A stretch of 64,000 nt of DNA from an uncultured Gammaproteobacteria bacterium (GTDB lineage Bacteria; Patescibacteriota; Patescibacteriia; UBA9934; CAZDDW01): positions 8,031-72,030 of the forward strand of contig CAZDDW010000003.1 in the NCBI GenBank assembly GCA_964504365.1. Reading direction: 5' to 3'. Under the pieces are notes generated by a model. The model had not been told where the DNA came from, did no database searches, and was given only the letters and a program-made list of their open reading frames with translations. Both the position numbers and the translations under genes were made by a program. Shown here one piece after another: positions 1 to 64,000 of the stretch (within the stretch, counting starts at the first letter, position 1; each line of letters opens with the position of its first letter).

Positions 1-520
1 AACTAAGTCCGGTCAAACGAGCTAACGCGATCGTAGCTGAATTATCTGAACCTACTAAACTAGCGTGAAGGATATCGTGAACAGTCACCTGATCATTTAG
101 ATACAAATACAGGTGCCCACCCTCTCGAAGATCCTCATCAGAAACTGCTGCTAAATCATCAAGATCTAAACCGGAACGCAAGGAAACATACGCAGTCATT
201 AATTTAGTGATACTACCAATCGAACGAATTTCATTAGCATTTTTTTCAAACAAAGTACTTCCACTATCTCGATCAAGGACCAATGCACTAACAGCAGTAG
301 TAACAATACCAAGACTACTCTGATCTACTTTTATTGGAGAAGCAGTGGAAGCCAGTGTAGCAATTGGATCAGCCGACCAATCAATCAGCTGCTCAACTCC
401 AAGCGGCCGCGAGGTTGAACTTGGCAGCTGCGCGCGTTGCTCCAATTGCCCAGCATCAATCGGCACGAACTCAACCATTGTCAAAGCCAGAACAACTTGT
501 ATCAAAGCCTTAAAAATCAT
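1..520 (-). CDS. D-alanyl-D-alanine carboxypeptidase (peptidase S11 / PBP5-like), N-terminal part; the gene runs off the window edge
   Basis: Hand translation of the minus strand from the ATG at 520 gives MIFKALIQVVLALTMV (signal-peptide-like), then SIGSITKLMTAY (SxxK active-site motif) and LVGSDNSAT (SxN motif). The ORF track omits it because the 3' end lies beyond position 1. Confidence 0.55.
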   Translation of the reverse strand, partial: MIFKALIQVVLALTMVEFVPIDAGQLEQRAQLPSSTSRPLGVEQLIDWSADPIATLASTASPIKVDQSSLGIVTTAVSALVLDRDSGSTLFEKNANEIRSIGSITKLMTAYVSLRSGLDLDDLAAVSDEDLREGGHLYLYLNDQVTVHDILHASLVGSDNSATIALARLTGLS

Positions 521-1095
521 ACATCCATTTCTGTTTCAGGTTTTGTCTCATCAATAGGGTTCATGTCTGCTAAAACTTGTTCTAAGCTTTCGTGCGCACG
601 AAGGTCATCATAGTCTGGCAAATCCTTCACATTGTGTAGACCAACATGCCGAAGAAAACTATTCGACAATGTGTAAACCGGTTGTAAGCGCGTTTTGTCA
701 TCTTGCTCCTCGATTAGCCCACGCATTAATAAATTACGTAAAATTAGCGAACAATTGATACCTCGAATCTGCTCAATTTCTGGTTTGGTCACTGGTCCAC
801 GGTAAGCGATAATCGTCAGTGTCTCTAATGACGGTCTAGTTAACTCACCTGCCACTTCTTCTTTGACCAAAGACTCAACCACATCTCCGAATGCTGGATT
901 TGTTACTAACTGTAGTTTCCCTTCATGGTCGATCAGGTGTAGACCAGAACTATCAATGTTCAATTGTATTTTCAATTCTTCAATAGCTGTTTCAATCTCT
1001 TGTTTCTTAGAATCCAAAATCTTAACCAAACGATCAACCGCGATCGGCTTACCAGCAACAAACAGTACAGCTTCAATTTTCCCAACCAAAGACAT
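517..1095 (-). CDS. scpB: segregation and condensation protein B
   Basis: 192 aa beginning MSLVGKIEAVLFVAGKP, with the winged-helix ScpB pattern; sits immediately downstream of scpA. Confidence 0.8.
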   Translation of the reverse strand: MSLVGKIEAVLFVAGKPIAVDRLVKILDSKKQEIETAIEELKIQLNIDSSGLHLIDHEGKLQLVTNPAFGDVVESLVKEEVAGELTRPSLETLTIIAYRGPVTKPEIEQIRGINCSLILRNLLMRGLIEEQDDKTRLQPVYTLSNSFLRHVGLHNVKDLPDYDDLRAHESLEQVLADMNPIDETKPETEMDV

Positions 1096-1784
1096 TAGTC
1101 TACTCTTTTAATATTAATATCATCAAATAGGTCTGGCTGACTAACATTAACGATCTTTTGTTTTACTAACTCAAGCAAGGCCAGAAAGTTTACTACCATA
1201 TCAATTTTTGATCCACTGCTCGTGATCTCACTAAATTTGAACCGAGCACGGTCCATAACTGCCTGATGAATATTTTTGATTCGCTCCTGAACCGAGGCCA
1301 CCTGTCGCAGGCTGGCTTTTTGCAAAGCAAGAAATGGCTCTAATCTTTTTACAAGACTACGCATGGCAGATTGAAGAACACTAGCGTCCAACCTTTTCGG
1401 TGGAGCAAACTCAAGAACTTTCTTCACCGGACGCTCACGCACATACATAATTTGATGCTGAGCATACAGCTCTTCAATTGTCTTCGAGGCTTCGACAAAC
1501 TTCTTATACATCTTCAGTTGCTCAGTCAAGTTTCCCTCCTCTTCCTCCTCGATCGTCAGGTCTGGCAAAATTGCCCGTGATTTAATGTAGAGCAGACGTG
1601 AAGCAATAACTAAAAAATCCGCTAACTCCTCCGCTGGTACCTGACCTTTCTCAATATAATCTAAATAGTCTTCAGCAACCTTAGCTAGCGACACCTCCGT
1701 GATTTCCATTTCCTCCTCTTCAATTAACTCAAGCAAAACTTGCAAAGGACCGGCAAATTCCTCCATTTTAAGCTCAAAACTCAT
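1095..1784 (-). CDS. scpA: segregation and condensation protein A
   Basis: 229 aa beginning MSFELKMEEFAGPLQVLLELIEEEEMEITEVSL, typical of ScpA; forms the scpA-scpB pair. Confidence 0.8.
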   Translation of the reverse strand: MSFELKMEEFAGPLQVLLELIEEEEMEITEVSLAKVAEDYLDYIEKGQVPAEELADFLVIASRLLYIKSRAILPDLTIEEEEEGNLTEQLKMYKKFVEASKTIEELYAQHQIMYVRERPVKKVLEFAPPKRLDASVLQSAMRSLVKRLEPFLALQKASLRQVASVQERIKNIHQAVMDRARFKFSEITSSGSKIDMVVNFLALLELVKQKIVNVSQPDLFDDINIKRVD

Positions 1785-1785
1785 G

Positions 1786-3183
1786 TTATTTTTTCTTTTT
1801 TATCTGTATTCCAAGTTCATCAAGTTGCCCTTTTTCAACCTCACTCGGCGCACCAGTCATTGGTTCATTGCCTTCGCTATTCTTTGGAAAAGCAATTACT
1901 TCTCGAATGCTTGGCTCGCCTTCCAAGATCATCATCAAACGATCAATTCCAGGGGCAATCCCACCATGGGGCGGAGCACCGTACTTAAATGCCTCAAGCA
2001 TGTGTCCAAATTTTTTCTCAGCTTCTTCGCCCTTGATTCCAACGATCTCAAGAATCTTCTTTTGCAGTTCTGCATCATGGATACGAATGCTTCCAGATGA
2101 CATTTCATAACCGTTACACACCATGTCAAACAACTGACCCTTAACGTTAAGTGTATCAGAATCTAGTTTGTCCAGATCTTCTTCTGCTGGCATAGTGAAC
2201 ATGTGATGCATCGATTCAGTCTGGCCATTATCATCATTTTTGGTAAATAATGGGAAGTCGACAATCCAGGCAAAGGCCAGCTCATCCGGATCATCTTTGT
2301 CTTTGCGTAAATCTGGTTTATCGGTTCCATACTTTTCCATTGACTCAGCATAGCCCAAGCGAGGCCAAGGTGTAGTCACTTTTTTGTTTGGATACAACTC
2401 CTTAATCATCTTAGTAAACATTTCCTCAGTTATCTGCAAAATCTCTTCCTGAGTCACAAATGACATCTCAACATCAAACTGAGTGAACTCAAGCTGACGA
2501 TCTCCACGAGCATCCTCGTCGCGCAGACATCGAGCCATTTGAAAATAACGCTCATAACCAGCAACCATGAGTAGTTGCTTATACTGCTGTGGTGCCTGCG
2601 GCAAAGCATAAAACTTTCCCTGACTCATTCGACTTGGGACAATATGATCACGAGCACCCTCTGGAGAACTAACTGTTAACAGCGGTGTTTCAATCTCGAT
2701 AAATCCGTTGTCAGTCATGTGATCTCGGAAAAACTTAACCACTTTATCGCGATTACGAATATTCTCTGCTAGTCGTTCAGTGCGCAGATCAAGATAGCGA
2801 TACTTCAAACGCAGTTCCTCGTTAACATCCATGGAATCCTTATCAATCTCAAATGGTGGGGTCTCACAGGTATTCTGAATGACAACCTTCTTGGCCAAAA
2901 TTTCGACTGTACCAGTAGGCAACTTCTCATTCTTCTGCTTTCCACCACGCTCCTGGACAACACCCTCTATTTCAAGCACAAATTCAGGACGAATACCTTC
3001 GATTAATTCCTTTGAAGTATCATCAAGTTCATCTGGAACAATAACAACTTGAAGTAAAGCAGACCGATCGCGCATATCCAAAAAAACGATTTTACCCATG
3101 TTTCGCCGAGAATGTACCCAGCCGTTTAGTCGAACAGTCTGCCCGACTTGTTTTGTTGTTTCTATATTAAGAGTTCTGTCCAT
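1786..3183 (-). CDS. aspS: aspartyl-tRNA synthetase, short form without the GAD insertion
   Basis: Class II motifs RLKYRYLDLR, FRDE and GGIAPGIDRLMMIL...IAFPK are present. The likely start is MDRTLNIETTKQVGQTVRLNGWVHSRR; the long ORF start would overlap asnS. Confidence 0.8.
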   Translation of the reverse strand: MDRTLNIETTKQVGQTVRLNGWVHSRRNMGKIVFLDMRDRSALLQVVIVPDELDDTSKELIEGIRPEFVLEIEGVVQERGGKQKNEKLPTGTVEILAKKVVIQNTCETPPFEIDKDSMDVNEELRLKYRYLDLRTERLAENIRNRDKVVKFFRDHMTDNGFIEIETPLLTVSSPEGARDHIVPSRMSQGKFYALPQAPQQYKQLLMVAGYERYFQMARCLRDEDARGDRQLEFTQFDVEMSFVTQEEILQITEEMFTKMIKELYPNKKVTTPWPRLGYAESMEKYGTDKPDLRKDKDDPDELAFAWIVDFPLFTKNDDNGQTESMHHMFTMPAEEDLDKLDSDTLNVKGQLFDMVCNGYEMSSGSIRIHDAELQKKILEIVGIKGEEAEKKFGHMLEAFKYGAPPHGGIAPGIDRLMMILEGEPSIREVIAFPKNSEGNEPMTGAPSEVEKGQLDELGIQIKKKK

Positions 3184-3187
3184 ATAT

Positions 3188-4477
3188 TTACGGTCTAATT
3201 CGATTGATAAGTCGTGGGAATGGAATAGTTTCCCGAATATGTTTTGTGCCACAGATCCAGCCGGTCAGTCGCTCCAAACCATAACCGAATCCTGAGTGTG
3301 GTACTGATCCGTATTTTCGCAGATCCAAGTACCACTGAAAATCTTCAACTGGAAGCTTGTGCTCTTTGATTCGCTTAAGCAATAAATCATGATCGTCTTC
3401 GCGCTGCGAACCTCCAATAATCTCTCCATACCCTTCTGGTGCCAACAAGTCTGAACACAGAGCAAGATCTGGATTATCTGAATCACGCTTCATATAAAAT
3501 GCTTTCACAGCAGCCGGATATTTTTCTACAAAAATAGGTTTGTCATACTGTTCAGTGAGTTTTGTTTCATCGTCGCCCCCAAGATCATCATTGTCTTTTA
3601 TGTCTGATCCAAGCTCGCGAAGTTTTGTAACAGCCTCAGCGTGAGTCATGCGGACAAATGGTGCCTTTACTTTTTCAAGAGCTGGTATGTCTCGTTCTAA
3701 AACTTTTAGCTCGTGCTCATTCTTTTCCAATACTTTCTCTACAATGAAACACACCAGGTCTTCTTGAATCTTTATATTCTCTTCATGCTCAACAAATGCG
3801 GCCTCAGCATCCATCATCCAGAACTCGGTCAAGTGCCGACGAGTCTTTGACTTCTCTGCCCGGAAAACCGGACCGAAATCAAAAGCACGACCATGACTCA
3901 TGATCGCGGCTTCAAGATACAATTGTCCTGACTGTGACAGGTAAGCCTGTCCTTCATCAAAATATTCAAGCCCGAAAAGTTCAGTTGTTCCCTCGCAAGC
4001 AGATGGGGTCAGAATTGGCGAATCACTTTTAATGAAACCTTCACGATTCAAAAATTCGTAAGTTGCGTTAATGATTGTGTTGCGTATACGTTGGATCGCC
4101 CACTGTCGTTCTGATCGCAACCACAAGTGCCGGTTCTCAAGCAAGAAATCAGGGCCGTGTTCTTTTTTAGAAATCGGATAGTCGTCTGGTGCCAGTTGGA
4201 CAACTTTAATCGAAACTCCTTCTAGTTCAAAACCAGATGGCGCTCGCGACTCTTCTTTAACCACACCCTCGACGATGACAGATGATTCAATCTTCAGATC
4301 CTGCAGCGCCTGCCACTGATCCTCTGGTAAATCAGCTTTTGAGAAAACCACCTGCACTCGGCCGGTTCCATCACGAAACTGCAAAAAAAATATCTTTCCG
4401 CTGGAACGGAAATTATACCCCCATCCTTTCAAGACAACTTTTTCGCTAATTTTAGCGCCAATTTCTGCAACTGTCAT
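3188..4477 (-). CDS. asnS: asparaginyl-tRNA synthetase
   Basis: Carries the FRAEKSKTRRHLTEFWMMDAE and GGSQRE motifs with an N-terminal OB fold (VVLKGWGYNFR). Confidence 0.85.
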   Translation of the reverse strand: MTVAEIGAKISEKVVLKGWGYNFRSSGKIFFLQFRDGTGRVQVVFSKADLPEDQWQALQDLKIESSVIVEGVVKEESRAPSGFELEGVSIKVVQLAPDDYPISKKEHGPDFLLENRHLWLRSERQWAIQRIRNTIINATYEFLNREGFIKSDSPILTPSACEGTTELFGLEYFDEGQAYLSQSGQLYLEAAIMSHGRAFDFGPVFRAEKSKTRRHLTEFWMMDAEAAFVEHEENIKIQEDLVCFIVEKVLEKNEHELKVLERDIPALEKVKAPFVRMTHAEAVTKLRELGSDIKDNDDLGGDDETKLTEQYDKPIFVEKYPAAVKAFYMKRDSDNPDLALCSDLLAPEGYGEIIGGSQREDDHDLLLKRIKEHKLPVEDFQWYLDLRKYGSVPHSGFGYGLERLTGWICGTKHIRETIPFPRLINRIRP

Positions 4478-4494
4478 ATCAACATTCTGAGGCT

Positions 4495-4523
4495 ATTTTA
4501 GCTTATTTTAGGCTTATGTGCAA
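4495..4523 (-). promoter_or_regulatory. sigma70-like promoter of asnS (TTGCAC, 17 nt, TAAAAT on the minus strand)
   Basis: The reverse complement reads TTGCAC ataagcctaaaataagc TAAAAT, ending about 17 nt before the asnS ATG; the spacer contains the TAAGC word seen in other promoters here. Confidence 0.45.
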
Positions 4524-4546
4524 ATCTACTTACTCACACTATCTAA

Positions 4547-4578
4547 AAACCCTGATAACTTACCAGGGTCTTTTATTT
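4547..4578 (-). terminator. rho-independent terminator after the 4601..5683 gene
   Basis: accctg-ataacttacc-agggt hairpin followed by a T-run when read on the minus strand. Confidence 0.5.
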
Positions 4579-4600
4579 GCTCGGTACTAGCCACTGATGA

Positions 4601-5683
4601 TTAGGCCGCCATATCCTTTCCTGTATTTTCAAGCAAACCAGTCAAGTGGGCAAGCATTTCTTCTCTTGCTTGTTTAATTTGATCAGGCTGCAAAAACATT
4701 GCACCGCTTGGGTCAACACCAACATCTTTAAGAAACCCTTGATCATCCGCGCCCTGCACCCGCTCAATAAATCCTGTAATTTGAGCTAAGGCCTTTTCAG
4801 CCCCATCTGAATCTATCAAATCTTGAAATCTTTGCTCACTCAAATTGTCTTTCCATTTATTAAGCCTTTCCATCTGAGCTGCATTTTCTTTTTCTGTTAC
4901 GTCCAAAGATTCGGCTAATCGCTGTGTCTGCAATAATGTATTTTTCCTTCCTACCAATCGACCCCTGGATTTTACCTCAGCTGATTCAATCTTGCCTTGG
5001 AGTGACTTTTGATCTGGCTTATCTACCCTTTGATCAAACTTAGTTGCAAGCGCAATCCCAAATCTCTCGTTTATATCATCAAACTGTTCCCGAATTTCAC
5101 TAAGTTCAGGATCAAGACCGGAGACAGCGTCAGCTATCTCTTCCTTTATTCTCATCACTTCCTGAGCCTCTTCAGGTGTTTTATCAGGTTTAGCAAACAT
5201 CCGATTCCAATCAACAATCTTTGTCCACAACTCATGCGAAGAAGGTTTATCAGGATTAGCTAAAGCCCCTAGTTTACCCTCAGCTGTAACCAACGCATTA
5301 TTCGACTCTGCATCTGAATAGGCAGATTCCAATGAACCCACAAAATCATCAAGGTCTGATTCACCTCTGATTAATTTATCTGCTTCATCTTCATAATGTT
5401 CAGCGCGCTCTTGGCTTGCCTCATCTCGCCCATCAGGATTACGCTGATAGTTCGTCTCACTGGCATTTGCATAAACATTACTATTACCAACTCCAACGTG
5501 CTCTTTGGCCACCAATCCGGTTACCCTTTGTAGCTCAGGCCCTTTTTCAAATCCGACCTCAGCCTTCTCAATAGCGTCAGCATCCAAATCAGGACTTGGT
5601 GCCTCTGGTGATTCTTTTGGAGAACCTTCTTGTTGAGCCTCAAGATGCGCCGCTAATTCGGCAAAACCCATTCCTTCTGCCAT
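4601..5683 (-). CDS. hypothetical acidic protein, no recognisable domain
   Basis: Long minus-strand ORF with a terminator downstream. The start is uncertain: the ORF-track start uses TTG, and ATG candidates lie at 5683 and 5671. Highly acidic and low in complexity. Confidence 0.4.
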   Translation of the reverse strand: MAEGMGFAELAAHLEAQQEGSPKESPEAPSPDLDADAIEKAEVGFEKGPELQRVTGLVAKEHVGVGNSNVYANASETNYQRNPDGRDEASQERAEHYEDEADKLIRGESDLDDFVGSLESAYSDAESNNALVTAEGKLGALANPDKPSSHELWTKIVDWNRMFAKPDKTPEEAQEVMRIKEEIADAVSGLDPELSEIREQFDDINERFGIALATKFDQRVDKPDQKSLQGKIESAEVKSRGRLVGRKNTLLQTQRLAESLDVTEKENAAQMERLNKWKDNLSEQRFQDLIDSDGAEKALAQITGFIERVQGADDQGFLKDVGVDPSGAMFLQPDQIKQAREEMLAHLTGLLENTGKDMAA

Positions 5684-5783
5684 ATAAATAATATTATTAA
5701 TATTTGTGACTACTTTAACCCATTTATCGCTATATTGCAATATATATTGACTTTTGCTAAGCTAAAAACAAGGAGGGCAAAGA

Positions 5784-6050
5784 ATGCCAAAAACAAAAAT
5801 ACCCCGGTCAACCGGGGATACCATTCGTGCAGTGTTCGCTGGCGAGATCGAGCCAAGGCCGGATCCTGAACGTGACCGAGTTACTCGGCAACTGACCGAA
5901 GAAATGTGCGGCACGTACGCCATGGATCACATGCCGAACGTCGGTGCTGAGGGTCCGGTTCGTTCCGAAGAGAATCGTGTCGAAGGTGTTGGTGGCGACC
6001 GCCGCAGCCATCTGCGATCGCCACACTCACGAGCACATCGCCGCCGCTAA
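5784..6050 (+). CDS. small GC-rich hypothetical protein (88 aa) with an Arg/His-rich C-terminus
   Basis: Strong ribosome-binding site aaggagg 8 nt upstream of the ATG, a hairpin terminator immediately downstream, and a GC content far above its neighbours. Confidence 0.4.
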   Translation: MPKTKIPRSTGDTIRAVFAGEIEPRPDPERDRVTRQLTEEMCGTYAMDHMPNVGAEGPVRSEENRVEGVGGDRRSHLRSPHSRAHRRR

Positions 6051-6058
6051 CCAACTTC

Positions 6059-6080
6059 TAGACCCATCTCGGGTCTTTTT
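6059..6080. terminator. bidirectional hairpin terminator between the small ORF and recO
   Basis: tAGACCCatctcGGGTCTttttt, flanked by A's on one side and T's on the other. Confidence 0.55.
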
Positions 6081-6081
6081 C

Positions 6082-6855
6082 TTATACCAAACTAGCAACT
6101 CTTAATGATGTGGCTGGAATGGTTGGAAAATGACAGACCAGGAGTGATTCGACCAGGTCGTGGAATTCGAGCAAGGTCTGGCCAGGGATAGTTGGTTTAA
6201 GAAATTCTGTTGGTGATTCACGTGAAGCAAAGCGGATTAACTTCAAAGCGTCATCTGATATCTCACGCGCAGCAAACCAACTTTCCTGATCAACCATAAC
6301 ACAGCGAGAACAGACTACCCCGCCCTTGAGTCCATGCCAGCGATACGTACCCGGCTCGATCTCTAACTTGCAAGACAAACATCGCGTCAACTCTGGACGA
6401 TATCCTGAAATGCCGAGCAACTTCAAAGCAAAGGCAGCGAGCAAGAATCCAGCACGTTCTTGCGAGATCTCTGGCACACTTTCAATAAATTCAAGCCACT
6501 TTAAAACCTCCTGATACAACACTGGATCCTGCTCTTCGTGACGTGTAGCCAGGTCAACCAGATGCAGTGTCTGGCGCGCCAGGAGCAAACGATTTATGTC
6601 TGTGCAGATTGGATGATACGCTCGCAATCGCTCTACACCAGCAACAGTGTCGACTACACGGCCTCGTACTACCAACAAATCCAGAATCGCGAACGATTCG
6701 AGATGTGGACCAAGCTTGGCTCCAATCTTACGCGAGCCACGAGCATGCAATGACATCTTGCCTCGTTCCTCTGTCAAAACAGAATAAACACGATCATGCT
6801 CTCGATGATCGCGTCGGGCTAAGACTATTCCGTTTGTTTGAAACAGGACTGACAT
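6082..6855 (-). CDS. recO: DNA repair protein RecO
   Basis: 257 aa with an N-terminal OB fold (MSVLFQTNGIVLARRDHREHDRV) and a C-terminal Cys4 zinc motif (CLSC...CSRC). Confidence 0.75.
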   Translation of the reverse strand: MSVLFQTNGIVLARRDHREHDRVYSVLTEERGKMSLHARGSRKIGAKLGPHLESFAILDLLVVRGRVVDTVAGVERLRAYHPICTDINRLLLARQTLHLVDLATRHEEQDPVLYQEVLKWLEFIESVPEISQERAGFLLAAFALKLLGISGYRPELTRCLSCKLEIEPGTYRWHGLKGGVVCSRCVMVDQESWFAAREISDDALKLIRFASRESPTEFLKPTIPGQTLLEFHDLVESLLVCHFPTIPATSLRVASLV

Positions 6856-7247
6856 TATTTGTTTTGATCTAAATACGCTTGCAAGACTAACATGGCAGCC
6901 AGGGCATCGTCCGCAGCCTCAGCACCTTCTTCACGCTGCAAGCGAATGCTCTCAGCGGTTGTGTAGCGTTCGTCTTCTTCGTGGACTGGGATCGAGACAA
7001 CCTCTTGTAAACCTTTAATAAACGACCGTGTCTTTTCTAATTGTGGCGAACCTGGCCCTTCAACCGTAGACAACGGAACCCCTATAACAATCTCATCGAT
7101 CTGTTCAACAGCGATTCGGTCGGCCAGTTTTTGATAAATGTTCTCAACATTCTGGATTACATCCAAAGGCACAGCAATACCGGCTTCTGAATCCCCAAAA
7201 GCTAGTCCGATCTTTTTATCTCCATAGTCGATTCCGAGATACCTCAT
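6855..7247 (-). CDS. ruvX: Holliday-junction resolvase-like RuvX/YqgF
   Basis: MRYLGIDYGDKKIGLAFGD, the RNase H-like YqgF signature. Confidence 0.75.
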   Translation of the reverse strand: MRYLGIDYGDKKIGLAFGDSEAGIAVPLDVIQNVENIYQKLADRIAVEQIDEIVIGVPLSTVEGPGSPQLEKTRSFIKGLQEVVSIPVHEEDERYTTAESIRLQREEGAEAADDALAAMLVLQAYLDQNK

Positions 7248-8020
7248 ACTGGTAGTGGGGTTAAAATCTCAGGACCGGATTCTGTGGCTACCATCGTCAC
7301 TTCAAAGTGAGCCGCCAGCGAGCGATCTGCAGTCACAGCTGTCCAGCCGTCGTCTGCGGTCTCTAATAAATATTCTCCGGCTGTAATCATTGGCTCAAGG
7401 GCCAAACATTCACCTTCTACAATTTTTTTCTTCTTCATTGCTCGATCATAAAAATTTGGAATCCGTGGTTCCTCATGTACTTCATGACCGACTCCGTGTC
7501 CGACCAATTGTCGTACGATTCCATATCCATGCGGTGCAATCGACTTTTCAACAGCCATACCGATATCTGCGATCGTGCCACCGACATGCACAGAAGCAAC
7601 AGCGTCGAGCAAAGCCTGCTTTGTCGCAGCCATTAGATCAGAAGCCTCCTTTGACACATTACCCACTGGCACAGTCACTGCCATGTCCGTGTATAGATCT
7701 TTATATTTGCACCCAAGATCAAGTCCAACAATATCGCCTTCTTTGAGTTCAATGTCGCGATCTGCGGTTCCATGAACAACTTCTTCGTTTATGGAAACGC
7801 ACAATGAACTTGGAAATGGATTGTCATCATGTGGCGTAGAGAAATTCAAAAATGAAGGCTCACCGCCCCCTGCCCTGATCTCAGCTTCTGCGATCTTGTC
7901 CAGCTCAGCAATCTTTGCACCCGGCCGCACCGCTTTGACCGCTTTGCCTAGTGCCTGTGATAGGATCTGCCCACCTTCTCGCATTAACTCAATTTCCTGT
8001 TCAGTCTTCTTTATAGCCAT
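7244..8020 (-). CDS. map: methionine aminopeptidase type I
   Basis: MetAP metal-ligand motifs are present, including DIVGLD and HGVGHEVHE. Confidence 0.85.
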   Translation of the reverse strand: MAIKKTEQEIELMREGGQILSQALGKAVKAVRPGAKIAELDKIAEAEIRAGGGEPSFLNFSTPHDDNPFPSSLCVSINEEVVHGTADRDIELKEGDIVGLDLGCKYKDLYTDMAVTVPVGNVSKEASDLMAATKQALLDAVASVHVGGTIADIGMAVEKSIAPHGYGIVRQLVGHGVGHEVHEEPRIPNFYDRAMKKKKIVEGECLALEPMITAGEYLLETADDGWTAVTADRSLAAHFEVTMVATESGPEILTPLPV

Positions 8021-8022
8021 AT

Positions 8023-8511
8023 TTATTTAACATCTTCAAAGATCCCTAATTTTTTATTCTTTTTAACTTTGTCCCACTGGAAAATATGGCCATTCATGGC
8101 GATATAAACACCGGCCGGCATAGACTGAGCAAAAGCAATAGCACTGCCCAAATTAAATAATCCATCAGAACTACCGAACTTCCAAGGAACCATTGCTCCA
8201 GTCAACACAACGGTCTTGTCTTTAACTTTTTCAGCAACCACTTCTGCGGTATCAACCATAGTGTCAGTACCGTGAGTAATAACAATATTCTTCTCATCAA
8301 CCTCAGCACAATTCTCAGCAACTGTTTTTCGATCTGCATCAGTCATATCCAAAGAATCAATCATCATTAAAGTGCGCATTTCTACATCAACCAAATTTCT
8401 TCCCAACTTAAGCATTTCTGGCAAGTGTGTGTCTTTAAAAAACAACTCACCGTTTAGCTCATTATACTCTTTATCAAACGTCCCTCCGGTTAGAAAAATT
8501 CTTACTTTCAT
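8023..8511 (-). CDS. L-asparaginase-family N-terminal-domain-only protein (162 aa)
   Basis: FLTGGTFDK, ITHGTDTM and VVLTGAM match the asparaginase/glutaminase N-domain motifs; no C-terminal domain follows. Confidence 0.5.
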   Translation of the reverse strand: MKVRIFLTGGTFDKEYNELNGELFFKDTHLPEMLKLGRNLVDVEMRTLMMIDSLDMTDADRKTVAENCAEVDEKNIVITHGTDTMVDTAEVVAEKVKDKTVVLTGAMVPWKFGSSDGLFNLGSAIAFAQSMPAGVYIAMNGHIFQWDKVKKNKKLGIFEDVK

Positions 8512-8513
8512 AA

Positions 8514-9140
8514 TTATATTTTCAGACTTTTAGTTATATTGTTTGCTACTTCCTCAATCGAACCACTGCCATCAATCTCAACCAAAATTCCCATTTCTCG
8601 ATATCGCTCAACCATAGGTTCAGTTTGTTCATGATAAACCTTCAGCCGTTCACGTATCGCCTCTGGTGTATCGTCTTCACGCTGCTCTGGCTTGCCACCA
8701 CAGGGACAACCTTCTGCTGGTGGTGGATTGTATTCAATATGATAAATCCGACCGCAAGCAAAACAGGTGCGCCGCCCAGAAATCCGCTCCACAGCCGTGT
8801 CGTCATCCAGGTTGATCAGTATTGCGTGCGTTGGCTGATCGATTTTTAAAAACAGATCAAGTTGATTCAGGCGCCGAGGAAAGCCGTCAAGGATATAGCC
8901 GTTCTTTGCATCGTCGCGATTCAATCGTTCACGAACAACCTGATCTGTCAGATCATCTGGCAACATCTTACCAGCATTAATTGTCTCATCCACCTGTTTA
9001 CCCAGAGGGTTATCCTGCTCGGCAATCTGACGCAATAGGCGCCCCATAGAAATCGCTGGTATCCCAAGCCTCTCAGACAGCTTTTCCGCCTGAGTACCCT
9101 TCCCAGAGCCCTGCGGCCCAATCATTAATATCTTATGCAT
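8514..9140 (-). CDS. adk: adenylate kinase with a Cys4 zinc lid
   Basis: P-loop MIGPQGSGKGTQ, and the lid motif CFACGRIYH...CPCGG. Confidence 0.85.
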   Translation of the reverse strand: MHKILMIGPQGSGKGTQAEKLSERLGIPAISMGRLLRQIAEQDNPLGKQVDETINAGKMLPDDLTDQVVRERLNRDDAKNGYILDGFPRRLNQLDLFLKIDQPTHAILINLDDDTAVERISGRRTCFACGRIYHIEYNPPPAEGCPCGGKPEQREDDTPEAIRERLKVYHEQTEPMVERYREMGILVEIDGSGSIEEVANNITKSLKI

Positions 9141-9224
9141 ACGCAGACAGTATAGCAAAGGATGAAAGGAATCCAAAGCGAGGTCTTTCGACCCCGCACA
9201 CTTGATACTTACATTATGAAACTT

Positions 9225-10481
9225 CTAATAATCGTACTCCCGCATGGCAACCTGGCCCTCAATCTGCTTGATCATATCAATAATAACTGAAACCACAATC
9301 AAGATTGATGTTCCACCAACAATCATTGAAGCATTACCTGTTGCCTGTTGCATAATCAACGGCAGCACAGCGATCAGGGACAAGAAACTTGCTCCTCCAA
9401 ATAGAATTCGATTTGAAATCCAATCTAGATATTCAGCAGTTGGTGTACCTGGTCGGATACCCGGAACAAAGCCACCTTGTTTCTGCAAGTTGTCTGCAAT
9501 TCTGTCCGGATGAAAAACCACATTGGCATAAAAGTAAGTAAAACCAAATACCAAAACAAAATAAGTAATTCCGTAAAACAGCTGATTCTGGAATAACTGA
9601 TTAATCCAAGTTGCCGCGGTCTGCAAGAACTCACTATTAGCAGCCATAAAAAACTGAGCAACCATGGTTGGGAACAAAACAATCGAGATGGCAAAGATGA
9701 TCGGAATCACACCAGCCAAGTTCACTCGAATTGGCAAGAATGATGCTGATCCACCACCTCCGCGCAAACGACGAGCATACTGAACCGGAATGTTGCGCTG
9801 GCCTTCGTTCATAATTACCACACCAATAATCGTGGCAATGGTCACTACGGCAAACATAATCATAATAAACAGTTGTGACATGTCAAAAGTGGCAAATGTT
9901 CTCTGGAAAAAGCTTGGTAGTCCAGCCAAAATTCCAGCAAAGATCATGATGGAAATACCGTTTCCAATTTTGCGTTCAGAAATCAATTCACCCAACCACA
10001 TCAAAAAAATGGTTCCAGCAGTCATAACTATTAACGATGTAACCAAATGATATCCGGTAATACTAAATCCAAGTGCCCCGCCCTGCTGGCTCAAAAGAGC
10101 AATCAAACCATAGCCCTGCAACACGGCCAATGGAACAGTTGAGTAGCGTGTCCACTGAGTAATCTTTTGTCGTCCAGCCTCTTCCTTTTGCATTTCCTCT
10201 AACTTCGGCACAATCATAGCCAGCAGCTGGAAGATAATTGAGGCAGTAATATATGGGGCCACACCAAGGGCTACAACGGAAAAGTTATCCATAGTTCCAC
10301 CGGCAAAGATGTTCAGCAGCCCAAAGAACTGATTTGTTTCAAATAAACTAGATAGGGCTGTGGCGTCAACACCTGGAACTGGAATATGAGCAGCTAATCT
10401 AAAAATCACGAGCATGCCCAGCACAAAAAGTATGCTTAAACGCAGCTCGCGAATTTTGAATATTTTTTTAAATGTCAGCAT
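9225..10481 (-). CDS. secY: preprotein translocase SecY
   Basis: 418 aa with ten transmembrane segments and the N-terminal SecY pattern [25 protein letters not shown]. Confidence 0.9.
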
Positions 10482-10487
10482 AGGTTG

Positions 10488-10931
10488 CTATGCAATGCTT
10501 CCTCCAGCTTTTTCAATCTTCTCTTTTGCTGAAGCAGAAACCTTACACTCTTTGATGGTCAGCTTAGTTTTGATTTCACCATTTCCCAGAATCTTCACAC
10601 CGTTACGAACAGTAGAAACCAGACCTTTTTCTTTTAGAACACGTGGGTTAACCTCTGCGCCGTCTTTAAAGCTCTTAGCCAATTCTGAAACATTAACCAC
10701 CTCAGCCTTTGGATGAGGGCTCTTAAATCCACGTTTCTTAGGGATATTTAACATGATAAGACGTAATCCTTTCTTTTTCAAGCCCGCTTTTCCACCAGAA
10801 CGAGATCGCTGACCTTTTCGTCCACGACCAGAATATTTTCCTTTTGAAGCCCAACCACGACCAATACGCTTGCGGCTTTTCTTTGCTCCCTTACCAGGTT
10901 TCAGATTGTGTAGAGTAATTTCTTCAGCCAT
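10488..10931 (-). CDS. rplO: 50S ribosomal protein L15
   Basis: LKPGKGAKKSRKRIGRGWASKGKYSGRGRKGQ. Confidence 0.9.
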   Translation of the reverse strand: MAEEITLHNLKPGKGAKKSRKRIGRGWASKGKYSGRGRKGQRSRSGGKAGLKKKGLRLIMLNIPKKRGFKSPHPKAEVVNVSELAKSFKDGAEVNPRVLKEKGLVSTVRNGVKILGNGEIKTKLTIKECKVSASAKEKIEKAGGSIA

Positions 10932-10933
10932 AT

Positions 10934-11581
10934 TTATTTATCAGACTTCTTCTCAGTCGTCTTTTTAGCAGGTTTCTTAGCTGCTGGTTTCTTCACCTCT
11001 CTCTTGACTTCCTTTTTTTCAGCCTTCTTCACCACAGCTTTTTCTTTATCGGTTTTTACACCTTCTGGTACGCGCAGTTCTCGCAATGCTTTCATTGTTG
11101 CATTGGCAATATTGATCTTATTGTTTGATCCAAGAATTTTCGCTGAAGCGTTTGGTACACCACCAAGCTCAAGCAACATGCGCATGGCACCACCAGCTTT
11201 CAGTCCAGTTCCTTTAGGCGCTGGCATTAACAAAACCTTGGCTGCACCAAACTTCATGTTAATGGCGTGTGGTAGTGTCTCTTCAATCATTGGAATATCA
11301 ACAATGTTTTTCTTGGCTTGTCGGAATGCTTTATCAACAGCAAGAGCAACGTCAGCACCTTTAGCTAAACCAACTCCAACACGACCCTTCTTGTCACCAA
11401 TTACTAAACAGGCGCGGAAGCGAAGCCGTTTACCACCAGCAGTAACTCGAGTAACTCGCGCTAGATCCAAAATCTTCTGCTCAAACTCCTTTGGTTCGCG
11501 CTTCATTCGTCGGCGTCCTTTGCCCCTAGGCTTTCCTTTAAAGCCCCCCTTCTTGAATGGTTGTTTCTTCTGTTCTGGCAT
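10934..11581 (-). CDS. rpsE: 30S ribosomal protein S5 with a lysine-rich C-terminal tail; L30 gene absent downstream
   Basis: S5 core (RVTRVTAGGKRLRFRACLVIGD) plus a KK-rich tail; rplO follows directly with no rpmD between them. Confidence 0.9.
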   Translation of the reverse strand: MPEQKKQPFKKGGFKGKPRGKGRRRMKREPKEFEQKILDLARVTRVTAGGKRLRFRACLVIGDKKGRVGVGLAKGADVALAVDKAFRQAKKNIVDIPMIEETLPHAINMKFGAAKVLLMPAPKGTGLKAGGAMRMLLELGGVPNASAKILGSNNKINIANATMKALRELRVPEGVKTDKEKAVVKKAEKKEVKREVKKPAAKKPAKKTTEKKSDK

Positions 11582-11583
11582 AT

Positions 11584-11952
11584 TTAAAAGTCTAGTCCGG
11601 CTTCACGCGCTCCATCAGCCAGAGCTTTTACGCGACCGTGATATTTATAACTTCGTCGATCAAATACTGCCTTTTTGATGTCGGTCTTAACTGCTTTATC
11701 ACCAACAAGCTTTCCTACCATACCAGCCACCTCTACTGGTTTCTTGCCTTTTTTATCAGCATCAGCAATATCTTTATCAGAAGCGCTAACAATGGTTTTC
11801 TTAGTATTATCATCAATCAGTTGTGCAGAAATGTGGCGCAAGCTTCGAAATACGGCCAAACGTGGCTGTTCTTTTGTACCAGAAATCTTTGCTCGACTTC
11901 GTACCTGTCGACGCTTAGCAATTGATCGTTTTTTCAAAATTTTCTTACTCAT
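11584..11952 (-). CDS. rplR: 50S ribosomal protein L18
   Basis: The true start is MSKKILKKRSIAKRRQVRSRAKISG; the longer ORF-track start is a spurious extension. Confidence 0.85.
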   Translation of the reverse strand: MSKKILKKRSIAKRRQVRSRAKISGTKEQPRLAVFRSLRHISAQLIDDNTKKTIVSASDKDIADADKKGKKPVEVAGMVGKLVGDKAVKTDIKKAVFDRRSYKYHGRVKALADGAREAGLDF

Positions 11953-11953
11953 A

Positions 11954-12511
11954 TTATTCAGCAGTCTTAGCAGCTTTACCAGCCTTACGACGAATAACTT
12001 CATCACTATACTTGATCCCTTTTCCTTTATAAGGCTCTGGTTTGCGGATTTTACGCATCTCGGCAGCAATTTTTCCAACCAGTTGTCGATCGATTCCAGA
12101 AACAATAACGTTGTTTTTCTCAATCTTCACATCAATTCCTTCTGGAATCTTGAATTCAACTGGATGTGAATAACCAACTTCGAAAACAACATCTTTTCCT
12201 TTCATGTTTACTTTATAACCAACACCAACAACTTCAAGAGACCTTGAAAAACCTTCAGTCACTCCCGAAACCATATTCGCAATCAGTGCACGAGTGGTTC
12301 CCCACATAGCAATTGCTTCCTTGTCAGCAGTGTCAGTTGCTTTAACTTCAATTATTTTTTCACCATCAGCTTCACCTAAAACAACTTCAGACTTATTATG
12401 AATATCCATTTCTAAAGCACCCTTAGGACCCTTAACAAAAATATGCTTGTCCTCGAGCTTCACTTCAACACCCTCTGGAATTGTGATTGGTTTTTTTCCA
12501 ACTCGAGACAT
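11954..12511 (-). CDS. rplF: 50S ribosomal protein L6
   Basis: MSRVGKKPITIPEGVEV. Confidence 0.9.
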   Translation of the reverse strand: MSRVGKKPITIPEGVEVKLEDKHIFVKGPKGALEMDIHNKSEVVLGEADGEKIIEVKATDTADKEAIAMWGTTRALIANMVSGVTEGFSRSLEVVGVGYKVNMKGKDVVFEVGYSHPVEFKIPEGIDVKIEKNNVIVSGIDRQLVGKIAAEMRKIRKPEPYKGKGIKYSDEVIRRKAGKAAKTAE

Positions 12512-12512
12512 A

Positions 12513-12905
12513 TTAGTAAATTTCACAAATTACTTCCCCACCCAAATGTCGCTTTCGGGCTTCTTTGTTAGTCATCAAGCCATTCGGTGTTGAAACAATC
12601 GCCATACCCATTCCTGATAAAACATTTGGTAACTCATTATGCTTTGCATAGACCCGACGCCCAGGCTTACTGACTCGGCTCAACTTGGCAATAACTGGGG
12701 TAGCATCTTGGTACTTCAATTCAATTCGCAAAACAGCAAATTTCTCATCAGTGTCTTTTTCTACTTTTCCAAGATATCCTTCACGCTCCAAAATCTTTGC
12801 GATACTGTACTTCATATTTGAGTACGGCAAAACCACTTCCGGCTTTTTCACAGCCGATGCGTTACGAATTCTTGTTAACATGTCTGAAATTGGATCTGTA
12901 ATCAT
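12513..12905 (-). CDS. rpsH: 30S ribosomal protein S8
   Basis: MITDPISDMLTRIRNA. Confidence 0.9.
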   Translation of the reverse strand: MITDPISDMLTRIRNASAVKKPEVVLPYSNMKYSIAKILEREGYLGKVEKDTDEKFAVLRIELKYQDATPVIAKLSRVSKPGRRVYAKHNELPNVLSGMGMAIVSTPNGLMTNKEARKRHLGGEVICEIY

Positions 12906-12906
12906 A

Positions 12907-13092
12907 TTACCAACTTGATTTTTTGACGCCCGGAATCTGGCCTTTATTAGCTAACTCTCGGAAACAGATTCGACACAACTTAAAGTCGCGCATGTAACCA
13001 CGCTGACGACCACACTTCCAACAACGTCGAACGTGTCGAGTCGAAAACTTTGGTTGCTTCTTTGATTTAGCTTTCTGGTTTTCAGTAGCCAT
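12907..13092 (-). CDS. rpsN: 30S ribosomal protein S14 type Z (zinc form)
   Basis: 61 aa with [23 protein letters not shown]. Confidence 0.9.
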
Positions 13093-13094
13093 AA

Positions 13095-13649
13095 TTACTT
13101 GTCTTTCTTAAACGGAAATCCGAGTTTTGTAAATAATGCCATTCCTTGGGCGTAATCTGGAGCAGTAGTAGTAACATTAACTTCTAGCCCGTGAATTGTC
13201 TCAATTTCATCTGGTCTAATCTCAGGAAAAGCAACATGCTCTTTAAATCCGTATGAAAAATTTCCATTCTTATCAACTGCTTTTGGACCGATACCACGAA
13301 AGTCACTAACACGTGGGAAGGTGATATTAACTAACTTGTCTAAAAATGCCCACATCTGATTACCACGTAAGGTAACTTTCAATCCAACCACGTTCCCTTC
13401 ACGGATCTTGAAACCAGCAATTGATTTACGTGCTTTTGTCTGAACTGGTTTTTGTCCACTGATACGATTCAAAGTATCTTCAACAATCGCAATGTAACCT
13501 GAATCCTTATACTTTTCACCAAGACCAACATTTAAAGTCACCTTCTCAATTTTAGGAACAGACATTATATTTGCATATCCAAACTCTTCCTTCAAAACAG
13601 GCAAAACTTCTTTCTTGTATTTGTCTTTCAAATTCTCCATATTATTCAA
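13095..13649 (-). CDS. rplE: 50S ribosomal protein L5
   Basis: [36 protein letters not shown]. Confidence 0.9.
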
Positions 13650-13968
13650 CGTCTTCTACTTTACCTTTTGAACGAATAACTCGCACTTTCTGCTTCTTAC
13701 CATCTTTCTCTAACAACTTATAACCAACCCGACCGCTAGTTCCGGTCTTTGCAGAAATTAATTTAACATTCGAAACATGCATCGGTGCTGGGAACTGGAT
13801 CTTCTGACCAGACTGTCCCCGTTGACGTGTTCGTAAGTGTCGAGTTGCTAAATTAATTCCTTCAATTACAATTCTCTCTTGCTTAGGAAATACCTGAAGC
13901 ACTTTTCCCTCTTTGCCTTTCTCTTTACCAGCAATCACTTTTACTTTGTCACCTGTTTTAATCTTCAT
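13642..13968 (-). CDS. rplX: 50S ribosomal protein L24
   Basis: MKIKTGDKVKVIAGKEKGKEGKV (KOW domain). Confidence 0.9.
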   Translation of the reverse strand: MKIKTGDKVKVIAGKEKGKEGKVLQVFPKQERIVIEGINLATRHLRTRQRGQSGQKIQFPAPMHVSNVKLISAKTGTSGRVGYKLLEKDGKKQKVRVIRSKGKVEDVE

Positions 13969-13972
13969 ATCT

Positions 13973-14344
13973 TTAAAGCACTTCCGGGGCTAATGAAATA
14001 ATTTTATTATATCCAGCCGCACGTAGTTCGCGGGCCACAGGTCCAAAAATACGAGTCGCTTTTGGTTCCTTGGTCTTCTTGTCAATAATCACTGCTGAAT
14101 TTTCATCAAAACGAATATATGATCCATCTTTTCGACGAGTCTCTTTTCTTGTTCGTACCATCACAGCATGGATAACATCACCTTTTTTTACAGCCGAATG
14201 AGGCACAGCCTCTTTAACTGAAGCGGTAACAACATCACCAATCACAGCATAGCGCTTTTTATATCCACCAAGAACTCGAATAACCTTGAGCTTTTTAGCC
14301 CCACTGTTATCAGCTACATTTAACATTGTCTCTTCCTGAACCAT
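13973..14344 (-). CDS. rplN: 50S ribosomal protein L14
   Basis: The start is [19 protein letters not shown]; the ORF-track N-terminal extension is spurious. Confidence 0.9.
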
Positions 14345-14346
14345 AT

Positions 14347-14601
14347 TTAACTTACTTTTTTTACAAATCGCCAACACTTATCTTTTGACATTGGTCGACA
14401 TTCTTCAAAAATAATCTTGTCACCCTCAACCAGTTCGTTCTTTTCATCATGTACCTTATACTTCGCACTACGCACATATCGTTTGTGATATTTTGAATGC
14501 TCAACAGTTCGGTCAACCCGAACCAAGGCTGTCTTTTCCATCTTGTTTCCGACAACTTCTCCAGTCAAACGACGACGTTGTGTTTTCTTTTCTTCAGACA
14601 T
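14347..14601 (-). CDS. rpsQ: 30S ribosomal protein S17
   Basis: [23 protein letters not shown]. Confidence 0.9.
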
Positions 14602-14604
14602 AGA

Positions 14605-14790
14605 TTATTTACTTTGATTCAAAGCAGTTTTAATCTTAGCAATTAACTGCTTGGTTTCCCGTACCTGGCGCACCTGTTTCAGCTGGTTCGAAGCCAGTTT
14701 AAACTTGAGCTCTCGTAATTTAGCCCGAGCCTCAACCAACATTTTGTCCAGATCCTCTTTAGTTTTTCCTTTAAATTCTTTGATCTGCAT
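14605..14790 (-). CDS. rpmC: 50S ribosomal protein L29
   Basis: 61 aa helical protein (KLRELKFKLASNQL) at the expected operon position. Confidence 0.85.
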   Translation of the reverse strand: MQIKEFKGKTKEDLDKMLVEARAKLRELKFKLASNQLKQVRQVRETKQLIAKIKTALNQSK

Positions 14791-14792
14791 AA

Positions 14793-15206
14793 TTAGAAAC
14801 GGGTAACAACTTTTGTTTTAACTGGCAACTTGTGAGAGGCCAAACGCAGCGCTTCACGAGCCACATCATCGGGCACACCATCGATCTCGAACATAACTGT
14901 CCCTGGTCGAACTGGAGTGATATAGTGATCTACCCCACCTTTTCCTTTACCCATTGGCACCTCAGCACCTTTCGCAGTCACTGGATGATCCGGAAAAATT
15001 CGAATCCAGATCGAACCACCACGCTTGACGTGACGTGTCATTGCACGACGTGCTGCTTCAATCTGGCGCGAAGTTACCCAAGATTCAGTAACTGCCTTCA
15101 AACCTAATTTACCAAAAGCCAACCGGGTCTTGCTGGTTGCAATCCGTTTTCCACTGGCACGTCCTTTGTGCCATTTTCGGTGCTTCATTTTCTTAGGCAT
15201 CAACAT
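14793..15206 (-). CDS. rplP: 50S ribosomal protein L16
   Basis: [17 protein letters not shown]. Confidence 0.9.
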
Positions 15207-15208
15207 AA

Positions 15209-15862
15209 TTATTTGTCAGTTTTTTTCTCAAAAACTTCTCCACGATTAATCCAAATCTTAATTCCGATAGTTCCATATGTAGTCCAGGCACGCACACGAG
15301 CAAAATCAATGTCAGCACGCAAATTATGCAACGGAATACATCCTTGCGACAACTGCTCAGTTCGAGCAATGTCTGCTCCATTCAAACGACCGGCCACAGC
15401 AATTTTAACTCCTTTAGCCCCACCCTTCATTACTCGCTCGATTGTCTGTTTCATTGAGCGACGGAAAGGCAAACGCTTTTCAAGATCGTCACGAATCTGT
15501 TGACCAACAATTGAAGCAGACAACGATGGCTTAGCCACTTCCTGTACATTTAAATTCAGATTAACTCTTCGTCCACGGAAAAACTGTCCCATGACCTTTT
15601 TCTTCAAATCTTCAATACCAGCCCCTGAACGACCAATGATAAATCCCGGCTTGGCAGAATGAATAGTAACAGTAATATTCTGAGTATTTCTTTCAATGGC
15701 CACGTGATCAACTGCTGCATCTTTCAGCTTCTTTTCTAAGAAAGTACGGATCTTGTGATCTTCCTCAAGTAACTTTGGGTAATCCTTTTTTGCAAACCAA
15801 TTAGAATCCCAACCACGAGTTGTGGGAATACGGAATACCTTTGGGTGTACTTTCTGAGACAT
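15209..15862 (-). CDS. rpsC: 30S ribosomal protein S3
   Basis: [24 protein letters not shown], with a KH domain. Confidence 0.9.
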
Positions 15863-15864
15863 AA

Positions 15865-16317
15865 TTACTTAGTTGATTTGCTTGTTTTCTTAGTCGTTTC
15901 TTTCTTTTTTTCTACTTTCTTTACTGCTTTTTTTACAGCTGGCTTCTTCACATTTTTCTTAACCTCAGTCTTCTTTTCAGCTTTCTCTTTTTCATCTAGG
16001 ACAACGGTAATGTGGGTGGTACGCTTGCGAATCGGAGCCGCTCGGCCTCGAGCCCTTGGCTTGAAACGTTTCAAAGTAGGACCTCCGTCGGCTTTAATGG
16101 TCTTAACAAATAGATCACCTGGTTTCAGTTTAAAGTTATGTTCAGCATTTGCAGCAGCCGAATTAATCAACTTGAGCACTGGCAAAGCTGCAGCCTTATT
16201 CATAAACGTCAGCTGACTTTGTGCCTCAGCCAAATCCATGCCTCTAACAACATCAATCACCAACCGCACTTTTCGCGGTGACATTCTGATATATCTTGCT
16301 TTAGCTGAAACTTCCAT
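15865..16317 (-). CDS. rplV: 50S ribosomal protein L22 with a lysine-rich C-terminal extension
   Basis: AKARYIRMSPRKVRLVIDVVRGM, followed by a KK-rich tail. Confidence 0.9.
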   Translation of the reverse strand: MEVSAKARYIRMSPRKVRLVIDVVRGMDLAEAQSQLTFMNKAAALPVLKLINSAAANAEHNFKLKPGDLFVKTIKADGGPTLKRFKPRARGRAAPIRKRTTHITVVLDEKEKAEKKTEVKKNVKKPAVKKAVKKVEKKKETTKKTSKSTK

Positions 16318-16319
16318 AA

Positions 16320-16595
16320 TTATTTCTGACCTTTGGCCATTTTACCTCCATGACTTACAAACTTTCTTGTCTGAGCAAATTCACCTAATTTATGTCCAAC
16401 CATATTCTCAACGATTCGTATTGGCACATGCGTTCGACCGTTATGCACACCGATAGTAAAACCTACCATTTCTGGAGTAATACTAGAAGCACGAGCCCAA
16501 GTCTTAATTACAGTAGTATCACCTGGTTTCAAGGCTTGAATCTTCTTTAATAGTTTGGCGTCCACATAAGGACCTTTTTTCAAACTTCGTGACAT
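16320..16595 (-). CDS. rpsS: 30S ribosomal protein S19
   Basis: [12 protein letters not shown]...GHKLGEF. Confidence 0.9.
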
Positions 16596-16599
16596 ATCA

Positions 16600-17439
16600 T
16601 TATCGGCGTCGTTTCTTACGTCGCTGCAAAATTAACTTATCTGATGTTTTCTTTCGTCGAGTCTTTACACCCAAGGCCGGCTTTCCAGTCGGGGTCTTTG
16701 GATGTTTCAAACCAATTGGGTTACTTCCTTCTCCACCTCCGTGCGGGTGATCTACTGGGTTCATTACTTTACCACGAACAGTTGGTCTAATACCTCGATG
16801 ACGCATCCTACCAGCTTTTCCCCAACGAATCAAACGTCGATCCGGATTTGAGGTCTGCCCAATGGTAGCCATACAAGATCGTGGAACCATACGCACTTCA
16901 CCTGAAGGTAGTTTCAAAGTCGCGTTCTTTCCTTCAACTGCCATGATCTGAGCTGTTGTTCCAGCACCACGCACCATCTGCCCACCTTTTCCAGGTTCAA
17001 TCTCAATGTTATAAACACCAATTCCCGCCGGAATATTCTCGATTGGGAAACGATTTCCTACTTTGATCTCACCTTTATTCTTTGAACTTACAACTTTGTC
17101 TCCTACTTTCAAACCAATCGGAGCAACCATATACTTCTTATCACCATCAGCATACTGCAACAAGGCAATTCGAGCACCACGTCCTGGATCATACTCGATT
17201 GAAGCCACGGTTGCTGGAACATCAAACTTTGTACGTTTAAAATCGATAACACGGACGTGGCGTTTTGCACCACCGCCACGGTGACGAACAGTAATCTTTC
17301 CCTGAGAGTTTCGTCCAGCCTGCTGTTTTCGTTTCTTTAACAAAGACTTCTCAGGTTTCTTTTTGGTAATATCAGAAAAGGTGTCAACGCTAGAAATACG
17401 TCGTCCCGGAGTAGTTGGTTTGTATTTTCTAATAGCCAT
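16600..17439 (-). CDS. rplB: 50S ribosomal protein L2
   Basis: [14 protein letters not shown] ... GGGEG. Confidence 0.9.
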
Positions 17440-17441
17440 AA

Positions 17442-17885
17442 TTAAACACCTTCGTAAACATCAATTTTACTTCCTTTTGGCAAAGTAACGATTGCTTTTT
17501 TCCAGGCCTTTCGCTTTCCACGAACTCGACCAAAACGAACAGCTTTACCAGCATAATTCTGAACGTTCACCCTAACTGGCAAAACACCGTACAATTCCTT
17601 TACTGCATTACGAATCTGGATCTGGTTAGCATCTGGATGTACTACGAAAACATACTGATTAGCATGAGCCAAAATTGCTGCCTTCTCTGTAATATGTGGC
17701 CGAACGATCACACGATCAGTCTGCTCAGAAACCATTTTCTTTGATTTTGTGGTTGCAGCCTTTCCTTTCTTGGTCTCCTTTTTCTTTTCTTCTTTTGCAA
17801 CCTTAACCTCTTCTGCCTTCTTCTGCGGGGCAGCTTCCAGTGCTTCCTTCTCGTTCTTTTTCTTGAAAATATTCTTCAAAGCCAT
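17442..17885 (-). CDS. rplW: 50S ribosomal protein L23 with a lysine-rich N-terminal region
   Basis: C-terminal L23 core ([23 protein letters not shown]); the start MALKNIF is chosen to avoid overlapping rplD. Confidence 0.85.
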
Positions 17886-17886
17886 A

Positions 17887-18519
17887 TTACTTGCTATAAG
17901 TCTTGTGCAAAATATCAATCGTGTCTTTAGCAACCAAGATATAGTCGTGTCCCAAAATTTCTAAAACATTCAAACTTCCAGCACCCAGTGTATCGACCTT
18001 AGGGACATTCTTAATTGCTCGCTTGATCTCAACATTGCTTGGATCTGTAATCACCAAAGTCTTTTTCCCAGATACAGGCAATTTTTCATAAAATTCAACA
18101 AACATCTTAGTCTTCACTTCTGGCAATTTCAATGAATCAACAACAATAAATTTTTCATGAGCAACCTTGTCAGTCAAAACCATACTTAATGCCTTTTGCC
18201 GCACCTTCTTATTCACTTTTTTTGTAAAATTTCGAACATTACGTGGGCCAAATGTAACTCCACCACCTTTCCAAAGTGGAGAACGAATAGAACCAGCACG
18301 GGCACGCCCAGTTCCTTTCTGTCGCCAAGGCTTTCGACCACCACCACGCACTTCACCACGTGTCTTGGTGTGAGCAATCGGATCACGCGCACCAGCCTCA
18401 AGAGCAACAACAACCTCATGAATCAGGGCTTTATTTGCAGCAACCTCAAACAACTCAGGTTTCAATTCAACCTCACCACTAGCTTTTCCTTCTGCATTGT
18501 ATACTTTAACCTTAGCCAT
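17887..18519 (-). CDS. rplD: 50S ribosomal protein L4
   Basis: MAKVKVYNAEGKASGEVEL ... GGGRKPWRQKGTGRAR. Confidence 0.9.
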   Translation of the reverse strand: MAKVKVYNAEGKASGEVELKPELFEVAANKALIHEVVVALEAGARDPIAHTKTRGEVRGGGRKPWRQKGTGRARAGSIRSPLWKGGGVTFGPRNVRNFTKKVNKKVRQKALSMVLTDKVAHEKFIVVDSLKLPEVKTKMFVEFYEKLPVSGKKTLVITDPSNVEIKRAIKNVPKVDTLGAGSLNVLEILGHDYILVAKDTIDILHKTYSK

Positions 18520-18521
18520 AT

Positions 18522-19148
18522 TTAGTTACCCCAAAGAGTTTTACCAACACGCCCACGAATCATTAATACAGTATTTCGCGCACCTGGAACAGCACCCTTA
18601 ATTGCTAAAATATTATTCTTTGCATCAACTGCAGCAATTTCTAAATTCTTCACAGTCACTCGATCTCCACCCATTCGACCACCCATACGCTTTCCTTTCA
18701 AAACACGCTGTGGACCTTGGGCACCAATTGAACCTGGCATACGCAACTGATCTTTGTGACCGTGTGAAGCCGGACTTCCGTGGAAACCATGGCGTTTAAC
18801 AACACCCTGAAATCCTTTTCCTTTTGATTCTCCAACCACATCAACTTTGTCACCTTCTTCAAAAACAGAAACGTTAATCTTGTCTCCTTGTTTCAATTCA
18901 GTTTCATCTACTCGAAATTCACGTGTCATAGCAACTGGCCCCACCTCTTTAGCACGAGCCTGTTGTGGTTTAGCAACTTTCTTGGTCTGACCATAACCGA
19001 TCTGAACAGCAGTATAACCATTCTTGTCTTCAGTTTGCACACCAGTTACCACACATGGTCCAGCCTGAACCAAGGTCACAGGAATTACTGTGCCATCTTC
19101 CTTGAAGATCTGGGTCATTTCAATTTTCTTACCAAGAATGAATTTCAT
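18522..19148 (-). CDS. rplC: 50S ribosomal protein L3
   Basis: The start is MKFILGKKIEMTQIF; the ORF-track extension is spurious. Confidence 0.9.
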   Translation of the reverse strand: MKFILGKKIEMTQIFKEDGTVIPVTLVQAGPCVVTGVQTEDKNGYTAVQIGYGQTKKVAKPQQARAKEVGPVAMTREFRVDETELKQGDKINVSVFEEGDKVDVVGESKGKGFQGVVKRHGFHGSPASHGHKDQLRMPGSIGAQGPQRVLKGKRMGGRMGGDRVTVKNLEIAAVDAKNNILAIKGAVPGARNTVLMIRGRVGKTLWGN

Positions 19149-19359
19149 ATATAACTGACTAACATAAAAGTCAGAAGTTGTGCCACGAACTAAATTCATA
19201 GAACAGCTTCTGACCCATGCGAGCAAATGGGTTTTCCTAACTTATTTATTTGAATTCCTTTCTTCTACCCAACCCTCAAAGCCCAAGGAGGTTTTCGCCA
19301 TTAGCCCGTCAATAAGCACGCGATCTTTCTCCTTCGTTTTTAGATTGGTGTTCCTCCAA

Positions 19360-19692
19360 CTACATTTTAATCTCTACATCCACGCCAGCTGGCAAATTCA
19401 GACTCATCAATGAATCAATGGTTTTTTCACTAGGATTGATAATATCAATCAATCGTTTGTGAACTCGCATTTCATATTGATCACGTGCTGTCTTGTGAAC
19501 GAAAGTTGATTTATTGACCGTGTACTTACGTTTCTCAGTTGGCAATGGTACCGGACCAAGAATCTTAGCACCAGTTCGCTCAGCCGTCTTGATAATAGTC
19601 TGAGTAGCCTGGTCAATAATCTTGTGGTCGTAAGCTCGAATCTTAATTCGGATTCTTTGCTTTACATCGTTTTGTGTTTTTTCTGTTGGCAT
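19360..19692 (-). CDS. rpsJ: 30S ribosomal protein S10
   Basis: [41 protein letters not shown]; the start is at MPTEK. Confidence 0.9.
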
Positions 19693-19757
19693 GTGTTTAG
19701 GGAAAGAACAGGTCAAAACCTTAAGGAGGGCGATTTTACTCGCCCTCCTGGTTTATA

Positions 19758-20945
19758 TTAATTGATAACTTTGGTTACAACTCCAGCTCCTACAGTTCGT
19801 CCACCTTCACGGATAGCAAAGCGCTGTTTTTCCTCAAGAGCAATCGGCTGAATCAACTTAACTGTAACATTAACCTCATCTCCAGGCATAACCATTTCTA
19901 CTCCGTCTGGCAAAGTAACTTCACCGGTAACATCAGAGGTTCGTGTGAAAAACTGTGGCTTGTATCCTTTGAAGAATGGCTTGTGTCGTCCACCCTCTTC
20001 TTTGGTCAAAGCATATACCTGAGCTTCAAACTCTGTGTGTGGAGTAACTGAACCTGGTTTAGCCAAAACCTGTCCGCGCTCAACCTCGTCTTTCTTAGTA
20101 CCACGCAGCAAAATTCCAGCATTATCACCAGCCTGTCCCTGATCAAGAGTTTTGTTAAACATCTCAACACCAGTAACAGTTGTTTTTGTAGTCTCCTTCA
20201 AACCAACCATTTCTACTTCTTCACTAACGTTTACAATACCACGCTCAATACGACCAGTAACCACAGTTCCTCGTCCCTCAATTGAGAAAACGTCTTCGAT
20301 AGGCATCAGGAATGGCTGATCAGTAGCACGTTCTGGCTCTGGAACATTTTCATCAAGAGCTGCTAGAAGATCTTTAATTGACTTTGTGGCTTCTTCATCA
20401 TCTGGATTCTCAAGAGCTTTCAAAGCAGAACCACGAATAATTGGAGTCTCATCACCTGGGAACTCATATTTCTTAAGCAAATCTCGGATCTCCTCCTCAA
20501 CAAGGTCAACCAATTCAGGATCATCAACCTGGTCAACTTTATTCATATAAACAACAATGGCAGGTACACCAACCTGACGAGCAAGCAAAATGTGCTCACG
20601 AGTCTGTGGCATAGGACCATCAGCAGCAGATACTACCAAAATAGCACCGTCCATCTGTGCAGCTCCAGTGATCATGTTCTTCACATAATCAGCGTGCCCT
20701 GGACAGTCAACGTGCGCGTAGTGGCGCTTTTCAGTTTCATATTCAACGTGAGCAGTAGCAATAGTAATTCCACGCTCTCGCTCCTCTGGTGCTTTGTCAA
20801 TCTGGTCAAAAGCTTTTGCTTGACCCTGACCCATATTAGCAGCAACCTGAGTAATAGCCGCAGTTAAAGTTGTTTTACCGTGGTCAACGTGACCAATAGT
20901 ACCAACGTTTACGTGCGGTTTTGATCGATCAAATGTTTCGGCCAT
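19758..20945 (-). CDS. tuf: elongation factor Tu
   Basis: [18 protein letters not shown] and NKVD motifs across the 395 aa protein. Confidence 0.95.
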
Positions 20946-21052
20946 AAATTTGGCTAAAAATAGTAATTAATTCTAAGAAAATAGATTCTAAATGAATGCG
21001 GGCAATAGTATAACAGATACCTTAAAATAATGCAAGTCTAAATAAAGGGGAA

Positions 21053-21463
21053 TTATTCGACTGGCTCAAGGTAAAACTGCTCTTCTGGCTCATCGTCTGA
21101 TTTACCCGCCTTATCTTCGCTTAAGTTAGCGTTAATCTTAACATCTAGCTCTGATTCCTCTTGCACCAACTCTGCCCCTAGCTTATCTATCAACTCCACT
21201 GGCGGTTCAGGAGCAAATTCTTCATCAGACGATGACTCAACTACATCATCGAATATAAAATCCTCATCTAAATCCTCAGGCTCAAAATCGCCAAACATGT
21301 CTTCGTCTCCACAATATGGCTCAATCAAGCCGTTTTCCTCCAACAAGATCTCATATTCGTCTAAATCCATGACCACAAAGGCTTGTTCCCCATCAGGGTC
21401 AGTAACCACCAACTTATCGCCAGTGCGACGAACTAAATCTAAAATGCGTTTAAAGTTATTCAT
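21053..21463 (-). CDS. hypothetical acidic protein whose N-terminus resembles Phd/YefM antitoxins
   Basis: ILDLVRRTGDKLVVTDPDGEQAFVVMDLDEYEILLE fits the YefM beta-alpha pattern, followed by a long tail rich in D and E. A TTGACA-type promoter lies upstream and no toxin partner sits adjacent. Confidence 0.4.
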   Translation of the reverse strand: MNNFKRILDLVRRTGDKLVVTDPDGEQAFVVMDLDEYEILLEENGLIEPYCGDEDMFGDFEPEDLDEDFIFDDVVESSSDEEFAPEPPVELIDKLGAELVQEESELDVKINANLSEDKAGKSDDEPEEQFYLEPVE

Positions 21464-21542
21464 AGTATATTTTAAGTTGAGCTTATCTTAGCTTATTTAC
21501 CCAAACTGTCAAGTGCATATTCTGGGGTTAAGTAGTCGATCA

Positions 21543-21734
21543 GGCCGGCCACTCCTCTTGTCGTCAGAAGCAAAGAGCCGAAGGGTTTTGAATTGTGGAA
21601 CGATCGGAGGCCGGTGTCCTTACTAATTTTCAATTTTCATTCAATAACCAATGACCATTGTGACATTGAAAATTCAATGTAAATTCTAAATTGAAAATTG
21701 TAAATTTATTATCTGAGGCTCCCTGTGGCCGGCC
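21543..21734. mobile_element. MITE-like element copy 1 (about 190 bp, terminal inverted repeats GGCCGGCCAC...GTGGCCGGCC)
   Basis: The left 75 bp (GGCCGGCCACTCCTCTTGTCGTCAGAAGCAAAGAGCCGAAGGGTTTTGAATTGTGGAACGATCGGAGGCCGG) and right end (CTGAGGCTCCCTGTGGCCGGCC) are near-identical to the ends of a second copy at 39009..39218. The termini are inverted repeats and the interior is AT-rich. Confidence 0.5.
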
Positions 21735-21740
21735 AAAAGA

Positions 21741-21770
21741 AAAGGCCCCGCCGCAGTCAAGCGACGGGGT
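21741..21770 (-). terminator. terminator of the 21798..23015 gene
   Basis: ccccgccgc-agtcaa-gcgacgggg hairpin followed by TTTTCTTTT on the minus strand. Confidence 0.5.
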
Positions 21771-21797
21771 CGTGTTGAACGATGGAGCCAGTTCGTT

Positions 21798-23015
21798 CTA
21801 CTGGGGAGTCTGTACCTGAGCCACGGGTTCGGGCGGCGTGTTGAGCGCGGCCAGCTGTCCGGCGACCATGGTCTGGTAACTCGCCGTGTACTTCAGCGTA
21901 CGCACCGTGCGCAGATCCGTGGCCACTCGCGCGGTCATGCCGCGGACCTCGTCGGCCTCCATACCGGACCACTGGGCAGCCAGAGTCAGCCAGACCCGGG
22001 TGTTGACCACCCAGTCCTCGTACTGCTGGACCGTGCCACCGAGAGCCACGATGTCCTCGTAGCGGCGCATGTAGAATCCGTCATACCCGGATCCGGTCGT
22101 GGTCTCGGCATCGATCTTGCGCCGCAGCTCGACCGGGTCCACGAACGAACCGGACCAGTAGCCGCTGATGTAGTCGTGCGCGTTGTTGGTCAGATGCTCG
22201 GGCAGCATCGGCTTGACCGTTTCGTAGTCCTGGCTGAGGATCAGCCAGGAACCGACGTTGCTCAGCACGTCCTCGTCGAGCACGGCCTGGCGTGCGGCCA
22301 GGATGAGCTCCTCGCAGGGACGATCGACATCGCCGTCGACCTCGCAGATCTCACCGTTGATCAGGCCGTGGTAGGAGATCGTGTCCCCGAGACCACCGAG
22401 AACCCAGGCACCAACGAAGGTGCGTGCGTTGACCGGAACCGGGAAGGTCTCGGCCAGGCGGGTGATCAGCTCGGGCTGACCGTCGGTGTTGACGACCAGT
22501 GCCTGCTCCTCACGCATCAGCTGCATGGCATTCAGACCCTCGGGCAAGGCCGGGAATCCGCCGGTATCGAGGGCGGCCGTGAAGGCACGCAGGGTGTCGA
22601 ACGGCTTCTTCTTCTCGTCGAAGCTCTTCTGCTGCTCGGCATTGAACTTGTCGGCCAACGCCTCCAGGCTCGCCGGCGTGGCTGCCAGCTCCGCCTCGAC
22701 CTTGGTCAGATCGGATTCGAGGGTGGCGATCTTGGCCTTCAGCGCGGCCATATTCTCGCGGTGCTCCCGCTCCTCGTCGGTCTCGCCGATCGGGGGCATG
22801 CGCTGCTCCCCAGACGAATCGTCGGCGACTGCATTGGTCTCGTCCCCGTCCGCAGTCGGATCCGCGGGCACGGTCTCCTCGGCTGCCTCGGCCTCGTCGT
22901 TTCCGAAAGCCCAGCGCAAGGCCGGCTTGAAACCGATCACGATGACGAACAGCACAACGCCGATACCGACGAACCAGGGCCAGCGGCGGGAACTCTTGGT
23001 GGTGGGATCTCCCAT
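21798..23015 (-). CDS. GC-rich hypothetical type II membrane protein: short N-terminal tail, one transmembrane helix, acidic linker, coiled coil, and a ~270 aa C-terminal domain
   Basis: Start at MGDPTTKSS with ribosome-binding site gaggagag; transmembrane segment WPWFVGIGVVLFVIVIGF; coiled coil ENMAALKAKIATLESDLTKVEAELAA. Far more GC-rich than the flanking tuf and fusA genes. Has its own TTGACA, 17 nt, TATTAT promoter and its own terminator. Confidence 0.5.
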   Translation of the reverse strand: MGDPTTKSSRRWPWFVGIGVVLFVIVIGFKPALRWAFGNDEAEAAEETVPADPTADGDETNAVADDSSGEQRMPPIGETDEEREHRENMAALKAKIATLESDLTKVEAELAATPASLEALADKFNAEQQKSFDEKKKPFDTLRAFTAALDTGGFPALPEGLNAMQLMREEQALVVNTDGQPELITRLAETFPVPVNARTFVGAWVLGGLGDTISYHGLINGEICEVDGDVDRPCEELILAARQAVLDEDVLSNVGSWLILSQDYETVKPMLPEHLTNNAHDYISGYWSGSFVDPVELRRKIDAETTTGSGYDGFYMRRYEDIVALGGTVQQYEDWVVNTRVWLTLAAQWSGMEADEVRGMTARVATDLRTVRTLKYTASYQTMVAGQLAALNTPPEPVAQVQTPQ

Positions 23016-23130
23016 GATTTCTCTCCTCTTCTCGATTGAGATGAACGTTGTTGAAGCGACCCTCCATAGGCCGCGCTTGGGTTGATCTCGCGCTTGACTG
23101 TCCACCAAATCGGACAGTTAGCAACGCCGA

Positions 23131-23159
23131 ATAATAACACGTTTAAGCTTATCTGTCAA
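23131..23159 (-). promoter_or_regulatory. consensus sigma70 promoter of the 21798..23015 gene
   Basis: The minus strand reads TTGACA gataagcttaaacgtgt TATTAT, with AT-rich UP-like sequence (aagcttatttaagc) upstream. Confidence 0.5.
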
Positions 23160-23187
23160 CCCCAACAGGCTTAAATAAGCTAAAAAG

Positions 23188-23215
23188 AAAAACCCGTTGC
23201 AAGCAACGGGCAGGG
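23188..23215 (-). terminator. terminator of the 23235..23920 gene
   Basis: cccgttgc-aag-caacggg hairpin followed by TTTTTCTTTTT on the minus strand. Confidence 0.5.
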
Positions 23216-23234
23216 CCTAGCCCCTAGAGTCGTT

Positions 23235-23920
23235 CTACTGTGCTTCGGGCCACTTCTCGGGCAGCTCGGCCAGCATGCGATCGATGTCTTCCCGATAGGC
23301 CTCCGTATACAGGAGACCCTCCGGCGGATTGACCAGAGTGGCTTGAGCAGCCTTGAGCGAGGTCTCGGCAATTGACCGGCTGGTACAGCGGAAGGTCTGA
23401 ACTCCATCCCAGTACCGGGCCGTCGCGTGCTCGGGTGTTCCTTCTTCGAAGCACCCGTACAGAGCAATCCAGAGATGGAGGCTCTTGCATCCGTCTGGAT
23501 GATTGGCAAAGACCTCGTTGCCGAGCGCGTTGATCTCATCCTCATCAAGGAAGCTCAACGCTTCGCAACGAGCTGCTTCCCGCTCTTCGGCCTGCTCTGA
23601 CATGTTCTGCACGATCTCAGCCTTGAGACGCTCGTTCTCAGCCTTGAACTCGTCCAGCTCTTCCTGGAACGGATTGACCTCAGGCTCTTCAGGAACCGGA
23701 TCCATAGGTACGGCATTGGCAGCCTGCCCAGAATCACTATTCAGGGGCAGAAGACCAAAACAATCCCAACCGTTCCGGATATCCAAGTACCCCATTCCAA
23801 TGATCACCAGAAGAAAGACCAGGACCACCAAGACCCATAACCACCATAAACTCCTGCGCGAACCAGCCGCCCCAGAACCACTGGCGTCGTGTACCTTCTT
23901 TGTTTTATCGTCGGACATGA
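23235..23920 (-). CDS. GC-rich hypothetical type II membrane protein with the same architecture as its neighbour (transmembrane helix, Pro/Glu linker, coiled coil, ~110 aa Cys-containing C-terminal domain)
   Basis: Start at MSDDKTKK with ribosome-binding site gaaagg; transmembrane segment LWWLWVLVVLVFLLVIIGMGY; coiled coil EELDEFKAENERLKAEIVQNMSEQAEE; own promoter and terminator. Confidence 0.5.
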
Positions 23921-23973
23921 TCTGCCTTTCAACAGTAGAGCTGTTTAGTGAATGAACATTTTCGTAACGCAAA

Positions 23974-24002
23974 ATAATAGCATAAATAAGCCTAATTGTC
24001 AA
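23974..24002 (-). promoter_or_regulatory. consensus sigma70 promoter of the 23235..23920 gene
   Basis: The minus strand reads TTGACA attaggcttatttatgc TATTAT. Confidence 0.5.
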
Positions 24003-24029
24003 GGTAGTGAGCACAAAGCCGACGAACGG

Positions 24030-24062
24030 AAAAGACAAAACCGACGAACATTCGTCGGTTTT
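24030..24062 (-). terminator. fusA terminator
   Basis: Perfect hairpin ccgacgaa-ca-ttcgtcgg followed by TTTTGTCTTTT on the minus strand. Confidence 0.6.
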
Positions 24063-24087
24063 GTGCTTATTTTAGTCGGTTTCGTGC

Positions 24088-26172
24088 TTACTCTTTCTTC
24101 CCTCGCTTTTCAATAATCGCATCAGATACATTGCGTGGAACATCCTCATAGTGATCAAATTCCATTGAATAGCTAGCTCGTCCCTGAGTAATCGAACGCA
24201 ATTCAGTAGCATAACCAAACATCTCAGCCAACGGCACAAACGCTTCAACCACTTTCATGTTTCCACGATCACGCATTTCCTGAATCTTGGCTCGCTTAGA
24301 ATTCAAATCACCAACAACTGTTCCCATAAAATCTTCCGGTGTCACCACCTCAACTTTCATCACAGGCTCTTGCAAAGTAATTCCAGCTGCCTTGGCTGCG
24401 GCTTGGAAAGCCATAGAACCAGAAATCTTAAACGCAGCCTCAGAAGAGTCAACTTCGTGATAAGAACCATCATAAACAGTACATTTAATATCTAGCACTG
24501 GATATCCAGCCAACACACCACGCTCCATCGCCTCTTTAACACCCTTGTTAATCGGTTGGATATATTCCTTTGGAATCACACCACCTTTAATCTCATCAGT
24601 AAATTCATAACCACCACCAGCCTCAAGAGGCTCAATTCGCAACCAACAGTGACCGTACTGACCACGACCACCAGACTGACGAACAAATTTCCCCTCAGCT
24701 TCAGCCAACTTTTTGATCGACTCTTTGTAAGCCACCTGCGGAGCACCAACATTGGCCTCTACTTTAAACTCGCGCTTCATTCTATCAACAATAATATCTA
24801 AGTGCAGTTCTCCCATTCCAGAAATAATTGTTTGCAAAGTTTCATCATCTGTACGCACTTTGAAAGTTGGGTCCTCTTCAGCTAACTTAGCTAAAGCAAC
24901 TCCCATCTTTTCCTGGTCAGGCTTTGTCTTTGGTTCAATAGCAACAGAAATCACAGGTTCTGGGAATGTAATATTTTCCAAAACCACTGGATTATTTTCA
25001 TCACACAATGTTTGTCCGGTAGTCGTCCCTTTCAAACCAACTACAGCCGCAATGTCACCAGCATAAATCTCATCAATCTCTTCACGGTGATTAGCGTGCA
25101 TACGCAACAGTCGTCCGATGCGTTCTTTCTTTCCAGTTGATGCATTCAACACATAAGAACCTGACTTCAACACACCAGAGTAAACGCGGATAAAAGCTAA
25201 CTTACCAACAAACGGATCAGTAGCAATCTTGAATGCTAATGCAGCAAACGGCTCCTCATCAGAAGCTGGACGTGGAATAACTTTTTCTTCATCGTCTGGA
25301 TCAGTTCCTTCAACAGGTGGAACCTCCAATGGACTTGGTAGGTAATCAACAATCGCATCTAGCAATGGCTGCACACCCTTGTTCTTCAAGGCAGTACCAC
25401 AAAGCACAGGGATAATCTCTAGTTTCAAAACAGCCTCGTGCAAAATCTTTTTAATATCTTCCAAAGGGATCTCTTCACCAGCCAAATATTTTTCCATGGC
25501 CGCCTCATCATTTTCCACAATCGCTTCCATTAATTTCCCGCGCCACTCATCAGCTAACTCTTTCATGTCTTCAGGAATATCAGTCTCTTCCATTTCTTGC
25601 CCAAGATCATCTTTATAAATAGTTGCCTTCATGGTTAACAAATCAACAATCCCAGTAAACTTATCTTCAGCACCGATTGGCAGCTGCAAAGGATATGCTT
25701 TCTTGGTCAACCGCTCATGAATCGAATTCAGATCGTAAAAGAAATCTGCACCGGTTCGATCTAGTTTGTTAATAAAACAAATTCGCGGCACATTGTACTT
25801 GTCAGCCTGGTGCCAAACAGTCTCTGACTGTGGCTCAACACCAGCAACACCGTCAAAGATAACAGCACCACCGTCAAGCACACGCAATGAACGCTCCACC
25901 TCAACGGTAAAGTCTACGTGCCCTGGGGTATCAATAATATTAACTCGGTGATCTTTCCAGAAACAAGTTGTTGCAGCGGAAGTAATAGTAATACCGCGCT
26001 CTTGCTCTTGCTCCATCCAGTCCATCTCAGCTTCACCCTCATGCACCTCACCGATCTTATGCTTTTTACCAGTATAAAACAGAACTCGCTCAGTAACCGT
26101 AGTCTTACCAGCGTCAATATGAGCAATGATTCCAATGTTACGAGTTTTCTCAAGTGAATATTCTCTTGGCAT
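24088..26172 (-). CDS. fusA: elongation factor G
   Basis: 694 aa with [17 protein letters not shown] and NKLDR motifs. Confidence 0.95.
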
Positions 26173-26190
26173 ATTTTTGTATTTGATCGA

Positions 26191-26658
26191 TTAGCGTGCA
26201 AAGTGAGCAAAGGCACGGTTTGCCTCAGCCATTTTCTGCACATCAGTTTTCTTTTTAATAGCATCGCCCTCATTGTTGGCTGCGGCAATAAACTCATCAG
26301 CTAGACGATCAGCCATTGGACGACCTTTTTTGCTACGAGCAGCAGCCAACAACCATCGATAGCTCAAAGCAACACGGCGCTCGCCGCGTACAGGAATAGG
26401 GATCTGATAGTTGGCTCCACCGATTCGACGTGAACGAACCTCAAGTGATGGACCAATATTCTTCATGGCAGTATCAAAAACCTCTACTGGATCTTGCTTA
26501 GTTTTCTCAGCCACAATATCAAAAGCATCGTAAACTACTTTCTGTGCAGTTGACTTCTTTCCCCCTTTCATAACGTAATTAATAAATTTAGCAACGAGAA
26601 CGTTGCTATACTTGGGGTCGGGTGTAATAACCCGCTTTGGTGCTTGTTTCCCACGCAT
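26191..26658 (-). CDS. rpsG: 30S ribosomal protein S7
   Basis: [36 protein letters not shown]. Confidence 0.9.
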
Positions 26659-26732
26659 ATGTTCTGGTTAAGCCAGCGTTTCTTCCCCCGTGGCGAGGTA
26701 CTGCGCTAGCAAGACTTAAATGATTTTAACGT

Positions 26733-27152
26733 TTAGCTTTTAGGCTTTTTAGTTCCGTATTTAGATCGACTACGCTTTCGTCCATCAACACCCTGAGTGT
26801 CATAAACTCCACGAACAACGTGATACCGAACACCAGGCAAATCTTTCACTCGACCACCACGGATCATCACGATTGAGTGCTCCTGCAAATTGTGACCTTC
26901 ACCTGGAATGTAAGCTGTTACCTCAGTACCATTTGAAAGACGCACACGAGCAATCTTTCGAATAGCTGAGTTTGGTTTCTTTGGTGTAGCAGTTGTCACC
27001 TTAACACAAACACCACGCTTAAAGGCACTTCCCTTTTTGAGCGCAGTAGTTTTTCTATGCAAAGAATCCAGCGTGTACTGCATTGCTGGAGATTTACTGT
27101 TTTTCTTTGAGGTCTTCCGACCCTTTCTAATCAATTGAGAAATTGTAGGCAT
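26733..27152 (-). CDS. rpsL: 30S ribosomal protein S12
   Basis: The start is [13 protein letters not shown]; PKKPNSA is also present. Confidence 0.9.
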
Positions 27153-27238
27153 ATTTCTGAAGTGCCGAAATAATAACATGAGGTTAAAATTAGGTCAAGT
27201 GGCTCTGTGAGGAAAACATTGGTCAGAGCATAATAAGC

Positions 27239-27267
27239 TTGACAATAATACATTTTTCTGTTAATGT
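27239..27267 (+). promoter_or_regulatory. sigma70-like promoter (TTGACA, 17 nt, TAATGT)
   Basis: TTGACA ataatacatttttctgt TAATGT lies upstream of the 27315 gene, preceded by taagctt. Confidence 0.4.
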
Positions 27268-27314
27268 TTCCTATTATTCCTGATCCTTCAACTAACAATG
27301 CAGAAAGGGTTGCC

Positions 27315-27752
27315 ATGTCAACCAAACCCAGAACCTTGCGTAGAGTCATCCGTGAATTCTGTGCCGATCATGGCATCGTCTATGACCAATCTATCGTGAA
27401 CCTTCGTTTCAGAGATACGGCAATTGCCAAGTTACTCAGCCGCAAGGTACTGCAGGTAGAACAAGTACCCCAACAACAGTTCCTCGTTTGGACTGAAGCG
27501 GCCATACGTATTGGTATGCGTCAGCCGGTGTTCGAAATCACATTCCAAGATAGGCCGGACCAGACTCTAGTGATGTTCTTGAATACGACATCCGATGATG
27601 AAGAGGAAGAAGAACCTTTGACAGAGGTTGATTTACTCTTCCGTCATGAGTTGGACCGTTCAATCGATACTGATACCGACGAGGTTGTGGGCGGCAGGAC
27701 TCTTGATCAGCAAGAGTTCGATGATTGGCAAAGAAGCGATGCCAAGGACTAG
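27315..27752 (+). CDS. hypothetical acidic protein
   Basis: Start at MSTKPRTLRRV with ribosome-binding site aaaggg; EEEEE stretch; hairpin terminator at 27786..27815. Confidence 0.4.
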   Translation: MSTKPRTLRRVIREFCADHGIVYDQSIVNLRFRDTAIAKLLSRKVLQVEQVPQQQFLVWTEAAIRIGMRQPVFEITFQDRPDQTLVMFLNTTSDDEEEEEPLTEVDLLFRHELDRSIDTDTDEVVGGRTLDQQEFDDWQRSDAKD

Positions 27753-27837
27753 ACCACCCCATCCAGATGACCCTTACGACAACAACACCGCGCGGTCTCC
27801 CGTGCGGCTTTTTCTTTTTCTAATTTTCTCTATATCA

Positions 27838-28518
27838 CTAACCTGCGAAAACCAAACTCAATATGGCAATACAATTCTCACCAACCAAAGCGCTGCAGGT
27901 TTGGAATGCTGGGAGGCTAATGAAGAAGAAGACTGGGATACTGGTTAGGATAGCGATAAAAACTGCAAGAAATAGAATCTGCGGACCACGCACAGCAACG
28001 AACTTGCGCAAGGCTGCATACTTTGGTGCGTCAAAGATGGCGAACAGTAATTTCGAACCATCAAGCGGATGGATCGGGATAATATTGAAGAACATCAGGA
28101 ACAAATTGATTAGTACCAGCAAGAACAGGAAGACAACTAGTAGATTCAATTCAACTAACCAGCTGCCGTTGAGCATCAAACGCAGGACCAAGGCCGATAG
28201 CATGGCCAAGACCAAATTCGAAGCAGGCCCAGCTAAACCAACAATCACAGAATCCCACTTCGGGTTCTTTAGATTATTCGGATTATATGGCACTGGCTTG
28301 GCCCAACCGAATCCGAGTAACAACAGCGGAATAAATCCCATCCAGTCAATATGAGCCAATGGATTCAGGGTTAAGCGACCGGCCCGCTCAGCTGTATGAT
28401 CTCCGCGAAGCTTAGCAGCCAGACCATGCGAAAACTCGTGCACAGTTAAAGCAACCAGGATGGCCAAGATCCAGGCAAAAGCGATTGGCGCGTTGTTCCA
28501 AAGTAATGATAAAAACAT
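27838..28518 (-). CDS. site-2 protease family zinc metallopeptidase (peptidase M50)
   Basis: HEFSHG zinc motif and the NIIPIHPLDGSK second motif, with multiple transmembrane segments. Confidence 0.7.
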   Translation of the reverse strand: MFLSLLWNNAPIAFAWILAILVALTVHEFSHGLAAKLRGDHTAERAGRLTLNPLAHIDWMGFIPLLLLGFGWAKPVPYNPNNLKNPKWDSVIVGLAGPASNLVLAMLSALVLRLMLNGSWLVELNLLVVFLFLLVLINLFLMFFNIIPIHPLDGSKLLFAIFDAPKYAALRKFVAVRGPQILFLAVFIAILTSIPVFFFISLPAFQTCSALVGENCIAILSLVFAG

Positions 28519-28574
28519 GCCGCTATTCTACCCTACTTGCCAAAATTAGTCGACCATGATAGTATCTCGACGTT

Positions 28575-28805
28575 ATGTCAAAGTTCTGCGAGGCCTGTGG
28601 CCGTGGACCGCTTTCAGCACAAAGCCGCTCAAAGTCCATGATGATCACTAAGCGCCGTCAAAAAGTCAATCTACAAAACAAAACCATTGATGGTAAAAAG
28701 GTAAAACTTTGTACCAAGTGCTTGAAGTCTAGTACTAAGGAAGGTTTTGTACTCAAGTTCGGAGCCAAGCCAAGAGTTGGTAAACGAACTAAGAAGAGTA
28801 AATAA
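28575..28805 (+). CDS. rpmB: 50S ribosomal protein L28
   Basis: MSKFCEACGRGPLSAQSRSKSMMITKRRQKVNLQ. Confidence 0.85.
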   Translation: MSKFCEACGRGPLSAQSRSKSMMITKRRQKVNLQNKTIDGKKVKLCTKCLKSSTKEGFVLKFGAKPRVGKRTKKSK

Positions 28806-28848
28806 AGGAAACAAAAAATCACGACCTGGCGTCGCGATTTTTGAATTC

Positions 28849-30144
28849 TCATTTTCTGATTATATCTGCTCCTATTCCGCGCAACTTTTCTTCTAAACGC
28901 TCGTACCCGCGATCTAAATGTTCGATCCCTGTCAGCGTTGATGTTCCTTCAGCAACCAAGGCAGCAAGCACCAAAGCCAGTCCTGCGCGAATGTCTGGAA
29001 CAACAATATCTGTTGCCGATAACTTGGTCGCACCACTAACAATCGCTGAATGTTTATGATTCTTGTCTTTGAAACGACACGGCAATTCACCTAAACATTT
29101 ATAAGATCGCTCAACATTTGCCCCCATCGAATTCAAAGTTTCTGTAAACCCGAGCCGATCTTCGTATACAGTTTCGTGCACACGCGAGACTCCGGTCACT
29201 TGAGTTAGCAAAACAACAAACGGTTGCATCCAGTCAGTTCTAAATCCCGGATACGTATCAGTTTCAACGTCAATGCTGTGATACTCTCCGTTGGATTGAA
29301 ATAAGATGCCGTCATCTCGCACTTCATATACCCCACCAAGCCGACGGACTGCATTCAAAAAAGTAATCATGTATTCATGCTGTGCACCGCGAACGAATAC
29401 TTCACCTCGTGTTGCCAATGCAGCGCAGGCATAGCTTGCTGCTTCCAACGCATCTGGAATCACTTGCACCTGACACCCGTGTAATTTCTCAACACCAACG
29501 ATCTCAATAACTCGGTTGGCTCGGACCTCAACAATCGCCCCCATTTTCTGCAACATCTTAACTAACTCAAAAATCTCTGGTTCAACAGCTGCGTTGCGAA
29601 TCACGGTTCGTCCTTCAGCTAAGACACCAGCAAACAAACAAGTCTCAGTTGCACCAACCGACGGATACGGTAACTCGATCAATGCCCCGCGTAGTCGACC
29701 ATCAACAGTTGCATGATATGCATCGCCTCGAGATTCAAATTTGGCTCCCATCTGTTCCAAGGCATCAGTATGAAAATTCACCGGACGCGGTCCGATCTTG
29801 TCTCCACCGACAATTGGCACAGTTGCTTCACCTGCGCGATGTAACAAAGGTGCAATCGCTAAAACACTTAAACGATTCTTGCGCGACAACTTGGTCACCT
29901 CAGTGCTTGTGATCGAACCGGTTCGCGTTGTCACCACGTGATCATCCCAAGAAACCGAAGCACCGACCGTTTCCAAAATCTCCTGCGTGATTGCAGTCTC
30001 GTTCTGCTTTGGGGCATTGGCAACAACAACTTCCTCGTCTGTGAGCAAAGACGCCAATAACAATTTCGAGGCCGAATTTTTGGTCCCAGACAATTCAACT
30101 TCACCTTTCAATGGCTTGCCACCAGTGATTAAAAACGATTCCAT
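28849..30144 (-). CDS. murA: UDP-N-acetylglucosamine 1-carboxyvinyltransferase
   Basis: 431 aa beginning MESFLITGGKPLKGEVELSGTKNSASKLLLASLL, the EPT-fold protein MurA. Confidence 0.9.
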   Translation of the reverse strand: MESFLITGGKPLKGEVELSGTKNSASKLLLASLLTDEEVVVANAPKQNETAITQEILETVGASVSWDDHVVTTRTGSITSTEVTKLSRKNRLSVLAIAPLLHRAGEATVPIVGGDKIGPRPVNFHTDALEQMGAKFESRGDAYHATVDGRLRGALIELPYPSVGATETCLFAGVLAEGRTVIRNAAVEPEIFELVKMLQKMGAIVEVRANRVIEIVGVEKLHGCQVQVIPDALEAASYACAALATRGEVFVRGAQHEYMITFLNAVRRLGGVYEVRDDGILFQSNGEYHSIDVETDTYPGFRTDWMQPFVVLLTQVTGVSRVHETVYEDRLGFTETLNSMGANVERSYKCLGELPCRFKDKNHKHSAIVSGATKLSATDIVVPDIRAGLALVLAALVAEGTSTLTGIEHLDRGYERLEEKLRGIGADIIRK

Positions 30145-30260
30145 AACATGACTAGCTTACCAATATTTACAGGCCAAGACAACAACTTGACGGATAAGAC
30201 AAATAGGAGTACTCTGGCCTTCCTGGTTCCTTCAACCCCGCGACACAAAGGAGATAACAT

Positions 30261-30983
30261 ATGTCGCTGGTATTCCAACCTCTTCCCAACGCGCTACTGG
30301 CCCTGGCCAAGCTGCCCCATGGCAGGATCATCGACGACGATGACAACACCTACACCATCATGCACGAAGGTGAGGCCGAAGCGGCCCTGGTCGCACTGAG
30401 CGAAGCTGGGTGCGACGAAGACATGGTCGAACTCATGCGCACCGAGCTGATCGCGCTCAACTTCCCAGCGGATCTAGGCGAGCTGATCCTGGCCCTGACC
30501 CAGGTCAACCTGGGCGATGACTTCGACCCGGGCGACCTGAGCTTCGAAATCTGCGAACCCGACGAGGACATCAAGGTGCCGCATGGCCAGATCATTCAGG
30601 ACGATCACCTCGCCGGCGCCTCGGCAATCACCAGCATGGAGCACGCGCTCTCCATCATGATGGTCGGTGCCAGGGATGGGTTCATTACCGCCGAACAGGG
30701 AATCTTCCTGCTCAAGCAAATGGCTGCGGCCGACCTGATGCTCACCCAGAAGCAAGTGCTGGCCCACCACGGCTACACCCGAGACACTGACGGCACCTAC
30801 CGCTCCGAGGCCCGGGACGGATCGACCAAAGTCGAAACGGCTACCCGGATCCTTCACATGGGACCGCTGACGATCCTCGTTTCCAGAATCGAGACCACCG
30901 AGATCGACGGCGAGGACGAGCCGCGCGACACGGTCGAGGATGACGAGGGCGGTGACAGCCCGACCGAGGGCGGCGGCTGGTAG
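30261..30983 (+). CDS. GC-rich hypothetical acidic protein
   Basis: Ribosome-binding site aaaggaga 6 nt before the ATG; promoter TTGACG, 17 nt, TACTCT upstream. High GC; no recognisable motif. Confidence 0.45.
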   Translation: MSLVFQPLPNALLALAKLPHGRIIDDDDNTYTIMHEGEAEAALVALSEAGCDEDMVELMRTELIALNFPADLGELILALTQVNLGDDFDPGDLSFEICEPDEDIKVPHGQIIQDDHLAGASAITSMEHALSIMMVGARDGFITAEQGIFLLKQMAAADLMLTQKQVLAHHGYTRDTDGTYRSEARDGSTKVETATRILHMGPLTILVSRIETTEIDGEDEPRDTVEDDEGGDSPTEGGGW

Positions 30984-31061
30984 CCCAGACCAGCACAGAA
31001 CACAAAACTGACCCACACAGGATCAGTCGACTCTATACCACGGACGCAAGTTCGTGGTTCT

Positions 31062-31802
31062 TTATTTCTCCACCCGAACCACTTGATCAATAAACAAATT
31101 CAAAATCCGGTTTGCTTCTGGCGTTTCTTTAGATTCATTAATCACTTTATCCAATTCTTCGCTTTGTTCAAAATATTTCTTTTTATAAAAACTCATCCGT
31201 ACTACCACGTCTTTATGTTCCAACTCTGGATGAAACTGAATTGCATATATCGGCCGATCCTCAAAAACAAATACTTCGCAACAATTCTTTTTATGATTAG
31301 TAATAATATCTCTTGTCCCTGGTGGAGGTGCAATAACACTGTGGCTGTGTCCAATCTGAACAAAAAAACTTTCTGGCAAGTACCGAAAAATTGGATCGTC
31401 TTTTCCTTCTTCAGTGCAACGCATTTCAATCGTACCAATTTCCCGTAATGCAGGATCCTGAACAACCTCTCCACCAAAAGCTAAGGCAACTACTTCGTGT
31501 CCGTAACCGATAGCCAACATAGGAATTTTTTTATCATGAATTTCTTTAATTAATGCAATCAATTCTGGCAGCCTATCCATTTGTCCTTCTCCAGAAAAAT
31601 AATGTCCAGTCCCCGCCAAAATCACAGCATCCATATCATTAAGCAACGAAGGGTCTAACTGATCACGAAAAATATCAACTCGGAAAAAATTCTCTTGTGG
31701 CACATTTATTAAACGATCAAAACACAAAAACTCGTGTTCTTTCATTTCGTCTTCACGAACTTGCAGAAAAAGTATTTTTAAATTATTTCTGTTCTTGATC
31801 AT
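31062..31802 (-). CDS. class I glutamine amidotransferase-like protein whose nucleophile Cys is replaced (GYG), likely a catalytically dead paralogue
   Basis: GATase1 layout with LAIGYGHEVVA where G-C-G is expected; QFHPELEH retained; low GC like the host backbone. Confidence 0.55.
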   Translation of the reverse strand: MIKNRNNLKILFLQVREDEMKEHEFLCFDRLINVPQENFFRVDIFRDQLDPSLLNDMDAVILAGTGHYFSGEGQMDRLPELIALIKEIHDKKIPMLAIGYGHEVVALAFGGEVVQDPALREIGTIEMRCTEEGKDDPIFRYLPESFFVQIGHSHSVIAPPPGTRDIITNHKKNCCEVFVFEDRPIYAIQFHPELEHKDVVVRMSFYKKKYFEQSEELDKVINESKETPEANRILNLFIDQVVRVEK

Positions 31803-32145
31803 ACATAAATATTCATATCATAAAAAAGAAGAAGCGTCGACCCGACACATCTTCTGGACCAGCTATGCTGGCCTGCCATCCGAAGCTTTAGCGAAGGATG
31901 GCGCTCCAGCCCGGCTGGGCTGCAATGGCTCTGTATCTATTACGGATATACCTTGCCAGGTTACGCACTGATCAGCCGCGAAGCCAATGAGAACGCTCTG
32001 ACAAGACGCGAACCGGTTGGACCTTGCTAAAAAGCTTGATCCGAATGTTTGAAAATTTGACCCATAGCAGTTACCAACCGTCTGAAGCCTTTATATTATA
32101 CCATTTTTTTGCTGTCTTTTGCGCTTTTCCGTATAAGTACGTATA

Positions 32146-32166
32146 AGAAAAAGAGGACAAGCTGTC
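32146..32166 (-). terminator. terminator of the 32169 gene
   Basis: agaggacaagctgtcctct hairpin followed by a T-run on the minus strand. Confidence 0.5.
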
Positions 32167-32168
32167 CT

Positions 32169-32945
32169 CTATTGATCCACACGTTTTTCCACAGCTACAG
32201 TGGAAAAGTCAAAGCCAAAAACATGGGCCATGAAGAGCTGAAGCAGACCAGAGGCTTCAGGCGAAGGCTTAAGACCGTCATGGATTCGTTGCAGTGCATC
32301 GCGATCCTCTACGTACAAAGCCTTGTAGTAGGCCAAACGCTCTTTAAAGCTGTCTTCATCCAACTCAGCGTGGAACTGAGTGGCATAGATTGGCTTATCT
32401 GGAAAAGCAAAAGCCTGGACCAGTGAAGCTTCGCTGCGGGCCAAAACAACTGCCCCATCAGGCACCCTAGTAATGAAATCCTTATGCCCTTGCTGGGTAT
32501 TAAAACTACCGGGCAGCTGGGAGAAGATCGGATCCACTTGGCCCTCTTGGGTCAAGGAAACTGTGTAGCTTCCCATTTCCTGATCTTCTGGACGGTACTC
32601 GACTCGACCACCAAGTGCTTCAGCTAAAATCTGAGCACCAAAACAAATACCAAAAGTTGGCATGTTCTGTGTGGCTGCAGCACGAACCACCTCAAGCAAT
32701 TCTTGCCAATGTGGCAGGTCACCCTTGGACACAGCGAAAGATCCGCAGCCAGGTAACAAGAGAAGGTCATGACCATCAAGATCACTGACCCGAGGTGCCG
32801 TGGTCAGAGTATCAACTATCGTCAACTGATCTTCAGGAAGACCGCTGATTCGTTTTAGACATTCTAGTTCTGGACCTTTTGTGTCCGCTTCTCGGAATTG
32901 GTAGATGAGCACTTTCAGCTCCTTTGGTTGTTTTAAGGATTTCAT
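32169..32945 (-). CDS. class I glutamine amidotransferase-like protein (active-type, peptidase C26-like); paralogue of the 31062 gene
   Basis: GICFGAQILAEALGG with the nucleophile Cys, and QFHAELDE; same layout as the 31062 gene but with visibly higher GC. Confidence 0.6.
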   Translation of the reverse strand: MKSLKQPKELKVLIYQFREADTKGPELECLKRISGLPEDQLTIVDTLTTAPRVSDLDGHDLLLLPGCGSFAVSKGDLPHWQELLEVVRAAATQNMPTFGICFGAQILAEALGGRVEYRPEDQEMGSYTVSLTQEGQVDPIFSQLPGSFNTQQGHKDFITRVPDGAVVLARSEASLVQAFAFPDKPIYATQFHAELDEDSFKERLAYYKALYVEDRDALQRIHDGLKPSPEASGLLQLFMAHVFGFDFSTVAVEKRVDQ

Positions 32946-33042
32946 GTTTTCATGTTTTAATTATTTTCTCTTTTCTTTCATGGCCTCTGTTGAGACCAGG
33001 AAAGAGAAGAGCTGCGCGCTTGCATTGCGCGCAGCGTAGAAG

Positions 33043-34383
33043 TTAGAGAGGCAGGAACACTCGACTGCGTCGTGTCTCGATCCGATGCAATCGATCGTGG
33101 TAGCGGTGACGAACACCCTCAGCCTGATCACGATTGGCACCCACAAAGAACAGAGTGGCCTTGCCTGAACCGCGCCAGCAGCCCGGATTACCAGGAACGA
33201 TTCCAGGACGATCCGTACCGTCATAGAGCATCCCATCGACCCGATGATGAATCAGGTCTTCGTGGCCCATACCCTTAGGTATTTCAGTGTTCTCCATAAC
33301 CACACTGCAACTGCCACCGAAACGCGGAGCAACCTGATCAGCGAACGAGCAGACATACTTGGCCGCAGTACCGCGACCATTGATCTCGATCACGTAGACA
33401 AAGACCATTCCGGCGAAACGGATGACCAACAGGTCGATCCCAATAGTCCGAACCATTTCCTGGTCTGGTTGACCGCCACGACCAACACCCCGTCGAACAG
33501 CTTCGTTGCAAAACGGAATGATTGCTCGCATGATCGCCTGGTAGACTTGTACATCGACCAAGAACTGACCGACCGAGACAATATTGCCCTTGTGGGCATT
33601 GCCTTCGGTGATCTGCTGCGTTAGTTTGAGCAGTTTCCAACCGCCCAAACCAACAGCCACCTGGGCGCTGATCTCAGTCATATCGAACATGTCAGCCGGA
33701 TAAGCCGCCTCGATCACCAGTTGCTTGTGGCCATGCTCGGCCAAGAACTGAGCCACCTCAGCAGGATCCGTTCCTGGACCAACGAGCAAGTTGCTTGCTC
33801 CCCCATCAGCACCTGGGTCCTTGAGCATGACCGAATCAGTCTCCAGAACTTCGGCCGCCTCAGCCAAAACTTGTTGACGCAAGCGATCGAAATCGCCTAG
33901 ATTGCGAAACATGCTCCGCCAGGCCGTGAAGTGACCAGCTGCACCAGGCAAGAGTCGAGCACTGAGCTTGTGATCGAACAGTTCTGCCAGGTTTGGCTCG
34001 ATCGCCGCAGTATCACGGAAGCGCAGACCAAGCATCTGGCGAACCAAGAAGCTCAGCCGCGGGGTGAACAAACTCAACGGCCTTCCCTGCGCAACAGATC
34101 GTTGCACCTGTTGCAGCTCATCAGCGTAGCGCAGCAATCCCCGGGTCAGGTCACCACCAGGAACGACCACTAGCTGGTCAGCCCCAAGCTCGATCTGACG
34201 CATGTAGGCAAAAGTATCTTCGATATCCAGACGCGTCCCCTGCGTATCGGCACCAGTCACAGTCATGCCTGGGCAGACCAGGCTCCGGCTGGCGTAGTTA
34301 GCCAACCCACCGATATCAATCCCGCGACTCCGAAACGGAGTCATGTCGTCTACGTTCGTCTGCAGCCGCGTGAATGCGTCCAC
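33043..34383 (-). CDS. GC-rich putative ATP-grasp family ligase
   Basis: VMLKDPGADGGASNLL resembles the ATP-grasp glycine-rich loop (compare glutathione synthetase VKPLDGMGGASI), and VFVYVIEINGRG resembles the E-x-N motif. Likely GTG start at VDAFTRLQ with ribosome-binding site aaagagggg. Confidence 0.4.
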   Translation of the reverse strand: MDAFTRLQTNVDDMTPFRSRGIDIGGLANYASRSLVCPGMTVTGADTQGTRLDIEDTFAYMRQIELGADQLVVVPGGDLTRGLLRYADELQQVQRSVAQGRPLSLFTPRLSFLVRQMLGLRFRDTAAIEPNLAELFDHKLSARLLPGAAGHFTAWRSMFRNLGDFDRLRQQVLAEAAEVLETDSVMLKDPGADGGASNLLVGPGTDPAEVAQFLAEHGHKQLVIEAAYPADMFDMTEISAQVAVGLGGWKLLKLTQQITEGNAHKGNIVSVGQFLVDVQVYQAIMRAIIPFCNEAVRRGVGRGGQPDQEMVRTIGIDLLVIRFAGMVFVYVIEINGRGTAAKYVCSFADQVAPRFGGSCSVVMENTEIPKGMGHEDLIHHRVDGMLYDGTDRPGIVPGNPGCWRGSGKATLFFVGANRDQAEGVRHRYHDRLHRIETRRSRVFLPL

Positions 34384-34634
34384 TGGTTTCCCCTCTTTGG
34401 TTAAAATGTGCACAAAACAAAACGACCTCACTCATGAGGCCGTCCCTGTTTACCAGATTATGTCTAAATAATCAAGAACGGCCTTATGAAATAAAGAGGT
34501 CAATAATAAGTCCTACGAACATGTCGCGGTCAACTTTTCCAATTTGTGTCGCAGGATAATTCATATCGAATGTAAATCTATCATACCTTATTTTTCCGGT
34601 CAAATTAAGGGGGGCTGTGGATAGTCGACCAGGC

Positions 34635-34663
34635 CTTGATTCTTTTCGCTCAATCAACTATAA
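34635..34663 (+). promoter_or_regulatory. sigma70 promoter of ndk (TTGATT, 17 nt, TATAAT)
   Basis: TTGATT cttttcgctcaatcaac TATAAT lies about 30 nt upstream of the ndk start. Confidence 0.5.
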
Positions 34664-34691
34664 TATGGCCAAAATTAACCTAAGAATAATT

Positions 34692-35285
34692 ATGCCAGAA
34701 AATCCAAAACAGGAAAAAACTTTTCTGATGGTAAAGCCAGACGGTGTCAAACGCGGTATCATCGGTGACATTATCACTCGCTGTGAGCAGCGTAACCTGA
34801 AAGTCGTAGCAATCAAAATGGAACTTGCCACTCACGAGCAAATGGATAATCATTATCCAAAAGATCCAGCCTGGGTTACTCGAGTTGGTGAAAAAACCTT
34901 AAAGACCTATCACAAGGCTGGTTGGGATGCTAAGAATGAACTTGGTACTGATGACCCAGCAGAGATTGGTGCCATGGTCCGTAAATGGTTGATTGAATTC
35001 ATGACTTCAGCACCTGTAGTCAAGATGGTCATCCAAGGTGTGCGTTCTGTAGATATGGTCCGCAAGATCGCCGGATCAACCATGCCAGCTGATGCAGACA
35101 TGGGAACTATCCGCGGCGACTATTCAGTTGACACCGCATTAATCGCCAATGCTGAAAAACGTCCAGTACGAAACATTGTTCATGCTTCAGAGACACCAGA
35201 AGAAGCAGCACATGAGATTGAACATTGGTTTGATGCTGGCGAGATCTGTGAGTATAGTAGAAGCGAAGAAGAAATGCAGTTCTAG
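34692..35285 (+). CDS. ndk: nucleoside diphosphate kinase with an internal insertion
   Basis: TFLMVKPDGVKRGIIGDIITRCEQ and the NIVHASE catalytic region; about 50 aa longer than a canonical Ndk. Confidence 0.8.
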   Translation: MPENPKQEKTFLMVKPDGVKRGIIGDIITRCEQRNLKVVAIKMELATHEQMDNHYPKDPAWVTRVGEKTLKTYHKAGWDAKNELGTDDPAEIGAMVRKWLIEFMTSAPVVKMVIQGVRSVDMVRKIAGSTMPADADMGTIRGDYSVDTALIANAEKRPVRNIVHASETPEEAAHEIEHWFDAGEICEYSRSEEEMQF

Positions 35286-37660
35286 AAAATTAGCGGCTTG
35301 GATCGGATAACTTGATCCAAACCATCAGAAATCAAAAGTACATCAGCATCCAGGTCTGTTCGCCAGATCTGGATGTTTTGATCCTGTAGCCGCTGCAACA
35401 CAACCGGATGTGGGTGGCCGTAGGAGTTGTCTTCGCCAACAGTAATCACCGCGGTTTCGATATCAAGTAATTCTAAAAACCGGACTGAACTCGAGCTGAT
35501 ACTGCCGTGGTGCGGGACTTTGAGTACATCAATCTGATTTGAAACATTGCGCAGCACTTCGGCTTCTTGCTCTTGATACATGTCGCCGGTGAACAGAATC
35601 ACAGTCTCACCATGGGCTAACTCAATCACGATCGAGGTCTCGTTGACTTCGTCGATATTTTCATTTTCAAATGATTGATCAGGGAACACAGCTCGCAAAC
35701 CATAACCAAGATCCATTGAATCATCCACGATCGTCACCTGCCCCACCCTTTCTTCAAACGCGTCTAAATAACTTGACCGATAATTCACTCCGGTCATGAC
35801 CACCTGATCGATCTGGTAACGATCCAAAACTTCGATCAAACCAGAGATGTGATCTGAGTGCGGGTGTGTTGAAATAATCATGTCAATCGAACGATCCCAA
35901 AACGGCATAACTGCGCCCAGTTTCGATAACACAGCTTCTCCTGGACCGCCATCAATCAAAATCTGTTTGTTGTCAGGAGTTTGAATAAACACGGCGTCAC
36001 CTTGTCCGACATCAAAAAACCATACGCGGAGCTGTTTGTTTGTATTCAATGTTGAGCCAGTACTATCGAATGTTTGAAAACCAAAACATGCTACGAATAA
36101 AATTGTAAATGATGTGATCGCTAACCCCCAACGTCTACTTCCGTGAAAATGTTCTCGTCGCAATCTGGTTTTGCGATACAACCAGAACAACCAAGCGATC
36201 AGCGCTATCGCGATCACGCTGGCTACGACTTCACTCCAGGGAATCGACACGCTGGCGATCGAAAGTGAACCAAACCAGCGGATAATGTAAAGCATGGTTG
36301 ACAAGCATGTCCAGGCAGCAATTGAAACAAACGCGGCCAGCTTAGTCGAGATAAATCCAACAACGATCGCAATCGCACCAAAGCCCATGGCATACGGAAC
36401 CAGTGGCAGAACCAAGAAATTAACTAATGGCGATACGATCGAGAGCTGTCCAAACTGCAAAATGAGAATTGGCAAAGTCATGATCGTTGCTGCCAAAGTT
36501 GAAACGATCGCCTCGCGAAAACCTCCGGTCGCAGGAATGAATCGGAACTTGTGCTCGATCCGAGGAACAATCATAACCAGCCCGATCGTGGCTAAAAACG
36601 ATAACTGAAAACCAACGTCGTCGAGCAATAATCTTGGATTCACAAAAAGCATCGCCACCGCAGTCAGAGCCAGAATATTTCGCAACGCAGAATCATTTCG
36701 CGCTCGACCCAAAGACCGGCCAAAGACAACAATCAAGCCCATCACTCCAGCACGAGTCACGGCTGGATCAAACCCGGCAACAACAACGTAAATCCCAATC
36801 GCTCCAGCCACCAGAGCCAACGCTGTACGCCGGCGAAAGAGCAGAGCAACGAGGGCCAAGAATAAAAAGCGAGAAAAAATACTAACGTTATATCCAGACG
36901 CGGCTAGGATATGCGAAGTGCCAGTGTCAACAAAATCTTGTCGCAGATCAGAAGAGATTGAGCCCTTGCCCCCAAAAAGCAGGCCGGACAAAAAAGTCGA
37001 ATGTGGTTCAGAAAATATCTGTTCAGTTTTGTTGTATATCACTTGTTTAAAATCGAACAATGTTGATCGAAGTGTTGTCACCTGATTTGATCGAACATCA
37101 ACTGCATCCGGCCACCAACACACAGCAAGCACGCCGCGCGTACGCAAATATCGATCATAAGCAAACCCATCAAATGGTTCTGGTACTTCAAGCTCACATC
37201 GAAAAGCCACCTCGTCCCCGAAACTTATCGTTGGATACTTTGGCATCCAAACCATGACCTTGCCCAAAGCATGCTCATCAGCGACCAGAACATGATCAAT
37301 CGTCACCTGCTGCGACTGAGCTTTTTCAACCACCTCATCAGAAACAACACCTTCGATGCGCACTTCGCGATTCAAAGTATCAGAGACTAGAAACGCATCA
37401 ACTGGTAAAAAAACCTGTGAAAAGCGCCAAAGTCCAAGAAGAAAGAAAAAAAGAAATAAAAATACAAAACACATGGCACGACGTGCGACGTGCGACACGC
37501 TCACCACTACCCCAACCAAACACCCCAACATTCCACCAACCAACCACCCATTCCATAAAGGTTCACCAACTAACCCACCAACAAAAATCCCGAGCAAAAA
37601 CCCGAGCAACACCACGAACAAAGATCGTGAAGGAGATTTAACGATTGATTCCAACTCCAT
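35282..37660 (-). CDS. comEC: DNA internalization competence protein ComEC/Rec2 with a C-terminal metallo-beta-lactamase domain
   Basis: Polytopic transmembrane region followed by ISTHPHSDHISGL. Confidence 0.8.
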   Translation of the reverse strand: MELESIVKSPSRSLFVVLLGFLLGIFVGGLVGEPLWNGWLVGGMLGCLVGVVVSVSHVARRAMCFVFLFLFFFLLGLWRFSQVFLPVDAFLVSDTLNREVRIEGVVSDEVVEKAQSQQVTIDHVLVADEHALGKVMVWMPKYPTISFGDEVAFRCELEVPEPFDGFAYDRYLRTRGVLAVCWWPDAVDVRSNQVTTLRSTLFDFKQVIYNKTEQIFSEPHSTFLSGLLFGGKGSISSDLRQDFVDTGTSHILAASGYNVSIFSRFLFLALVALLFRRRTALALVAGAIGIYVVVAGFDPAVTRAGVMGLIVVFGRSLGRARNDSALRNILALTAVAMLFVNPRLLLDDVGFQLSFLATIGLVMIVPRIEHKFRFIPATGGFREAIVSTLAATIMTLPILILQFGQLSIVSPLVNFLVLPLVPYAMGFGAIAIVVGFISTKLAAFVSIAAWTCLSTMLYIIRWFGSLSIASVSIPWSEVVASVIAIALIAWLFWLYRKTRLRREHFHGSRRWGLAITSFTILFVACFGFQTFDSTGSTLNTNKQLRVWFFDVGQGDAVFIQTPDNKQILIDGGPGEAVLSKLGAVMPFWDRSIDMIISTHPHSDHISGLIEVLDRYQIDQVVMTGVNYRSSYLDAFEERVGQVTIVDDSMDLGYGLRAVFPDQSFENENIDEVNETSIVIELAHGETVILFTGDMYQEQEAEVLRNVSNQIDVLKVPHHGSISSSSVRFLELLDIETAVITVGEDNSYGHPHPVVLQRLQDQNIQIWRTDLDADVLLISDGLDQVIRSKPLIF

Positions 37661-38954
37661 AATAAGCAAATCCTTTTTCAAACAAATCCATATCAGCCAA
37701 TAAATTACGGCCATCAAAAATCACGGCCCGATGCATACCTTCACGCACACTGTTAAACTGCGCTGCTCGGAACTCTGGCCATTCAGTTAATACCAACAAA
37801 GCGTCGGCACCCTGCACCGCATCCAATGCAGAACCAGCAAGCTCAATCCGATCAGAGAAAATTTGCTTGGCATTCTCAGCTGCTTGCGGATCATAAGCAA
37901 CCACGTCCGCGCCCTCGGCAAAACACTTAGAAATAATATCGATCGCTGCTGACTCACGCACATCATCCGTCCCAGCCTTGAAAGCCAAGCCCCAAACAGC
38001 AATCCTCTTACCACCCAGCTCACCGATAACTGAACGCACCTTGTTTACAAAACGTTCGCGCTGCACGTTATTCACTTCAATTACCGAAGACAACAAACGA
38101 AAATCATGACCATTTTCCCCGGCCAGCTGATGCAAGGCAGTTACATCCTTAGGAAAACATGATCCACCATAACCAATCCCAGCCTTTAGAAACGAACTGC
38201 CGATTCTTCTATCCAAACCAATTGCCTGCGCCACCTGACGTACATCTGCTCCACTAGCCTCGGCCATGTTAGCGATTTCGTTGATAAAAGAAATCTTGGT
38301 TGCCAAAAAAGCATTGGCAGCATACTTGGTTAACTCAGAAGACTCTGGATTCATTACCAACTTCGGACACTCAATCGGTTTGTATAACTCCATGATCAAA
38401 TCCCCGGCCCAAAGTTGATCAACCCCAACAACAATCCGGTCTGGATGTAAAAAATCATTAATCGCTGAACCTTCACGCAAAAACTCTGGGTTCGAAGCAA
38501 CAACAACATTAACCAACATGGTATCACGACCAGAATCAACAACACCTTGATCAACTAATTTCTTTACCTGCCGTGATGTACCGACTGGAACCGTGCTCTT
38601 AGTAATCACGTAAGCATTATGTGCAACGTGCTGCCCAACCTCATAAGCCACCTGCTCAACAAAAGACAGATCAACTCGTCCATCAACTTTCGGTGGCGTA
38701 CCAACACAAATAAAAATAAACGAAGCGTTAGCCACCCCGTCTTTAATCGAATCTTTAAAATGCAGCTTCCTGGCCTGAACCCCATCGCTAACCAACTCAG
38801 CTAGGCCTGGCTCATAAAACGGCATCTTTCCAGCCTGCAACTGCCTGACCTTGTCCGGATCATTATCTACACAAACCACATTATGCCCGAAGCTAGCCAA
38901 ACAAGCTCCGGTTACCAAACCAACATATCCTGTGCCGATTATCGCAATTTCCAT
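37638..38954 (-). CDS. ugd: UDP-glucose 6-dehydrogenase
   Basis: MEIAIIGTGYVGLVTGACLA (Rossmann fold) and GGSCFPKD. Confidence 0.85.
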   Translation of the reverse strand: MEIAIIGTGYVGLVTGACLASFGHNVVCVDNDPDKVRQLQAGKMPFYEPGLAELVSDGVQARKLHFKDSIKDGVANASFIFICVGTPPKVDGRVDLSFVEQVAYEVGQHVAHNAYVITKSTVPVGTSRQVKKLVDQGVVDSGRDTMLVNVVVASNPEFLREGSAINDFLHPDRIVVGVDQLWAGDLIMELYKPIECPKLVMNPESSELTKYAANAFLATKISFINEIANMAEASGADVRQVAQAIGLDRRIGSSFLKAGIGYGGSCFPKDVTALHQLAGENGHDFRLLSSVIEVNNVQRERFVNKVRSVIGELGGKRIAVWGLAFKAGTDDVRESAAIDIISKCFAEGADVVAYDPQAAENAKQIFSDRIELAGSALDAVQGADALLVLTEWPEFRAAQFNSVREGMHRAVIFDGRNLLADMDLFEKGFAYYGVGINR

Positions 38955-39008
38955 AGGTCGACACCTTACCAAAAAACTGGCCTTTACGCCAGATGATTTA
39001 TCAAGATA

Positions 39009-39218
39009 GCCGGCCACTTCTCTTGTCGTCAGAAATAAAGAGCCGAGGGGTTTTGAATTGTGGAACGATCGGAGGCCGGACTATCAAATCCACTCTATAA
39101 ATAAGTATCATTTTAATGTTCCGGCCGACGCCGAGCGAGGCAATGATCATTCTCGACCCAACCACCCTGCGGGCCGAGCGCTTCCACAATCAAAACCCTG
39201 AGGCTCCCGTGGCCGACC
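39009..39218. mobile_element. MITE-like element copy 2
   Basis: Same terminal sequences as copy 1 (CCGGCCACTTCTCTTGTCGTCAGAAATAAAGAGCCGAGGGGTTTTGAATTGTGGAACGATCGGAGGCCGG ... CTGAGGCTCCCGTGGCCGACC). Sits in the 3' untranslated region of the MFS gene, upstream of ugd. Confidence 0.5.
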
Positions 39219-39222
39219 TAGA

Positions 39223-40401
39223 TTAGTCAATCATGTTAATAAACAGCGCTGCGATCGCGGCAAGGAAAAAGGCCCACGGCAAAGTAACAAAACCGAGCAA
39301 GATCAGCAGCGCAGCTATCATAACCACTCGCCCAATAGTAATCGCCATATCGCGAAGCACCGTATACTCGTCAACATAATGCCCAGCATCTGCAGCCTTC
39401 TCATACATCAGTGCATCAAACGGCGTTCGCATCATGATCAAGGCAAAGTTATGGAAGGTTGAAGCGATGAAGATAGTAAAGGCTGTAGTAACAAAAGCTT
39501 TGATTATCCAACCAATAGCGTAGATCCCGGTTCCAATCTTAAGCAATTTCTTTTTTGATTTGTGGTCAGCCAAGTCACCCATGACCAGACGTATAACCAC
39601 ACTAACCAAAACGATCAAGGTTGAAATAAAACCAACTTCTAAATAATTCCCGTCAAGAACCTCAAAAATGAATATCGGCCAGATCAGATAACCAACCATG
39701 CTCTGAGCACCGTCGGCCATGTAGGCCAAGAACATGTGTCGATGTTCTTTATCAAATAATTTTCTGAAAGTCTCAAAGTAACCAAAGCTATATTCTTCTG
39801 TGACGTGCTGTGAGAAAAACAAAGGTAAAACCGATGCTAGGATGATCGCCCCAGAAGCAAGGAACAATGAGTCATAACCAAACTTGACGATGATGAAACC
39901 GGCCACAAACGGCACAGCGATACTGACGAGTGACGAGATGCTCGACAAAAAGCCAATCGTTCGGCCACGATGACGACGATCAGTAAACTCAGCAAACTCG
40001 GTATGAAATGGAGTCCAATAAAGCATTCGCCAAATATTGTTCAGAGTCAGGGCAATACCAAGAAAAAGCCAAACGTTCTCGAAGTTATCAAAGAAGGCAT
40101 AAAAACCGTGACAGAGCCCGTAGGATAGAACCGCTAAAATCATCATCCACTTCAAACCGATCTTGTTCATTAGCTTGGCCCCGGGAACGAACAAGAAAAC
40201 GGTCAGTCCAAAGTTGATCATGAAGTACCAAAGCAGCACGGTCGGATCATTGCCAAAACTTTCGTACAAAAAAATCGGCAAGAACAGGCCAATCAGGCCA
40301 GCACCGAACTGAATAATCAAACGGTTTGAATACAACGAAACCATGCCCGCGCTAAACTGCGGATGGAATCGGCTGAATCCTCTCATTTTCCTCCAAGGCA
40401 T
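39223..40401 (-). CDS. MFS-type transporter
   Basis: About 12 hydrophobic transmembrane segments; start uncertain. Confidence 0.65.
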   Translation of the reverse strand: MPWRKMRGFSRFHPQFSAGMVSLYSNRLIIQFGAGLIGLFLPIFLYESFGNDPTVLLWYFMINFGLTVFLFVPGAKLMNKIGLKWMMILAVLSYGLCHGFYAFFDNFENVWLFLGIALTLNNIWRMLYWTPFHTEFAEFTDRRHRGRTIGFLSSISSLVSIAVPFVAGFIIVKFGYDSLFLASGAIILASVLPLFFSQHVTEEYSFGYFETFRKLFDKEHRHMFLAYMADGAQSMVGYLIWPIFIFEVLDGNYLEVGFISTLIVLVSVVIRLVMGDLADHKSKKKLLKIGTGIYAIGWIIKAFVTTAFTIFIASTFHNFALIMMRTPFDALMYEKAADAGHYVDEYTVLRDMAITIGRVVMIAALLILLGFVTLPWAFFLAAIAALFINMID

Positions 40402-40403
40402 AT

Positions 40404-43310
40404 TTAGATAACAAAGTTAATCAATCGTCCTGGGACGTAAACTGTTTTCTTGATTTTATTGTCTGCAACAAACTTCTGAACATTCTCTTCTGCCAAAGCC
40501 AGCTTCTCTGCCTCCTTCTGGTCTAGATCTGGAGCTACCATTATTGTACCACGTAACTTTCCATTAACCTGAATCGGCAACTCAATCGTTTCGTCCTTAG
40601 CCAACTTTGGATCAAACTCTGGCCAAGCCTCAAACGTGATCGACTTCTTGTTTCCTAACTGCTGCCAGATCTCCTCAGTCACATGTGGAGCAAACGGTGC
40701 AAACACGGTCAGAAACTTAGCAAGGCTTTCTTTTGTAATCGAACCAGTGTCTTGTATCTTGTTAACCAGAATCATCATCTGCGATACGGCTGTGTTATAT
40801 TTCATTTCTTCGATATCAGAAGTTACCTTCTTGATTGTCTTGTGCAGCTCGCGAGTCACATCTTCGTCTTCTTTCTTTGCAACCATGTCCTGCAAATTCC
40901 AAACCTTTTCCAGGAACCTACGCACACCAACTACACCAGTCGTACTCCAAGGAATTGCTTCGCTAAAAGGACCCATGAACATTAAATACACTCGCAGCGT
41001 ATCAGCCCCATACTGCTCAACAATCTCATCCGGATTAATCACATTGCCAAACGACTTAGACATCTTGCGCCCGTCCTCAGCCAGAATCATCCCATGTGAA
41101 GTGCGCTTTTGGTATGGTTCGCTAGTTGGCACATGCCCTTGGTCGTGCAGGAACTTATTCCAGAAACGAGAGTAGAGCAAGTGCAGCGTGGTGTGCTCCA
41201 TTCCGCCGTTGTACCAATCAACTGGCATCCAATTCTTCAACTTATCTTCAGCCGCAAACACCTTATCGTTCTTTGGATCGATATAGCGCAGGAAATACCA
41301 ACTAGACCCAGCCCAGTTTGGCATCACATCAGTCTCACGCCTGGCAGGACCACCACATTCAGGACAAGTCGTGTTCACCCAATCGTCAACATTAGCCAAC
41401 GGTGATTCACCAGACTCAGTTGGTTCGAACTTCTTTACCTCAGGTAATTCAACTGGAAGCTGTTCATCTTTAACCGGCACCCAACCACCGTTTCGTTTCG
41501 AACCTTCATTATCCCAATCCGACACCGGCTTCTTATAACACTCTTCACAATGAACCAAAGGAATCGGCTCACCCCAATATCGTTGTCGAGAAAAAACCCA
41601 ATCACGTAACTTGTAATTAACTGCGGCCTTGCCCTTACCTTCTTTTTCCAACCACTGATTCATCTTCTTAATCGCCTCTGGCGTGTGCAGACCATCAAGA
41701 AAATCCGAATTAATACATTCGCCTTCACCAACAAAAGCCTGACCTTGATCTGAGTCAAGCTCCGACTTCCAACACCGCAGTTCAGAACAAGCCATACTCT
41801 CTTCTGTAATCTCACAACGATCAACCCAGCGTATTTCATGGGCTGCTTTTTCCTTATCCTCAACATCCACTTGCTTTTCACTTTTCAGATCAAACACGAT
41901 CGCGGTACTGTAAGCAACGCGATTCTCTTTTTTATGAGCAGCATAATATTCTGAACGAATCTCCTGACTCATAAACTTTCGAAATTCCAAATCAACATAT
42001 CCTGTTTCTTCTTCAATCTCACGTTTAGCAGCATCGATCAAATCCTCTCCATCATCAACCCCACCTAGAACAAAAGTTGTCCAAGGGTGTTTTTTCCAAT
42101 CAAGACACAAATATTTGTCAGTCTTTGGATTATGGACAATAGCCATTATCATTTTTCGAGTCACAATCTTCTTGCCTTTTTGTGGTGGATTATTTTTATC
42201 ACATACGCAAGGTGCTACCACTTGTTGAATCAGTAGACCAAACTTTATAGCAAACTCAAAGTCACGCTCATCATGCGCAGGAACAGCCATGATCGCACCA
42301 GTACCGTAGCCCATCAAAACATAATCAGCGATCCAGATTGGAATCTTTTCATTGTTCACTGGATTAGTCGCATACGCGCCAGTAAACACTCCTGTTTTTT
42401 CTTTTGATACATCACCGCGCTCAATATCCGTTTTCGCGGCAGCCTCTTTCTTATACTTGGTCACGGCCTTCATCTGCTCCTTGGTCGTGATCTGCTCTAC
42501 TAACTCATGCTCAGGCGCCAAGACCATATATGTAGCTCCAAACAAAGTATCCGGACGAGTTGTAAAGACTTTCAAATACGGTGTCACTCCGCCGGACTTT
42601 TGATCAACCTCAAACTCAACAATCGCACCTTCAGATCGGCCGATCCAGTTAGCCTGCTGCGCTTTGATCTTGTCCAAGAAATCAACAGTATCCAAATCAT
42701 CTAACAACTTGTCGGCATAGCGAGTGATCTCCAACATCCATTGCTCACGATCCCGCTTCTCAACTTCCCCACCACAACGCTCACACTTTCCATCAACCAC
42801 TTCCTCATTAGCCAAACCAATCTTGCAAGACAAACACCAATTAATCGGCATCTTGGATTTGTAAGCCAAACCAGCCTTGAACAACTGCAAGAAAATCCAT
42901 TGTGTCCATTTGTAATAATTCGGATCTGTCGTGTCCACCTCACGCGACCAATCAAAAGAAAAACCAATAGACTTCAGCTGACGCTTAAAGGTTGCGATGT
43001 TCTGCTGAGTCGCCTCACGCGGATGAGTCCCAGTCTTGATCGCGTAGTTCTCGGTCGGCAAACCAAAAGCGTCCCAACCAATTGGATACAAAACATTATG
43101 CCCCTCAGCTCGTCGCTTACGCGCCACAATATCCAGCGCGGTGTAAGATCGCGGATGTCCAACGTGCAAACCGGCTCCTGACGGATAAGGAAACTCAACT
43201 AAACAAAAATACTTCGGCTTGTCCGAATTATCCTGCGCTTCGTATAATTTTTTCTCCTCCCAAAACTTTTGCCATTTAGGCTCGATTTCTAAGTGGTTGT
43301 ACCGATCCAT
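40404..43310 (-). CDS. leuS: leucyl-tRNA synthetase carrying an inserted Nudix hydrolase domain
   Basis: HVGH, TRPDT editing motif and KMSKS are present. About 165 extra residues lie between AHDERDFEFA and NSDFLDG, containing a perfect Nudix box GGVDDGEDLIDAAKREIEEETGY. Confidence 0.9.
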   Translation of the reverse strand: MDRYNHLEIEPKWQKFWEEKKLYEAQDNSDKPKYFCLVEFPYPSGAGLHVGHPRSYTALDIVARKRRAEGHNVLYPIGWDAFGLPTENYAIKTGTHPREATQQNIATFKRQLKSIGFSFDWSREVDTTDPNYYKWTQWIFLQLFKAGLAYKSKMPINWCLSCKIGLANEEVVDGKCERCGGEVEKRDREQWMLEITRYADKLLDDLDTVDFLDKIKAQQANWIGRSEGAIVEFEVDQKSGGVTPYLKVFTTRPDTLFGATYMVLAPEHELVEQITTKEQMKAVTKYKKEAAAKTDIERGDVSKEKTGVFTGAYATNPVNNEKIPIWIADYVLMGYGTGAIMAVPAHDERDFEFAIKFGLLIQQVVAPCVCDKNNPPQKGKKIVTRKMIMAIVHNPKTDKYLCLDWKKHPWTTFVLGGVDDGEDLIDAAKREIEEETGYVDLEFRKFMSQEIRSEYYAAHKKENRVAYSTAIVFDLKSEKQVDVEDKEKAAHEIRWVDRCEITEESMACSELRCWKSELDSDQGQAFVGEGECINSDFLDGLHTPEAIKKMNQWLEKEGKGKAAVNYKLRDWVFSRQRYWGEPIPLVHCEECYKKPVSDWDNEGSKRNGGWVPVKDEQLPVELPEVKKFEPTESGESPLANVDDWVNTTCPECGGPARRETDVMPNWAGSSWYFLRYIDPKNDKVFAAEDKLKNWMPVDWYNGGMEHTTLHLLYSRFWNKFLHDQGHVPTSEPYQKRTSHGMILAEDGRKMSKSFGNVINPDEIVEQYGADTLRVYLMFMGPFSEAIPWSTTGVVGVRRFLEKVWNLQDMVAKKEDEDVTRELHKTIKKVTSDIEEMKYNTAVSQMMILVNKIQDTGSITKESLAKFLTVFAPFAPHVTEEIWQQLGNKKSITFEAWPEFDPKLAKDETIELPIQVNGKLRGTIMVAPDLDQKEAEKLALAEENVQKFVADNKIKKTVYVPGRLINFVI
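41715..42210 (-). other. Nudix (MutT-like) domain embedded in leuS, about residues 368..532
   Basis: Nudix box G-x5-E-x7-REUxEExGU matched exactly, with flanking strands of the Nudix fold (MAIVHN, AIVFDL, HEIRWV). Confidence 0.6.
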
Positions 43311-43317
43311 AAGTTTT

Positions 43318-43357
43318 CTGGTTATCTGGTTATCTGGTTATCTGGTTATCTGGTTAA
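43318..43357. repeat. tandem octamer repeat (GTTATCTG, 4.5 copies) followed by three AGACAAC repeats, upstream of leuS
   Basis: ctggttatctggttatctggttatctggttatctggtta, then tagacaactagataaccagacaacaagacaac. Confidence 0.7.
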
Positions 43358-43448
43358 AACTAGACAACTAGATAACCAGACAACAAGACAACTCATACAG
43401 CCAAAATCGTATCATATTTAAGGCTCCAAGGCAATTTACTGCTTTACC

Positions 43449-43478
43449 TTGACAAACCCATCTTTCCATGCTTAAATA
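43449..43478 (+). promoter_or_regulatory. sigma70-like promoter (TTGACA, 18 nt, TAAATA)
   Basis: Lies upstream of the 43605 gene. Confidence 0.4.
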
Positions 43479-43604
43479 CCTTCTCATGCCACGCGCTGGG
43501 CAAGGCTCTCACAGGGTACTACGACCTCACCGGTCCTGGGCTCTACCAAATGGGACTTGATCCCTGATCCTTGTACTAGCGTCTACCACGAAAGGAGATG
43601 TGCC

Positions 43605-44900
43605 ATGAGTCGTGACGAAAAAGAAACCCCTCTTTCCAAATTCGTATCCACCCTGGGACGGCTATTGCCGAAGTTCGAACGCCGAGAGCTTCCGCTCTCA
43701 CGTTTGGACAACGCGCGCATGGCTCTGGATGGAGCAGCCGTCCCGCTTCCGAACAGCGCTGGACCGCAGCTACCGACCAAACTCTACGGCGGCGTCAACG
43801 AGGTCGCTCTGGCTGCTGATGGCACCAGATTCGTGACCGGAAAGCGACACGGGAGAAAAGGTGAAAAGGTCGTTCTCTTGAGGGCGATGCCGGGCAGCGA
43901 TCAGTTCGAAGAGGTCGACTCGGCACCGGTCATCGAGCGACTCTTCGTACCAGAAGGATCGAACAAGCCAGCCTACATGCGCGCCATCGAACGTGGTGTC
44001 AGCCATGCCGAGTGGGTCTGGAACGGCCTGACTCTGCCCGGCGACCAGAACGACATGGACACTCGCCCGCTGTTCTGGACCAATGATCAAGGGATCAACG
44101 GGGCCGTAATCACCAAGGGAAAGTTGTACGTGTGGCATTCCGGCCAGCGGCACATCGTTGGTCTTCCTCACCGATACAGAGAATACAAACCAACTCACAT
44201 CCAGCTCATCAGTAAAAGCCTGTTCCAGATCTGGGGTCTTCCAGCCCACCAGGATGTGGTTGTCTGGCGCGACAAGGTGGGTCCTGCGGGAATGTACATT
44301 GACCGTGAATCAGTAGTCAGGGGCGTCAACGCCGAGCCCTGGTTCTTGGCCCGAGCCAACGCTGCCCATGGCCCTGTCCACGTCTGCAACATGGACGGGC
44401 TAGAGCGGATGCTCGAACACAAGCCCGAGGGCATCTGGACCGCTCCTGGGAAGATCTTCGTCCTGGAAGAGACCCTGACTGGGCCCGACGGTCCGAGCTG
44501 TCGCGTCCATGAGGTCATCTCAGGCTGGAGTTCAGACTTGCTCGACCAGCAGGTCGAGCAAGTCTGGGCACTGAGTGGTCACTCCAGTGACATCGCCCTT
44601 CACAACCGAAACTCGGGAGTGCTGCGCTATCTGAGTGAAAGTAGCAGCGTCATCGGACAAGCACCGGCAATGTCACGCGCCAGTGTCCGACAGATGGGCA
44701 ACCTGTTCGTCTATCAGATCGGCGATACCTTCGCCTTCCTGAAAGACACCAACATCGAATTCTCAGCCCACAGAATTCCGCGACAAGAACTGGGGCTCGA
44801 ACATCTGGTGCTCATGAACGACGGGACGATCCAGGGCATAGTCAAATCCGGTACGAGTGTGGTGACGTATACCTTCTTCGATCCAAGCAAGCGCGCGTAA
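43605..44900 (+). CDS. GC-rich hypothetical protein (431 aa)
   Basis: Start at MSRDEKETPL with ribosome-binding site aaaggag; hairpin terminator cccccg-aacgact-cggggg plus T-run at 44905..44940; no recognisable motif. Confidence 0.45.
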   Translation: MSRDEKETPLSKFVSTLGRLLPKFERRELPLSRLDNARMALDGAAVPLPNSAGPQLPTKLYGGVNEVALAADGTRFVTGKRHGRKGEKVVLLRAMPGSDQFEEVDSAPVIERLFVPEGSNKPAYMRAIERGVSHAEWVWNGLTLPGDQNDMDTRPLFWTNDQGINGAVITKGKLYVWHSGQRHIVGLPHRYREYKPTHIQLISKSLFQIWGLPAHQDVVVWRDKVGPAGMYIDRESVVRGVNAEPWFLARANAAHGPVHVCNMDGLERMLEHKPEGIWTAPGKIFVLEETLTGPDGPSCRVHEVISGWSSDLLDQQVEQVWALSGHSSDIALHNRNSGVLRYLSESSSVIGQAPAMSRASVRQMGNLFVYQIGDTFAFLKDTNIEFSAHRIPRQELGLEHLVLMNDGTIQGIVKSGTSVVTYTFFDPSKRA

Positions 44901-45008
44901 CGGATCATCTCCCCCCCCGAACGACTCGGGGGATTTTTTATTGAAACATAAAAGGACACCCGCAAGGAGTGCCCCACGTACGGGTCAACGGCCGTTGACC
45001 CCTACATT

Positions 45009-45347
45009 TTAACTTTCTTCCCCAAACTGTAACTGGTGTCCAGCTTCCATCCAGCCGTGCAAGCCGCTGTCAAACAAGTCGACCTGCTGGTAACCAAGCT
45101 CTTGCAGTTTCTTAATCGCGTCAAAGCATTCTTGCTTGCCATGGAAGTCAGCATAAACAATTACCGGAACTTCCTTGTCTAGCAAAACCTTAGCCGCGGT
45201 CTCGACAAAATTAGTATCGTACGGCAGATTGACCGCACTGGCAATGTGATTGTGTTCGTAATGTTCAGCATTACGAATATCAACAAGCATAAAAGTCTCA
45301 TCAGCATCCATCTTAGCTTTTAGCTCGTCAGCAGTAAGTGTAAGCAT
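45009..45347 (-). CDS. rhodanese-like domain protein, probably inactive (Asp in place of the catalytic Cys)
   Basis: 112 aa with the rhodanese fold pattern; the active-site loop reads VIVYADFHGKQ where Cys is expected. Confidence 0.65.
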   Translation of the reverse strand: MLTLTADELKAKMDADETFMLVDIRNAEHYEHNHIASAVNLPYDTNFVETAAKVLLDKEVPVIVYADFHGKQECFDAIKKLQELGYQQVDLFDSGLHGWMEAGHQLQFGEES

Positions 45348-45364
45348 ACATTTACACTATAACA

Positions 45365-46618
45365 TTAGATGATATTTTTGTCCTTCATTGCTTGTTCAAT
45401 CCGTTTCATGGCCACGATAAATGCGCCTGTTCGAAGATCAATCGACTTTTCTTTCGCCACACTCGATACGGCTGCGAACGACTCTTGCATGATCGGCTGC
45501 AACTTTCCAAAAACATCTTCCTCAGTCCAGCGCTCGCCTTTAAGATTCTGTTCCCACTCAAACGAGCTAACGGTCACACCACCGGCATTGGCCAGAATAT
45601 CCGGGAGAACTGGGACACCTTTTTCAAACAAGACCTGATCGGCTTCTGGGGTAATTGGTCCGTTGGCCAGCTCTAAGATAACTTTTGTCCGAACACGATC
45701 AACGTTTTCTTTTGTAATTGAATTTTCAAGAGCTGCAGGAACTAATACATCGCACTCGACCTCAAGCAATTCTTGTTTTGATATCTGGGTACCAGCGTAA
45801 AAATCATTTACTGGCTTGCGTTCAGCTTTGTGTTCCATCAACTTCGGAATGTCTAGACCGCTTGGATCCTGGATACCACCTTGCGAATCTGAAACTGCGA
45901 TCACTTTATAACCAGCTTCGTGAAATAGTTTTGCGATGAACTGTCCAGCGTTTCCAAATCCCTGGACAACCACAGTCGATCCTTGGGCCAGGTTCAATTC
46001 TTTGTTCATCTCTTCGAACACATAAAAACCACCTTGTGCTGTTGCCGTCCCTCGACCTTCGCTGCCTCCTTGCTCAACCGGCTTACCAGTGATCACGGCA
46101 CCAGTAGTATCGCCAGAAATCTTTGAATACTCATCAGAAATCCAGTTCATGATTTGTGGTGTGGTGTTCACGTCTGGTGCTGGGATATCTCGATCAGGTC
46201 CAATCACATCAGCCATGCCACGAGCCCAGCCGCGAGACAACTTCTCGATCTCAGTCTCAGACAGCTCTTTTGGATTCACAGTAATACCACCCTTGCCTCC
46301 GCCAAGCGGGATGTTAACCACAGCACATTTCAAAGCCATCCAAAAAGCCAAGGCCTTAACTTCGTCAATATCCGTATCCTGATGATAACGAATACCACCC
46401 TTGTACGGGCCGCGGGCTGAGTTGAACTGGACACGATAACCTTCGTAGACTTCAAGCGAACCATCATCTTTACGTACCGGGATCGAGATACGGACCTCGC
46501 GCTCTGGCGCAGCCAGTACATCAAGAAAGTCGTTAGTAAAATCGCCGACCTCTGAGGCTCGGCGAAGTTGCTCTAATGCATTTTGAAATGGATTGGTCAT
46601 ATTATTCTTGTTCATCAA
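45365..46618 (-). CDS. gdhA: glutamate dehydrogenase
   Basis: KGGIRYH, PLGGGKGG and the GFGNAG Rossmann motif. Confidence 0.85.
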   Translation of the reverse strand: MMNKNNMTNPFQNALEQLRRASEVGDFTNDFLDVLAAPEREVRISIPVRKDDGSLEVYEGYRVQFNSARGPYKGGIRYHQDTDIDEVKALAFWMALKCAVVNIPLGGGKGGITVNPKELSETEIEKLSRGWARGMADVIGPDRDIPAPDVNTTPQIMNWISDEYSKISGDTTGAVITGKPVEQGGSEGRGTATAQGGFYVFEEMNKELNLAQGSTVVVQGFGNAGQFIAKLFHEAGYKVIAVSDSQGGIQDPSGLDIPKLMEHKAERKPVNDFYAGTQISKQELLEVECDVLVPAALENSITKENVDRVRTKVILELANGPITPEADQVLFEKGVPVLPDILANAGGVTVSSFEWEQNLKGERWTEEDVFGKLQPIMQESFAAVSSVAKEKSIDLRTGAFIVAMKRIEQAMKDKNII

Positions 46619-47525
46619 GATATCGTTTTACATCAATCGCGGCTTGGCAACCTTCACCAGCAGCAGTGATTGCCTGGCGATATTTCCAATCAGCCACATC
46701 ACCAGCAGCAAAAACACCTTCGACTGATGTTGTGGTTGAATCATCCTTAGTTACAATGTAACCCTTAGCCATCTCAAGTTTATCAATTACGAAATCTGTA
46801 CTTGGTCGTCGACCGATAGCAACAAACATTCCATCAGCCTCGATCTCGGTTTCTTCGTTAGTCTTGTTATTAACGATTTTAGCTCCGGTCATCTTAGCAT
46901 CATCTCCGAGAACTTCCTTAACTTCGGTGTTGTATACAAACTCAATCTTCGGATCATTCTTGGCCCGCTTTTCCATAATCTCTGAAGCCTTGACCTCGTC
47001 CTTGCGAACCAAGACCTTCACTTCAGTAGCGAACTTGGTCAAGAAGGTTGCTTCTTCCATAGCCGAATCACCACCACCAACAACAATCAACTTTTTATCT
47101 TTAAAGAAAAATCCGTCGCATGTTGCACAAGCAGACACACCACGGCCTTTATATTTTTCCTCGCCTTCAACACCCAACCATCGCGCCTCAGCGCCGGTTG
47201 AAATAATCACAGTCTTGGCTTGAAATTCTTTATCAGCAGTTTTGATTTTAAAAGGCTGTGCAGAAAAATCCACTTCAGTCACTGTATCAACCACAAACTC
47301 AGTTCCAAATCGTTCAGCTTGCTTTTTAAACAGACCCATTAAATCTGGACCCTGAATCCCTTCAGGAAAACCAGGATAGTTTTCAACTTCCGTAGTCCAC
47401 ATCAGCTGCCCGCCAGTTTGTGGACCATCAATCATTAGTGGTTTGAGCTCGGCTCGAGCAGCGTAAATTGCTGCCGTATATCCAGCAGGACCAGAGCCGA
47501 TAATAATTACGTCGCGCACCTCCAT
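46602..47525 (-). CDS. trxB: thioredoxin reductase
   Basis: IIGSGPAGYTAAIYAARA, the CATC redox centre and GGGDSAME. Confidence 0.9.
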   Translation of the reverse strand: MEVRDVIIIGSGPAGYTAAIYAARAELKPLMIDGPQTGGQLMWTTEVENYPGFPEGIQGPDLMGLFKKQAERFGTEFVVDTVTEVDFSAQPFKIKTADKEFQAKTVIISTGAEARWLGVEGEEKYKGRGVSACATCDGFFFKDKKLIVVGGGDSAMEEATFLTKFATEVKVLVRKDEVKASEIMEKRAKNDPKIEFVYNTEVKEVLGDDAKMTGAKIVNNKTNEETEIEADGMFVAIGRRPSTDFVIDKLEMAKGYIVTKDDSTTTSVEGVFAAGDVADWKYRQAITAAGEGCQAAIDVKRYLDEQE

Positions 47526-47526
47526 A

Positions 47527-47838
47527 CTAAGCCAACTTTTCCAAACGCTCTTGCAGAGCTTCTTTAGTCATTGCTCCGGAAAACTGGTCAACCACTTGTC
47601 CGCCTTTGAAAACAATGAAAGTTGGGATGGACAAAATATTATGTTGCTGAGCCAGGTCTTGAGCTTCGTCAACATTGACTTTACCAACTTTGACCTTGCC
47701 TTCAAGAGCCTTGGCCACCTCATCAATGACCGGAGCCATCATTTTACAAGGACCACACCATGGAGCCCAAAAATCCACTAAGACCGGCAGATCAGACTGC
47801 ATTACTTCAGTTTGAAAATTTTCAGAATTCAAATCCAT
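47527..47838 (-). CDS. trxA: thioredoxin
   Basis: WAPWCGPCK. Confidence 0.9.
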   Translation of the reverse strand: MDLNSENFQTEVMQSDLPVLVDFWAPWCGPCKMMAPVIDEVAKALEGKVKVGKVNVDEAQDLAQQHNILSIPTFIVFKGGQVVDQFSGAMTKEALQERLEKLA

Positions 47839-47848
47839 ATAATTATAT

Positions 47849-47958
47849 TAATGACCAATGATCAATAACCAATTACCCAGATAATAATCAATGACCGAAT
47901 TTTCGAACATTGGTTATTTGGTAATTATTTTGATCATTGTTATTTGGTTATTGGTTAT
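47849..47958. repeat. ~110-bp AT-rich repeat copy A, built from inverted ATGACCAATGATCAATAACCAATTACC / GGTAATTATTTTGATCATTGTTATTTGGTTATTGG arms around TTCGAA
   Basis: About 85 percent identical to 61530..61641. The spurious plus-strand ORFs at 47891 and 61599 share the peptide IILIIVIWLLVILL. Sits between the infB stop and the trxA start. Confidence 0.7.
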
Positions 47959-47963
47959 TCTAC

Positions 47964-49994
47964 TTAGCGTTTTGAAACCCCTTCAATTTCAAGAACCTTT
48001 TTCTCTGCCTTTTCTGAATATAGTTCAAACACATCACCAGGCTCAGCTTTTACTTTTCCTTTATATTGAATACCACACTCCTGGTTCTTCAAAACCTCGC
48101 TGGTATCTTGTTTGTTGGCCTGGAGCTTAAGCATGATCGCCTCACCAATTATCTCATCTCCGCGCATCAGGCGCAACTTAGAATCTTTCAAAGCTGTACC
48201 TTCAATCACCTTAGCACCAATAATCCAACCGTTATCAGTCTTTTTAAAATTCATCAGCACTTCAACTTTACCAGTCTCTGTAACTACGATTTCCTCTGGC
48301 ATTAATTTTTCAAGACGTTCAACCATGTCTTCGAAAATCTTGTAAATAACCGAATTCTCCATGATTTCAACATTTTTATCACGAGCCAACTCCGCAGCCG
48401 TACCAGTTGGTTTAACACTAAAGGCGTAGATCACGGCCTTACTTGCCTCAGCTGCCAAAACCTCAGAGTCTGTCACATCTCCAAGACCCTTGTCCAAAAT
48501 CTTCACCTCAACGTGCGGATTTTTTTGCAGCTTCTCAATCATCCCAAGCAGTGCCTCCAAAGAACCAAGCACATCGGCTTTAATGATCATGGTCAAACAC
48601 GGCTTGGTCTGTTCCTCATCTTCAACAACAGGGGCAATCTTAGTCGCAGTAACCTCATCAATTGCAGCAGATTTAACTGTCTTGAACTTTGTTTTTTTCA
48701 AATCTTTTATATTTTCTGGAACTTCAATCACATCACCCACAGTTGGTGCAGCCTTGAAGCCAAGAACACGAACCGGGGTCGATGGTAATGCCTCTTTAAC
48801 ATTTTTATTCTGCCAATCTTGCATTGCCTTAACTTTTCCATAAAGCATGCCGCGCACACCAAGCGGATCACCAACGCGGAGTGTTCCAGTCTGAACCAAT
48901 GCAGTAACCACAGGCCCAGCACCTGGATCAATTTTAGAATCAATCACTGTTCCAATTGCTGTGCGTTCTGGATTGGCCACAATCTTTTCTTTTTCCATGT
49001 CAGCCACCAAAATCAACATGTCTAAAATATCGTCGATACCAATCTGTTTCTTTGCCGAAATTGGAACCATGATCGTATCCCCTCCCCAATCTTCTGGATT
49101 CAAACCTTTTTCTGCTAGCTGGCCTTTTACCATGTCAATATTCTGTTCCGCTTTGTCGATCTTGTTCAATGCAACAATAAAAGGCATGCCTGATGCCTTG
49201 ATAATATCAATTGCCTCGCGAGTCTGCGGCTGAATTCCATCGTCCACAGCAACAACCAAAATTGCAATATCAGCCACCTTGGCTCCACGCGAACGCATGA
49301 CCGTAAAAGCTTCATGTCCAGGAGTATCAATAAATGTCAGCTGTCGGTTCTTGCGCTCAACCTGATAAGCACCGATGTGCTGAGTAATTCCACCAGCCTC
49401 TTCGTCAACCACGTTAGTTGTTCTAATAGCATCAAGCAATTTGGTCTTTCCATGATCAACGTGTCCCATGACAACAACAACCGGAGGTCGCTCAACTGCA
49501 TCTTTTTTATCTTCCCCTTCCAAAATCTCACCAACTCGTTCTAGATCTGCCTCCTGTTCTTCATCTGGACTTTCCTCCTCAGCCTTAGCTTCAAACCCAA
49601 GGTCAGAAGCAATAATGGCTGCGGTTTCAAAATCGATCGTATCATTCAACGAGGCCAAGATTCCGGCCTTCATCAACTCTTGCATTACCTTGGCAACCGG
49701 CAATTCCAAACGTCCGGCAAATTCACGCACAGCAATTGTTGGCGGCAAAGCAACTGGCTTTTTTGGAGCCTGATCTTCTGCTCCAGCTCCGGCTGCTTGC
49801 TGCTGCTGGGCCTCACGTTTCATCTTCAGTCTCTGTCGTCGACGATACTCACCCCAAGCATTCATGATCTGATTAGCAATCCGATCATCAACCTTAATCG
49901 CTTTCTTTCCAATACTAAAACCGAGCTCAGGCAACTTCTCCCTAAGCTCTTCTGGGTTAACATTTAATCGTCGTGCTAGTTCAGTTACATTCAT
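47964..49994 (-). CDS. infB: translation initiation factor IF-2
   Basis: [16 protein letters not shown] and NKID motifs; C-terminal beta-barrels. Confidence 0.9.
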   Translation of the reverse strand: MNVTELARRLNVNPEELREKLPELGFSIGKKAIKVDDRIANQIMNAWGEYRRRQRLKMKREAQQQQAAGAGAEDQAPKKPVALPPTIAVREFAGRLELPVAKVMQELMKAGILASLNDTIDFETAAIIASDLGFEAKAEEESPDEEQEADLERVGEILEGEDKKDAVERPPVVVVMGHVDHGKTKLLDAIRTTNVVDEEAGGITQHIGAYQVERKNRQLTFIDTPGHEAFTVMRSRGAKVADIAILVVAVDDGIQPQTREAIDIIKASGMPFIVALNKIDKAEQNIDMVKGQLAEKGLNPEDWGGDTIMVPISAKKQIGIDDILDMLILVADMEKEKIVANPERTAIGTVIDSKIDPGAGPVVTALVQTGTLRVGDPLGVRGMLYGKVKAMQDWQNKNVKEALPSTPVRVLGFKAAPTVGDVIEVPENIKDLKKTKFKTVKSAAIDEVTATKIAPVVEDEEQTKPCLTMIIKADVLGSLEALLGMIEKLQKNPHVEVKILDKGLGDVTDSEVLAAEASKAVIYAFSVKPTGTAAELARDKNVEIMENSVIYKIFEDMVERLEKLMPEEIVVTETGKVEVLMNFKKTDNGWIIGAKVIEGTALKDSKLRLMRGDEIIGEAIMLKLQANKQDTSEVLKNQECGIQYKGKVKAEPGDVFELYSEKAEKKVLEIEGVSKR

Positions 49995-50024
49995 AGTGCG
50001 CCTATTCTACTAAATTCCGCTTAA

Positions 50025-50440
50025 AAAGTAAAGACCGCCGGGTTAATCGGCGGTAAGGACGCAGAACGTCCTAGAGATTCGGAAGTGGCCCAGAACAGGA
50101 ACCGTTGCAGTTCCTGCCTGGGACCACCCGACCACGTCGCATAGCCGTCGCACGACTTTTCATCGTCGGGTATTACCCGGCCAGCTGGCTCTTGGGAAAC
50201 GGTGTTCCGGCGCAAGCAGTGCCCGACCCTTTGGTAGTATTGCGCCACCATCGGTCGAGATTATTCGCGTTTTGTGGTTTCCCAGTCTGCCCCCTCGTAG
50301 CGAATAGCGTGCGTGGGCGTAAGAGACGTGGGTTTTGAAAGAGGATGGTGCGGCCCGGGGTGGTCGGGGTCGAGATCCGGACCGCACCAAACGGGACAGG
50401 CAACAGGAGGTGGGGCACGTTTTAGCCTCCTATCGCCGGG
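50025..50440 (-). ncRNA. GC-rich ~400-nt non-coding block, candidate structured RNA of unassigned class (RNase P RNA, tmRNA or an infB leader considered)
   Basis: No consistent reading frame (five short overlapping ORFs across frames), GC much higher than the flanks, many local helices (for example GGTGCGG...CCGCACC and CCCAGAACAGGAAC..GTTCCTGCCTGGG), and a minus-strand intrinsic terminator (accgccg-attaac-ccggcggt plus CTTTACTTTTT) ending 30 nt before the infB ATG. Confidence 0.35.
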
Positions 50441-50499
50441 CAAAGATTAAGATATCATGATTGTTGATTTACGTCAACAATGTGCTAGGATATGAGCAT

Positions 50500-51156
50500 A
50501 TGAATAACTTTTTGTTAATAGATAAACCAGCTGGGATGACTTCGCATGATGTTATTGATCAGGTACGTCAGATCACTGGCGAGCGCAGGGTTGGGCATGC
50601 TGGCACACTGGATCCATTTGCTACCGGACTCTTAATCGTAGCTGTAGGACGAGACTCGACCAAGAAGCTGAGTGAATATGTTGGTTTAGACAAAGAGTAC
50701 GAAGCAGTTTTTGTTTTGGGAATGCGCTCTGAGACTGATGATCCTGAAGGACCAGTCGCACCCAGCGAAACCGACCGAGATATCACCCGCGAAGAAATCG
50801 AAACAGCGATGCAGAAATTCATCGGTCAGATCGAACAAGTTCCACCGAAATATGCTGCGATCAAAGTTGGCGGTCGAAAGCTTTACCAAGCCGCACGTGC
50901 AGGTCAGGAGATCGAACGCAAACCCCGCTCAGTCAAGATCGACGAGTTTGAATTGCTCGATACTTCAGAAGACAATCACAAATTAACTGTACGTATCAAA
51001 TGCGGATCCGGAACATACATCCGCGCCCTTGCACGAGACCTTGGTGACGAACTAGGCGTTGGCGGATACGTTGAGCAACTTCGCAGAACCAAAATCGGAG
51101 AATACAAAATCGAAAACGCAAAAACTTTAGAGCAAATAAAAAATGGGTCCAATTAG
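50500..51156 (+). CDS. truB: tRNA pseudouridine(55) synthase
   Basis: LLIDKPAGMTSHDV and GHAGTLDPFATGLL. Confidence 0.85.
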   Translation: MNNFLLIDKPAGMTSHDVIDQVRQITGERRVGHAGTLDPFATGLLIVAVGRDSTKKLSEYVGLDKEYEAVFVLGMRSETDDPEGPVAPSETDRDITREEIETAMQKFIGQIEQVPPKYAAIKVGGRKLYQAARAGQEIERKPRSVKIDEFELLDTSEDNHKLTVRIKCGSGTYIRALARDLGDELGVGGYVEQLRRTKIGEYKIENAKTLEQIKNGSN

Positions 51157-51172
51157 GACCCGAGAAGTGAGA

Positions 51173-51565
51173 CTAGAATTCGTCAGGGGAGACCAAGTGC
51201 TGCAAAGAGGCATAGACCGTCTGAATTGCCCCGATCGTCTCAGGATCCTTCAAAACCTCGAAAAGCTTGTCCAAGGGAATACCTTGGCTTTTGCACAGCA
51301 TGATCAGCCTGGTCAGGCTGGAAGCTTGAGACATCATCAAGATAGAAAAACAGGACTCTCGATCTACCCCCATGCTCTCGGCGATACCGTCGAGCAAGGT
51401 CATCAGGTGGTCAGGCAGAGAAATCCAGTTCCCCTCTCGCGACAGAGAATCCTGGTAGACATTTGCCAGATATTCTTCGACCGTGATTCCACGAGCTGCG
51501 GCAGCCTCGACTGCTTGCGCGTGAAATTCATCTTCGACCTCGATTTCGATAGTGACTCGTGGCAC
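51173..51565 (-). CDS. GC-rich hypothetical protein whose N-terminus looks like a ribbon-helix-helix fold
   Basis: GTG start with ribosome-binding site gaaggga; N-terminus VTIEIEVEDEFHAQAVEAAAARGITVEEYLANV (strand plus two helices); convergent with truB. Confidence 0.35.
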   Translation of the reverse strand: MPRVTIEIEVEDEFHAQAVEAAAARGITVEEYLANVYQDSLSREGNWISLPDHLMTLLDGIAESMGVDRESCFSILMMSQASSLTRLIMLCKSQGIPLDKLFEVLKDPETIGAIQTVYASLQHLVSPDEF

Positions 51566-51923
51566 GATATATCCCTTCTGAAGGTGCTACGAGTAGTCTA
51601 TCAGCACCTCACAAACTGTCAAGAATACAAATTAGCTAAACTCCCCTACAAAACCCTCCCACCCCTTGTCAGCCTCCTCTATATATGCTAGTCTGAGCAA
51701 TGTAATTAATGAAAATTCTTGAAGGCTGGGAGTATACGAAAGGCACTGAACCGAGCGCACCTGGAAGAAACACCTCTATGACGTTTAAATTTTCTCTCTT
51801 AAAACTTCTGTTCGGTCAAGTTGAACCCGAACATAAGCCACAATCTAACGTCAGAGCTTAAGGACAGCGGTCCTAAATTTTTCGTAACTCAGACCTTCGG
51901 ATCTGAATATTTTAATATAATAT

Positions 51924-53453
51924 ATGGAAGCTGTATTTGCCCTGATTGCCCTAGCTGCACTTGGAATCGGTGTGTTCGGTGGATACTTGATCCGCAAAAC
52001 CATTGCCAAGAGCAACATTCATACTGCTGAGTCAAAGGCTGAGCAGATGGTGCAGGAGGCCAAGACCAAACAACAGGAGGTACTTCTCAAAGCTAAGGAG
52101 AAGGCCATCGCCATTATTGACGATGCAAAGAAAGATGAGGGTGAACGTCGAGCTGAATTACAAAAAGCTCGTCAACGTTTGGAAAAACGTGAATCTTTGT
52201 TTGATAAAAAATTACTTGACCTAGAAGATCGAAAAGGAAAACTGGAAAACAAGGTTAAGAAGGTTGAAGAAATTAAAGTCAACCTGGAGCAGGTCAAGGA
52301 AAGCCAGATGGCTAAGCTGCAAGAGATTGCTGGCATGGACCAGGAGACAGCTAGCAAGCGCTTGTTTGAAATGGTTGAAGAAGAGCAGCAAGATGCGCTG
52401 ATGAGTCGAGTGCGTAAAATGGAACAAGCCACTGAAGAAGAGTTGGAACGCGAAAGCCGAAAGCTCTTGTCTTTGGCGATTACTCGTTATGCAAGTTCAC
52501 AAGCAACTGACACAACCACCACTCAGGTTGACCTCCCTTCTGATGAGATGAAGGGGCGAATCATCGGAAAAGAAGGTCGTAACATTAAGGCCTTAGAGCA
52601 ACTGACTGGTTGTGAGATTATTGTTGATGACACTCCAGAGATGATCACTATTAGTGGTTTCTCTCCAATCCGTCGACAAGTTGCTAAACGCGCATTAGAT
52701 ATTTTGATCAAAGACGGACGCATTCATCCAGCACGTATTGAAGATTCAGTACAAGAGGCTAAGAAAAGTCTGGCTCTGGAGATTAGAAAAGCTGGAGAAG
52801 AGGCGTTGTATCAGTTGGGTCTTCCTGTTTCTTCGATCGATCCAAAGCTTGTTTCAATCTTAGGACGCCTACGCTTCCGATCTAGTTACGGACAAAACGT
52901 TCTTCAACACTCAATCGAAGTGGCTCAACTTTCTGCCTCAATGGCCGAGGAGCTTGGGGCTGACGTGGCTGTATGTCGAAAAGGTGGCCTGTTCCATGAT
53001 ATTGGAAAAGCTGTTGACCATGATATGCAGGGCGCCCACCCAGAGATCGGTTACAACATCATGAAAAAATTCAAGTTTGCTGAAGAGGTCTGTTATCAGT
53101 CTATTGCTCACCACGAGGATAAGCCAAAAACAATCGAAGGAGCAATTATTAAAGCTGCTGATGGAATCAGTGGTGCACGACCTGGTGCACGTAAGCAAAC
53201 CCTGGAACAATTCTTGCAGCGTATGGAAGAACTTGAGGACACAGCATCAAACTTCCCTGGTGTAGAAAAAGCTTATGCTATTCAGGCTGGACGTGAAGTG
53301 CGCGTGTTTGTGCAACCGCAAGAGATTGATGACTTCAATGCTTACAAAATGGCTAAGGACATTGCACAGAAAATTGAAAGCGAATTGCAGTATCCAGGAG
53401 AGGTCAAAGTTACTTTGATCCGTGAAACTCGAGTTATCGAGTACGCGCGGTAG
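51924..53453 (+). CDS. rny: ribonuclease Y
   Basis: N-terminal transmembrane helix, coiled coil, KH domain (GRIIGKEGRNIKALE) and HD domain (LFHDIGKA). Confidence 0.85.
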   Translation: MEAVFALIALAALGIGVFGGYLIRKTIAKSNIHTAESKAEQMVQEAKTKQQEVLLKAKEKAIAIIDDAKKDEGERRAELQKARQRLEKRESLFDKKLLDLEDRKGKLENKVKKVEEIKVNLEQVKESQMAKLQEIAGMDQETASKRLFEMVEEEQQDALMSRVRKMEQATEEELERESRKLLSLAITRYASSQATDTTTTQVDLPSDEMKGRIIGKEGRNIKALEQLTGCEIIVDDTPEMITISGFSPIRRQVAKRALDILIKDGRIHPARIEDSVQEAKKSLALEIRKAGEEALYQLGLPVSSIDPKLVSILGRLRFRSSYGQNVLQHSIEVAQLSASMAEELGADVAVCRKGGLFHDIGKAVDHDMQGAHPEIGYNIMKKFKFAEEVCYQSIAHHEDKPKTIEGAIIKAADGISGARPGARKQTLEQFLQRMEELEDTASNFPGVEKAYAIQAGREVRVFVQPQEIDDFNAYKMAKDIAQKIESELQYPGEVKVTLIRETRVIEYAR

Positions 53454-53533
53454 TTTTAAGGTAGAGAGTAGAAGGTAGAAAGTAGAAAGAATCAGTCTCT
53501 CTCTACTATCTACTCTCTACTTTCTACATATTT

Positions 53534-54337
53534 ATGGAATCCACAATACTTATCTTCGGTGACGTCATTGGACGTATTGGTCGGGAAGCCCTTGCAAAGG
53601 CGCTTCCCGATTTGCGTTCTCAATACCAACCAGACCTGGTCCTAGCCAACGGCGAAAACCTGGCTCATGGTTTTGGAATCACTCCAAAGACCGTTCGCTT
53701 CATGTTGAATGCTGGAGTCGACGTGCTCACCAGCGGAAACCATATCTGGGCCAACCCGGCTTACAAGGATGTCTTTTCTGATCCAGAACTAAACCGCCGC
53801 GTAGTTCGTCCGCTGAACGATCCACACACCGAGGGTATCGGATATACAATTCATGAAAACGATCACGGCCGCTTTTTGATCATCTGCCTAAACGGCCGCG
53901 TCTTTATCGACGAATCCTATGGCATATTTTTCGATCCAATCGACCGCGTTCTCACAGATCTAAAAGACGAACACTTTGACGCTGTGCTGGTTGACTTCCA
54001 TGCCGAAGCCACTTCAGAAAAAAACGTGCTTGGTTTGTATCTAGACGGCCGCGTCTCTTGCCTTTACGGAACCCACACTCATGTACCAACTGCTGACGAG
54101 CGAGTCCTGCCCAAAGGCACAGCTTACATCTCCGATGTTGGAATGGTTGGTGCTCACAACCAAGCCTTGGGTGGTGAATACGAACCGATTCTGGAAGGAA
54201 TGAAGCAGGGCGGACTGGGCAAATACCATGTTCCAGAATCCGACCCAGTGGAAATCAATGCTGTCTTGGTCAAGACAAAAGACGGTCAAGCCACCTCAAT
54301 CGAACGGATTCAAAAAATACTTGCCAAGTTTCCATAA
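53534..54337 (+). CDS. ymdB: YmdB-like metallophosphoesterase (2',3'-cyclic-nucleotide phosphodiesterase family)
   Basis: ILIFGDVIGRIGREAL, GNH and GTHTHV metal-ligand motifs; conserved rny-ymdB synteny. Confidence 0.8.
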   Translation: MESTILIFGDVIGRIGREALAKALPDLRSQYQPDLVLANGENLAHGFGITPKTVRFMLNAGVDVLTSGNHIWANPAYKDVFSDPELNRRVVRPLNDPHTEGIGYTIHENDHGRFLIICLNGRVFIDESYGIFFDPIDRVLTDLKDEHFDAVLVDFHAEATSEKNVLGLYLDGRVSCLYGTHTHVPTADERVLPKGTAYISDVGMVGAHNQALGGEYEPILEGMKQGGLGKYHVPESDPVEINAVLVKTKDGQATSIERIQKILAKFP

Positions 54338-54388
54338 TTCCGCTATACTGACACGTGAATTCATAAACAAACTTTTAAAACCAAGCAT

Positions 54389-54682
54389 ATGAACAAAGCA
54401 GAACTTGCAGCACGTGTTGCCGACCGAGTCGGTGTTTCTAAAAAACAAGGTGAGGAATTTGTTATAGCCTTCCAAGAAATTGTAACCAAAACTTTGGTCG
54501 AGGGCGGTGAGGTAACCATTGCCGGATTCGGTACATTCTCAGCTCGAACTCGTAAAGGCCGTATCGGTGTGAACCCACAGAATCCAACAGAAAAGATCCA
54601 GATTCCACCAGTAGTTGTTCCAAAATTCAAAGCTGGAAAAGCATTAAAGGATTCATTGAAAGGAAAGCGAGAAGTACACTAG
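54389..54682 (+). CDS. hup: DNA-binding protein HU
   Basis: MNKAELAARVADRVGVSKKQGEEFV ... GFGTFSARTRKGR. Confidence 0.85.
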   Translation: MNKAELAARVADRVGVSKKQGEEFVIAFQEIVTKTLVEGGEVTIAGFGTFSARTRKGRIGVNPQNPTEKIQIPPVVVPKFKAGKALKDSLKGKREVH

Positions 54683-54729
54683 GAAATAATAAAAAGCGGA
54701 AGCATTTGCTCCCGCTTTTTTGATTCTAA

Positions 54730-55275
54730 CTAATCCAGTTCCCGCAGCGTTTCCATTATTTCCTCCCAATACACTTCTTGATTAACAAATGGTGAGAAAA
54801 TAATTAATCCATCTTCACGCTCTTGAATGTAATTTGTTTTAGTTACCTCACCCATTGCTGTTGTATTCTCTAATGCAGTCAAAATAATACCACCTTGGTT
54901 GATCTGCTCTTCTAGAACAATCTGCCCAGTTCCCTCAACACCACCATACCCACTAGCTGTGACTTCTTTAAACTGATCCAAAGTCATCCCTTGAGCAAAG
55001 AAAGCGTACATGAGTTGTTCTGCGCTCTCAGCTACAGTAGGATCATAAATTGAGAACAGCAAGCGCATCTCTGCACTCAGATAATAGATGTTGTCGTCGG
55101 CTTCTTTGTTGTTGAATGTATACTTGCCTGGATATTGGAAAGCAAAATTAAATTCTTCACTTTCAAAAATTTCCCAAGTCGGCTGAACAGTTGGCAGGTT
55201 CTTTTTTGGACCACCACAACCAAGTCCAGTAGTGACAAGCAAGGTTAATACTAATACTGAAAGTATATAGCGCAT
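54730..55275 (-). CDS. hypothetical lipoprotein
   Basis: Signal peptide followed by the lipobox LGCGG. Confidence 0.55.
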   Translation of the reverse strand: MRYILSVLVLTLLVTTGLGCGGPKKNLPTVQPTWEIFESEEFNFAFQYPGKYTFNNKEADDNIYYLSAEMRLLFSIYDPTVAESAEQLMYAFFAQGMTLDQFKEVTASGYGGVEGTGQIVLEEQINQGGIILTALENTTAMGEVTKTNYIQEREDGLIIFSPFVNQEVYWEEIMETLRELD

Positions 55276-55276
55276 A

Positions 55277-56551
55277 CTATTTCTTGTTTACAAAACTTTT
55301 TACTTCTTTAACGATCTGGTCGATCTTAACTAAACTGAATTCTTTGTTGGTTCGTTCTTTCCACTCAACAGAATCCTCAGCCAAGGTCTTTTCTGATACA
55401 ACTAAACGCAATGGAATTCCGATCAAGTCAGCATCACCAAATTTCTCACCAGGTGACATGCCTTCACGATCATCCCACAATACTTCGATTCCAGATTTTT
55501 CTAGATCATTATGTAAAGCAGACGCAACATCGTTGATTCGTGATACAACGGCCTCGTCTTTAGAACTCAGAGAAATAATCTCAACTGCATATGGAGCAAT
55601 CGACTTTGGCCAGATCATTCCTCGATCATCATGCGATACCTCAACCACAGCACCCATTACACGTGAAGGGCCGATTCCGTAAGAACCCATAACAATCTGT
55701 TGACTCTCCCCTTTTTCATCCTTCATGCTCATCTTGTTAGCGTCTGTGAACTTGGTTCCTAGCGGGAAAATATTTCCAACCTCGATTGACTTCATCTCTT
55801 CTACTTTACCACCACAATCCTTTGGACAAGCATCGCCATCTTTACCATCAAAGATCTCCTTGTTCCAAGCGTAGTCACAGCCTTCACAGAAGTAAATTGT
55901 GTCCTCACCAGATTCTGTTGGGGTTTGGAACTCATGCGAGTCCTTTGAAAAGTCGCCACCTGAAGCTTCGGTGTAAATGGCCCGGATTCCAATGCGATCA
56001 AAAACTTTTCGATAAGCATCAGCGGATTTCAAATAAAACTCAGCACGATCTTCTTCTGACAAATGAAAACTGTAAAAGTCCTTCATTGAGAACTCGCGTC
56101 CACGCAACAACCCAGACTTAGCCCGAGCCTCGTTGCGGAACTTGTCCTGAACCTGATACAAGAAGACTGGAAAGTCCTTATACGAATTCACGTACTGTTT
56201 AACCAGCGGCGTAATCACGTCCTCATGAGTCAAACCAAGACAATAGTCCTTGTCACCATGACCTTTCAGTTTGAACATGACGTCGATAGTATCCCAGCGA
56301 CCAGTTGTGGTCCAAGGTTCTTTTGGTTGAAGTGCTGGCAAATAAACCTCTTGTCCACCAATGGCTTCCATTTCCTCGCGAACAATATCTTGAATCTTTT
56401 TCAAGACCCGCAAACCAAGCGGCAGGTACGAGAAAATCCCAGCAGCGAGTTGATTTATAAATCCAGCCTGAAGCAAGAGCTGAGCATTGGCTGAATCAGC
56501 ATCAGCCGGCTTCATCTTATTGGTCTTACCAAATAGTTTTGAATATTTCAT
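55277..56551 (-). CDS. proS: prolyl-tRNA synthetase, short form without the INS editing domain
   Basis: Class II motifs with a zinc-binding C-terminal domain (FCEGCDYAWN..CPKDCGG); 424 aa. Confidence 0.85.
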   Translation of the reverse strand: MKYSKLFGKTNKMKPADADSANAQLLLQAGFINQLAAGIFSYLPLGLRVLKKIQDIVREEMEAIGGQEVYLPALQPKEPWTTTGRWDTIDVMFKLKGHGDKDYCLGLTHEDVITPLVKQYVNSYKDFPVFLYQVQDKFRNEARAKSGLLRGREFSMKDFYSFHLSEEDRAEFYLKSADAYRKVFDRIGIRAIYTEASGGDFSKDSHEFQTPTESGEDTIYFCEGCDYAWNKEIFDGKDGDACPKDCGGKVEEMKSIEVGNIFPLGTKFTDANKMSMKDEKGESQQIVMGSYGIGPSRVMGAVVEVSHDDRGMIWPKSIAPYAVEIISLSSKDEAVVSRINDVASALHNDLEKSGIEVLWDDREGMSPGEKFGDADLIGIPLRLVVSEKTLAEDSVEWKERTNKEFSLVKIDQIVKEVKSFVNKK

Positions 56552-56642
56552 ACGCCGCTTATGGTACCAAGATAGGCTAATTTATTCAAGGCTTGACCTT
56601 GCGCTGTCCATGTGCTTAAATAGCCGCACAAGGGAGAACATC

Positions 56643-56936
56643 ATGTTCCAAAAACTCGCAAAAAATACCTGGTTGCTCCTGCTGGCCATTGCTGGACTGG
56701 CAACTATCCTCGTCATCAAGATCGAAAATCCTTTCGTGTTGGCGATAGGCTCTTATTACCTGTTCTATGGCGTGATCCATTTGATGGGCAAGACCTTGCC
56801 CCTGTTCACTGACAAACACCGCAGATCGAAAGCTGCTCCGATCAAGCTTGTCGCCAGCCCGCTCGCAACGCTTTTCCTGTTCGCTACCGGAGCTTGCCTG
56901 ATCTACTTCTACCACTTCCCACTCTCGGCTTCGTAG
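56643..56936 (+). CDS. small membrane protein (97 aa, 2-3 transmembrane helices)
   Basis: Ribosome-binding site gggag, hydrophobic helices, and hairpin terminator gcgcc-tcact-ggcgc followed by seven T's immediately after. Confidence 0.45.
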   Translation: MFQKLAKNTWLLLLAIAGLATILVIKIENPFVLAIGSYYLFYGVIHLMGKTLPLFTDKHRRSKAAPIKLVASPLATLFLFATGACLIYFYHFPLSAS

Positions 56937-56942
56937 CCACCT

Positions 56943-57025
56943 CGCGCCTCACTGGCGCTTTTTTTGTTGGCTAAACAGACCGCCGACCAATAAAAAACCG
57001 GCCCTGGAAAGGGTCGGTGCTGTGT
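56943..57025. terminator. convergent terminator module A: plus-strand hairpin plus T7, then a minus-strand hairpin (ccgaccc-tttcca-gggccgg plus T6)
   Basis: Homologous to module B at 58048..58150 (shared GCGCC.ACTGGCGCTTTTTTTGTTGGC...AGACCGC.GACCAA...AAAAAA). Confidence 0.55.
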
Positions 57026-57045
57026 GAAGTAAGGAACGATGGTAA

Positions 57046-57711
57046 CTACTCAGAGTCGCTTTTCTGGGCCTGTCTCATCATGTACATGGCCAAGCCCTCA
57101 CGTTCGAAGGCCTGCAGGATCTTCTCAGCGTGGTCTAGAGCTGTACGTCGTTTGTCGACCCACATCCTAACCAGACAGAAAACCTGGTACGCAATCTGTT
57201 GCCCGTCTTCCTCGGTCTTGGCACAGATCTCAGACAACGGAGTCTCTTTGACAGTCACCTTGACCGCACGGTCATAGCCATGATCACACACGAAGTCGAC
57301 TCTGACCAAGACCCAGCGAGCCGTCCGCGTCAGCCCCCAAAAATGATGACACCCTGTCTCCTGGTCATCAGCGATAACCGTACCTAGGTTGCGGCTCCGT
57401 GACACAAAGAGGCCCTTGCTCTTCAGGCTCGAGACTCCATCAACCGAAGACACCAACTCGGGCTCATCATCCTCAATCTTGTGCTGGGACGAAGAGCTTC
57501 CGCCCCCCTTCTCGCCTTTGAGACACCTGACACCGCCCAGGCTCCAGAGCTTGATGTTTCTCTCCAGGTCTGGAGCAAGGACCCTGGCTCTTGCCTCCAG
57601 GATGACGGCCCAGTCCTCCTCGGTTACAGGTTCACGACGGGCCAGCTGTCTTTGTCCAACTGACAATGCTTCCAAATACTCCTCATAGGAGTCGAATCCT
57701 GGCACGGGCAT
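57046..57711 (-). CDS. GC-rich hypothetical protein (222 aa)
   Basis: Start at MPVPGFDSYEEYLE with a perfect ribosome-binding site aaaggagg and a terminator downstream; no recognisable motif. Confidence 0.45.
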   Translation of the reverse strand: MPVPGFDSYEEYLEALSVGQRQLARREPVTEEDWAVILEARARVLAPDLERNIKLWSLGGVRCLKGEKGGGSSSSQHKIEDDEPELVSSVDGVSSLKSKGLFVSRSRNLGTVIADDQETGCHHFWGLTRTARWVLVRVDFVCDHGYDRAVKVTVKETPLSEICAKTEEDGQQIAYQVFCLVRMWVDKRRTALDHAEKILQAFEREGLAMYMMRQAQKSDSE

Positions 57712-57866
57712 ACCCGGCCTCCTTTCGTCACCCAAAGGGCAAACCCAATGGTGATATTAACTTACTACAATATATAAATCCCATCAAATGTATCATCAGC
57801 ACCTGGTGCAACTCGGCGCTTTTTTCTTTGTCTGATTTCATGCTATGCTAAATACAAGGAGGATTA

Positions 57867-58034
57867 ATGGGAGAGAAATCGAATCTTTGGACAGAATTCA
57901 AGGAATGGCTTGGAGGAGACGCTTTGTTCTTTCTCCGCCTCGCCTTCATCGTTCTTTGCCTCTGGGCCCTCGTACCGTTCGTCTTCGCATTCTTGGAAAC
58001 ACTCTTTGGCGGAAGCACTTCGCAATCCTGAGAC
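57867..58034 (+). CDS. small membrane protein (55 aa: MGEKSNLWTEFKEWLGGDALFFLRLAFIVLCLWALVPFVFAFLETLFGGSTSQS)
   Basis: Translated by hand; ribosome-binding site aaggagg 4-5 nt before the ATG, one transmembrane helix, followed directly by terminator module B. Not in the ORF track because it is shorter than 60 aa. Confidence 0.45.
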
Positions 58035-58047
58035 AATTCCTTCCGCC

Positions 58048-58150
58048 TTGCGCCACCTGGCGCTTTTTTTGTTGGCCGAATAGACCGCTGACCAACAACC
58101 CGCCCGAAGCTTTAGCGAAGGCGGGTCATTCAATAAAAAATCGGCCAGGA
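58048..58150. terminator. terminator module B (gcgcc-acct-ggcgc plus T7), containing an inserted CGAAGCTTTAGCGAAGG-loop hairpin and a minus-strand hairpin
   Basis: Duplicate of module A, with an extra hairpin cccgcCCGAAGCTTTAGCGAAGGcgggt at 58100..58128. Confidence 0.55.
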
Positions 58151-58380
58151 CGACCGATGTGTCTGTGTCGGGCAATCCGACAAACAAGGCAGATGAGATC
58201 AGGAATGTCATGAGAAAGAACAGGAGCAGGACCAGACAAAGAACAACAGCCCAAGCAGACTTTCTGGTCACAGCAAGTGCAGTAAACAATCCGGACAGGA
58301 AAGAGCTAGCCGCAATCATTAGAAACAAGATCATCATTTCCTCCAAAACCAACCTTACACCAACCCGCTAGAAAAGAAAA

Positions 58381-58405
58381 ATCCCTCGTTGCCGAGGGGC
58401 GATGA
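58381..58405 (-). terminator. terminator of the 58434 gene
   Basis: ccctcg-ttgc-cgaggg hairpin followed by ATTTTTCTTTT on the minus strand. Confidence 0.5.
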
Positions 58406-58433
58406 GGGACAGGTCCAATCAAGGGCGATCGGA

Positions 58434-58640
58434 CTAGATGGGCTTGTACTGCCAGCCCTGCCGTTCGCAGAACTCGGCCACCGAGACAGAGCCCTCGCGG
58501 AGTCGTTGGTGCAGTTCGTCGGCCTCGTCAGCCGGGATCACGGGCGGGCGAGTCGGATTGCCCTGGTCGTCGAAGAAACGGATCGGATGTGTGCGTGCGT
58601 TGGATGCTGGACCGGCTTCCCAGTCGGGTTTGGCCATACT
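58434..58640 (-). CDS. GC-rich small hypothetical protein (about 68 aa)
   Basis: ATG preceded by ribosome-binding site aggagg with 5 nt spacing; sequence MAKPDWEAGPASNARTHPIRFFDDQGNPTRPPV...; terminator downstream. Confidence 0.4.
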   Translation of the reverse strand, partial: SMAKPDWEAGPASNARTHPIRFFDDQGNPTRPPVIPADEADELHQRLREGSVSVAEFCERQGWQYKPI

Positions 58641-58717
58641 CACCTCCTAATTAGACCATATCATTATTTTACCAAAAATAAAAATCCGACCAGGTGGTCG
58701 GAATGAGTACGTGCGGT

Positions 58718-59149
58718 CTAGGCGCTTGCAGGTACGGCAGCGGGTGGGACCAGGCGGAAGATGCGTGCAGCGAAGATCGAGCAACTGTGAGCAAAGACCC
58801 TTGCTACACCACTCTTCTGGCTGACCGCGACCAGTGGGCTACCTGCCCTATAGCTGATCCAGGGTCCGGGCTTCATCATCTTCGCCGGAATCTCGTGCTC
58901 GGCACCTTCGGCGTAGGCGGGCAGGAGCTGATCATCTTGCTCGGCCATCCTGCGTACGAGCACGGTTCGCCAGGAACGATCGTCAGACCACACCTGGAGC
59001 TGCTCACCGATCGTTCCCTCTCGCGGGAATTCGATGCTGTCCGTCTGGACTGGAGCTTCTCCGGTTCGATCCTCGAAATATCGTCTGTCGTTTTCGCGTT
59101 CTCCCGTGTCTCCCATGAGAACGAACACTCCGACCGGCTGACTACTCAT
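58718..59149 (-). CDS. GC-rich hypothetical protein (about 144 aa)
   Basis: Start at MSSQPVGVFVLMGDTGE with ribosome-binding site aaggagg. Confidence 0.45.
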   Translation of the reverse strand: MSSQPVGVFVLMGDTGERENDRRYFEDRTGEAPVQTDSIEFPREGTIGEQLQVWSDDRSWRTVLVRRMAEQDDQLLPAYAEGAEHEIPAKMMKPGPWISYRAGSPLVAVSQKSGVARVFAHSCSIFAARIFRLVPPAAVPASA

Positions 59150-59229
59150 GAGGCCTCCTTGCTGTCGTAGCTCACGACTAAAAGATCTTGCCACAAAAAC
59201 CTGATACTGTCAATTCCTGGTATTTCAGG

Positions 59230-59258
59230 TTGACATTTATCAAGAAATATAGTATATT
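59230..59258 (+). promoter_or_regulatory. sigma70 promoter upstream of tRNA-Lys (TTGACA, 17 nt, TATATT)
   Basis: TTGACA tttatcaagaaatatag TATATT lies about 15 nt before the tRNA 5' end. Confidence 0.5.
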
Positions 59259-59273
59259 TGCGACCACAAGTAT

Positions 59274-59350
59274 GCCCCGTTAGCTCAGCCCGGTAGAGCA
59301 GTTGGCTCTTAACCAAACGGTCGCAGGTTCGAGTCCTGCACGGGGCACCA
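59274..59350 (+). tRNA. tRNA-Lys (anticodon CUU), CCA encoded
   Basis: Hand-folded cloverleaf: acceptor GCCCCGT/ACGGGGC, D arm GCTC/GAGC, anticodon loop CTCTTAA, T arm GCAGG-TTCGAGT-CCTGC, discriminator A, then CCA. Confidence 0.8.
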
Positions 59351-59473
59351 GCCGTCGCTTCATCAGATCATTTATTGATGGCGCGACGGCTGCCCTTCGA
59401 AGCCTCGGCGAAGAAGGGCCGTGAATAAGATTGTGATGAAGCTATGGCTGGCAGGCCATGCTAATCACAGTAT

Positions 59474-59550
59474 GCAGGCGTAGCTCAGTTGGATAGAGCG
59501 TCTGGCTTCGGACCAGAAGGTCGGGGGTTCGAGCCCTCCCGCCTGTACCA
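59474..59550 (+). tRNA. tRNA-Arg (anticodon UCG), CCA encoded
   Basis: Acceptor GCAGGCG/CGCCTGT (G1-U72 wobble), anticodon stem TCTGG/CCAGA with loop CTTCGGA, T arm GGGGG-TTCGAGC-CCTCC. Confidence 0.8.
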
Positions 59551-59552
59551 AA

Positions 59553-59580
59553 AAACCACCGAATTACCGGTGGTTTTTTG
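59553..59580 (+). terminator. terminator after the tRNA pair
   Basis: ccaccg-aatta-ccggtgg hairpin followed by six T's. Confidence 0.6.
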
Positions 59581-59651
59581 TTTGTGTATTTGTATAAATT
59601 TAAAAAAACTGATAAAACTACTTCAGCACCTTCAGCATCAAAGGGGACGTG

Positions 59652-60263
59652 ATGGGCGAACTGACCAGAGACGAAGTCATTAACTGTTTTCGTGATTACT
59701 ATCAAGGTACTGTATACGCCTCAACAACAAACCAGATTGCCGCACGGGCAATGCAGAATGACTATTCCGGCAACACTCTTTACGAAAAAATTCTCAGTTG
59801 GCTTTCTCAATCTGATCAGGATCGTTCAATTTCATTGATCGAACTGACTATTGCCCATGACGTTCATACTCAACTTCTGGAAGACGATGACAAAGTCCAG
59901 GCTGAAAGGCTTGAAAGACTACTCCGTATTCGAGCAGGACTGATCGGAAATAGAACGGTAATAAACCCCACAGAGATCATTCTGGCCACTGAGCAAATCT
60001 CCCAGGCTTTAGATGACCTTCGACGAGAACAACGAATCGAAAGCTTTTTCAAAAAGCTGGATCAGTTGAAACAGATCTTGGGAACAGACGACCCAGAGAA
60101 GCTCGCGCAAGCCTGCCACTTACCAGCCGAGGTCGTCAAGACGGTCATCCTCCGACACGCCGAGGACCCGAATTATTGCCCTCACTACTTCATACTGACC
60201 ATGCTTTTCACAGCTGTCCGAACCGGTCTCAGAGAACCAGTAGCTAGTGTCCAAGAGACCTAA
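59652..60263 (+). CDS. hypothetical protein
   Basis: 203 aa, helical and acidic; hairpin terminator cccacatc-acgacg-atgtgggg plus T-run at 60266..60295. Confidence 0.45.
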   Translation: MGELTRDEVINCFRDYYQGTVYASTTNQIAARAMQNDYSGNTLYEKILSWLSQSDQDRSISLIELTIAHDVHTQLLEDDDKVQAERLERLLRIRAGLIGNRTVINPTEIILATEQISQALDDLRREQRIESFFKKLDQLKQILGTDDPEKLAQACHLPAEVVKTVILRHAEDPNYCPHYFILTMLFTAVRTGLREPVASVQET

Positions 60264-60271
60264 AACCCACA

Positions 60272-60829
60272 TCACGACGATGTGGGGTTTTTCTTTTTAG
60301 ACTGAGAATAAACACAACCACAATATTCTTGGCGGTATACCCCTAAGTCGCGAGCGCGGATCTGAGATAAATCTTCGCCACCGGCTTTTTTGAAATCTCG
60401 ATCTAAGAATTCGATCCCTGTCTCTTCGGCGATGCGCTGGCCGATCGGATTCACGTCGCTGGCCTTTTTGCGTCTTCCAACCGTAAGTGTGGTTGCAAAA
60501 CAATCAAATCCATGGTCACGCGCGTATTCGGCTGTTGCTCGCAAGCGATGCTTGAAGCAAAGATGACAGCGTGTGCCTCCTTCCTGATCTGACGCGTGAC
60601 CTTGCATTGATTCAAACCAAGCCCTTGGATCATACTCGCCTTCGATCAATTCCAGACCCAACTCTTTAGCCATTAATCGAGCTCCGGCAAGGCGCTTTTG
60701 ATATTCCTCTTCTGGATGAATATTTGGATTAAAATAAAACAAAGTCACTTCGTGATCGTGACTAAGTTTCTTCGGGACCCAAGCGCCACAGGTTCCGCAA
60801 CAAACATGGAGGAGTAATTTCTTTACCAT
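60272..60829 (-). CDS. queH: epoxyqueuosine reductase QueH (DUF208 family)
   Basis: LLLHVCCGTCGA plus the conserved Cys pattern (CHLCF, CGC). Confidence 0.65.
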   Translation of the reverse strand: MVKKLLLHVCCGTCGAWVPKKLSHDHEVTLFYFNPNIHPEEEYQKRLAGARLMAKELGLELIEGEYDPRAWFESMQGHASDQEGGTRCHLCFKHRLRATAEYARDHGFDCFATTLTVGRRKKASDVNPIGQRIAEETGIEFLDRDFKKAGGEDLSQIRARDLGVYRQEYCGCVYSQSKKKNPTSS

Positions 60830-61521
60830 CCCTTCTTTTCCAAAGCTGCGGCTGCTGCTGCCACTTGTCCTTCGTGTTTACTGGTTCCTTCCCCTTCAGC
60901 AATCAATTCTTTATTCAAATAAACTCCAACAACAAACTTCTTATTGTGATCTGGGCCTGATTCTTCCAGAACTTTATACGACGGGGTAACGCTAAATCGA
61001 TCCTGAGATGCTTCCTGAAAACGGCTCTTTGGATCAATGTATAACTTCTGCTCCAAAATTCGAGGCAGTTCAGCCAGGTTTGTTCGAGTAATAAATTCTT
61101 TTGACACATCCCAACCTTGATCCTCATAGATTGCTCCGATGATTGCTTCAAAAGCGTTAGCCAAAATGTATCGTCTTGCCTTAGAATCCGTATCCTTGGA
61201 CTCACCCTTAGACAAATACAGATAGTCATCAACATCCAACTTGATACACATATCAGCGTTCATCTCAGCATTTACCAAAGCTGCACGCCAGTTAGTTAGC
61301 TCTCCTTCGGGATTATCAAAATTGTCATACAAGTGCTCTGTAACAACCAACTCAAGCACAGCATCTCCCAAAAACTCTAAACGTTCATTATGCCCCAAAT
61401 GAAAACTTGGGTGTTCATTAATATAACTGCGATGAACAAGCGCTTGGCGCAAATTATCAATTTTTTGAAACTTCACGCCGAGCGTTTCTTCTAGTTTAGA
61501 CAAATCTTTTTCTTCAGACAT
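60823..61521 (-). CDS. rnc: ribonuclease III
   Basis: HRSYINEH...NERLEFLGDAVLELVV signature plus a C-terminal dsRBD; start at MSEEKDL. Confidence 0.85.
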   Translation of the reverse strand: MSEEKDLSKLEETLGVKFQKIDNLRQALVHRSYINEHPSFHLGHNERLEFLGDAVLELVVTEHLYDNFDNPEGELTNWRAALVNAEMNADMCIKLDVDDYLYLSKGESKDTDSKARRYILANAFEAIIGAIYEDQGWDVSKEFITRTNLAELPRILEQKLYIDPKSRFQEASQDRFSVTPSYKVLEESGPDHNKKFVVGVYLNKELIAEGEGTSKHEGQVAAAAAALEKKGW

Positions 61522-61529
61522 AATCGTAG

Positions 61530-61641
61530 AATGACCAATGATCAATAACCAATTACCGAGATAATGATCAATAATCGAATTTTCGAACATTAGATCATTT
61601 GGTCATTATCTTGATCATTGTTATTTGGTTATTGGTTATTC
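61530..61641. repeat. ~110-bp AT-rich repeat copy B
   Basis: Matches 47849..47958; lies between the nusB stop and the rnc start. Confidence 0.7.
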
Positions 61642-62153
61642 TTCTCTTCCTCCTTGACCTCCGGTTTCTTTTCTTCTTTATTTTCTTTATCCTTATCTTT
61701 CTTTGGTGGCTCTTTATCAACTGCCTTTTCTTCTCCATGAGCGATCATGTGTTTATAAATAGCACCAAGTACACCGTTAACAAATCGACCAGATGCTTCA
61801 CCACCAAAACCTTTAGCCAACTCAATCGCTTCATTAATCGCCACCTTAGAAGGTACTTTCTCAGAAAACTTTAACTCGTAAGTTCCTAAACGCAACACAT
61901 TGCGATCTACTATAGTTATAGTATCCAAAGGCCAGTCAGGGGCAAAGTGAGTAATCAACTCATCAATATCTTTCTGATTTTTTAAAACTCCCTCAACAAG
62001 CTCAGAAATAAAACCACCGTCATCAAACTGCGGTGCGAATTCTTGTTTACTGTACTCCATCAAATCTGGAATACTATCTTTTGATTGTCCGGCAAAGTCC
62101 CATTGATACAATGTTTGCAAAGCAATGGTTCGAGCCAAGTGTCGATTAGACAT
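61629..62153 (-). CDS. nusB: transcription antitermination factor NusB with a lysine-rich C-terminal tail
   Basis: MSNRHLARTIALQTLYQWDF, with a KDKDKENKEEKK tail. Confidence 0.8.
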   Translation of the reverse strand: MSNRHLARTIALQTLYQWDFAGQSKDSIPDLMEYSKQEFAPQFDDGGFISELVEGVLKNQKDIDELITHFAPDWPLDTITIVDRNVLRLGTYELKFSEKVPSKVAINEAIELAKGFGGEASGRFVNGVLGAIYKHMIAHGEEKAVDKEPPKKDKDKENKEEKKPEVKEEEKNNQ

Positions 62154-62194
62154 AAATAAGGTCCTTAAGAACGAATGAACTTATCTTGATTCTA

Positions 62195-62222
62195 TCATAA
62201 AATAATAAACCAAAAAAGAGGC
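62195..62222. terminator. bidirectional hairpin terminator
   Basis: aagaggc-ttag-gcctctt flanked by A's and T's. Confidence 0.5.
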
Positions 62223-62510
62223 TTAGGCCTCTTTTTTATCTTCTTTTTTCTTTTCAGTTTTAGGCTTGGCTTCAGCTGGCTCAGACTTAGCCTCGGCTGC
62301 GGCCTGAGTTTTGCGCAAAGCACGCTCACTCTGACGAGCAGTGCTCAAAACCTGCTTGTCACCATAGTGACCACAGAATCCACAAGCTCGATGCGGCTGA
62401 ACTGCCTTTTTACATTTTGAACACACAGACAAAACCACTTTTTTTAACGCGTGATGAGCACGACGTCGGCGAGTTTTTCCATGAGTTTGTCGTCTAACTG
62501 GTACTGACAT
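62223..62510 (-). CDS. rpmF: 50S ribosomal protein L32 with a C-terminal extension
   Basis: MSVPVRRQTHGKTRRRRAHHAL ... CSKC...CGFCGHY. Confidence 0.85.
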   Translation of the reverse strand: MSVPVRRQTHGKTRRRRAHHALKKVVLSVCSKCKKAVQPHRACGFCGHYGDKQVLSTARQSERALRKTQAAAEAKSEPAEAKPKTEKKKEDKKEA

Positions 62511-62570
62511 ATCTAAAATTCAAATTTAATCGTGGCCGAATAATATCAGATAAGGCTAAATCTGTCAATC

Positions 62571-64000
62571 CTACACCAATGTCACAGAGGCAACCCTATC
62601 CTTTTCTTTCTTAAAGCTCATTACTCGGACACCTTGCGTAGCTCGTCCAAGAACTGAAACAGAACTCAACGAGGTTCGGATCACTTGCCCACCATCTGAC
62701 ATTACTAGCAAGTCTCGCTCGTCCTTTCCTTTAACCACCCGACCAGCAACAATATCCCCGGTCTTAGCTGTTACATTAGCTGTCTTGATTCCAGAACCTC
62801 CACGCCCCTGAACCTTGTACTCGGTCAAATCAGTGCGCTTCCCGTATCCATGACGCATAATGACCATTAGCTGATAATCTCCTTTCTTAATCTTGGCCGG
62901 AATCACATCCATCCCAACAACGATATCATCACCCTTCAACTTGATCGCGCGTACACCAGCCGCAGTTCGTCCCATTGGCCGAATATCTGATTCTTTAAAA
63001 TGAATTGCTTGTCCGTTGCGTGTAGCCAAAGCAACATTATCTTTTCCGGTTGAAGCACGTACGGCCCATAGACTATCGCCGTCCTTCAATTTCAGCGCAA
63101 TCAAACCAGATCGTCGAACTGTATCAAATTCTTTCAACTCGGTTTTCTTGATCGTGCCTTTGATAGTAACCATGGTCAGATACTTGTGGTCGTCGATATC
63201 TTCGTACGAGAACGTTGCCTCAACAACCTCACCTGGGGCCAGCTGCAAAAAGTTAACTAAAGCCTGCCCTTTTGCAGTTCGTGTTGATTCAGGGACTTCG
63301 TAAGCTTTCAATTTAAATACGCGTCCGCGGTTGGTGAAGAATAACAAATCTTTATGAGTTGAAGTTGAGAACACGCGTGTGATCACATCCTCTTCCTTGG
63401 CAGTTAAACCAGAAACACCTTTTCCACCTCGTCCTTGTTGTTTGAAAGCGTCTGGTGGAATGCGTTTGATGTAACCATCACGGGTAATCATGACCACAGT
63501 CGGCGTATCTGGAATCACATCTTCCATGCGGAAATCCTTAACTCCATGGGCGACCACCTGGGTACGCCGTTCATCAGCAAACTTTTCTCTAACCTCTTGG
63601 ACACCGTCTTTAATCAAACCAAGAATCTTTTTCTTAGATTTCAAAATCGACTCTAATTCTTTAATCAACTTTTGCTTTTCCTTATACTCTTGTTCAACTT
63701 TCAAACGCTCCAAGTTAGCCAACTGCTGCAGCTTCATCTCCAAAATAGCCACAGACTGTCGCTCAGTCAACTTGAACTTCTTCATCAAATTCTTACGCGC
63801 TTCATCCTTGTCTTTTGATTTCTTAATCGTAGCAATAATTTTATCGATCTTCATGATCGCAATACGCAAGCCCTCTAAAATATGCGCCCGCTCCTTGGCA
63901 CGATCAAGATCAAACTGGGTTCGACGACGAATCACTTCTTGACGATGAGCAACATACTCTTCCAAAATCGTCTTTAAGTTCAGTAGTCGTGGCTGAATTC
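62571..64000 (-). CDS. gyrA: DNA gyrase subunit A, C-terminal portion; the 5' part lies beyond the window
   Basis: GyrA box QGRGGKGV and beta-pinwheel repeats; the ORF continues past position 64000. Confidence 0.8.
   Translation of the reverse strand, partial: IQPRLLNLKTILEEYVAHRQEVIRRRTQFDLDRAKERAHILEGLRIAIMKIDKIIATIKKSKDKDEARKNLMKKFKLTERQSVAILEMKLQQLANLERLKVEQEYKEKQKLIKELESILKSKKKILGLIKDGVQEVREKFADERRTQVVAHGVKDFRMEDVIPDTPTVVMITRDGYIKRIPPDAFKQQGRGGKGVSGLTAKEEDVITRVFSTSTHKDLLFFTNRGRVFKLKAYEVPESTRTAKGQALVNFLQLAPGEVVEATFSYEDIDDHKYLTMVTIKGTIKKTELKEFDTVRRSGLIALKLKDGDSLWAVRASTGKDNVALATRNGQAIHFKESDIRPMGRTAAGVRAIKLKGDDIVVGMDVIPAKIKKGDYQLMVIMRHGYGKRTDLTEYKVQGRGGSGIKTANVTAKTGDIVAGRVVKGKDERDLLVMSDGGQVIRTSLSSVSVLGRATQGVRVMSFKKEKDRVASVTLV

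Follow-up and report, generated by a model that had tools for sequence, protein, structure and literature searches.

The window, the whole 64,000-nucleotide stretch of DNA analysed here, is chromosomal DNA of Candidatus Uhrbacteria (Patescibacteria/CPR). Its best murA matches are Uhrbacteria genomes (89%, 84% and 66% identity), and in its ribosomal gene order L15 comes straight after S5 without an intervening L30, as is typical of CPR bacteria. The Saccharibacteria-like epibiont that the first-pass annotation had offered as an example was rejected on the murA placement. Set into this genome of approximately 44% GC are about ten single-gene cassettes of 52–65% GC, hereafter called islets. The gene set (n = 74) has a median GC of 0.443 and a median GC3 of 0.407 (robust sd 0.044 and 0.084, respectively), and per-gene comparison with these medians confirmed that GC-enriched genes are scattered through the window. 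Islets A to G, leaving aside G3, have GC 0.56–0.65 and GC3 0.58–0.85, with z-scores of 4.7 (GC) and 5.2 (GC3) for islet A. Intergenic DNA of the window has an overall GC of 0.44 and the 150-bp flanks of the islets 0.40–0.53; the GC excess is restricted to the islet coding sequences.

Islet A (21798..23015, minus strand; GC 0.65, GC3 0.85) has fusA on one side and the J136 and tuf genes on the other, and encodes a 405-aa single-pass membrane protein in which an acidic linker and a coiled coil are combined with a globular domain at the C-terminus. A promoter-like site (TTGACA-17-TATTAT, 23131..23159, minus strand) is followed by a leader of approximately 110 nt and the Shine-Dalgarno site GAGGAG, and an intrinsic terminator lies at 21746..21769 (minus strand). 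Islet B (23235..23918, minus strand; GC 0.56, GC3 0.64; promoter at 24002-23974 and terminator at 23211-23192, same strand) encodes a 227-aa single-pass membrane coiled-coil protein and is a paralog of A, the C-terminal motif LxY..AY...LA..P being common to both. Both protein searches with A, one of them a HMMER search of 1.84 billion representatives, returned just a fragment of A itself. In sister genome L100, the 3′ end of an A-like gene (38% aa identity, GC3 0.89) adjoins flanks that are 88–96% identical in nucleotides, with tuf at 96% nucleotide and J136 at 93% aa identity beside it. In sister genome L101, the end of a B-like gene (41% aa identity, GC3 0.73) was found; both genes are directly upstream of J136/tuf, and the terminator of A is approximately 90% conserved 3′ of both. 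The fusA-tuf spacer of a more distant relative, L019, has neither A nor B.

Islet C (30261..30983, plus strand; GC 0.62, GC3 0.81; Shine-Dalgarno site AAGGAG; terminator-like hairpin at 31037-31058, plus strand) encodes an acidic protein of 240 aa, in which a conserved α/β domain of 170 aa at the N-terminus is joined to an acidic tail that is disordered, and matches 10 clusters among the 1.84 billion representatives searched with HMMER. Genome L013 carries a C-like gene between GAT1 and murA (GC3 0.75), and another C homolog has GC3 0.81; the closest genome, L014, lacks C at the corresponding locus. Islet D (33043..34344, minus strand; GC 0.56, GC3 0.58; terminator at 33035-33011, minus strand), which is without a Shine-Dalgarno site, encodes a 433-aa ATP-grasp-like protein that matches PGM1_C and CPSase_L_D2 below threshold only. 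L014 has an ortholog (61%), and L013 a D-like gene that is divergent and rich in GC (GC3 0.71). Class-I glutamine amidotransferase genes adjoin D at 32169-32945 and 31062-31802. The former, recognisable by family and not enriched (GC 0.49), lies in an interval, 32169-34383, that had been listed as GC-enriched and free of recognisable housekeeping functions. None of the islet proteins matched Pfam, NCBIfam, PHROGs or PADLOC above threshold.

Islet E (43605..44900, plus strand; GC 0.58, GC3 0.68; terminator at 44914-44932, plus strand) is preceded by a promoter and 5′ leader (43449..43604, plus strand; TTGACA-17-TTAAAT at 43449-43477) and encodes a protein of 431 aa in which two helices at the N-terminus are combined with a β-propeller; for the propeller, nine-bladed structures are the best fold matches. 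The closest solved folds are the nine-bladed β-propellers of eIF2A and eIF3b; sequence identity to these is 4–8%, and E, a bacterial orphan family without a Pfam match, has the N-terminal helix pair in addition, so the likeness is one of scaffold only. E matches 8 clusters (HMMER, 1.84 billion representatives). It lies between LeuRS and rhodanese genes in L095 and occurs as four tandem paralogs in L096 and L097. E homologs have GC3 0.61–0.65 next to backbone genes of 0.29–0.44, and the Shine-Dalgarno-led paralogs span 0.41–0.68; two L096 paralogs have backbone-like values (0.41 and 0.47), and GC-richness is therefore not obligatory for the family. E proteins are 49–54% identical where LeuRS and IF2 are 76–86% identical, with an ordering of distances congruent with the backbone.

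The E leader is a conserved, structured stretch of approximately 125 nt ending in ACGAAAGGAGATGTGCC-ATG, and every E paralog in the sister genomes keeps the ACGAAAGGAG leader. In its predicted outer helix the 5′ end pairs with the start-codon region; pairing is found in 98% of cells, compared with 30–44% in slid controls, and compensatory changes occur at 7 pairs, so that the structure is supported by covariation. The leader had no match in Rfam. By sequestering the start codon it may add a further layer of control to E.

The remaining islets are small. Islet F (57046..57711; GC 0.56, GC3 0.66; Shine-Dalgarno site AAGGAGG; terminator at 57002-56982) encodes a 221-aa orphan protein; G2 (58434..58631; GC 0.64, GC3 0.74; AGGAGGT; terminator at 58398-58383) and G1 (58718..59149; GC 0.60, GC3 0.65; AAGGAGG; terminator at 58702-58685) encode orphan proteins of 65 and 143 aa. 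The same island contains G3 (57864..58328; GC 0.50, GC3 0.54; GGAGG), encoding a small hydrophobic orphan protein of approximately 155 aa. All four genes, and the terminators of F, G1 and G2, were assigned to the minus strand, the strand of G1 being ambiguous (in one sample, gene callers placed an ORF on the plus strand instead, at 58694-59170). A tRNA-Lys gene (59274-59350) borders the F/G island, 125 bp from G1. Islet H (5784..6050, plus strand; GC 0.58; AAGGAGG) encodes a basic protein of 88 aa with a high content of Arg, Gly and Pro, and is a weaker case; as its GC3 is only 0.52, its GC enrichment comes from amino-acid composition. Enrichment is also modest for islet I (51173..51565, minus strand; GC 0.52, GC3 0.62; promoter at 51622-51595 and terminator at 51161-51145, minus strand), which encodes a 130-aa protein. 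Its residues 5–43 match the uncharacterised PHROG family phrog_5333 (E = 1.3e-4), and this N-terminal stretch, judged by sequence, is possibly ribbon-helix-helix-like. Homology of F, G, H and I was assessed by a word-index search alone, which missed even the query proteins themselves. A GC-rich (0.55–0.58) non-coding stretch in the infB-truB interval (50030..50450, minus strand), with a promoter-like site (50477-50449) and a terminator (50054-50034) on the same strand, is predicted to fold strongly (z −6.4); it had no match in Rfam, and neither L095 nor L096 conserves it. The stretch belongs to the same compositional mosaic as the islets and is a candidate for a lineage-specific RNA.

The islets also differ from the backbone in their expression signals. 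Islet genes (n = 10) match AAGGAGGTGA over 5.3 nt on average, compared with 1.1 nt in backbone genes (n = 64; Mann-Whitney p = 1e-6), and 43 of the 64 backbone genes show no Shine-Dalgarno match. The first-pass annotation was right in treating the islets as a class apart, made up of self-contained genes with expression signals of their own. Across 114 genes of four genomes, GC3 of at least 0.55 is associated with a Shine-Dalgarno match of at least 5 (odds ratio 13, p = 2e-5), and backbone starts of the sister genomes are without such sites, those of L015 (59% GC) included. The contrast is read from the mRNA side, as the anti-Shine-Dalgarno end of 16S rRNA lies outside the window. Terminator-like hairpins, expected from the earlier reading, are present 3′ of A, B, C, D, E, F, G1, G2 and I, while promoters of the islets' own, which it had called usual, are recognisable for four (TTGACA-N16/17, 5′ of A, B, E and I). 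The stop codon is TAG in 7 of 11 islet genes, compared with 15 of 63 backbone genes, and TGA in none of the 11. A typical cassette would run from a sigma-70-like promoter and a long leader, through a strong Shine-Dalgarno site and a GC-rich coding sequence that stops at TAG or TAA, to an intrinsic terminator, and is wedged between housekeeping operons whose genes are mostly without Shine-Dalgarno sites.

Islets of the C, D, E and A/B families, sought in sister genomes, occupy intergenic sites identical to those in the window. Backbone dS between the window and a sister is 1.8–3.2 or not computable (saturated), and the islets diverge several-fold faster than neighbouring genes. They are inherited at fixed loci in the sister genomes, and at divergences that saturate backbone synonymous sites they are still GC-rich and Shine-Dalgarno-led; their copies are gained and lost in tandem. 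Gains and losses are also evident from the absence of A/B in L019 and of C in L014. Recent transfer of C, D and E from Actinobacteria is refuted by the same-site orthologs, which are GC-rich in every lineage despite saturated dS. The homologs of A, C and E among 1.84 billion representative proteins are all hypothetical proteins, and those with a source name or a genomic context come without exception from Uhrbacteria/Patescibacteria genomes (one carries the depositor label Pseudomonadota); none was found in phages, plasmids or viral contigs. For the backbone, the equilibrium GC expected from polarised substitutions is 0.39 (window, L100 and L101 compared over J136, intergenic DNA and tuf).

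Taken together, these observations make it probable that the islets are a resident, vertically inherited class of orphan genes, clade-restricted and fast-diverging, whose composition is held by a persistent bias. A GC-favouring fixation bias would keep them off the backbone equilibrium (approximately 0.39–0.42 GC). Its most plausible cause would be repair that favours GC whenever divergent alleles and paralogs recombine or convert one another, as they would do frequently, and selection on mRNA may be an alternative; the leading candidates to explain the persistent GC-richness are biased gene conversion and origin from an ancient donor pool. GC-biased gene conversion was reportedly described in recombining bacterial genes and multigene families by Lassalle et al. 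in 2015 and Galtier in 2003. As at such loci, GC3 is raised and the islets form tandem, copy-variable families (A/B; four copies of E), but their GC3 excess is 20–45 points and conversion itself is not seen in the window. Reported bacterial effects amount to a few percent of GC3. The vls locus of Borrelia burgdorferi is a GC-rich antigenic-variation locus in a low-GC genome, its GC-richness being linked to frequent gene conversion. Islet genes are likewise fast-evolving, probably surface-exposed and far GC-richer than their genome, but they belong to several unrelated protein families, some probably cytoplasmic. No recombination tracts, donor cassettes, silent cassette array or internal repeats were seen within the window, and no variation was seen among the 12 contigs of a nearly clonal population.

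The first-pass annotation had instead suggested repeated acquisition from a high-GC donor. Separate arrival of each islet, complete with its ribosome-binding site and not yet ameliorated, from a Shine-Dalgarno-using source, whether an actinobacterial host or an unsampled GC-rich mobile pool, would account for the atypical GC and GC3, the strong Shine-Dalgarno sites in a genome mostly without them, the single-gene units with their own terminators, the patchiness of A/B and C, and the position of the F/G island next to a tRNA gene. The dinucleotide signature also fits foreign ancestry: it is far from the backbone (δ* 143; null 32 ± 10), and of two reference loci the one from Acidimicrobiia is nearer (δ* 75) than the GC-rich one from Uhrbacteria (δ* 145). 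We nevertheless consider acquisition unlikely, given the clade-confined homologs, the same-site sister orthologs still GC-rich at saturated dS, the divergence of E in step with the backbone, the conservation within the clade of islet promoters, the E leader and the A terminator, and an organism that is not a Saccharibacterium. High-GC Actinobacteria most often use TGA as their stop codon; none of the 11 islet genes does. Mobility genes, an integrase among them, and direct repeats marking an attachment site were looked for and not found. Of the two features that the first-pass annotation had named as evidence against its view, the islets show a vertical phylogeny, but their codon usage departs from that of the backbone, which leaves room for a very old capture from a GC-rich pool. 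According to the model reportedly put forward by Lawrence and Ochman, compositionally atypical islands and orphans arise by horizontal transfer followed by amelioration. The islets share with these sharp local departures in GC, GC3 and dinucleotides, and accessory genes of unassigned function that are patchy among relatives. Atypical islands are usually AT-richer than the core, whereas the islets are GC-richer single genes without mobility functions or a donor clade in the databases, and stand unameliorated at conserved sister sites despite saturated synonymous divergence.

It is improbable that the islets form one dispersed accessory system, for example for host attachment or defence, co-regulated via Shine-Dalgarno-dependent translation, as had also been proposed. 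That the islets have Shine-Dalgarno, promoter and terminator signals in common speaks to some extent for a dispersed class, and the membrane coiled-coil proteins of A/B and the β-propeller of E would suit surface or interaction roles. Against a single system, the islet proteins show no sequence relation except A with B and matched no known defence family; co-occurrence is not strict, the closest genome having D and E but not C at its locus, and copy number varies independently (four copies of E in L096).

Relaxed selection is also improbable. The backbone would be held AT-rich, by a need for unstructured mRNAs in Shine-Dalgarno-independent initiation or by preferred AT-ending codons, while Shine-Dalgarno-led genes under weak constraint would move by drift towards a neutral equilibrium that is richer in GC. 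The GC3 gradient from ribosomal proteins (0.26–0.38) through other housekeeping genes (approximately 0.40) and faster-evolving genes (0.45–0.55) to the islets (0.6–0.85) agrees with this, as does the GC3 range of the E paralogs, but intergenic DNA is only 0.44 GC, polarised substitutions point to 0.39, and low-GC orphan genes exist (4601-5740, 54730-55275 and J136). To our knowledge, mutation is AT-biased in nearly all bacteria, which also counts against it. A chimera of GC-rich foreign reads on a low-GC scaffold, arising in assembly, binning or co-assembly, has nothing but the compositional contrast in its favour and is ruled out as an artefact by identical islet junctions on 12 independent contigs (99.75–100% identity) from at least 8 JGI/ENA samples and two assembly pipelines, and by flanking promoters and terminators conserved in diverged sisters.

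For the resident gene class favoured here, the closest translational parallel is in Bacteroidia, in which translation is Shine-Dalgarno-poor, the anti-Shine-Dalgarno sequence is sequestered and a few Shine-Dalgarno-led genes are specially controlled, as in rpsU regulation. In both, housekeeping genes are without Shine-Dalgarno sites and a small gene set has strong ones, a split that implies a separately controllable translation class; the phylum differs, and the Shine-Dalgarno-led genes here, likened from mRNA sequence, are orphan accessory rather than ribosomal-protein genes. Since the islets use Shine-Dalgarno initiation and the backbone does not, the cell is probably able to control them as a class apart, and they would likely serve variable interactions, whether with a host, with phage or with the environment, rather than housekeeping.

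The window has an overall GC content of 45.8%, and the per-gene medians over its 74 genes are 0.443 for GC and 0.407 for GC3. As the first-pass annotation had stated, strongly GC-enriched genes are scattered through it: islets A (21798-23015, minus strand; GC 0.65, GC3 0.85), B (23235-23918, minus; 0.56, 0.64), C (30261-30983, plus; 0.62, 0.81), D (33043-34344, minus; 0.56, 0.58), E (43605-44900, plus; 0.58, 0.68), F (57046-57711, minus; 0.56, 0.66), G2 (58434-58631, minus; 0.64, 0.74) and G1 (58718-59149, minus; 0.60, 0.65) all lie far outside the backbone range. The robust z of A was 4.7 for GC and 5.2 for GC3, the latter the highest among the islets. Two further genes listed there were upheld in part, as the enrichment of 5784-6050 is present but comes from amino-acid composition (GC3 0.52), and that of 51173-51565 is present but modest (GC 0.52, GC3 0.62). 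The stretch 32169-32945, which had been included in a GC-rich interval, showed no enrichment (GC 0.49) and encodes a class-I glutamine amidotransferase (GAT1). Within each islet gene GC3 is high from end to end, and the 150-bp flanks are back down to 0.40-0.53. As GC3 exceeds GC1 and GC1 exceeds GC2, the islets are regarded as true coding sequences. Their products had no match above threshold in Pfam, NCBIfam, PHROGs or PADLOC, in agreement with the annotation, which had seen no recognisable housekeeping function in them. Exact-protein look-ups ruled out an assembly artefact by retrieving 12 contigs, drawn from eight or more JGI and ENA samples, that cover the islets, junctions included, with 99.75-100% identity. 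The few differences among these contigs were isolated SNPs or N runs, and an apparent 69-bp insertion in A on contig L002, from the same population, was a scaffold gap with Ns.

The expression signals ascribed to the islets were likewise confirmed. The mean match to AAGGAGGTGA was 5.3 nt for islet genes and 1.1 nt for backbone genes (p=1e-6); a Shine-Dalgarno match was absent in 43 of 64 backbone genes, and reached at least 5 nt in 7 of 10 islet genes. Terminator-like hairpins were located 3′ of nine islet genes, and clear TTGACA-N16/17 promoters upstream of A, B, E and I. Both here and in all examined relatives, backbone genes start without Shine-Dalgarno sites, including those of L015, a 59%-GC locus within the wide GC range of the Uhrbacteria relatives; the typical start context is a U-rich or C-rich stretch followed by U-AUG. 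AGGAGG-type sites are also found on other GC-rich orphan genes of the sisters, and among 114 genes from four genomes a GC3 of at least 0.55 was associated with a Shine-Dalgarno match of at least 5 nt (odds ratio 13, p=2e-5). ACGAAAGGAGnnGUGCnAUG is present in every E-family member, and since the Shine-Dalgarno site is kept by two paralogs with backbone-like GC3, it is a trait of the family, not mere compensation for GC-rich mRNA. The regime resembles that of Bacteroidia in that most genes lack Shine-Dalgarno sites and a small subset has strong ones, and the sisters show the same. Neither the window nor any retrieved locus contains an rRNA gene from which the anti-Shine-Dalgarno sequence could be read.

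The annotation had proposed repeated acquisition from a high-GC donor, for example an actinobacterial host of a Saccharibacteria-like epibiont. Among species-representative genomes, the best murA loci belonged to a Candidatus Uhrbacteria genome (89%) and to a genome labelled Gammaproteobacteria by its depositor (84%), followed at 66% by three more genomes labelled Uhrbacteria or Patescibacteria; murA is far closer to these Uhrbacteria genomes than to those labelled Saccharibacteria (about 50-54%). The ribosomal operon has the order S5-L15 with L30 missing, which is typical of CPR bacteria. These Uhrbacteria matches and the operon order render the premise of a Saccharibacteria-like organism with an actinobacterial host inapplicable. 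An actinobacterial high-GC donor would be expected to bring TGA-rich stop usage. The islet genes (n=11) end in TAG (7) or TAA (4), never in TGA, and the backbone genes in TAA (44), TAG (15) or TGA (4); the islet stops thus fit a push towards G in resident genes better than an origin in Actinobacteria.

The sole relative of A was a fragment of itself, both in a word-index protein search and when A, C and E, joined into one query, were scanned by HMMER against the full set of 1.84 billion representatives; the HMMER scan returned 10 clusters for C and 8 for E. The C and E homologs carry only hypothetical-protein names in their sources, and those with a name or genomic context are all in Uhrbacteria or Patescibacteria genomes, one of them labelled Pseudomonadota by its depositor, so that closest homologs in an actinobacterial clade were not found. 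The homolog search for F, G, H and I was weak, being by word index only among protein databases: a query of B, C, E, F, G, H and I concatenated gave no match and failed to recover the queries themselves from a database without these proteins, which makes it a weak negative. Neither the viral contigs scanned with A and the E family nor the GenBank phages and plasmids searched by tblastn with all islet proteins yielded a match. Metagenome scans gave nothing with the E-family alignment and one chance coiled-coil match with A, in a collection evidently without samples containing the organism. A literature search retrieved no report of this pattern from either Uhrbacteria or CPR bacteria.

No integrase or transposase was present among the gene calls, no direct repeats flank A-E, and only the F/G island adjoins a tRNA gene, tRNA-Lys. 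In this island, beside tRNA-Lys and tRNA-Arg (59274-59550), a 42-nt direct repeat of 88% identity (56952-56993 and 58057-58098) that includes a terminator hairpin flanks F and part of G3. The repeat may have been left by a duplication or may resemble an attachment site.

Islets C, D and E and the A/B family were found in sister genomes, as the annotation had suggested looking for, and their positions contradict recent acquisition. The E ortholog of the closest genome, GCA_043811105.1 (loci L014 and L095), is flanked by the LeuRS and rhodanese genes just as E is here, and four tandem E paralogs fill this spacer in a relative from JGI (L096 and L097). L013, from another relative, has a C-like gene (28-32% identity to C) in the spacer of GAT1 and murA, where it is oriented divergently to murA, like C itself; this site is empty in L014. 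D has a 61% ortholog in L014 and a divergent ATP-grasp-like counterpart in L013, and the A/B family is also syntenic in sisters, L019 excepted. All sister orthologs of C, D and E are GC-rich in low-GC surroundings: GC3 was 0.64 for E in L095 (0.32-0.44 in the adjoining backbone genes), 0.75 and 0.71 for the C-like and D-like genes of L013, and 0.81 for a C homolog of 59% identity. Backbone dS between the window and the closest sister was 1.8-3.2 or not computable, and polarised substitutions among three close relatives showed the backbone process to be AT-biased, with an excess of GC-to-AT changes (u/v = 1.5) and a predicted equilibrium GC of 0.39. The GC3 excess of the islets has not decayed where neutral amelioration would cut it several-fold per lineage. 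By this crude two-state argument, GC-richness appears to be a maintained gene property, not a fading mark of import. Synteny and persistence constitute the decisive evidence against recent import. The same mosaic was observed in L098 (484-3900), from another Patescibacteria genome, where a 205-aa orphan and a MYG1-exonuclease-like gene have GC of 0.62-0.63 and GC3 of 0.78-0.79 next to neighbours with GC of 0.38-0.40. The mosaic may therefore be widespread in Patescibacteria.

E orthologs are 49-54% identical and LeuRS and IF2 76-86%, with the same ordering of distances, which fits vertical descent of E at a several-fold higher rate. Of two observations that the annotation had set against its own proposal, vertical phylogeny was thus obtained, as E distances track the backbone, and backbone-like codon usage was not (GC3 z up to 5.2). 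The contrast is sharper still at the A locus, in the fusA-tuf spacer. Sister contig L100 shows 96% nucleotide identity to the window in tuf, 93% amino acid identity in J136 (a low-GC orphan gene beside tuf) and 89-93% identity in intergenic DNA. The end of its A-like gene has 38% amino acid identity to A and a GC3 of 0.89, and the terminator just past the stop is about 90% conserved. Contig L101 (J136 88%) carries the end of a B-like gene at the A position, and in the more distant L019 the fusA-J136 gap is only 110 bp. A and B have in common a C-terminal motif and a transmembrane helix, acidic linker, coiled coil and globular domain, and are the only islets with detectable paralogy. By these shared features, A and B are assigned as paralogs of a tandem array with changing membership.

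Among processes that generate diversity, ongoing hypermutation was ruled out by the near clonality of the population, and a diversity-generating retroelement by the lack of a reverse-transcriptase domain among the gene calls, of a template/variable repeat pair and of population variation. Cassette variation of the vls or pilE kind was not supported, the islet sequences being free of internal or dispersed repeats within the 64-kb window. Between the terminator of A and the J136 promoter, an insertion of about 200 bp (21536-21745), bounded by GGCCGGCC and missing from L100, resembles a miniature mobile element; it holds three of the population's few SNPs, and a 71-nt element within it recurs at 39009-39079 (94% identity) upstream of another gene. 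In the backbone, the MFS transporter (39223-40401) and glutamate dehydrogenase (45365-46597) are 77% and 89% identical to L096, and 58% and 74% to L095, whereas LeuRS and IF2 are equidistant (about 80% to both), which suggests recombination among related Uhrbacteria.

As for the islet proteins, C has a well-modelled 170-residue α/β domain, without an informative structural neighbour, and a disordered acidic tail. D hit PGM1_C at E 0.013, below the cut-off, and its L013 counterpart hit CPSase_L_D2 at E 0.07; the D profile had no match among solved structures. Although these hits are sub-threshold, D probably represents a divergent enzyme of the ATP-grasp type that works together with the amidotransferases encoded beside it. 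Residues 5-43 of I match an uncharacterised PHROG family (E 1.3e-4) and are possibly ribbon-helix-helix-like. E has a β-propeller fold, closed, multi-bladed and all-β. All E-family genes have upstream of them a conserved promoter and a structured leader of about 125 nt (43449-43604 in the window; L093, L095, and four copies in L096), and the leader is more conserved than the protein. In its consensus fold an outer helix pairs the 5′ end with the start-codon region, the inner hairpin has six compensatory pairs, and the fraction of paired cells is 98%, compared with 30-44% for slid controls. The leader had no match in Rfam and is a candidate new cis-regulatory RNA.

Several other elements were recorded in the window. 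In the spacer common to LeuRS and E, just upstream of the LeuRS start, the 8-nt tandem repeat GGTTATCT is present in about five copies (43313-43356). LeuRS itself (40404-43310, minus strand; 968 aa) contains an internal NUDIX-hydrolase domain, whose NUDIX box GGVDDGEDLIDAAKREIEEETGY can be read in the translated sequence, and the LeuRS orthologs of L095 and L096 have a recorded internal Pfam NUDIX domain. The infB-truB spacer holds a GC-rich stretch of about 400 nt (50030-50450, minus) that folds very stably (z -6.4) and is equipped with a terminator and a promoter-like site; it had no Rfam match, is not conserved in the sisters, and may represent either a relic or an RNA specific to this lineage. 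In L096 an ISL3 transposase occupies this spacer. A 115-nt AT-rich intergenic repeat with ACCAAT/GGTTAT-like units is found at 47850-47964 and 61530-61645 (92-94% identity), two tandem class-II Asp/Asn-type tRNA synthetase paralogs at 1786-4477 (minus), and an asparaginase-domain gene at 8023-8511 (minus), where it separates adk from map within the ribosomal operon.

The descriptive findings on the islets are solid. The best-supported interpretation is that the islets are resident orphan genes of interaction type at fixed loci, with rapid turnover and with regulation and composition unlike those of the backbone; their regulation would be by single-gene, Shine-Dalgarno-led transcripts. As what holds them GC-rich, we favour a fixation bias towards GC that is linked to recombination or conversion at these copy-variable loci. 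It is possible instead that the islets were captured long ago from an unsampled GC-rich, Shine-Dalgarno-using pool: their dinucleotide δ* to the backbone was 143 (null 32±10) and to a GC-rich Uhrbacteria locus 145, compared with 75 to an Acidimicrobiia locus. Relaxed selection is disfavoured, because intergenic DNA is AT-leaning and the backbone substitution spectrum AT-biased. That the islets form one co-functioning system is unlikely, as they vary independently among genomes.

A more far-reaching reading is a two-compartment genome in Uhrbacteria, and perhaps other CPR bacteria, which we offer tentatively and consider rather unlikely. One compartment would be an AT-leaning housekeeping backbone that does not use Shine-Dalgarno sites, and the other a dispersed set of GC-rich, Shine-Dalgarno-dependent cassettes of fast turnover encoding clade-specific interaction proteins. 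Cassette translation would be controlled separately, through anti-Shine-Dalgarno availability and through leaders specific to single genes, like the E leader. The cassettes would be kept GC-rich by gene conversion with a strong GC bias at loci prone to recombination, and their GC content would then represent a compositional equilibrium within the genome, not a scar of transfer.

Compositionally atypical islands are familiar; what is new is the combination of a GC content above that of the core, persistence and synteny even where divergence is saturated, confinement to one clade, and a coupling to Shine-Dalgarno sites, which the genome otherwise does not use. Compositional outliers are routinely taken for recent horizontal transfer, which would be wrong here, where the genes are old, syntenic and clade-specific, and composition-based transfer callers and binning filters would throw out exactly these genes. 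If the pattern is genome-wide, locus-specific GC-biased fixation could be tested in a bacterium where its effect is unusually large, and a CPR genome would be seen to use Shine-Dalgarno sites on two tiers, implying class-specific translational control. It would also mean that, for an uncultured CPR lineage, sequence alone picks out those fast-evolving genes that most probably mediate its symbiotic lifestyle.

Follow-up and report, generated by a model that had tools for sequence, protein, structure and literature searches.

A probable small accessory islet of two GC-rich orphan genes in the variable slot between fusA and tuf of a Patescibacteria genome

Introduction

How did two unusually GC-rich genes come to lie between fusA and tuf, and what might they encode? 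The question is posed by a genome whose closest affiliation is with Falkowbacteria-type Patescibacteria. CPR bacteria have tiny genomes, most of their lineage-specific genes are uncharacterised, and their surface proteins are prime candidates for the dependence of these cells on other cells. A first-pass annotation had described the two genes, here called A and B, as a horizontally acquired module that splits a conserved operon. In the present work, the locus was examined within a window of 64,000 nucleotides, i.e., the whole stretch of DNA that was analysed, and in related genomes, protein databases and independent assemblies.

Organization and integrity of the locus

On the minus strand, the order is rpsL, rpsG, fusA, gene A, gene B, a MITE-like repeat, a Phd-like gene and tuf (Table 1). 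GC-rich DNA is indeed present between fusA and tuf, with a size of about 2.2 kb and not the 2.5 kb given previously. The AT-rich promoter of B interrupts it. Within 19–28 kb, no integrase or transposase, no tRNA target and no flanking direct repeats were found, the sole repeat being the MITE-like element on one side. Clear target-site duplications that would explain the arrival of the A/B DNA were not found either.

Table 1. Genes, repeats and predicted expression signals at the fusA–tuf locus (window coordinates).
Feature	Coordinates	Strand	Details
rpsL	26733-27179	-	
rpsG	26191-26658	-	
fusA	24088-26172	-	
Terminator-like hairpin after fusA	24035-24064	-	13-bp stem, detected on both strands
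Predicted promoter of A	23974..24002	-	TTGACA, 17 nt, TATTAT; TG-extended -10; GCTTATTTA within spacer
Gene A	23235-23918	-	227 aa from ATG preceded by GAAAGG
Intrinsic-terminator-like hairpin of A	23192-23211	-	followed by TTTTTCTTTTT
Predicted promoter of B	23131..23159	-	TTGACA, 17 nt, TATTAT; TG-extended -10; ATAAGCT within spacer
5' leader of B	23016..23124	-	~105-110 nt, 52% GC, ends in ribosome-binding site GAGGAGAG
Gene B	21798-23015	-	405 aa from ATG preceded by GAGGAGAG
Intrinsic-terminator-like hairpin of B	21746-21769	-	9-bp stem, 8 G-C pairs, followed by CCTTTTCTTT
MITE-like repeat	21543..21734	.	192 bp, non-coding; perfect 10-nt terminal inverted repeats GGCCGGCCAC / GTGGCCGGCC
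Phd-like gene	21053-21463	-	
Phd-like gene with promoter	21053..21512	-	136 aa; C-terminal FYLEPVE; promoter TTGACA-16-TAAGAT
tuf	19758-20945	-	
Second MITE-like copy	39009..39217	.	between UDP-glucose dehydrogenase gene and MFS gene

A chimeric assembly, which the first-pass annotation had asked to be excluded, does not account for the region. Independent assemblies from about ten samples (JGI samples 3300009374, 3300009375, 3300009008, 3300009106 and 3300009405, together with several ENA assemblies) span both junctions at an identity of at least 99.96%, and they include a JGI contig of 51 kb. Three SNPs in A and B combined show the population to be nearly clonal: M383I and a synonymous change at V371 in B, and M215V in A. 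Two apparent strain variants were rejected as scaffolding artefacts containing runs of N. The first, L095, carries a 428-aa version of B. The second, L099, has other genes upstream of tuf and joins both Phd-tuf loci at a gap that falls within the Phd-like gene.

Base composition

The two genes are compositionally foreign: GC, GC3 and amino-acid usage all deviate from those of their surroundings. GC amounts to 63–67% over B and 53–59% over A, compared with 42–45% in the flanks; given for the islet, the range is 56–65%. B reaches a GC3 of 0.85 and A one of 0.64, compared with 0.31–0.42 for neighbouring genes. In the annotated frame of B, GC3 (0.85) exceeds GC1 (0.66), which in turn exceeds GC2 (0.44), a frame-specific coding pattern. 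The GARP/FYMINK ratio is 1.4–1.6 for A and B, and 0.6–1.4 for host proteins (most below 1.25; murA 1.43). The promoter stretches are AT-rich, with 33% GC over the 84 nt around the promoter of A and 38% GC upstream of B.

Predicted expression signals

The exact pattern TTGACA-N17-TATTAT occurs three times in 64 kb, while shuffled sequences give an expectation of zero, and two of the three occurrences lie directly upstream of A and B. The motif GCTTATTTA is present only three times in the window, each time in the promoter of A, B or the Phd-like gene; in the promoter of B it is located 13 nt upstream of the -35 element. A second motif, ATAAGCT, is concentrated in the promoters of the same three genes and is also found near the rpsL promoter. 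The 5' leader of B has no Rfam match; when the threshold was relaxed, a fragment of alpha-tmRNA at E = 0.16, attributed to chance, was the sole hit. The hairpin after fusA sits inside a longer imperfect palindrome at about 24006–24092, detected as a self inverted match. Each gene was said to possess its own promoter, ribosome-binding site and hairpin terminator, and all of these are matched at the level of consensus. From such matches we infer promoter and terminator function; they support the expression of A and B from host-type promoters.

The flanking repeat and the fusA–tuf gap in relatives

The claim that a MITE-like element borders the islet on the tuf side was borne out. This copy has an AT-rich core (22% GC) and four ATTGAAAATT/AATTTTCAAT motifs, and a 71-nt module of it is 94% identical to part of the second copy. 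The second copy has TA on both flanks, and the copy beside the islet shows no clear target-site duplication. Only these two copies occur in the window; a third, 89.6% identical to the second, is found at a second tuf locus (L085/L099). Several assemblies break at the repeat beside the islet. Like a MITE, the element beside the islet is short and non-coding, has terminal inverted repeats, and recurs in intergenic DNA. It differs from MITEs in that the copies are few, target-site duplications are unclear, and its core is unrelated and AT-rich.

The acidic Phd-like protein matches PF02604 over its N-terminal 43 residues only, with E = 3.6e-6 and 27.1 bits, below the Pfam cut-off of 29.8, and no toxin gene adjoins its gene. 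The gene, recognisable by the C-terminal FYLEPVE, is a conserved partner of tuf in relatives, and on this sequence comparison it is the native, ancestral occupant of the fusA–tuf gap. Consequently, the two-gene insertion alone does not separate fusA and tuf, contrary to what had been supposed. Among the 19 closest relatives, defined by a fusA identity of at least 70%, the gap ranges from 408 to 5,467 bp and usually contains the Phd-like gene together with cargo that varies. Homologues of A or B were not found in any of 27 fusA–tuf gaps of relatives, and the same genes with ordinary GC, an observation that would have spoken against import, were not found there. A and B are absent from these gaps, but the premise that a strictly conserved operon was split is weakened, as the gap was already variable among the closest relatives. 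The nearest available relative has a fusA only 76% identical, which leaves a wide margin for dating the insertion. Small membrane-anchored proteins encoded in the gaps of relatives (five loci) were also considered as diverged forms of A and B, and showed no similarity to them.

Proteins A and B

Protein A consists of a tail (residues 1–22), a hydrophobic anchor (approximately 23–45), an acidic and proline-rich linker (approximately 61–85), a long helix (85–122), and a helical C-terminal domain of about 100 aa with five cysteines. In protein B, a tail (1–11) and an anchor (approximately 12–30) are followed by a strongly acidic linker (38–80), two helices (79–113, with heptads, and 115–150), and a C-terminal domain of about 255 aa of predicted mixed alpha/beta structure. 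Each protein has a single strong hydrophobic segment. The two had been considered to share a matching architecture. The anchor, acidic linker and C-terminal domain are common to both, but the heptad coiled coil is significant only in B: with a home-made predictor, the signal of B residues 79–113 was reached by 1 of 200 shuffles and that of A by 94 of 200. The idea that A and B are paralogues was rejected, as BLASTP gave only E = 0.003 over the transmembrane segment and linker and E = 0.011 over 78 C-terminal residues. AlphaFold2 single-sequence models were of low confidence (pLDDT 61 for A; pLDDT 43, unusable, for B), and a Foldseek search of the A model against PDB and BFVD gave nothing below E = 0.05. 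Genes A and B are real, and their products are probably surface proteins anchored in the membrane, although the hydrophobic segment of B may be a cleaved signal peptide instead of a membrane anchor.

Searches for homologues

Searches of A, B and their C-terminal domains against Pfam, NCBIfam, PHROGs and PADLOC returned only sub-threshold coiled-coil noise, and no PHROG matched below E = 0.01. Among 5.8 billion word-indexed proteins, the only matches of A and B were the same genes from the same organism. An exhaustive phmmer search with B residues 135–405 against 1.84 billion representative proteins found no true homologue; two repeat proteins that matched this region were rejected as spurious, because their scores add up many weak repeats. 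A scan of JGI metagenomes gave a single match, a low-complexity Q/K/E coiled coil, which was likewise rejected. No relatives of A or B were obtained from IMG/VR scans, from tblastn against 50,697 phage records, from plasmid records, or by phmmer against PDB sequences. No high-GC donor of the kind that had been proposed was found; self matches and the spurious repeat-protein matches were the only ones obtained.

Interpretation of the islet

The interpretation preferred here, and considered reasonably probable, is that the A/B region forms a genuine accessory islet, fixed in the population and made up of moron-like cassettes encoding anchored proteins with the N-terminus inside and the C-terminus outside. 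The islet comprises two separate predicted transcription units. In each, a single orphan gene of foreign composition, with its ribosome-binding site, lies between a promoter of the host sigma-70 type and an intrinsic terminator. The slot that it occupies is already variable and is bordered by fusA, with a predicted terminator of its own, and by the conserved Phd-like gene preceding tuf. Owing to this placement and to the fusA terminator, the core translation genes would be insulated from the islet.

Membrane topology, any association between the two proteins and what they do are matters that we likewise infer. Basic residues precede the single hydrophobic helix, so that A and B would be bitopic with the N-terminus inside. 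On the outer side, a flexible linker rich in acidic residues and proline would lead to a helical stalk, which in B is a true heptad coiled coil, and then to a globular head. Most likely, A and B would serve as accessory proteins of the envelope or cell surface, exposed on the outside of the membrane. Their stalks may pair, and the heads could perform a binding task, for instance in adhesion, in contact with partner cells or in the exclusion of phages. Going by their architecture, they may take part in host interaction.

FtsL/DivIC, PilN/PilO, MreC-type and VirB8/VirB10-type proteins are likewise encoded by side-by-side genes and have a similar layout, in which a short cytoplasmic tail and a single transmembrane helix are followed by a helical or coiled-coil stalk and a domain on the extracytoplasmic side. 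In contrast to FtsL/DivIC-like pairs, A and B form separate transcription units and not an operon. Family matches to bitopic coiled-coil families were far below curated cut-offs, the best being IcmG/DotF (E = 0.012), MreC (0.056) and FtsL (0.13). Genomic islands are common in Patescibacteria (PMC12455944). The A/B islet shares with them atypical GC, orphan or hypothetical cargo and absence from the same locus in relatives. It differs in comprising only two genes, without integrase, tRNA, direct repeats or donor, and in belonging to a genome that also holds a GC-rich orphan conserved in position across relatives.

Alternative origins

This last observation introduces an alternative that is possible but rather unlikely, namely that A and B belong to a lineage-intrinsic, fast-evolving class of orphans that retain their high GC or regain it continually, and are not a one-off recent import. 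Recombination hot spots with GC-biased gene conversion, or turnover of cassettes drawn from a GC-richer pool shared among Patescibacteria, could be responsible. In the 22 kb around the locus, five Pfam-less genes have GC3 of 0.48–0.85 (mean 0.67), compared with a mean of 0.37 and a maximum of 0.52 for 21 Pfam-matching genes (Mann-Whitney p = 4.5e-4). An orphan at 43605–44900 has homologues 28–49% identical to it, located between leuS and a rhodanese gene in CPR contigs whose leuS is 78–81% identical; their GC3 is 0.41–0.64, compared with 0.28–0.42 in the flanks. As this family is both syntenic and GC-rich in relatives, high GC alone is no proof of recent import. It is also consistent with a shared pool that most gene transfer in Patescibacteria is reported to stay within the phylum (PMC12455944). 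However, only this one family has been traced in relatives, and A and B themselves have none. A CPR relative with 64% GC was rejected as a donor of whole cassettes: its promoter regions contain 48–55% GC, compared with 33–38% here, and this mismatch makes the import of whole cassettes from such a donor improbable. GC3 of 0.85 in a genome of approximately 0.37 lies beyond what gene conversion is known to yield.

Read as a single recent transfer of both genes from a high-GC donor outside the CPR, followed by domestication with host promoters and service in epibiont–host interaction, the scenario of the first-pass annotation is judged unlikely. The GC3 of B, the shift of amino-acid usage towards high-GC types, the absence of A and B from all relatives' fusA–tuf gaps examined, and the predicted membrane anchors with exposed C-terminal domains all speak for it. 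Nevertheless, neither the 1.84 billion representatives, searched with the C-terminal domain of B, nor the index of 5.8 billion proteins, searched with A and B, yielded a donor homologue. The GC3 difference of 0.21 between A and B argues against one joint recent transfer and points to apparently separate events or sources. Furthermore, consensus promoters in host-like DNA next to unameliorated coding sequences fit slow domestication poorly, and membrane proteins are not what the remaining GC-rich orphans of the window encode.

It is considerably less probable that both units are remnants of phages or mobile elements, i.e., morons or membrane proteins of the superinfection-exclusion type left in the chromosome. 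Phage morons (Hendrix and colleagues) are single extra genes with their own sigma-70-type promoter and intrinsic terminator and a deviant composition, and phage accessory genes commonly encode small proteins that combine a transmembrane segment with a coiled coil. The units of A and B resemble morons in being self-contained and single-gene, in their deviant composition, and in their insertion between genes adjacent in related genomes. They differ in lying in the str/S10 ribosomal region of a bacterial chromosome, with no phage genes, integrase or attachment sites nearby and no counterpart among the PHROGs, phage records, IMG/VR or BFVD folds searched.

Finally, the view that the region is an artefact, either a chimeric metagenome assembly or GC-rich non-coding DNA with chance ORFs, is close to refuted: long chance ORFs do occur in high-GC DNA, alternative ORFs of 199–287 codons overlap B, and some ENA scaffolds of the same organism contain N-gap errors, but both junctions are spanned at 99.96–100% in about ten samples, B shows a frame-specific coding pattern, and promoter, ribosome-binding site and terminator frame each ORF exactly.

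Significance

Considered on its own, the locus is of a common type, namely a small accessory islet located where gene content varies. It nevertheless places two putatively membrane-anchored foreign orphans with strong predicted promoters, fixed in the population, beside the most highly expressed genes of the cell. As such, it offers studies by metatranscriptomics, metaproteomics or heterologous expression a concrete target that can be found again in independent samples.

The pattern of GC-rich orphans among core genes may outweigh the A/B locus in importance. A broader proposal, doubtful at present, is that this CPR lineage carries a distinct, fast-evolving class of orphan promoter–gene–terminator cassettes, with A and B as its extreme members, in which GC3 of 0.6–0.85 is held against a background of approximately 0.37 even at positions conserved at about 80% leuS identity. 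If true, this would imply a gene-class-specific force on base composition, or a pool of GC-rich cassettes that refills fixed slots beside core translation genes, and not ordinary transfer followed by amelioration. Should the pattern be general, the composition-based detection of horizontal transfer would need to be rethought for these genomes.

The GC-rich block between fusA and tuf

The existence of a GC-rich block of two genes, A and B, between fusA and tuf is confirmed and robust. Contigs retrieved by looking up the exact sequences of the fusA, tuf, acidic and B products match the window at 99.96–100% identity across both junctions, which dismisses a chimeric assembly. They come from the JGI samples 3300009374 (a 51-kb contig), 3300009375, 3300009008, 3300009106 and 3300009405, as well as from a number of ENA assemblies (labels SUTE22-1 and SCRA20-1), and the ten contigs with an exactly matching B protein all show this context. 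The host population is nearly clonal across samples and therefore provides no variation with which selection on A and B could be measured.

Features of the window considered in this analysis
Feature	Coordinates	Strand	Remarks
rpsL	26733-27179	minus	first in order; all genes in this region are minus-strand
rpsG	26191-26658	minus	
fusA	24088-26172	minus	
Putative promoter of A	23974-24002		directly upstream of A; exact TTGACA-N17-TATTAT, TG-extended -10
Gene A	23235-23918	minus	227 aa
Putative promoter of B	23131-23159		directly upstream of B; exact TTGACA-N17-TATTAT, TG-extended -10
Gene B	21798-23015	minus	405 aa
Small MITE-like repeat element	21543-21734		between B and the acidic gene
Acidic Phd-like gene	21053-21463	minus	136 aa
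tuf	19758-20945	minus	followed by rpsJ and the S10 operon
GC-rich stretch, 30.2-31.1 kb	30261-30983	plus	ORFs without Pfam match
GC-rich stretch, 33.0-34.5 kb	33043-34431	minus	ORFs without Pfam match
GC-rich stretch, 43.5-44.9 kb	43557-44900	plus	ORFs without Pfam match
GC-rich stretch, 57.0-57.8 kb	57046-57735	minus	ORFs without Pfam match
GC-rich stretch, 58.3-59.2 kb			ORFs without Pfam match

Two ENA scaffolds from SCRA20-1, whose faults could pass for strain variation, were rejected as strain variants on account of N runs and misjoined sequence. In L095, an N run and stray sequence at about 9190-9262 yield a false 428-aa B; in L099, faults of this kind at about 2860 and 4130 falsely join the two Phd-tuf loci. 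Within A, contigs from four assemblies and three samples (L096, L097, L088 and L092) end or start in a 26-bp stretch, 23477-23502, through which other assemblies run uninterrupted. These contig ends hint at a branch of the assembly graph, caused either by a minor haplotype or by a fault in coverage.

The foreign composition attributed to the block is borne out by GC content, GC3 and amino-acid usage relative to the neighbouring genes. The GC content is 63–67% in B and 53–59% in A, compared with 42–45% in both flanks, and the excess lies mostly at third codon positions: GC3 reaches 0.85 (B) and 0.64 (A), whereas it is 0.31–0.42 in rpsL, rpsG, fusA, tuf, rpsJ, rplD, rplB and the acidic gene. The order of codon positions in B (GC3 0.85 > GC1 0.66 > GC2 0.44) is the signature of a genuine high-GC coding frame. 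Amino-acid usage is shifted as well, with a GARP/FYMINK ratio of 1.4–1.6 and R/(R+K) of about 0.6 in A and B, while host proteins have GARP/FYMINK ratios of 0.6–1.4, the majority below 1.25.

The fusA–tuf interval in related genomes

The first-pass annotation regarded the block as a fresh split in a conserved operon, but the interval is already long in relatives. In a comparison of fusA with 185,579 species representatives, the closest sequences (at most 76% identity) belong to Falkowbacteria-, Kerfeldbacteria- and Veblenbacteria-type Patescibacteria. Where fusA is at least 70% identical and tuf is on the same locus (19 loci), the fusA–tuf gap measures 408–5,467 bp; in Bacillus-type genomes it measures 139–163 bp. 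Many of the relatives' gaps carry extra cargo, such as kinase-like and Fic-like genes (contig L005) or an HNH-type gene (L011), and small N-terminally anchored proteins are encoded in the gaps of five contigs (L007, L008, L012, L014 and L017). No resemblance of this cargo to A or B was found, and the GC content of the gaps is near that of the locus or, usually, below it. Because these gaps are long and combine a Phd-like gene with variable cargo, this lineage lacks an intact str operon, and accessory cargo recurrently occupies the slot from fusA to the Phd-like gene. It is by its composition, and not by splitting the operon, that the block stands out. Several CPR-type fusA-Phd-tuf contigs (L004, L013, L017, L034 and others) were deposited as uncultured Gammaproteobacteria, Pirellulales or Leptospira biflexa and are probably misbinned or mislabelled MAG contigs.

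In at least 13 of the relatives' gaps (among contigs L003-L039), the gene right before tuf encodes a small acidic protein. Its N-terminal segment is Phd/YefM-like (PF02604, slightly under the cut-off), its acidic middle is variable, and its C-terminal (R)FYLEPVE motif is conserved. The Phd-tuf pair occurs twice in the host, in the str operon and upstream of nusG-rplKAJL-rpoBC (host contig L085, Phd-like gene at 899-1309), and no accompanying toxin gene was found. The protein may be no antitoxin but a partner of tuf.

The MITE-like element on the tuf side of the block is 192 bp long, with terminal inverted repeats of 10 nt that match perfectly. Two more copies were found, one at 39009-39217 and one upstream of the second Phd-tuf pair (L085). 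The core of the element (21615-21710), which is missing from the copy at 39009-39217, has 22% GC, and the palindromic pair ATTGAAAATT/AATTTTCAAT occurs in it four times; the core may represent a nested insertion or operator sites 110–190 bp upstream of the Phd-like promoter.

Origin of the GC-rich genes

The high-GC donor suggested for the block found no support. Neither A nor B matched Pfam, NCBIfam, PHROGs or PADLOC, and an index of 5.8 billion proteins returned self matches only. An exhaustive phmmer search of the C-terminal 271 residues of B against 1.84 billion representatives recovered B itself and two repeat proteins, which were rejected as spurious, as was a single JGI metagenome-contig match of low complexity. 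IMG/VR, phage and plasmid records, PDB sequences and fold searches gave no relatives either. Consequently, no homologue in any searched database points to a donor. A single joint and recent transfer from one donor is disfavoured, since it does not fit the GC3 gap of 0.21 between A and B. The block has no integrase or transposase gene, no tRNA and no clear direct repeats at its sides; the MITE-like element is its sole repeat. According to a published survey (PMC12455944), genomic islands are common in Patescibacteria, and most transfers stay within the phylum.

Composition of this kind is not confined to the islet. Five further GC-rich stretches (55–62% GC, GC3 0.59–0.81) are interspersed with core genes (murA, GATase genes and leuS, for example), and several have promoter-like and terminator-like sequences beside them when read by eye. 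Across 22 kb for which Pfam annotation was precomputed, the five Pfam-less genes have a GC3 of 0.48–0.85 (mean 0.67), against a mean of 0.37 and a maximum of 0.52 for the 21 annotated genes (Mann-Whitney p = 4.5e-4). The orphan gene at 43605-44900 has a few homologues (28–49% identity) on contigs of CPR relatives with leuS 78–81% identical, where they are syntenic, lying between a leuS that bears a NUDIX insert and a rhodanese gene. Their GC3 is 0.41–0.64, compared with 0.28–0.42 in the flanks. One such contig, L104, carries four tandem paralogues of this leuS-adjacent family (4810-10961), in which GC3 falls from 0.61 to 0.41 as identity to the window protein drops from 49% to 28% (flanks 0.28–0.39); a further homologue lies on contig L107 (3252-4592). 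High GC has therefore persisted or been renewed over substantial divergence in at least one orphan family, and high GC alone cannot be read as a sign of recent import. The window leuS product itself (40404-43310, minus strand) is a leucyl-tRNA synthetase of 968 aa with an inserted NUDIX hydrolase domain (Nudix box GGVDDGEDLIDAAKREIEEETGY), and its homologues on L104 and L107 have precomputed PF00293 matches.

Expression signals

The host-type signals described for A and B hold up at the level of consensus matches. Exact TTGACA-N17-TATTAT occurs at three sites in the 64 kb and in none of the dinucleotide-preserving shuffles; two are the putative promoters of A and B, and the third lies at 62540-62568 (minus strand). 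The rpsL promoter is of like style (TTGACC-17-TATTAT with TG), and the promoter stretches are AT-rich, as the host is (33% GC upstream of A, 38% upstream of B). Predicted ribosome-binding sites precede the ATG of A (GAAAGG) and of B (GAGGAGAG), and a terminator-like hairpin with a T-tract lies downstream of each of fusA, A and B. Right behind the fusA stop lies an imperfect palindrome of about 87 nt (24006-24092), including a hairpin with a 13-bp stem that is terminator-like on both strands.

All three copies of the 9-mer GCTTATTTA in the window fall within promoters, namely those of A, B and the acidic gene. Of the eight copies of the related ATAAGCT, five fall between 21180 and 23175, four of these in the B and Phd-like promoter regions; another copy is immediately upstream of the rpsL promoter. 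Based on these consensus sites and shared motifs, the promoters of A and B are classed as host-type, and those of A, B and the acidic gene may have a common regulator.

Predicted architecture of A and B

The proposed membrane anchoring agrees with a single strongly hydrophobic N-terminal segment in each protein (Kyte-Doolittle 19-residue maxima of 2.87 in A and 2.40 in B), no other peak exceeding 1.0–1.03. Arg-Arg precedes this segment in both proteins, and the positive-inside rule therefore suggests an N-in, C-out topology. An acidic, proline-containing linker follows, with a net charge of -8 in A (residues 61–100) and -12 in B (residues 41–80), and long helices lie C-terminal to it in both. 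The matching architecture originally described stands, except that no coiled coil is demonstrated for A: with a simple home-made heptad score, B residues 79–113 are significant (reached by 1 of 200 shuffles) and A is not (94 of 200). AlphaFold2 single-sequence models agree in secondary structure, at low confidence (pLDDT 43 for B and 61 for A), and predict a helical head with five cysteines in A and a mixed alpha/beta head in B.

Proposed function and significance

The islet is a small accessory islet of orphan genes, a known kind of object; its anatomy is closest to phage morons and small genomic islets, and A and B matched none of the named protein families tested. The initial interpretation as a whole is partly supported: the foreign composition, the host-type signals and the membrane anchoring stand, the new split of a conserved operon and the high-GC donor do not, and a role as host-interaction machinery would be no more than a possibility. 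In the reading judged most likely, A and B would be two accessory cassettes, each transcribed separately from a strong host-type promoter, and terminators would insulate them from fusA upstream and from the Phd-like–tuf pair downstream. Their products would be anchored in the membrane, N-terminus inwards, each globular head being held off the membrane by the acidic linker and a helical stalk; the two stalks may pair. The heads would then act at the cell surface, perhaps in adhesion or partner-cell contact, envelope organisation, or exclusion of phage and foreign DNA.

No obvious N-terminal hydrophobic segment was seen in the other GC-rich orphans when their translations were read by eye, and the class is consequently not defined by surface exposure. 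This class of GC-rich orphan cassettes is a more interesting lead than the islet itself.

Follow-up and report, generated by a model that had tools for sequence, protein, structure and literature searches.

The 64-kb stretch of DNA analysed here (the window) carries two copies of what we consider, with moderate confidence, to be a new family of MITE-like, imperfectly palindromic intergenic repeats from a clade of marine Patescibacteria, belonging to the same functional class as the ERIC, Correia and REPIN elements. Its probable mode of action is as a hairpin within operon transcripts, whichever way round it lies. The host is an uncultured marine Patescibacterium, nearest to Uhrbacteria.

The two segments with near-identical ends described in the earlier note were both recovered (copies 1 and 2, Table 1). 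The left arm is shared with high significance (BLASTN E = 1e-26) and is near-identical as claimed, with 67/71 bases matching in a repeat search (94%; 21544-21614 versus 39009-39079), over a length of 72 nt and not the 75 bp first given. In both copies the right end of about 20 nt is the inverse of the left terminus. The termini form a perfect 10-bp inverted pair in copy 1 (GGCCGGCCAC / GTGGCCGGCC) and read AGCCGGCCAC / GTGGCCGACC in copy 2. Within the 64-kb window the 9-mers G[CT]CGGCCAC and GTGGCCG[AG]C are confined to the four ends of the elements, and a looser terminus pattern added one unpaired chance match at 48999. A covariance model run with filters off found exactly two copies in the window; copy 2 was also echoed on the reverse strand (22 bits, E 2.5e-05), as expected for a palindrome, and the rest of the window held no match better than E = 0.04. 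The interiors differ as described, that of copy 1 being 21% GC and that of copy 2 GC-rich. Copy 2 is intergenic between the MFS gene and ugd, 4 nt past the MFS stop codon and 53 nt ahead of the ugd ATG, and is antisense to both neighbours. Copy 1 likewise sits where it had been placed, at the border of a GC-rich block between fusA and tuf (59% GC versus 46% for the whole window); it is flanked by this island and by a Phd-like gene upstream of tuf, and is antisense relative to the genes of the tuf locus.

Table 1. Features of the two element copies and their immediate surroundings, in window coordinates.
Feature	Position	Strand	Pairing or support
Copy 1, type B, 192 nt	21543..21734	+	covariance model 61.5 bits
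Intact left arm of copy 1 (94% identity with copy 2 arm)	21543..21614	+	
AT-rich (21% GC) palindromic module in place of type-A interior and most of right arm	21615..21712	+	
Copy 1 right end CTGAGGCTCCCTGTGGCCGGCC, with P2 and P1 right strands	21713..21734	+	
GC-rich island touching copy 1 right terminus	21735..24034	-	
Small terminator-like hairpin and T-run, ahead of ugd ribosome-binding region	38977..38992	-	
Copy 2, complete type A, ~210 nt (211)	39008..39218	+	covariance model 235 bits; nhmmer E = 1.8e-68
P1 left strand GCCGGCCAC	39009..39017	+	pairs with 39209-39217 (GTGGCCGAC)
Asymmetric 22-nt bulge, conserved motif TCG(T/A)CAGAA(R)(Y)AAA	39018..39039	+	alignments
P2 left strand GAGCC	39040..39044	+	pairs with 39202-39206 (GGCTC)
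P3/P4 left strand GGGTTTTGA-A-TTGTGGAACGATCGG, conserved bulged A	39047..39072	+	pairs with 39174-39199
Inner hairpin P5, GGCCGGA ... TCCGGCC, variable loop ~39 nt	39074..39126	+	
Conserved block B2 TCCGGCCGACGCCGAGCGAGGC	39120..39141	+	
Second variable stretch, after B2	39142-39171	+	
Right arm, reverse-complement partner of left arm minus 22-nt bulge	39174..39218	+	

Copies beyond these two were found both in the same organism and in its relatives. A third lies between ybaB and recR, sense to its flanking genes, which brings the loci in the window organism to at least three (fusA-tuf, MFS-ugd and ybaB-recR). Relatives have the element at the same loci, with orthologous copies in at least two further species (L031 is the orthologue of the ybaB-recR copy), and one diverged copy occurs in a Tara contig. 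Two loci are occupied in the sister species, one of them by a pair: a type C element is found at MFS-ugd (L037), and at ybaB-recR (L182) a type C and a type A element are joined head to head with a 2-nt overlap. The two type-C copies are about 77% identical in a gapped alignment and differ mainly by two indels. Types B (window organism) and C (sister species), in which an AT-rich palindromic module replaces the interior, recur at different loci. Copies range in size from 192 to 249 nt and their density is low, about 3 per ~100 kb seen. All come from metagenome assemblies, which are prone to mis-joins at repeats; copy 2 is unchanged in four independent metagenome contigs, and copy 1 in L002-L004 and L176-L178, with three substitutions in its left arm in strain L177. 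Close strains are all filled at the MFS-ugd site, and spacers there that lack the element (34 nt in L044, 148 nt in L042/43) belong to species (ugd 72-77% identical) that have diverged too far for an empty site to be reconstructed.

The inverted repeat extends beyond the 10-bp terminus into an imperfect arm of about 55 nt, and the whole element folds as one long bulged hairpin made up of P1, the 22-nt bulge, P2, P3/P4 with its bulged A, and the inner-hairpin junction. The earlier note had drawn the left arm as a self-contained stem enclosing two inner hairpins; this is not the conserved fold, in which the full length of the left arm is paired with the right arm. Covariation, which had been suggested as a check, is present: in the five type-A copies 95.8% of cells fall in pairs, and compensatory double changes are seen at 7 of the 48 pairs. 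This count was reached by 0 of 500 shuffles, and slid controls gave 0-2. In P1, one C·A mismatch becomes U-A in L037 and one G-C becomes A-U in L182. P2 is seen in four complementary versions, that of copy 2 being joined by GAACC/GGTTC (L166), ATGAC/GTCAT (L031) and AGAC/GTCT (L037 and L182). The P3/P4 left strand is identical in four type-A copies (window organism, strain variants and L031), has two changes in the degraded type-B copy of L177 and carries two compensatory pairs in L182, where P5 (GGCCGTG/CACGGCC) shows another two. The 22-nt bulge is cut to 7 nt in L037 and in element 2 of L182. The fold is preserved across species through compensatory substitutions.

Constraint on the sequence was also evident. 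Between L031 and L166, from two species whose fourfold-degenerate sites are 55% identical (34/62), the element keeps 82% identity; it includes three blocks of 31-35 nt that are 100% identical, and its loops are roughly neutral. The copies share no ORF that keeps its frame or length. Shuffled sequences fold much less well than either strand (z -3.7 to -7.9), and the strand sense to the flanking genes folds better in three of four copies and ties in the fourth. Wobble pairs number six on the local sense strand versus two on the antisense strand, an asymmetry that is not statistically significant, and four on each strand when counted by element coordinates.

Copy 1 is a degraded, rearranged derivative of type A and not a typical member of the family. 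Homology to it in the alternative contig L005 stops exactly at 21614, and 44 nt of its AT-rich module recur at 95% identity in the MFS-ugd element of another strain (L040/L041). Two genes occupy the adjoining island (21798-23015 and 23235-23918), and each has a TTGACA-17-TATTAT promoter and an intrinsic terminator of its own; a homologue search with the first returned only itself. New DNA occurs exactly at the element termini, as a second element in L182 and as GC-rich gene islands in the window and L040/41. At two loci it is the right terminus that GC-rich variable gene islands abut.

The label MITE-like given in the earlier note was borne out in part. MITEs are defined as elements of 50-800 bp with terminal inverted repeats and no transposase ORF (PMC11602168). 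The present element agrees in size and in having no such ORF; its GGCCGGCCAC/GTGGCCGGCC ends, growing into the long imperfect arms, match the terminal inverted repeats of at least 10-15 bp typical of MITEs, and it is non-coding, intergenic and dispersed in multiple copies. No target-site duplication was detectable at any of six distinct junction pairs. The flanks of W1, W2, L005, L031, L166, L037 and L182 show no consistent direct repeat, and the matches of only 2 nt (TA, AA) at two sites are compatible with chance. A scan of the window and of ~300 kb from related contigs found no transposase, RAYT or recombinase with matching ends. Searches for a plasmid or phage match to the element found none. 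The paralogous copies and the head-to-head pair are the only pointers to mobility, and suggest that the element may move; no filled-versus-empty site pair was recovered between close strains.

We propose that the element would be spread by a trans-acting enzyme recognising its paired or folded arms. Because no target duplication was found, a single-strand hairpin-recognising mechanism or insertion at a GGCC-like target is favoured over classical cut-and-paste. Once in place, the element would be co-transcribed with the flanking genes and work as an RNA hairpin, which may uncouple adjacent genes by signalling RNA processing, stability or termination. That the arm sequence is perfectly conserved implies a putative sequence-specific protein partner. 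There are precedents for such behaviour: Correia elements, 100-200 bp long, form a transcript hairpin cleaved by RNase III and can carry promoters, ERIC elements are reported to influence mRNA decay, with an effect via RNase E, and nested repeat insertions occur in pneumococci (PMC10969869). Orthologous persistence together with such strong conservation would be uncommon in a MITE that is purely selfish, and it accords equally well with a role for the host and with a genuine RNA gene.

Among known families, the ERIC elements (IRU) of Enterobacteriaceae and Vibrionaceae are also intergenic imperfect palindromes, found in either orientation in transcription units at modest copy number, with cross-species sequence conservation and size variants that arise through blocks inserted or replaced internally; this palindrome, orientation, copy number, conservation and size variation was reportedly described by Hulton in 1991 and by Wilson & Sharp in 2006. 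ERIC is 127 nt long, however, versus about 210 nt here, and the present element comes from another phylum and is set apart by its long, asymmetric bulge and by the three-way junction inside it; sequence similarity to ERIC was neither expected nor seen. The Correia elements of Neisseria (CREE/NEMIS) share the intergenic setting, inverted-repeat ends and long hairpin, but have a TA target duplication, an IHF site and >120 copies per genome, whereas no duplication was found for the element here and its copy number is low. RAYT-mobilised REPIN/REP sequences resemble it as a hairpin of two inverted conserved arms around a variable spacer, in having no classical target duplication and in long-term vertical persistence, and recognition of a folded single strand is plausible for both. 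A REP unit measures 20-40 nt and has a conserved GTAG-type head, and a genome usually carries tens to hundreds of them along with a cognate RAYT gene; the arms here, at ~55 nt, exceed that length, and the available DNA showed no RAYT. Classical prokaryotic MITEs match in size, terminal inverted repeats of at least 10 bp, non-coding intergenic location and occurrence in several copies, and differ in that no 2-10-bp target duplication or parent IS was found here, as well as in the strong in-situ conservation and covariation of the present element.

The alternative that fares best, though we judge it unlikely, is a genuine structured ncRNA gene family, trans-acting or protein-binding and expressed from one defined strand, with the palindrome reflecting a rod-like RNA fold. 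The small structured RNA offered as an alternative in the earlier note holds up in that structure is clearly conserved, with compensatory changes in four helices, conserved single-stranded motifs (bulge TCGWCAGAARYAAA and block B2), and orthologous copies whose blocks stay identical against the divergence at neutral sites. The minus-strand terminator-like hairpin lies 15 nt outside the left end of copy 2, is kept in L040 and is missing from the empty L044 spacer. Against this, the orientation to neighbouring genes varies between copies, no promoter or terminator consistently flanks them, and wobble pairs do not favour one strand in element coordinates. Invariant sequence lies in helices and not loops, the reverse of most RNA families, interiors are exchanged for unrelated AT-rich modules while the termini are retained, and no Rfam 15 family matched the element, whether the cut-off was the gathering threshold or E<=10. 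A retron ncRNA (msr-msd) was considered and rejected: three genes and 2.3 kb separate the retron-type RT from the recR copy, and no reverse transcriptase was present among the ORFs scanned beside the window copies.

Less probable still is a recombination or attachment site whose folded or paired terminus, like an integron attC or a tRNA-gene attB, takes in GC-rich cassettes and other elements. Its appeal lies in the junctions: GC-rich variable DNA begins at the first base past the right terminus, both in the window (in several independent assemblies) and at a different locus in L040/L041 (in two independent assemblies), as well as in L005, and in L182 the left terminus is the exact point at which a second element is joined. 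The outer stem, unpaired spacer, inner stem, bulged base and variable terminal part also recall attC sites such as the Vibrio VCRs, as do the adjoining variable genes. However, attC sites measure 57-141 nt, and the termini here (GCCGGCCAC/GTGGCCGGC) are not the RYYYAAC ... GTTRRRY cores. No integrase or recombinase lies nearby, the island genes carry their own promoters and terminators with no repeat between them, and the far end of the island has neither a second copy nor a half-site. Other GC-rich patches in the window adjoin no element, the L040 junction deletes most of the left arm and so is not a clean site-specific event, and L005, a single contig, may be an assembly chimera across the repeat. 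A related view, equally doubtful to us, takes the element as a conserved structured nucleic acid (RNA or folded ssDNA) whose termini would let new DNA into these reduced genomes, as a dedicated landing pad capturing GC-rich orphan gene cassettes and further palindromic modules by a mechanism unrelated to integron or tRNA-gene integration.

We find it highly improbable that the element is a double-stranded DNA platform in which two inverted protein-binding sequences and GGCCG(A/G)C motifs recruit a regulator or nucleoid protein. The arm GGGTTTTGA(A)TTGTGGAA, identical in the four type-A copies, and a GGCCGAC/GGCCGAG-like motif present 4-5 times per element would suit such a role, but separate duplex sites give no reason to expect the compensation seen in P2, P3 and the inner hairpin, and the genes beside the element at the three loci have no functional relation to one another. 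Simple segmental duplication or chance similarity, which the earlier note tied to finding only two copies and no covariation, matches the count in the 64-kb window and is otherwise refuted because additional loci exist (the third locus, the orthologues and the diverged Tara copy); unrelated flanks, covariation and the significance of the shared arm leave it practically no credibility.

The genomes of Patescibacteria are tiny and contain little non-coding DNA, few mobile elements have been described from them, and in the searchable literature we came across no account of MITE-like or palindromic repeat families in the group. Conservation through compensatory changes at the same intergenic sites across species implies a function of the MITE-like repeat in this lineage; controlling operon transcripts or promoting genome plasticity are testable candidates. 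The repeat marks two strain-variable spots, fusA-tuf and MFS-ugd, and is useful for tracing gene acquisition by these symbionts, for strain typing and for spotting breaks in metagenome assemblies.

Direct reading of the window located both segments reported in the earlier note (Table): copy 1 in the fusA-tuf interval, where it adjoins a 2.3-kb block of 59% GC, and copy 2 in the MFS-ugd interval, with 4 nt between it and the preceding MFS stop codon and 53 nt between it and the ugd ATG that follows. A repeat search gave the two copies a common left arm of 71 nt at 94% identity (BLASTN, E = 1e-26); the arm quoted in the earlier note is 72 nt long, not 75. Within the 64-kb window the terminal 9-mers are confined to the four element ends. 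A covariance model run with filters off found only these two copies in the window (235 and 61.5 bits), together with an echo of copy 2 on the reverse strand (22 bits, E 2.5e-05), and all remaining matches were generic hairpins with E > 0.03.

Table. Coordinates of the repeat element, its junctions and other features of the window and related contigs
Feature	Location	Strand	Details
Copy 1 (type B)	window 21543-21734		start GGCCGGCCAC, end GTGGCCGGCC
Copy 2 (type A)	window 39008-39218		start AGCCGGCCAC, end GTGGCCGACC
Head-to-head pair, sister species	L182:10308-10749		central bases common, 16-nt perfect palindrome GTGGCTGGCCAGCCAC
GC-rich junction 1	window copy 1		several independent assemblies
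GC-rich junction 2	L040/L041, different locus		two assemblies
GC-rich junction 3	L005		possibly chimera
GC-rich island between fusA and tuf	window 21735-24034		two genes, 56-65% GC
Island genes	window 21798-23015; 23235-23918	-	
DNA beside ugd-locus element	L040:1-1023 (also L041)		
Patches of 55-63% GC	window 30501-31000; 33001-33500; 43501-45000; 50001-50500; 58501-59000		checked genes overlapping the first two (240-aa and 433-aa products; L176/L033 gene tables): no Pfam match
Orphan gene upstream of tuf	window 21053-21463	-	136 aa
Second repeat family	window 47850-47964; 61530-61645		~115 nt
Motif of second family near ybaB	L166:8993-9008		~30 nt upstream of ybaB
Third palindromic family	window 43313-43396; L005 ~1300-1400		8-nt tandem units GGTTATCT
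Leucyl-tRNA synthetase gene	window 40404-43310	-	968 aa
Repeated terminator-like segments, CTGGCGCTTTTTTTGTTGGC...	window 56952-56993 / 58057-58098; 57802-57835 / 58046-58079		
tRNA genes	window 59274-59347; 59474-59547		
Retron-type reverse transcriptase	L166:11813-12766; L182:14304-15230; also L167-L173		

The element also occurs beyond the two sites known from the earlier note. Of the matches to a second metagenome scan, two were due to chance and one was a genuine, diverged copy in the ybaB-recR spacer of a Tara contig (L031). The window organism's own ybaB-recR spacer, recovered from the same samples (L166-L175), likewise carries the element. BLAST aligns it with the Tara copy over 194 nt at 83.5% identity (82% when the pair is aligned in full), and its identity to copy 2 is 74%. 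This copy is sense to its flanking genes and both window copies are antisense to theirs. In the ybaB-recR spacer of a sister species (L182), two elements, one of type C and one 195-nt type A, stand left end to left end with a 2-nt overlap (GTGGCTG-GC-CAGCCAC). A simple segmental duplication, the alternative raised in the earlier note, is refuted. No further copies were found by nhmmer and the covariance model in ~300 kb of related contigs, so the density seen is about three loci per ~100 kb, and no solo arms or half-sites were found with up to 3 mismatches allowed. The element is missing from the short MFS-ugd spacers of more distant relatives, which measure 34 nt in one complete 1.0-Mb genome and 148 nt in another. 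With both copies as BLASTN queries, plasmids gave no match and phages a single weak 46-nt match judged to be chance; an exact 20-mer search of 185,579 representative genomes returned one coincidental match in a coding region. The first metagenome scan, which used a gapped pattern, gave zero matches, and all that four viral scans turned up was attributable to chance (20 nt in common with a phage gene and, for a termini-only pattern, GC-rich phage DNA).

Copy 2 represents the complete form, type A, of ~210 nt. Apart from a 22-nt insertion in the left one, its two arms are reverse complements of each other, so the entire element folds into a single hairpin. Type B, represented by copy 1, retains the left arm and, at the right end, 22 nt; a 98-nt palindromic module of 21% GC stands in place of all between. 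At the MFS-ugd locus of another strain, recovered in two independent assemblies (L040, L041), a like module (44 nt at 95% identity) is followed by the same right end. In an alternative tuf-locus contig (L005) the place of copy 1 is taken by a full type-A element with 89.6% identity to copy 2. From tuf to 21614, where the left arm has its last base, this contig and the window are 99.5% identical; past that base they are unrelated. L005 is possibly a strain variant at the tuf locus, and as a single contig it could be a mis-join across the repeat. In another strain variant (L177) the type-B left arm has 3 substitutions between identical flanks, suggesting that constraint on this arm relaxed after loss of its partner. 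Type C is a 250-nt relative in the MFS-ugd spacer of a sister species (L037; ugd 85% identical) which retains the termini and helix P2 around an interior of another kind, in which a long AT-rich hairpin is accompanied by a GC hairpin; the type-C element of L182 is ~77% identical to it in a gapped alignment, two indels being the main differences.

RNAalifold predicted 48 pairs in four helices from five type-A copies. In this model, P1 forms the terminal 9 bp and is followed by a left-side bulge of 22 nt with a conserved TCGWCAGAARYAAA within it, by the 5-bp P2, and by P3/P4, a helix of ~26 bp interrupted by a small internal loop and a conserved bulged A. Three parts make up the predicted junction beyond: a hairpin of 7 bp whose ~40-nt loop varies, the block GACGCCGAGCGAGGC, which is conserved and single-stranded, and another variable stretch. 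The earlier note had folded the left arm on its own, as a stem with two inner hairpins. As an independent RNA this arm folds just marginally better than shuffles (z about -2), and that fold is superseded by the arm-to-arm pairing. Standard pairs occupy 95.8% of cells in the five-copy alignment, compared to 25-48% after sliding partners by 1-3 columns. Covariation, proposed in the earlier note as a check, was found beyond the level of shuffles: seven pairs changed on both sides, a count too low for P2 owing to a misplaced MAFFT gap in L031, against a shuffle mean of 1.9 (0/500 reaching 7) and 0-2 in slid controls. Inspection and duplex folding revealed P2 as GAGCC/GGCTC, GAACC/GGTTC, ATGAC/GTCAT and AGAC/GTCT, and where P1 has a C·A mismatch in copy 2 and L005, the other copies have C-G and L037 has U-A.

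The genes flanking the element in L031 and L166 are only 55% identical at fourfold-degenerate sites (34/62). Against this, the element contains three blocks of 31-35 nt at 100% identity, and its loops have diverged as much as neutral sites. The stems and blocks are therefore either under purifying selection or homogenised through conversion between copies. That selection acts on the pairing itself is shown by compensatory changes in the L182 copy, which is more distant.

Both strands fold far below dinucleotide shuffles (z -3.7 to -7.9), as expected of a palindrome. Wobble pairs tallied in element coordinates were 4 vs 4 between strands; by local transcription, 6 were sense to the flanking genes and 2 antisense, an asymmetry that is not significant. 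The sense strand also had the lower folding energy in three copies and tied in the fourth, again not a significant difference, and we regard this sense-strand bias as suggestive. No consistent promoter or terminator was found around the copies, no ORF is conserved among them, which removes an encoded peptide as a candidate, and no Rfam family matched at gathering or permissive thresholds. Together these results favour a hairpin that would act inside read-through transcripts, in either orientation; folded single-stranded DNA is an alternative form that it could take. In function, the nearest analogues of the element are ERIC, Correia elements and REPINs. Transcript hairpins of ERIC and Correia elements are processed by RNase E or RNase III (PMC10969869).

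The earlier note had called the element MITE-like, a reading that is partly supported. Terminal inverted repeats, small size, lack of coding capacity and intergenic location point to mobility, as do paralogous copies at unrelated loci, the recurrence of derivative types at more than one locus and the position of one element exactly at the terminus of another. This L182 arrangement suggests that insertion may have occurred precisely at an element terminus, and the GGCC common to the head-to-head junction suggests a GGCC-type palindrome as target. Low copy number and long-term occupation of orthologous sites count against mobility. MITEs are defined by terminal inverted repeats of at least 10-15 bp, target-site duplications of 2-10 bp, a length of 50-800 bp and lack of a transposase (PMC11602168). 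The element lacks one of these defining features: a target-site duplication, which the earlier note had proposed to look for, was present at none of the junctions looked at. It is therefore MITE-like, not a MITE. An enzyme gene with matching ends was likewise absent from the DNA searched (the window and ~300 kb of related contigs). Also rejected were an integron attC (core sites wrong, integrase absent), a retron ncRNA (reverse transcriptase too distant, and none among the ORFs scanned beside the window copies), a diversity-generating (DGR) template/variable repeat (differences between copies are ordinary transitions, not adenine-specific) and a ribozyme (a hammerhead-like CUGANGA, sought by eye in the bulge, is not conserved in L031).

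At three junctions, GC-rich variable DNA starts at the first base past the right terminus, and a dedicated attachment site would account for this placement. No second repeat was found at the island's far end, no integrase is present near island or element, most of the left arm is deleted at the L040 junction, and none of the other GC-rich patches in the window adjoins an element, all of which argue against that reading. The association of island and element itself is real. In the island beside copy 1 (window average 46% GC), each gene has a TTGACA-17-TATTAT promoter matching 11/12 sigma-70 consensus positions and its own intrinsic terminator, and in each encoded protein a hydrophobic N-terminal segment precedes a charged region rich in Glu and Ala that by eye resembles a coiled coil. 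Neither gene had a Pfam or defence-system (PADLOC) match, and the larger matched only itself among the 8,000 best word-sharing candidates scored in a 5.8-billion-protein search. When the fusA-proximal edge of an alternative island was sought, every contig recovered carried the same island. In one strain, the DNA beside the ugd-locus element, in place of the MFS neighbourhood, consists of promoter-plus-terminator units in series. They show neither convincing long ORFs nor an Rfam match and so may be genes for small peptides or RNAs.

Several other features were observed. The orphan gene directly upstream of tuf has its own promoter, a weak, sub-threshold Phd/YefM antitoxin match at residues 2-43 and no adjacent toxin gene, and several metagenome contigs end within or just upstream of it. 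A second repeat family comprises two imperfect, AT-rich palindromes with 94% identity between them, whose 16-nt motif CAATAACCAAT(G/T)ACC-like recurs in the interior of copy 1, in L166 and in the related contig L042. In a third family, tandem units face their own inverse, beside the GC-rich patch 43501-45000 in the window and within GC-rich DNA in L005. The leucyl-tRNA synthetase has a NUDIX domain inserted within its core. The enzyme of the sister species (976 aa) shares this insertion, which is missing from those of more distant relatives (797-816 aa). Two tRNA genes are preceded at a short distance by repeated terminator-like segments within a GC-rich stretch. The retron-type reverse transcriptase, 2.3 kb from the ybaB-recR element, best matched the PADLOC models RT_VI and RT_II-A, with the NCBIfam retron St85 family below cut-off; ~540 nt of non-coding DNA lie upstream and three small ORFs downstream.

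Exact matches to window proteins occur in contigs from marine metagenomes (JGI 3300009374 and others, ENA assemblies). The sister species derives from JGI 3300032731/3300032737, and the samples include ones from an oxygen-minimum zone and from Tara. The nearest named relatives of the ugd and YbaB proteins are "Patescibacteria group bacterium" and "Candidatus Uhrbacteria". In the ribosomal operon S5 is directly followed by L15, with no L30 gene called, an order we take to be consistent with a Patescibacteria/Uhrbacteria placement. The element is a new family of a known kind of bacterial repeat, and no such family seems to have been described so far in the literature on Patescibacteria. What is unusual about the family is how clearly its hairpin is conserved, and its importance would be greater if its termini proved to be a capture site for new DNA.
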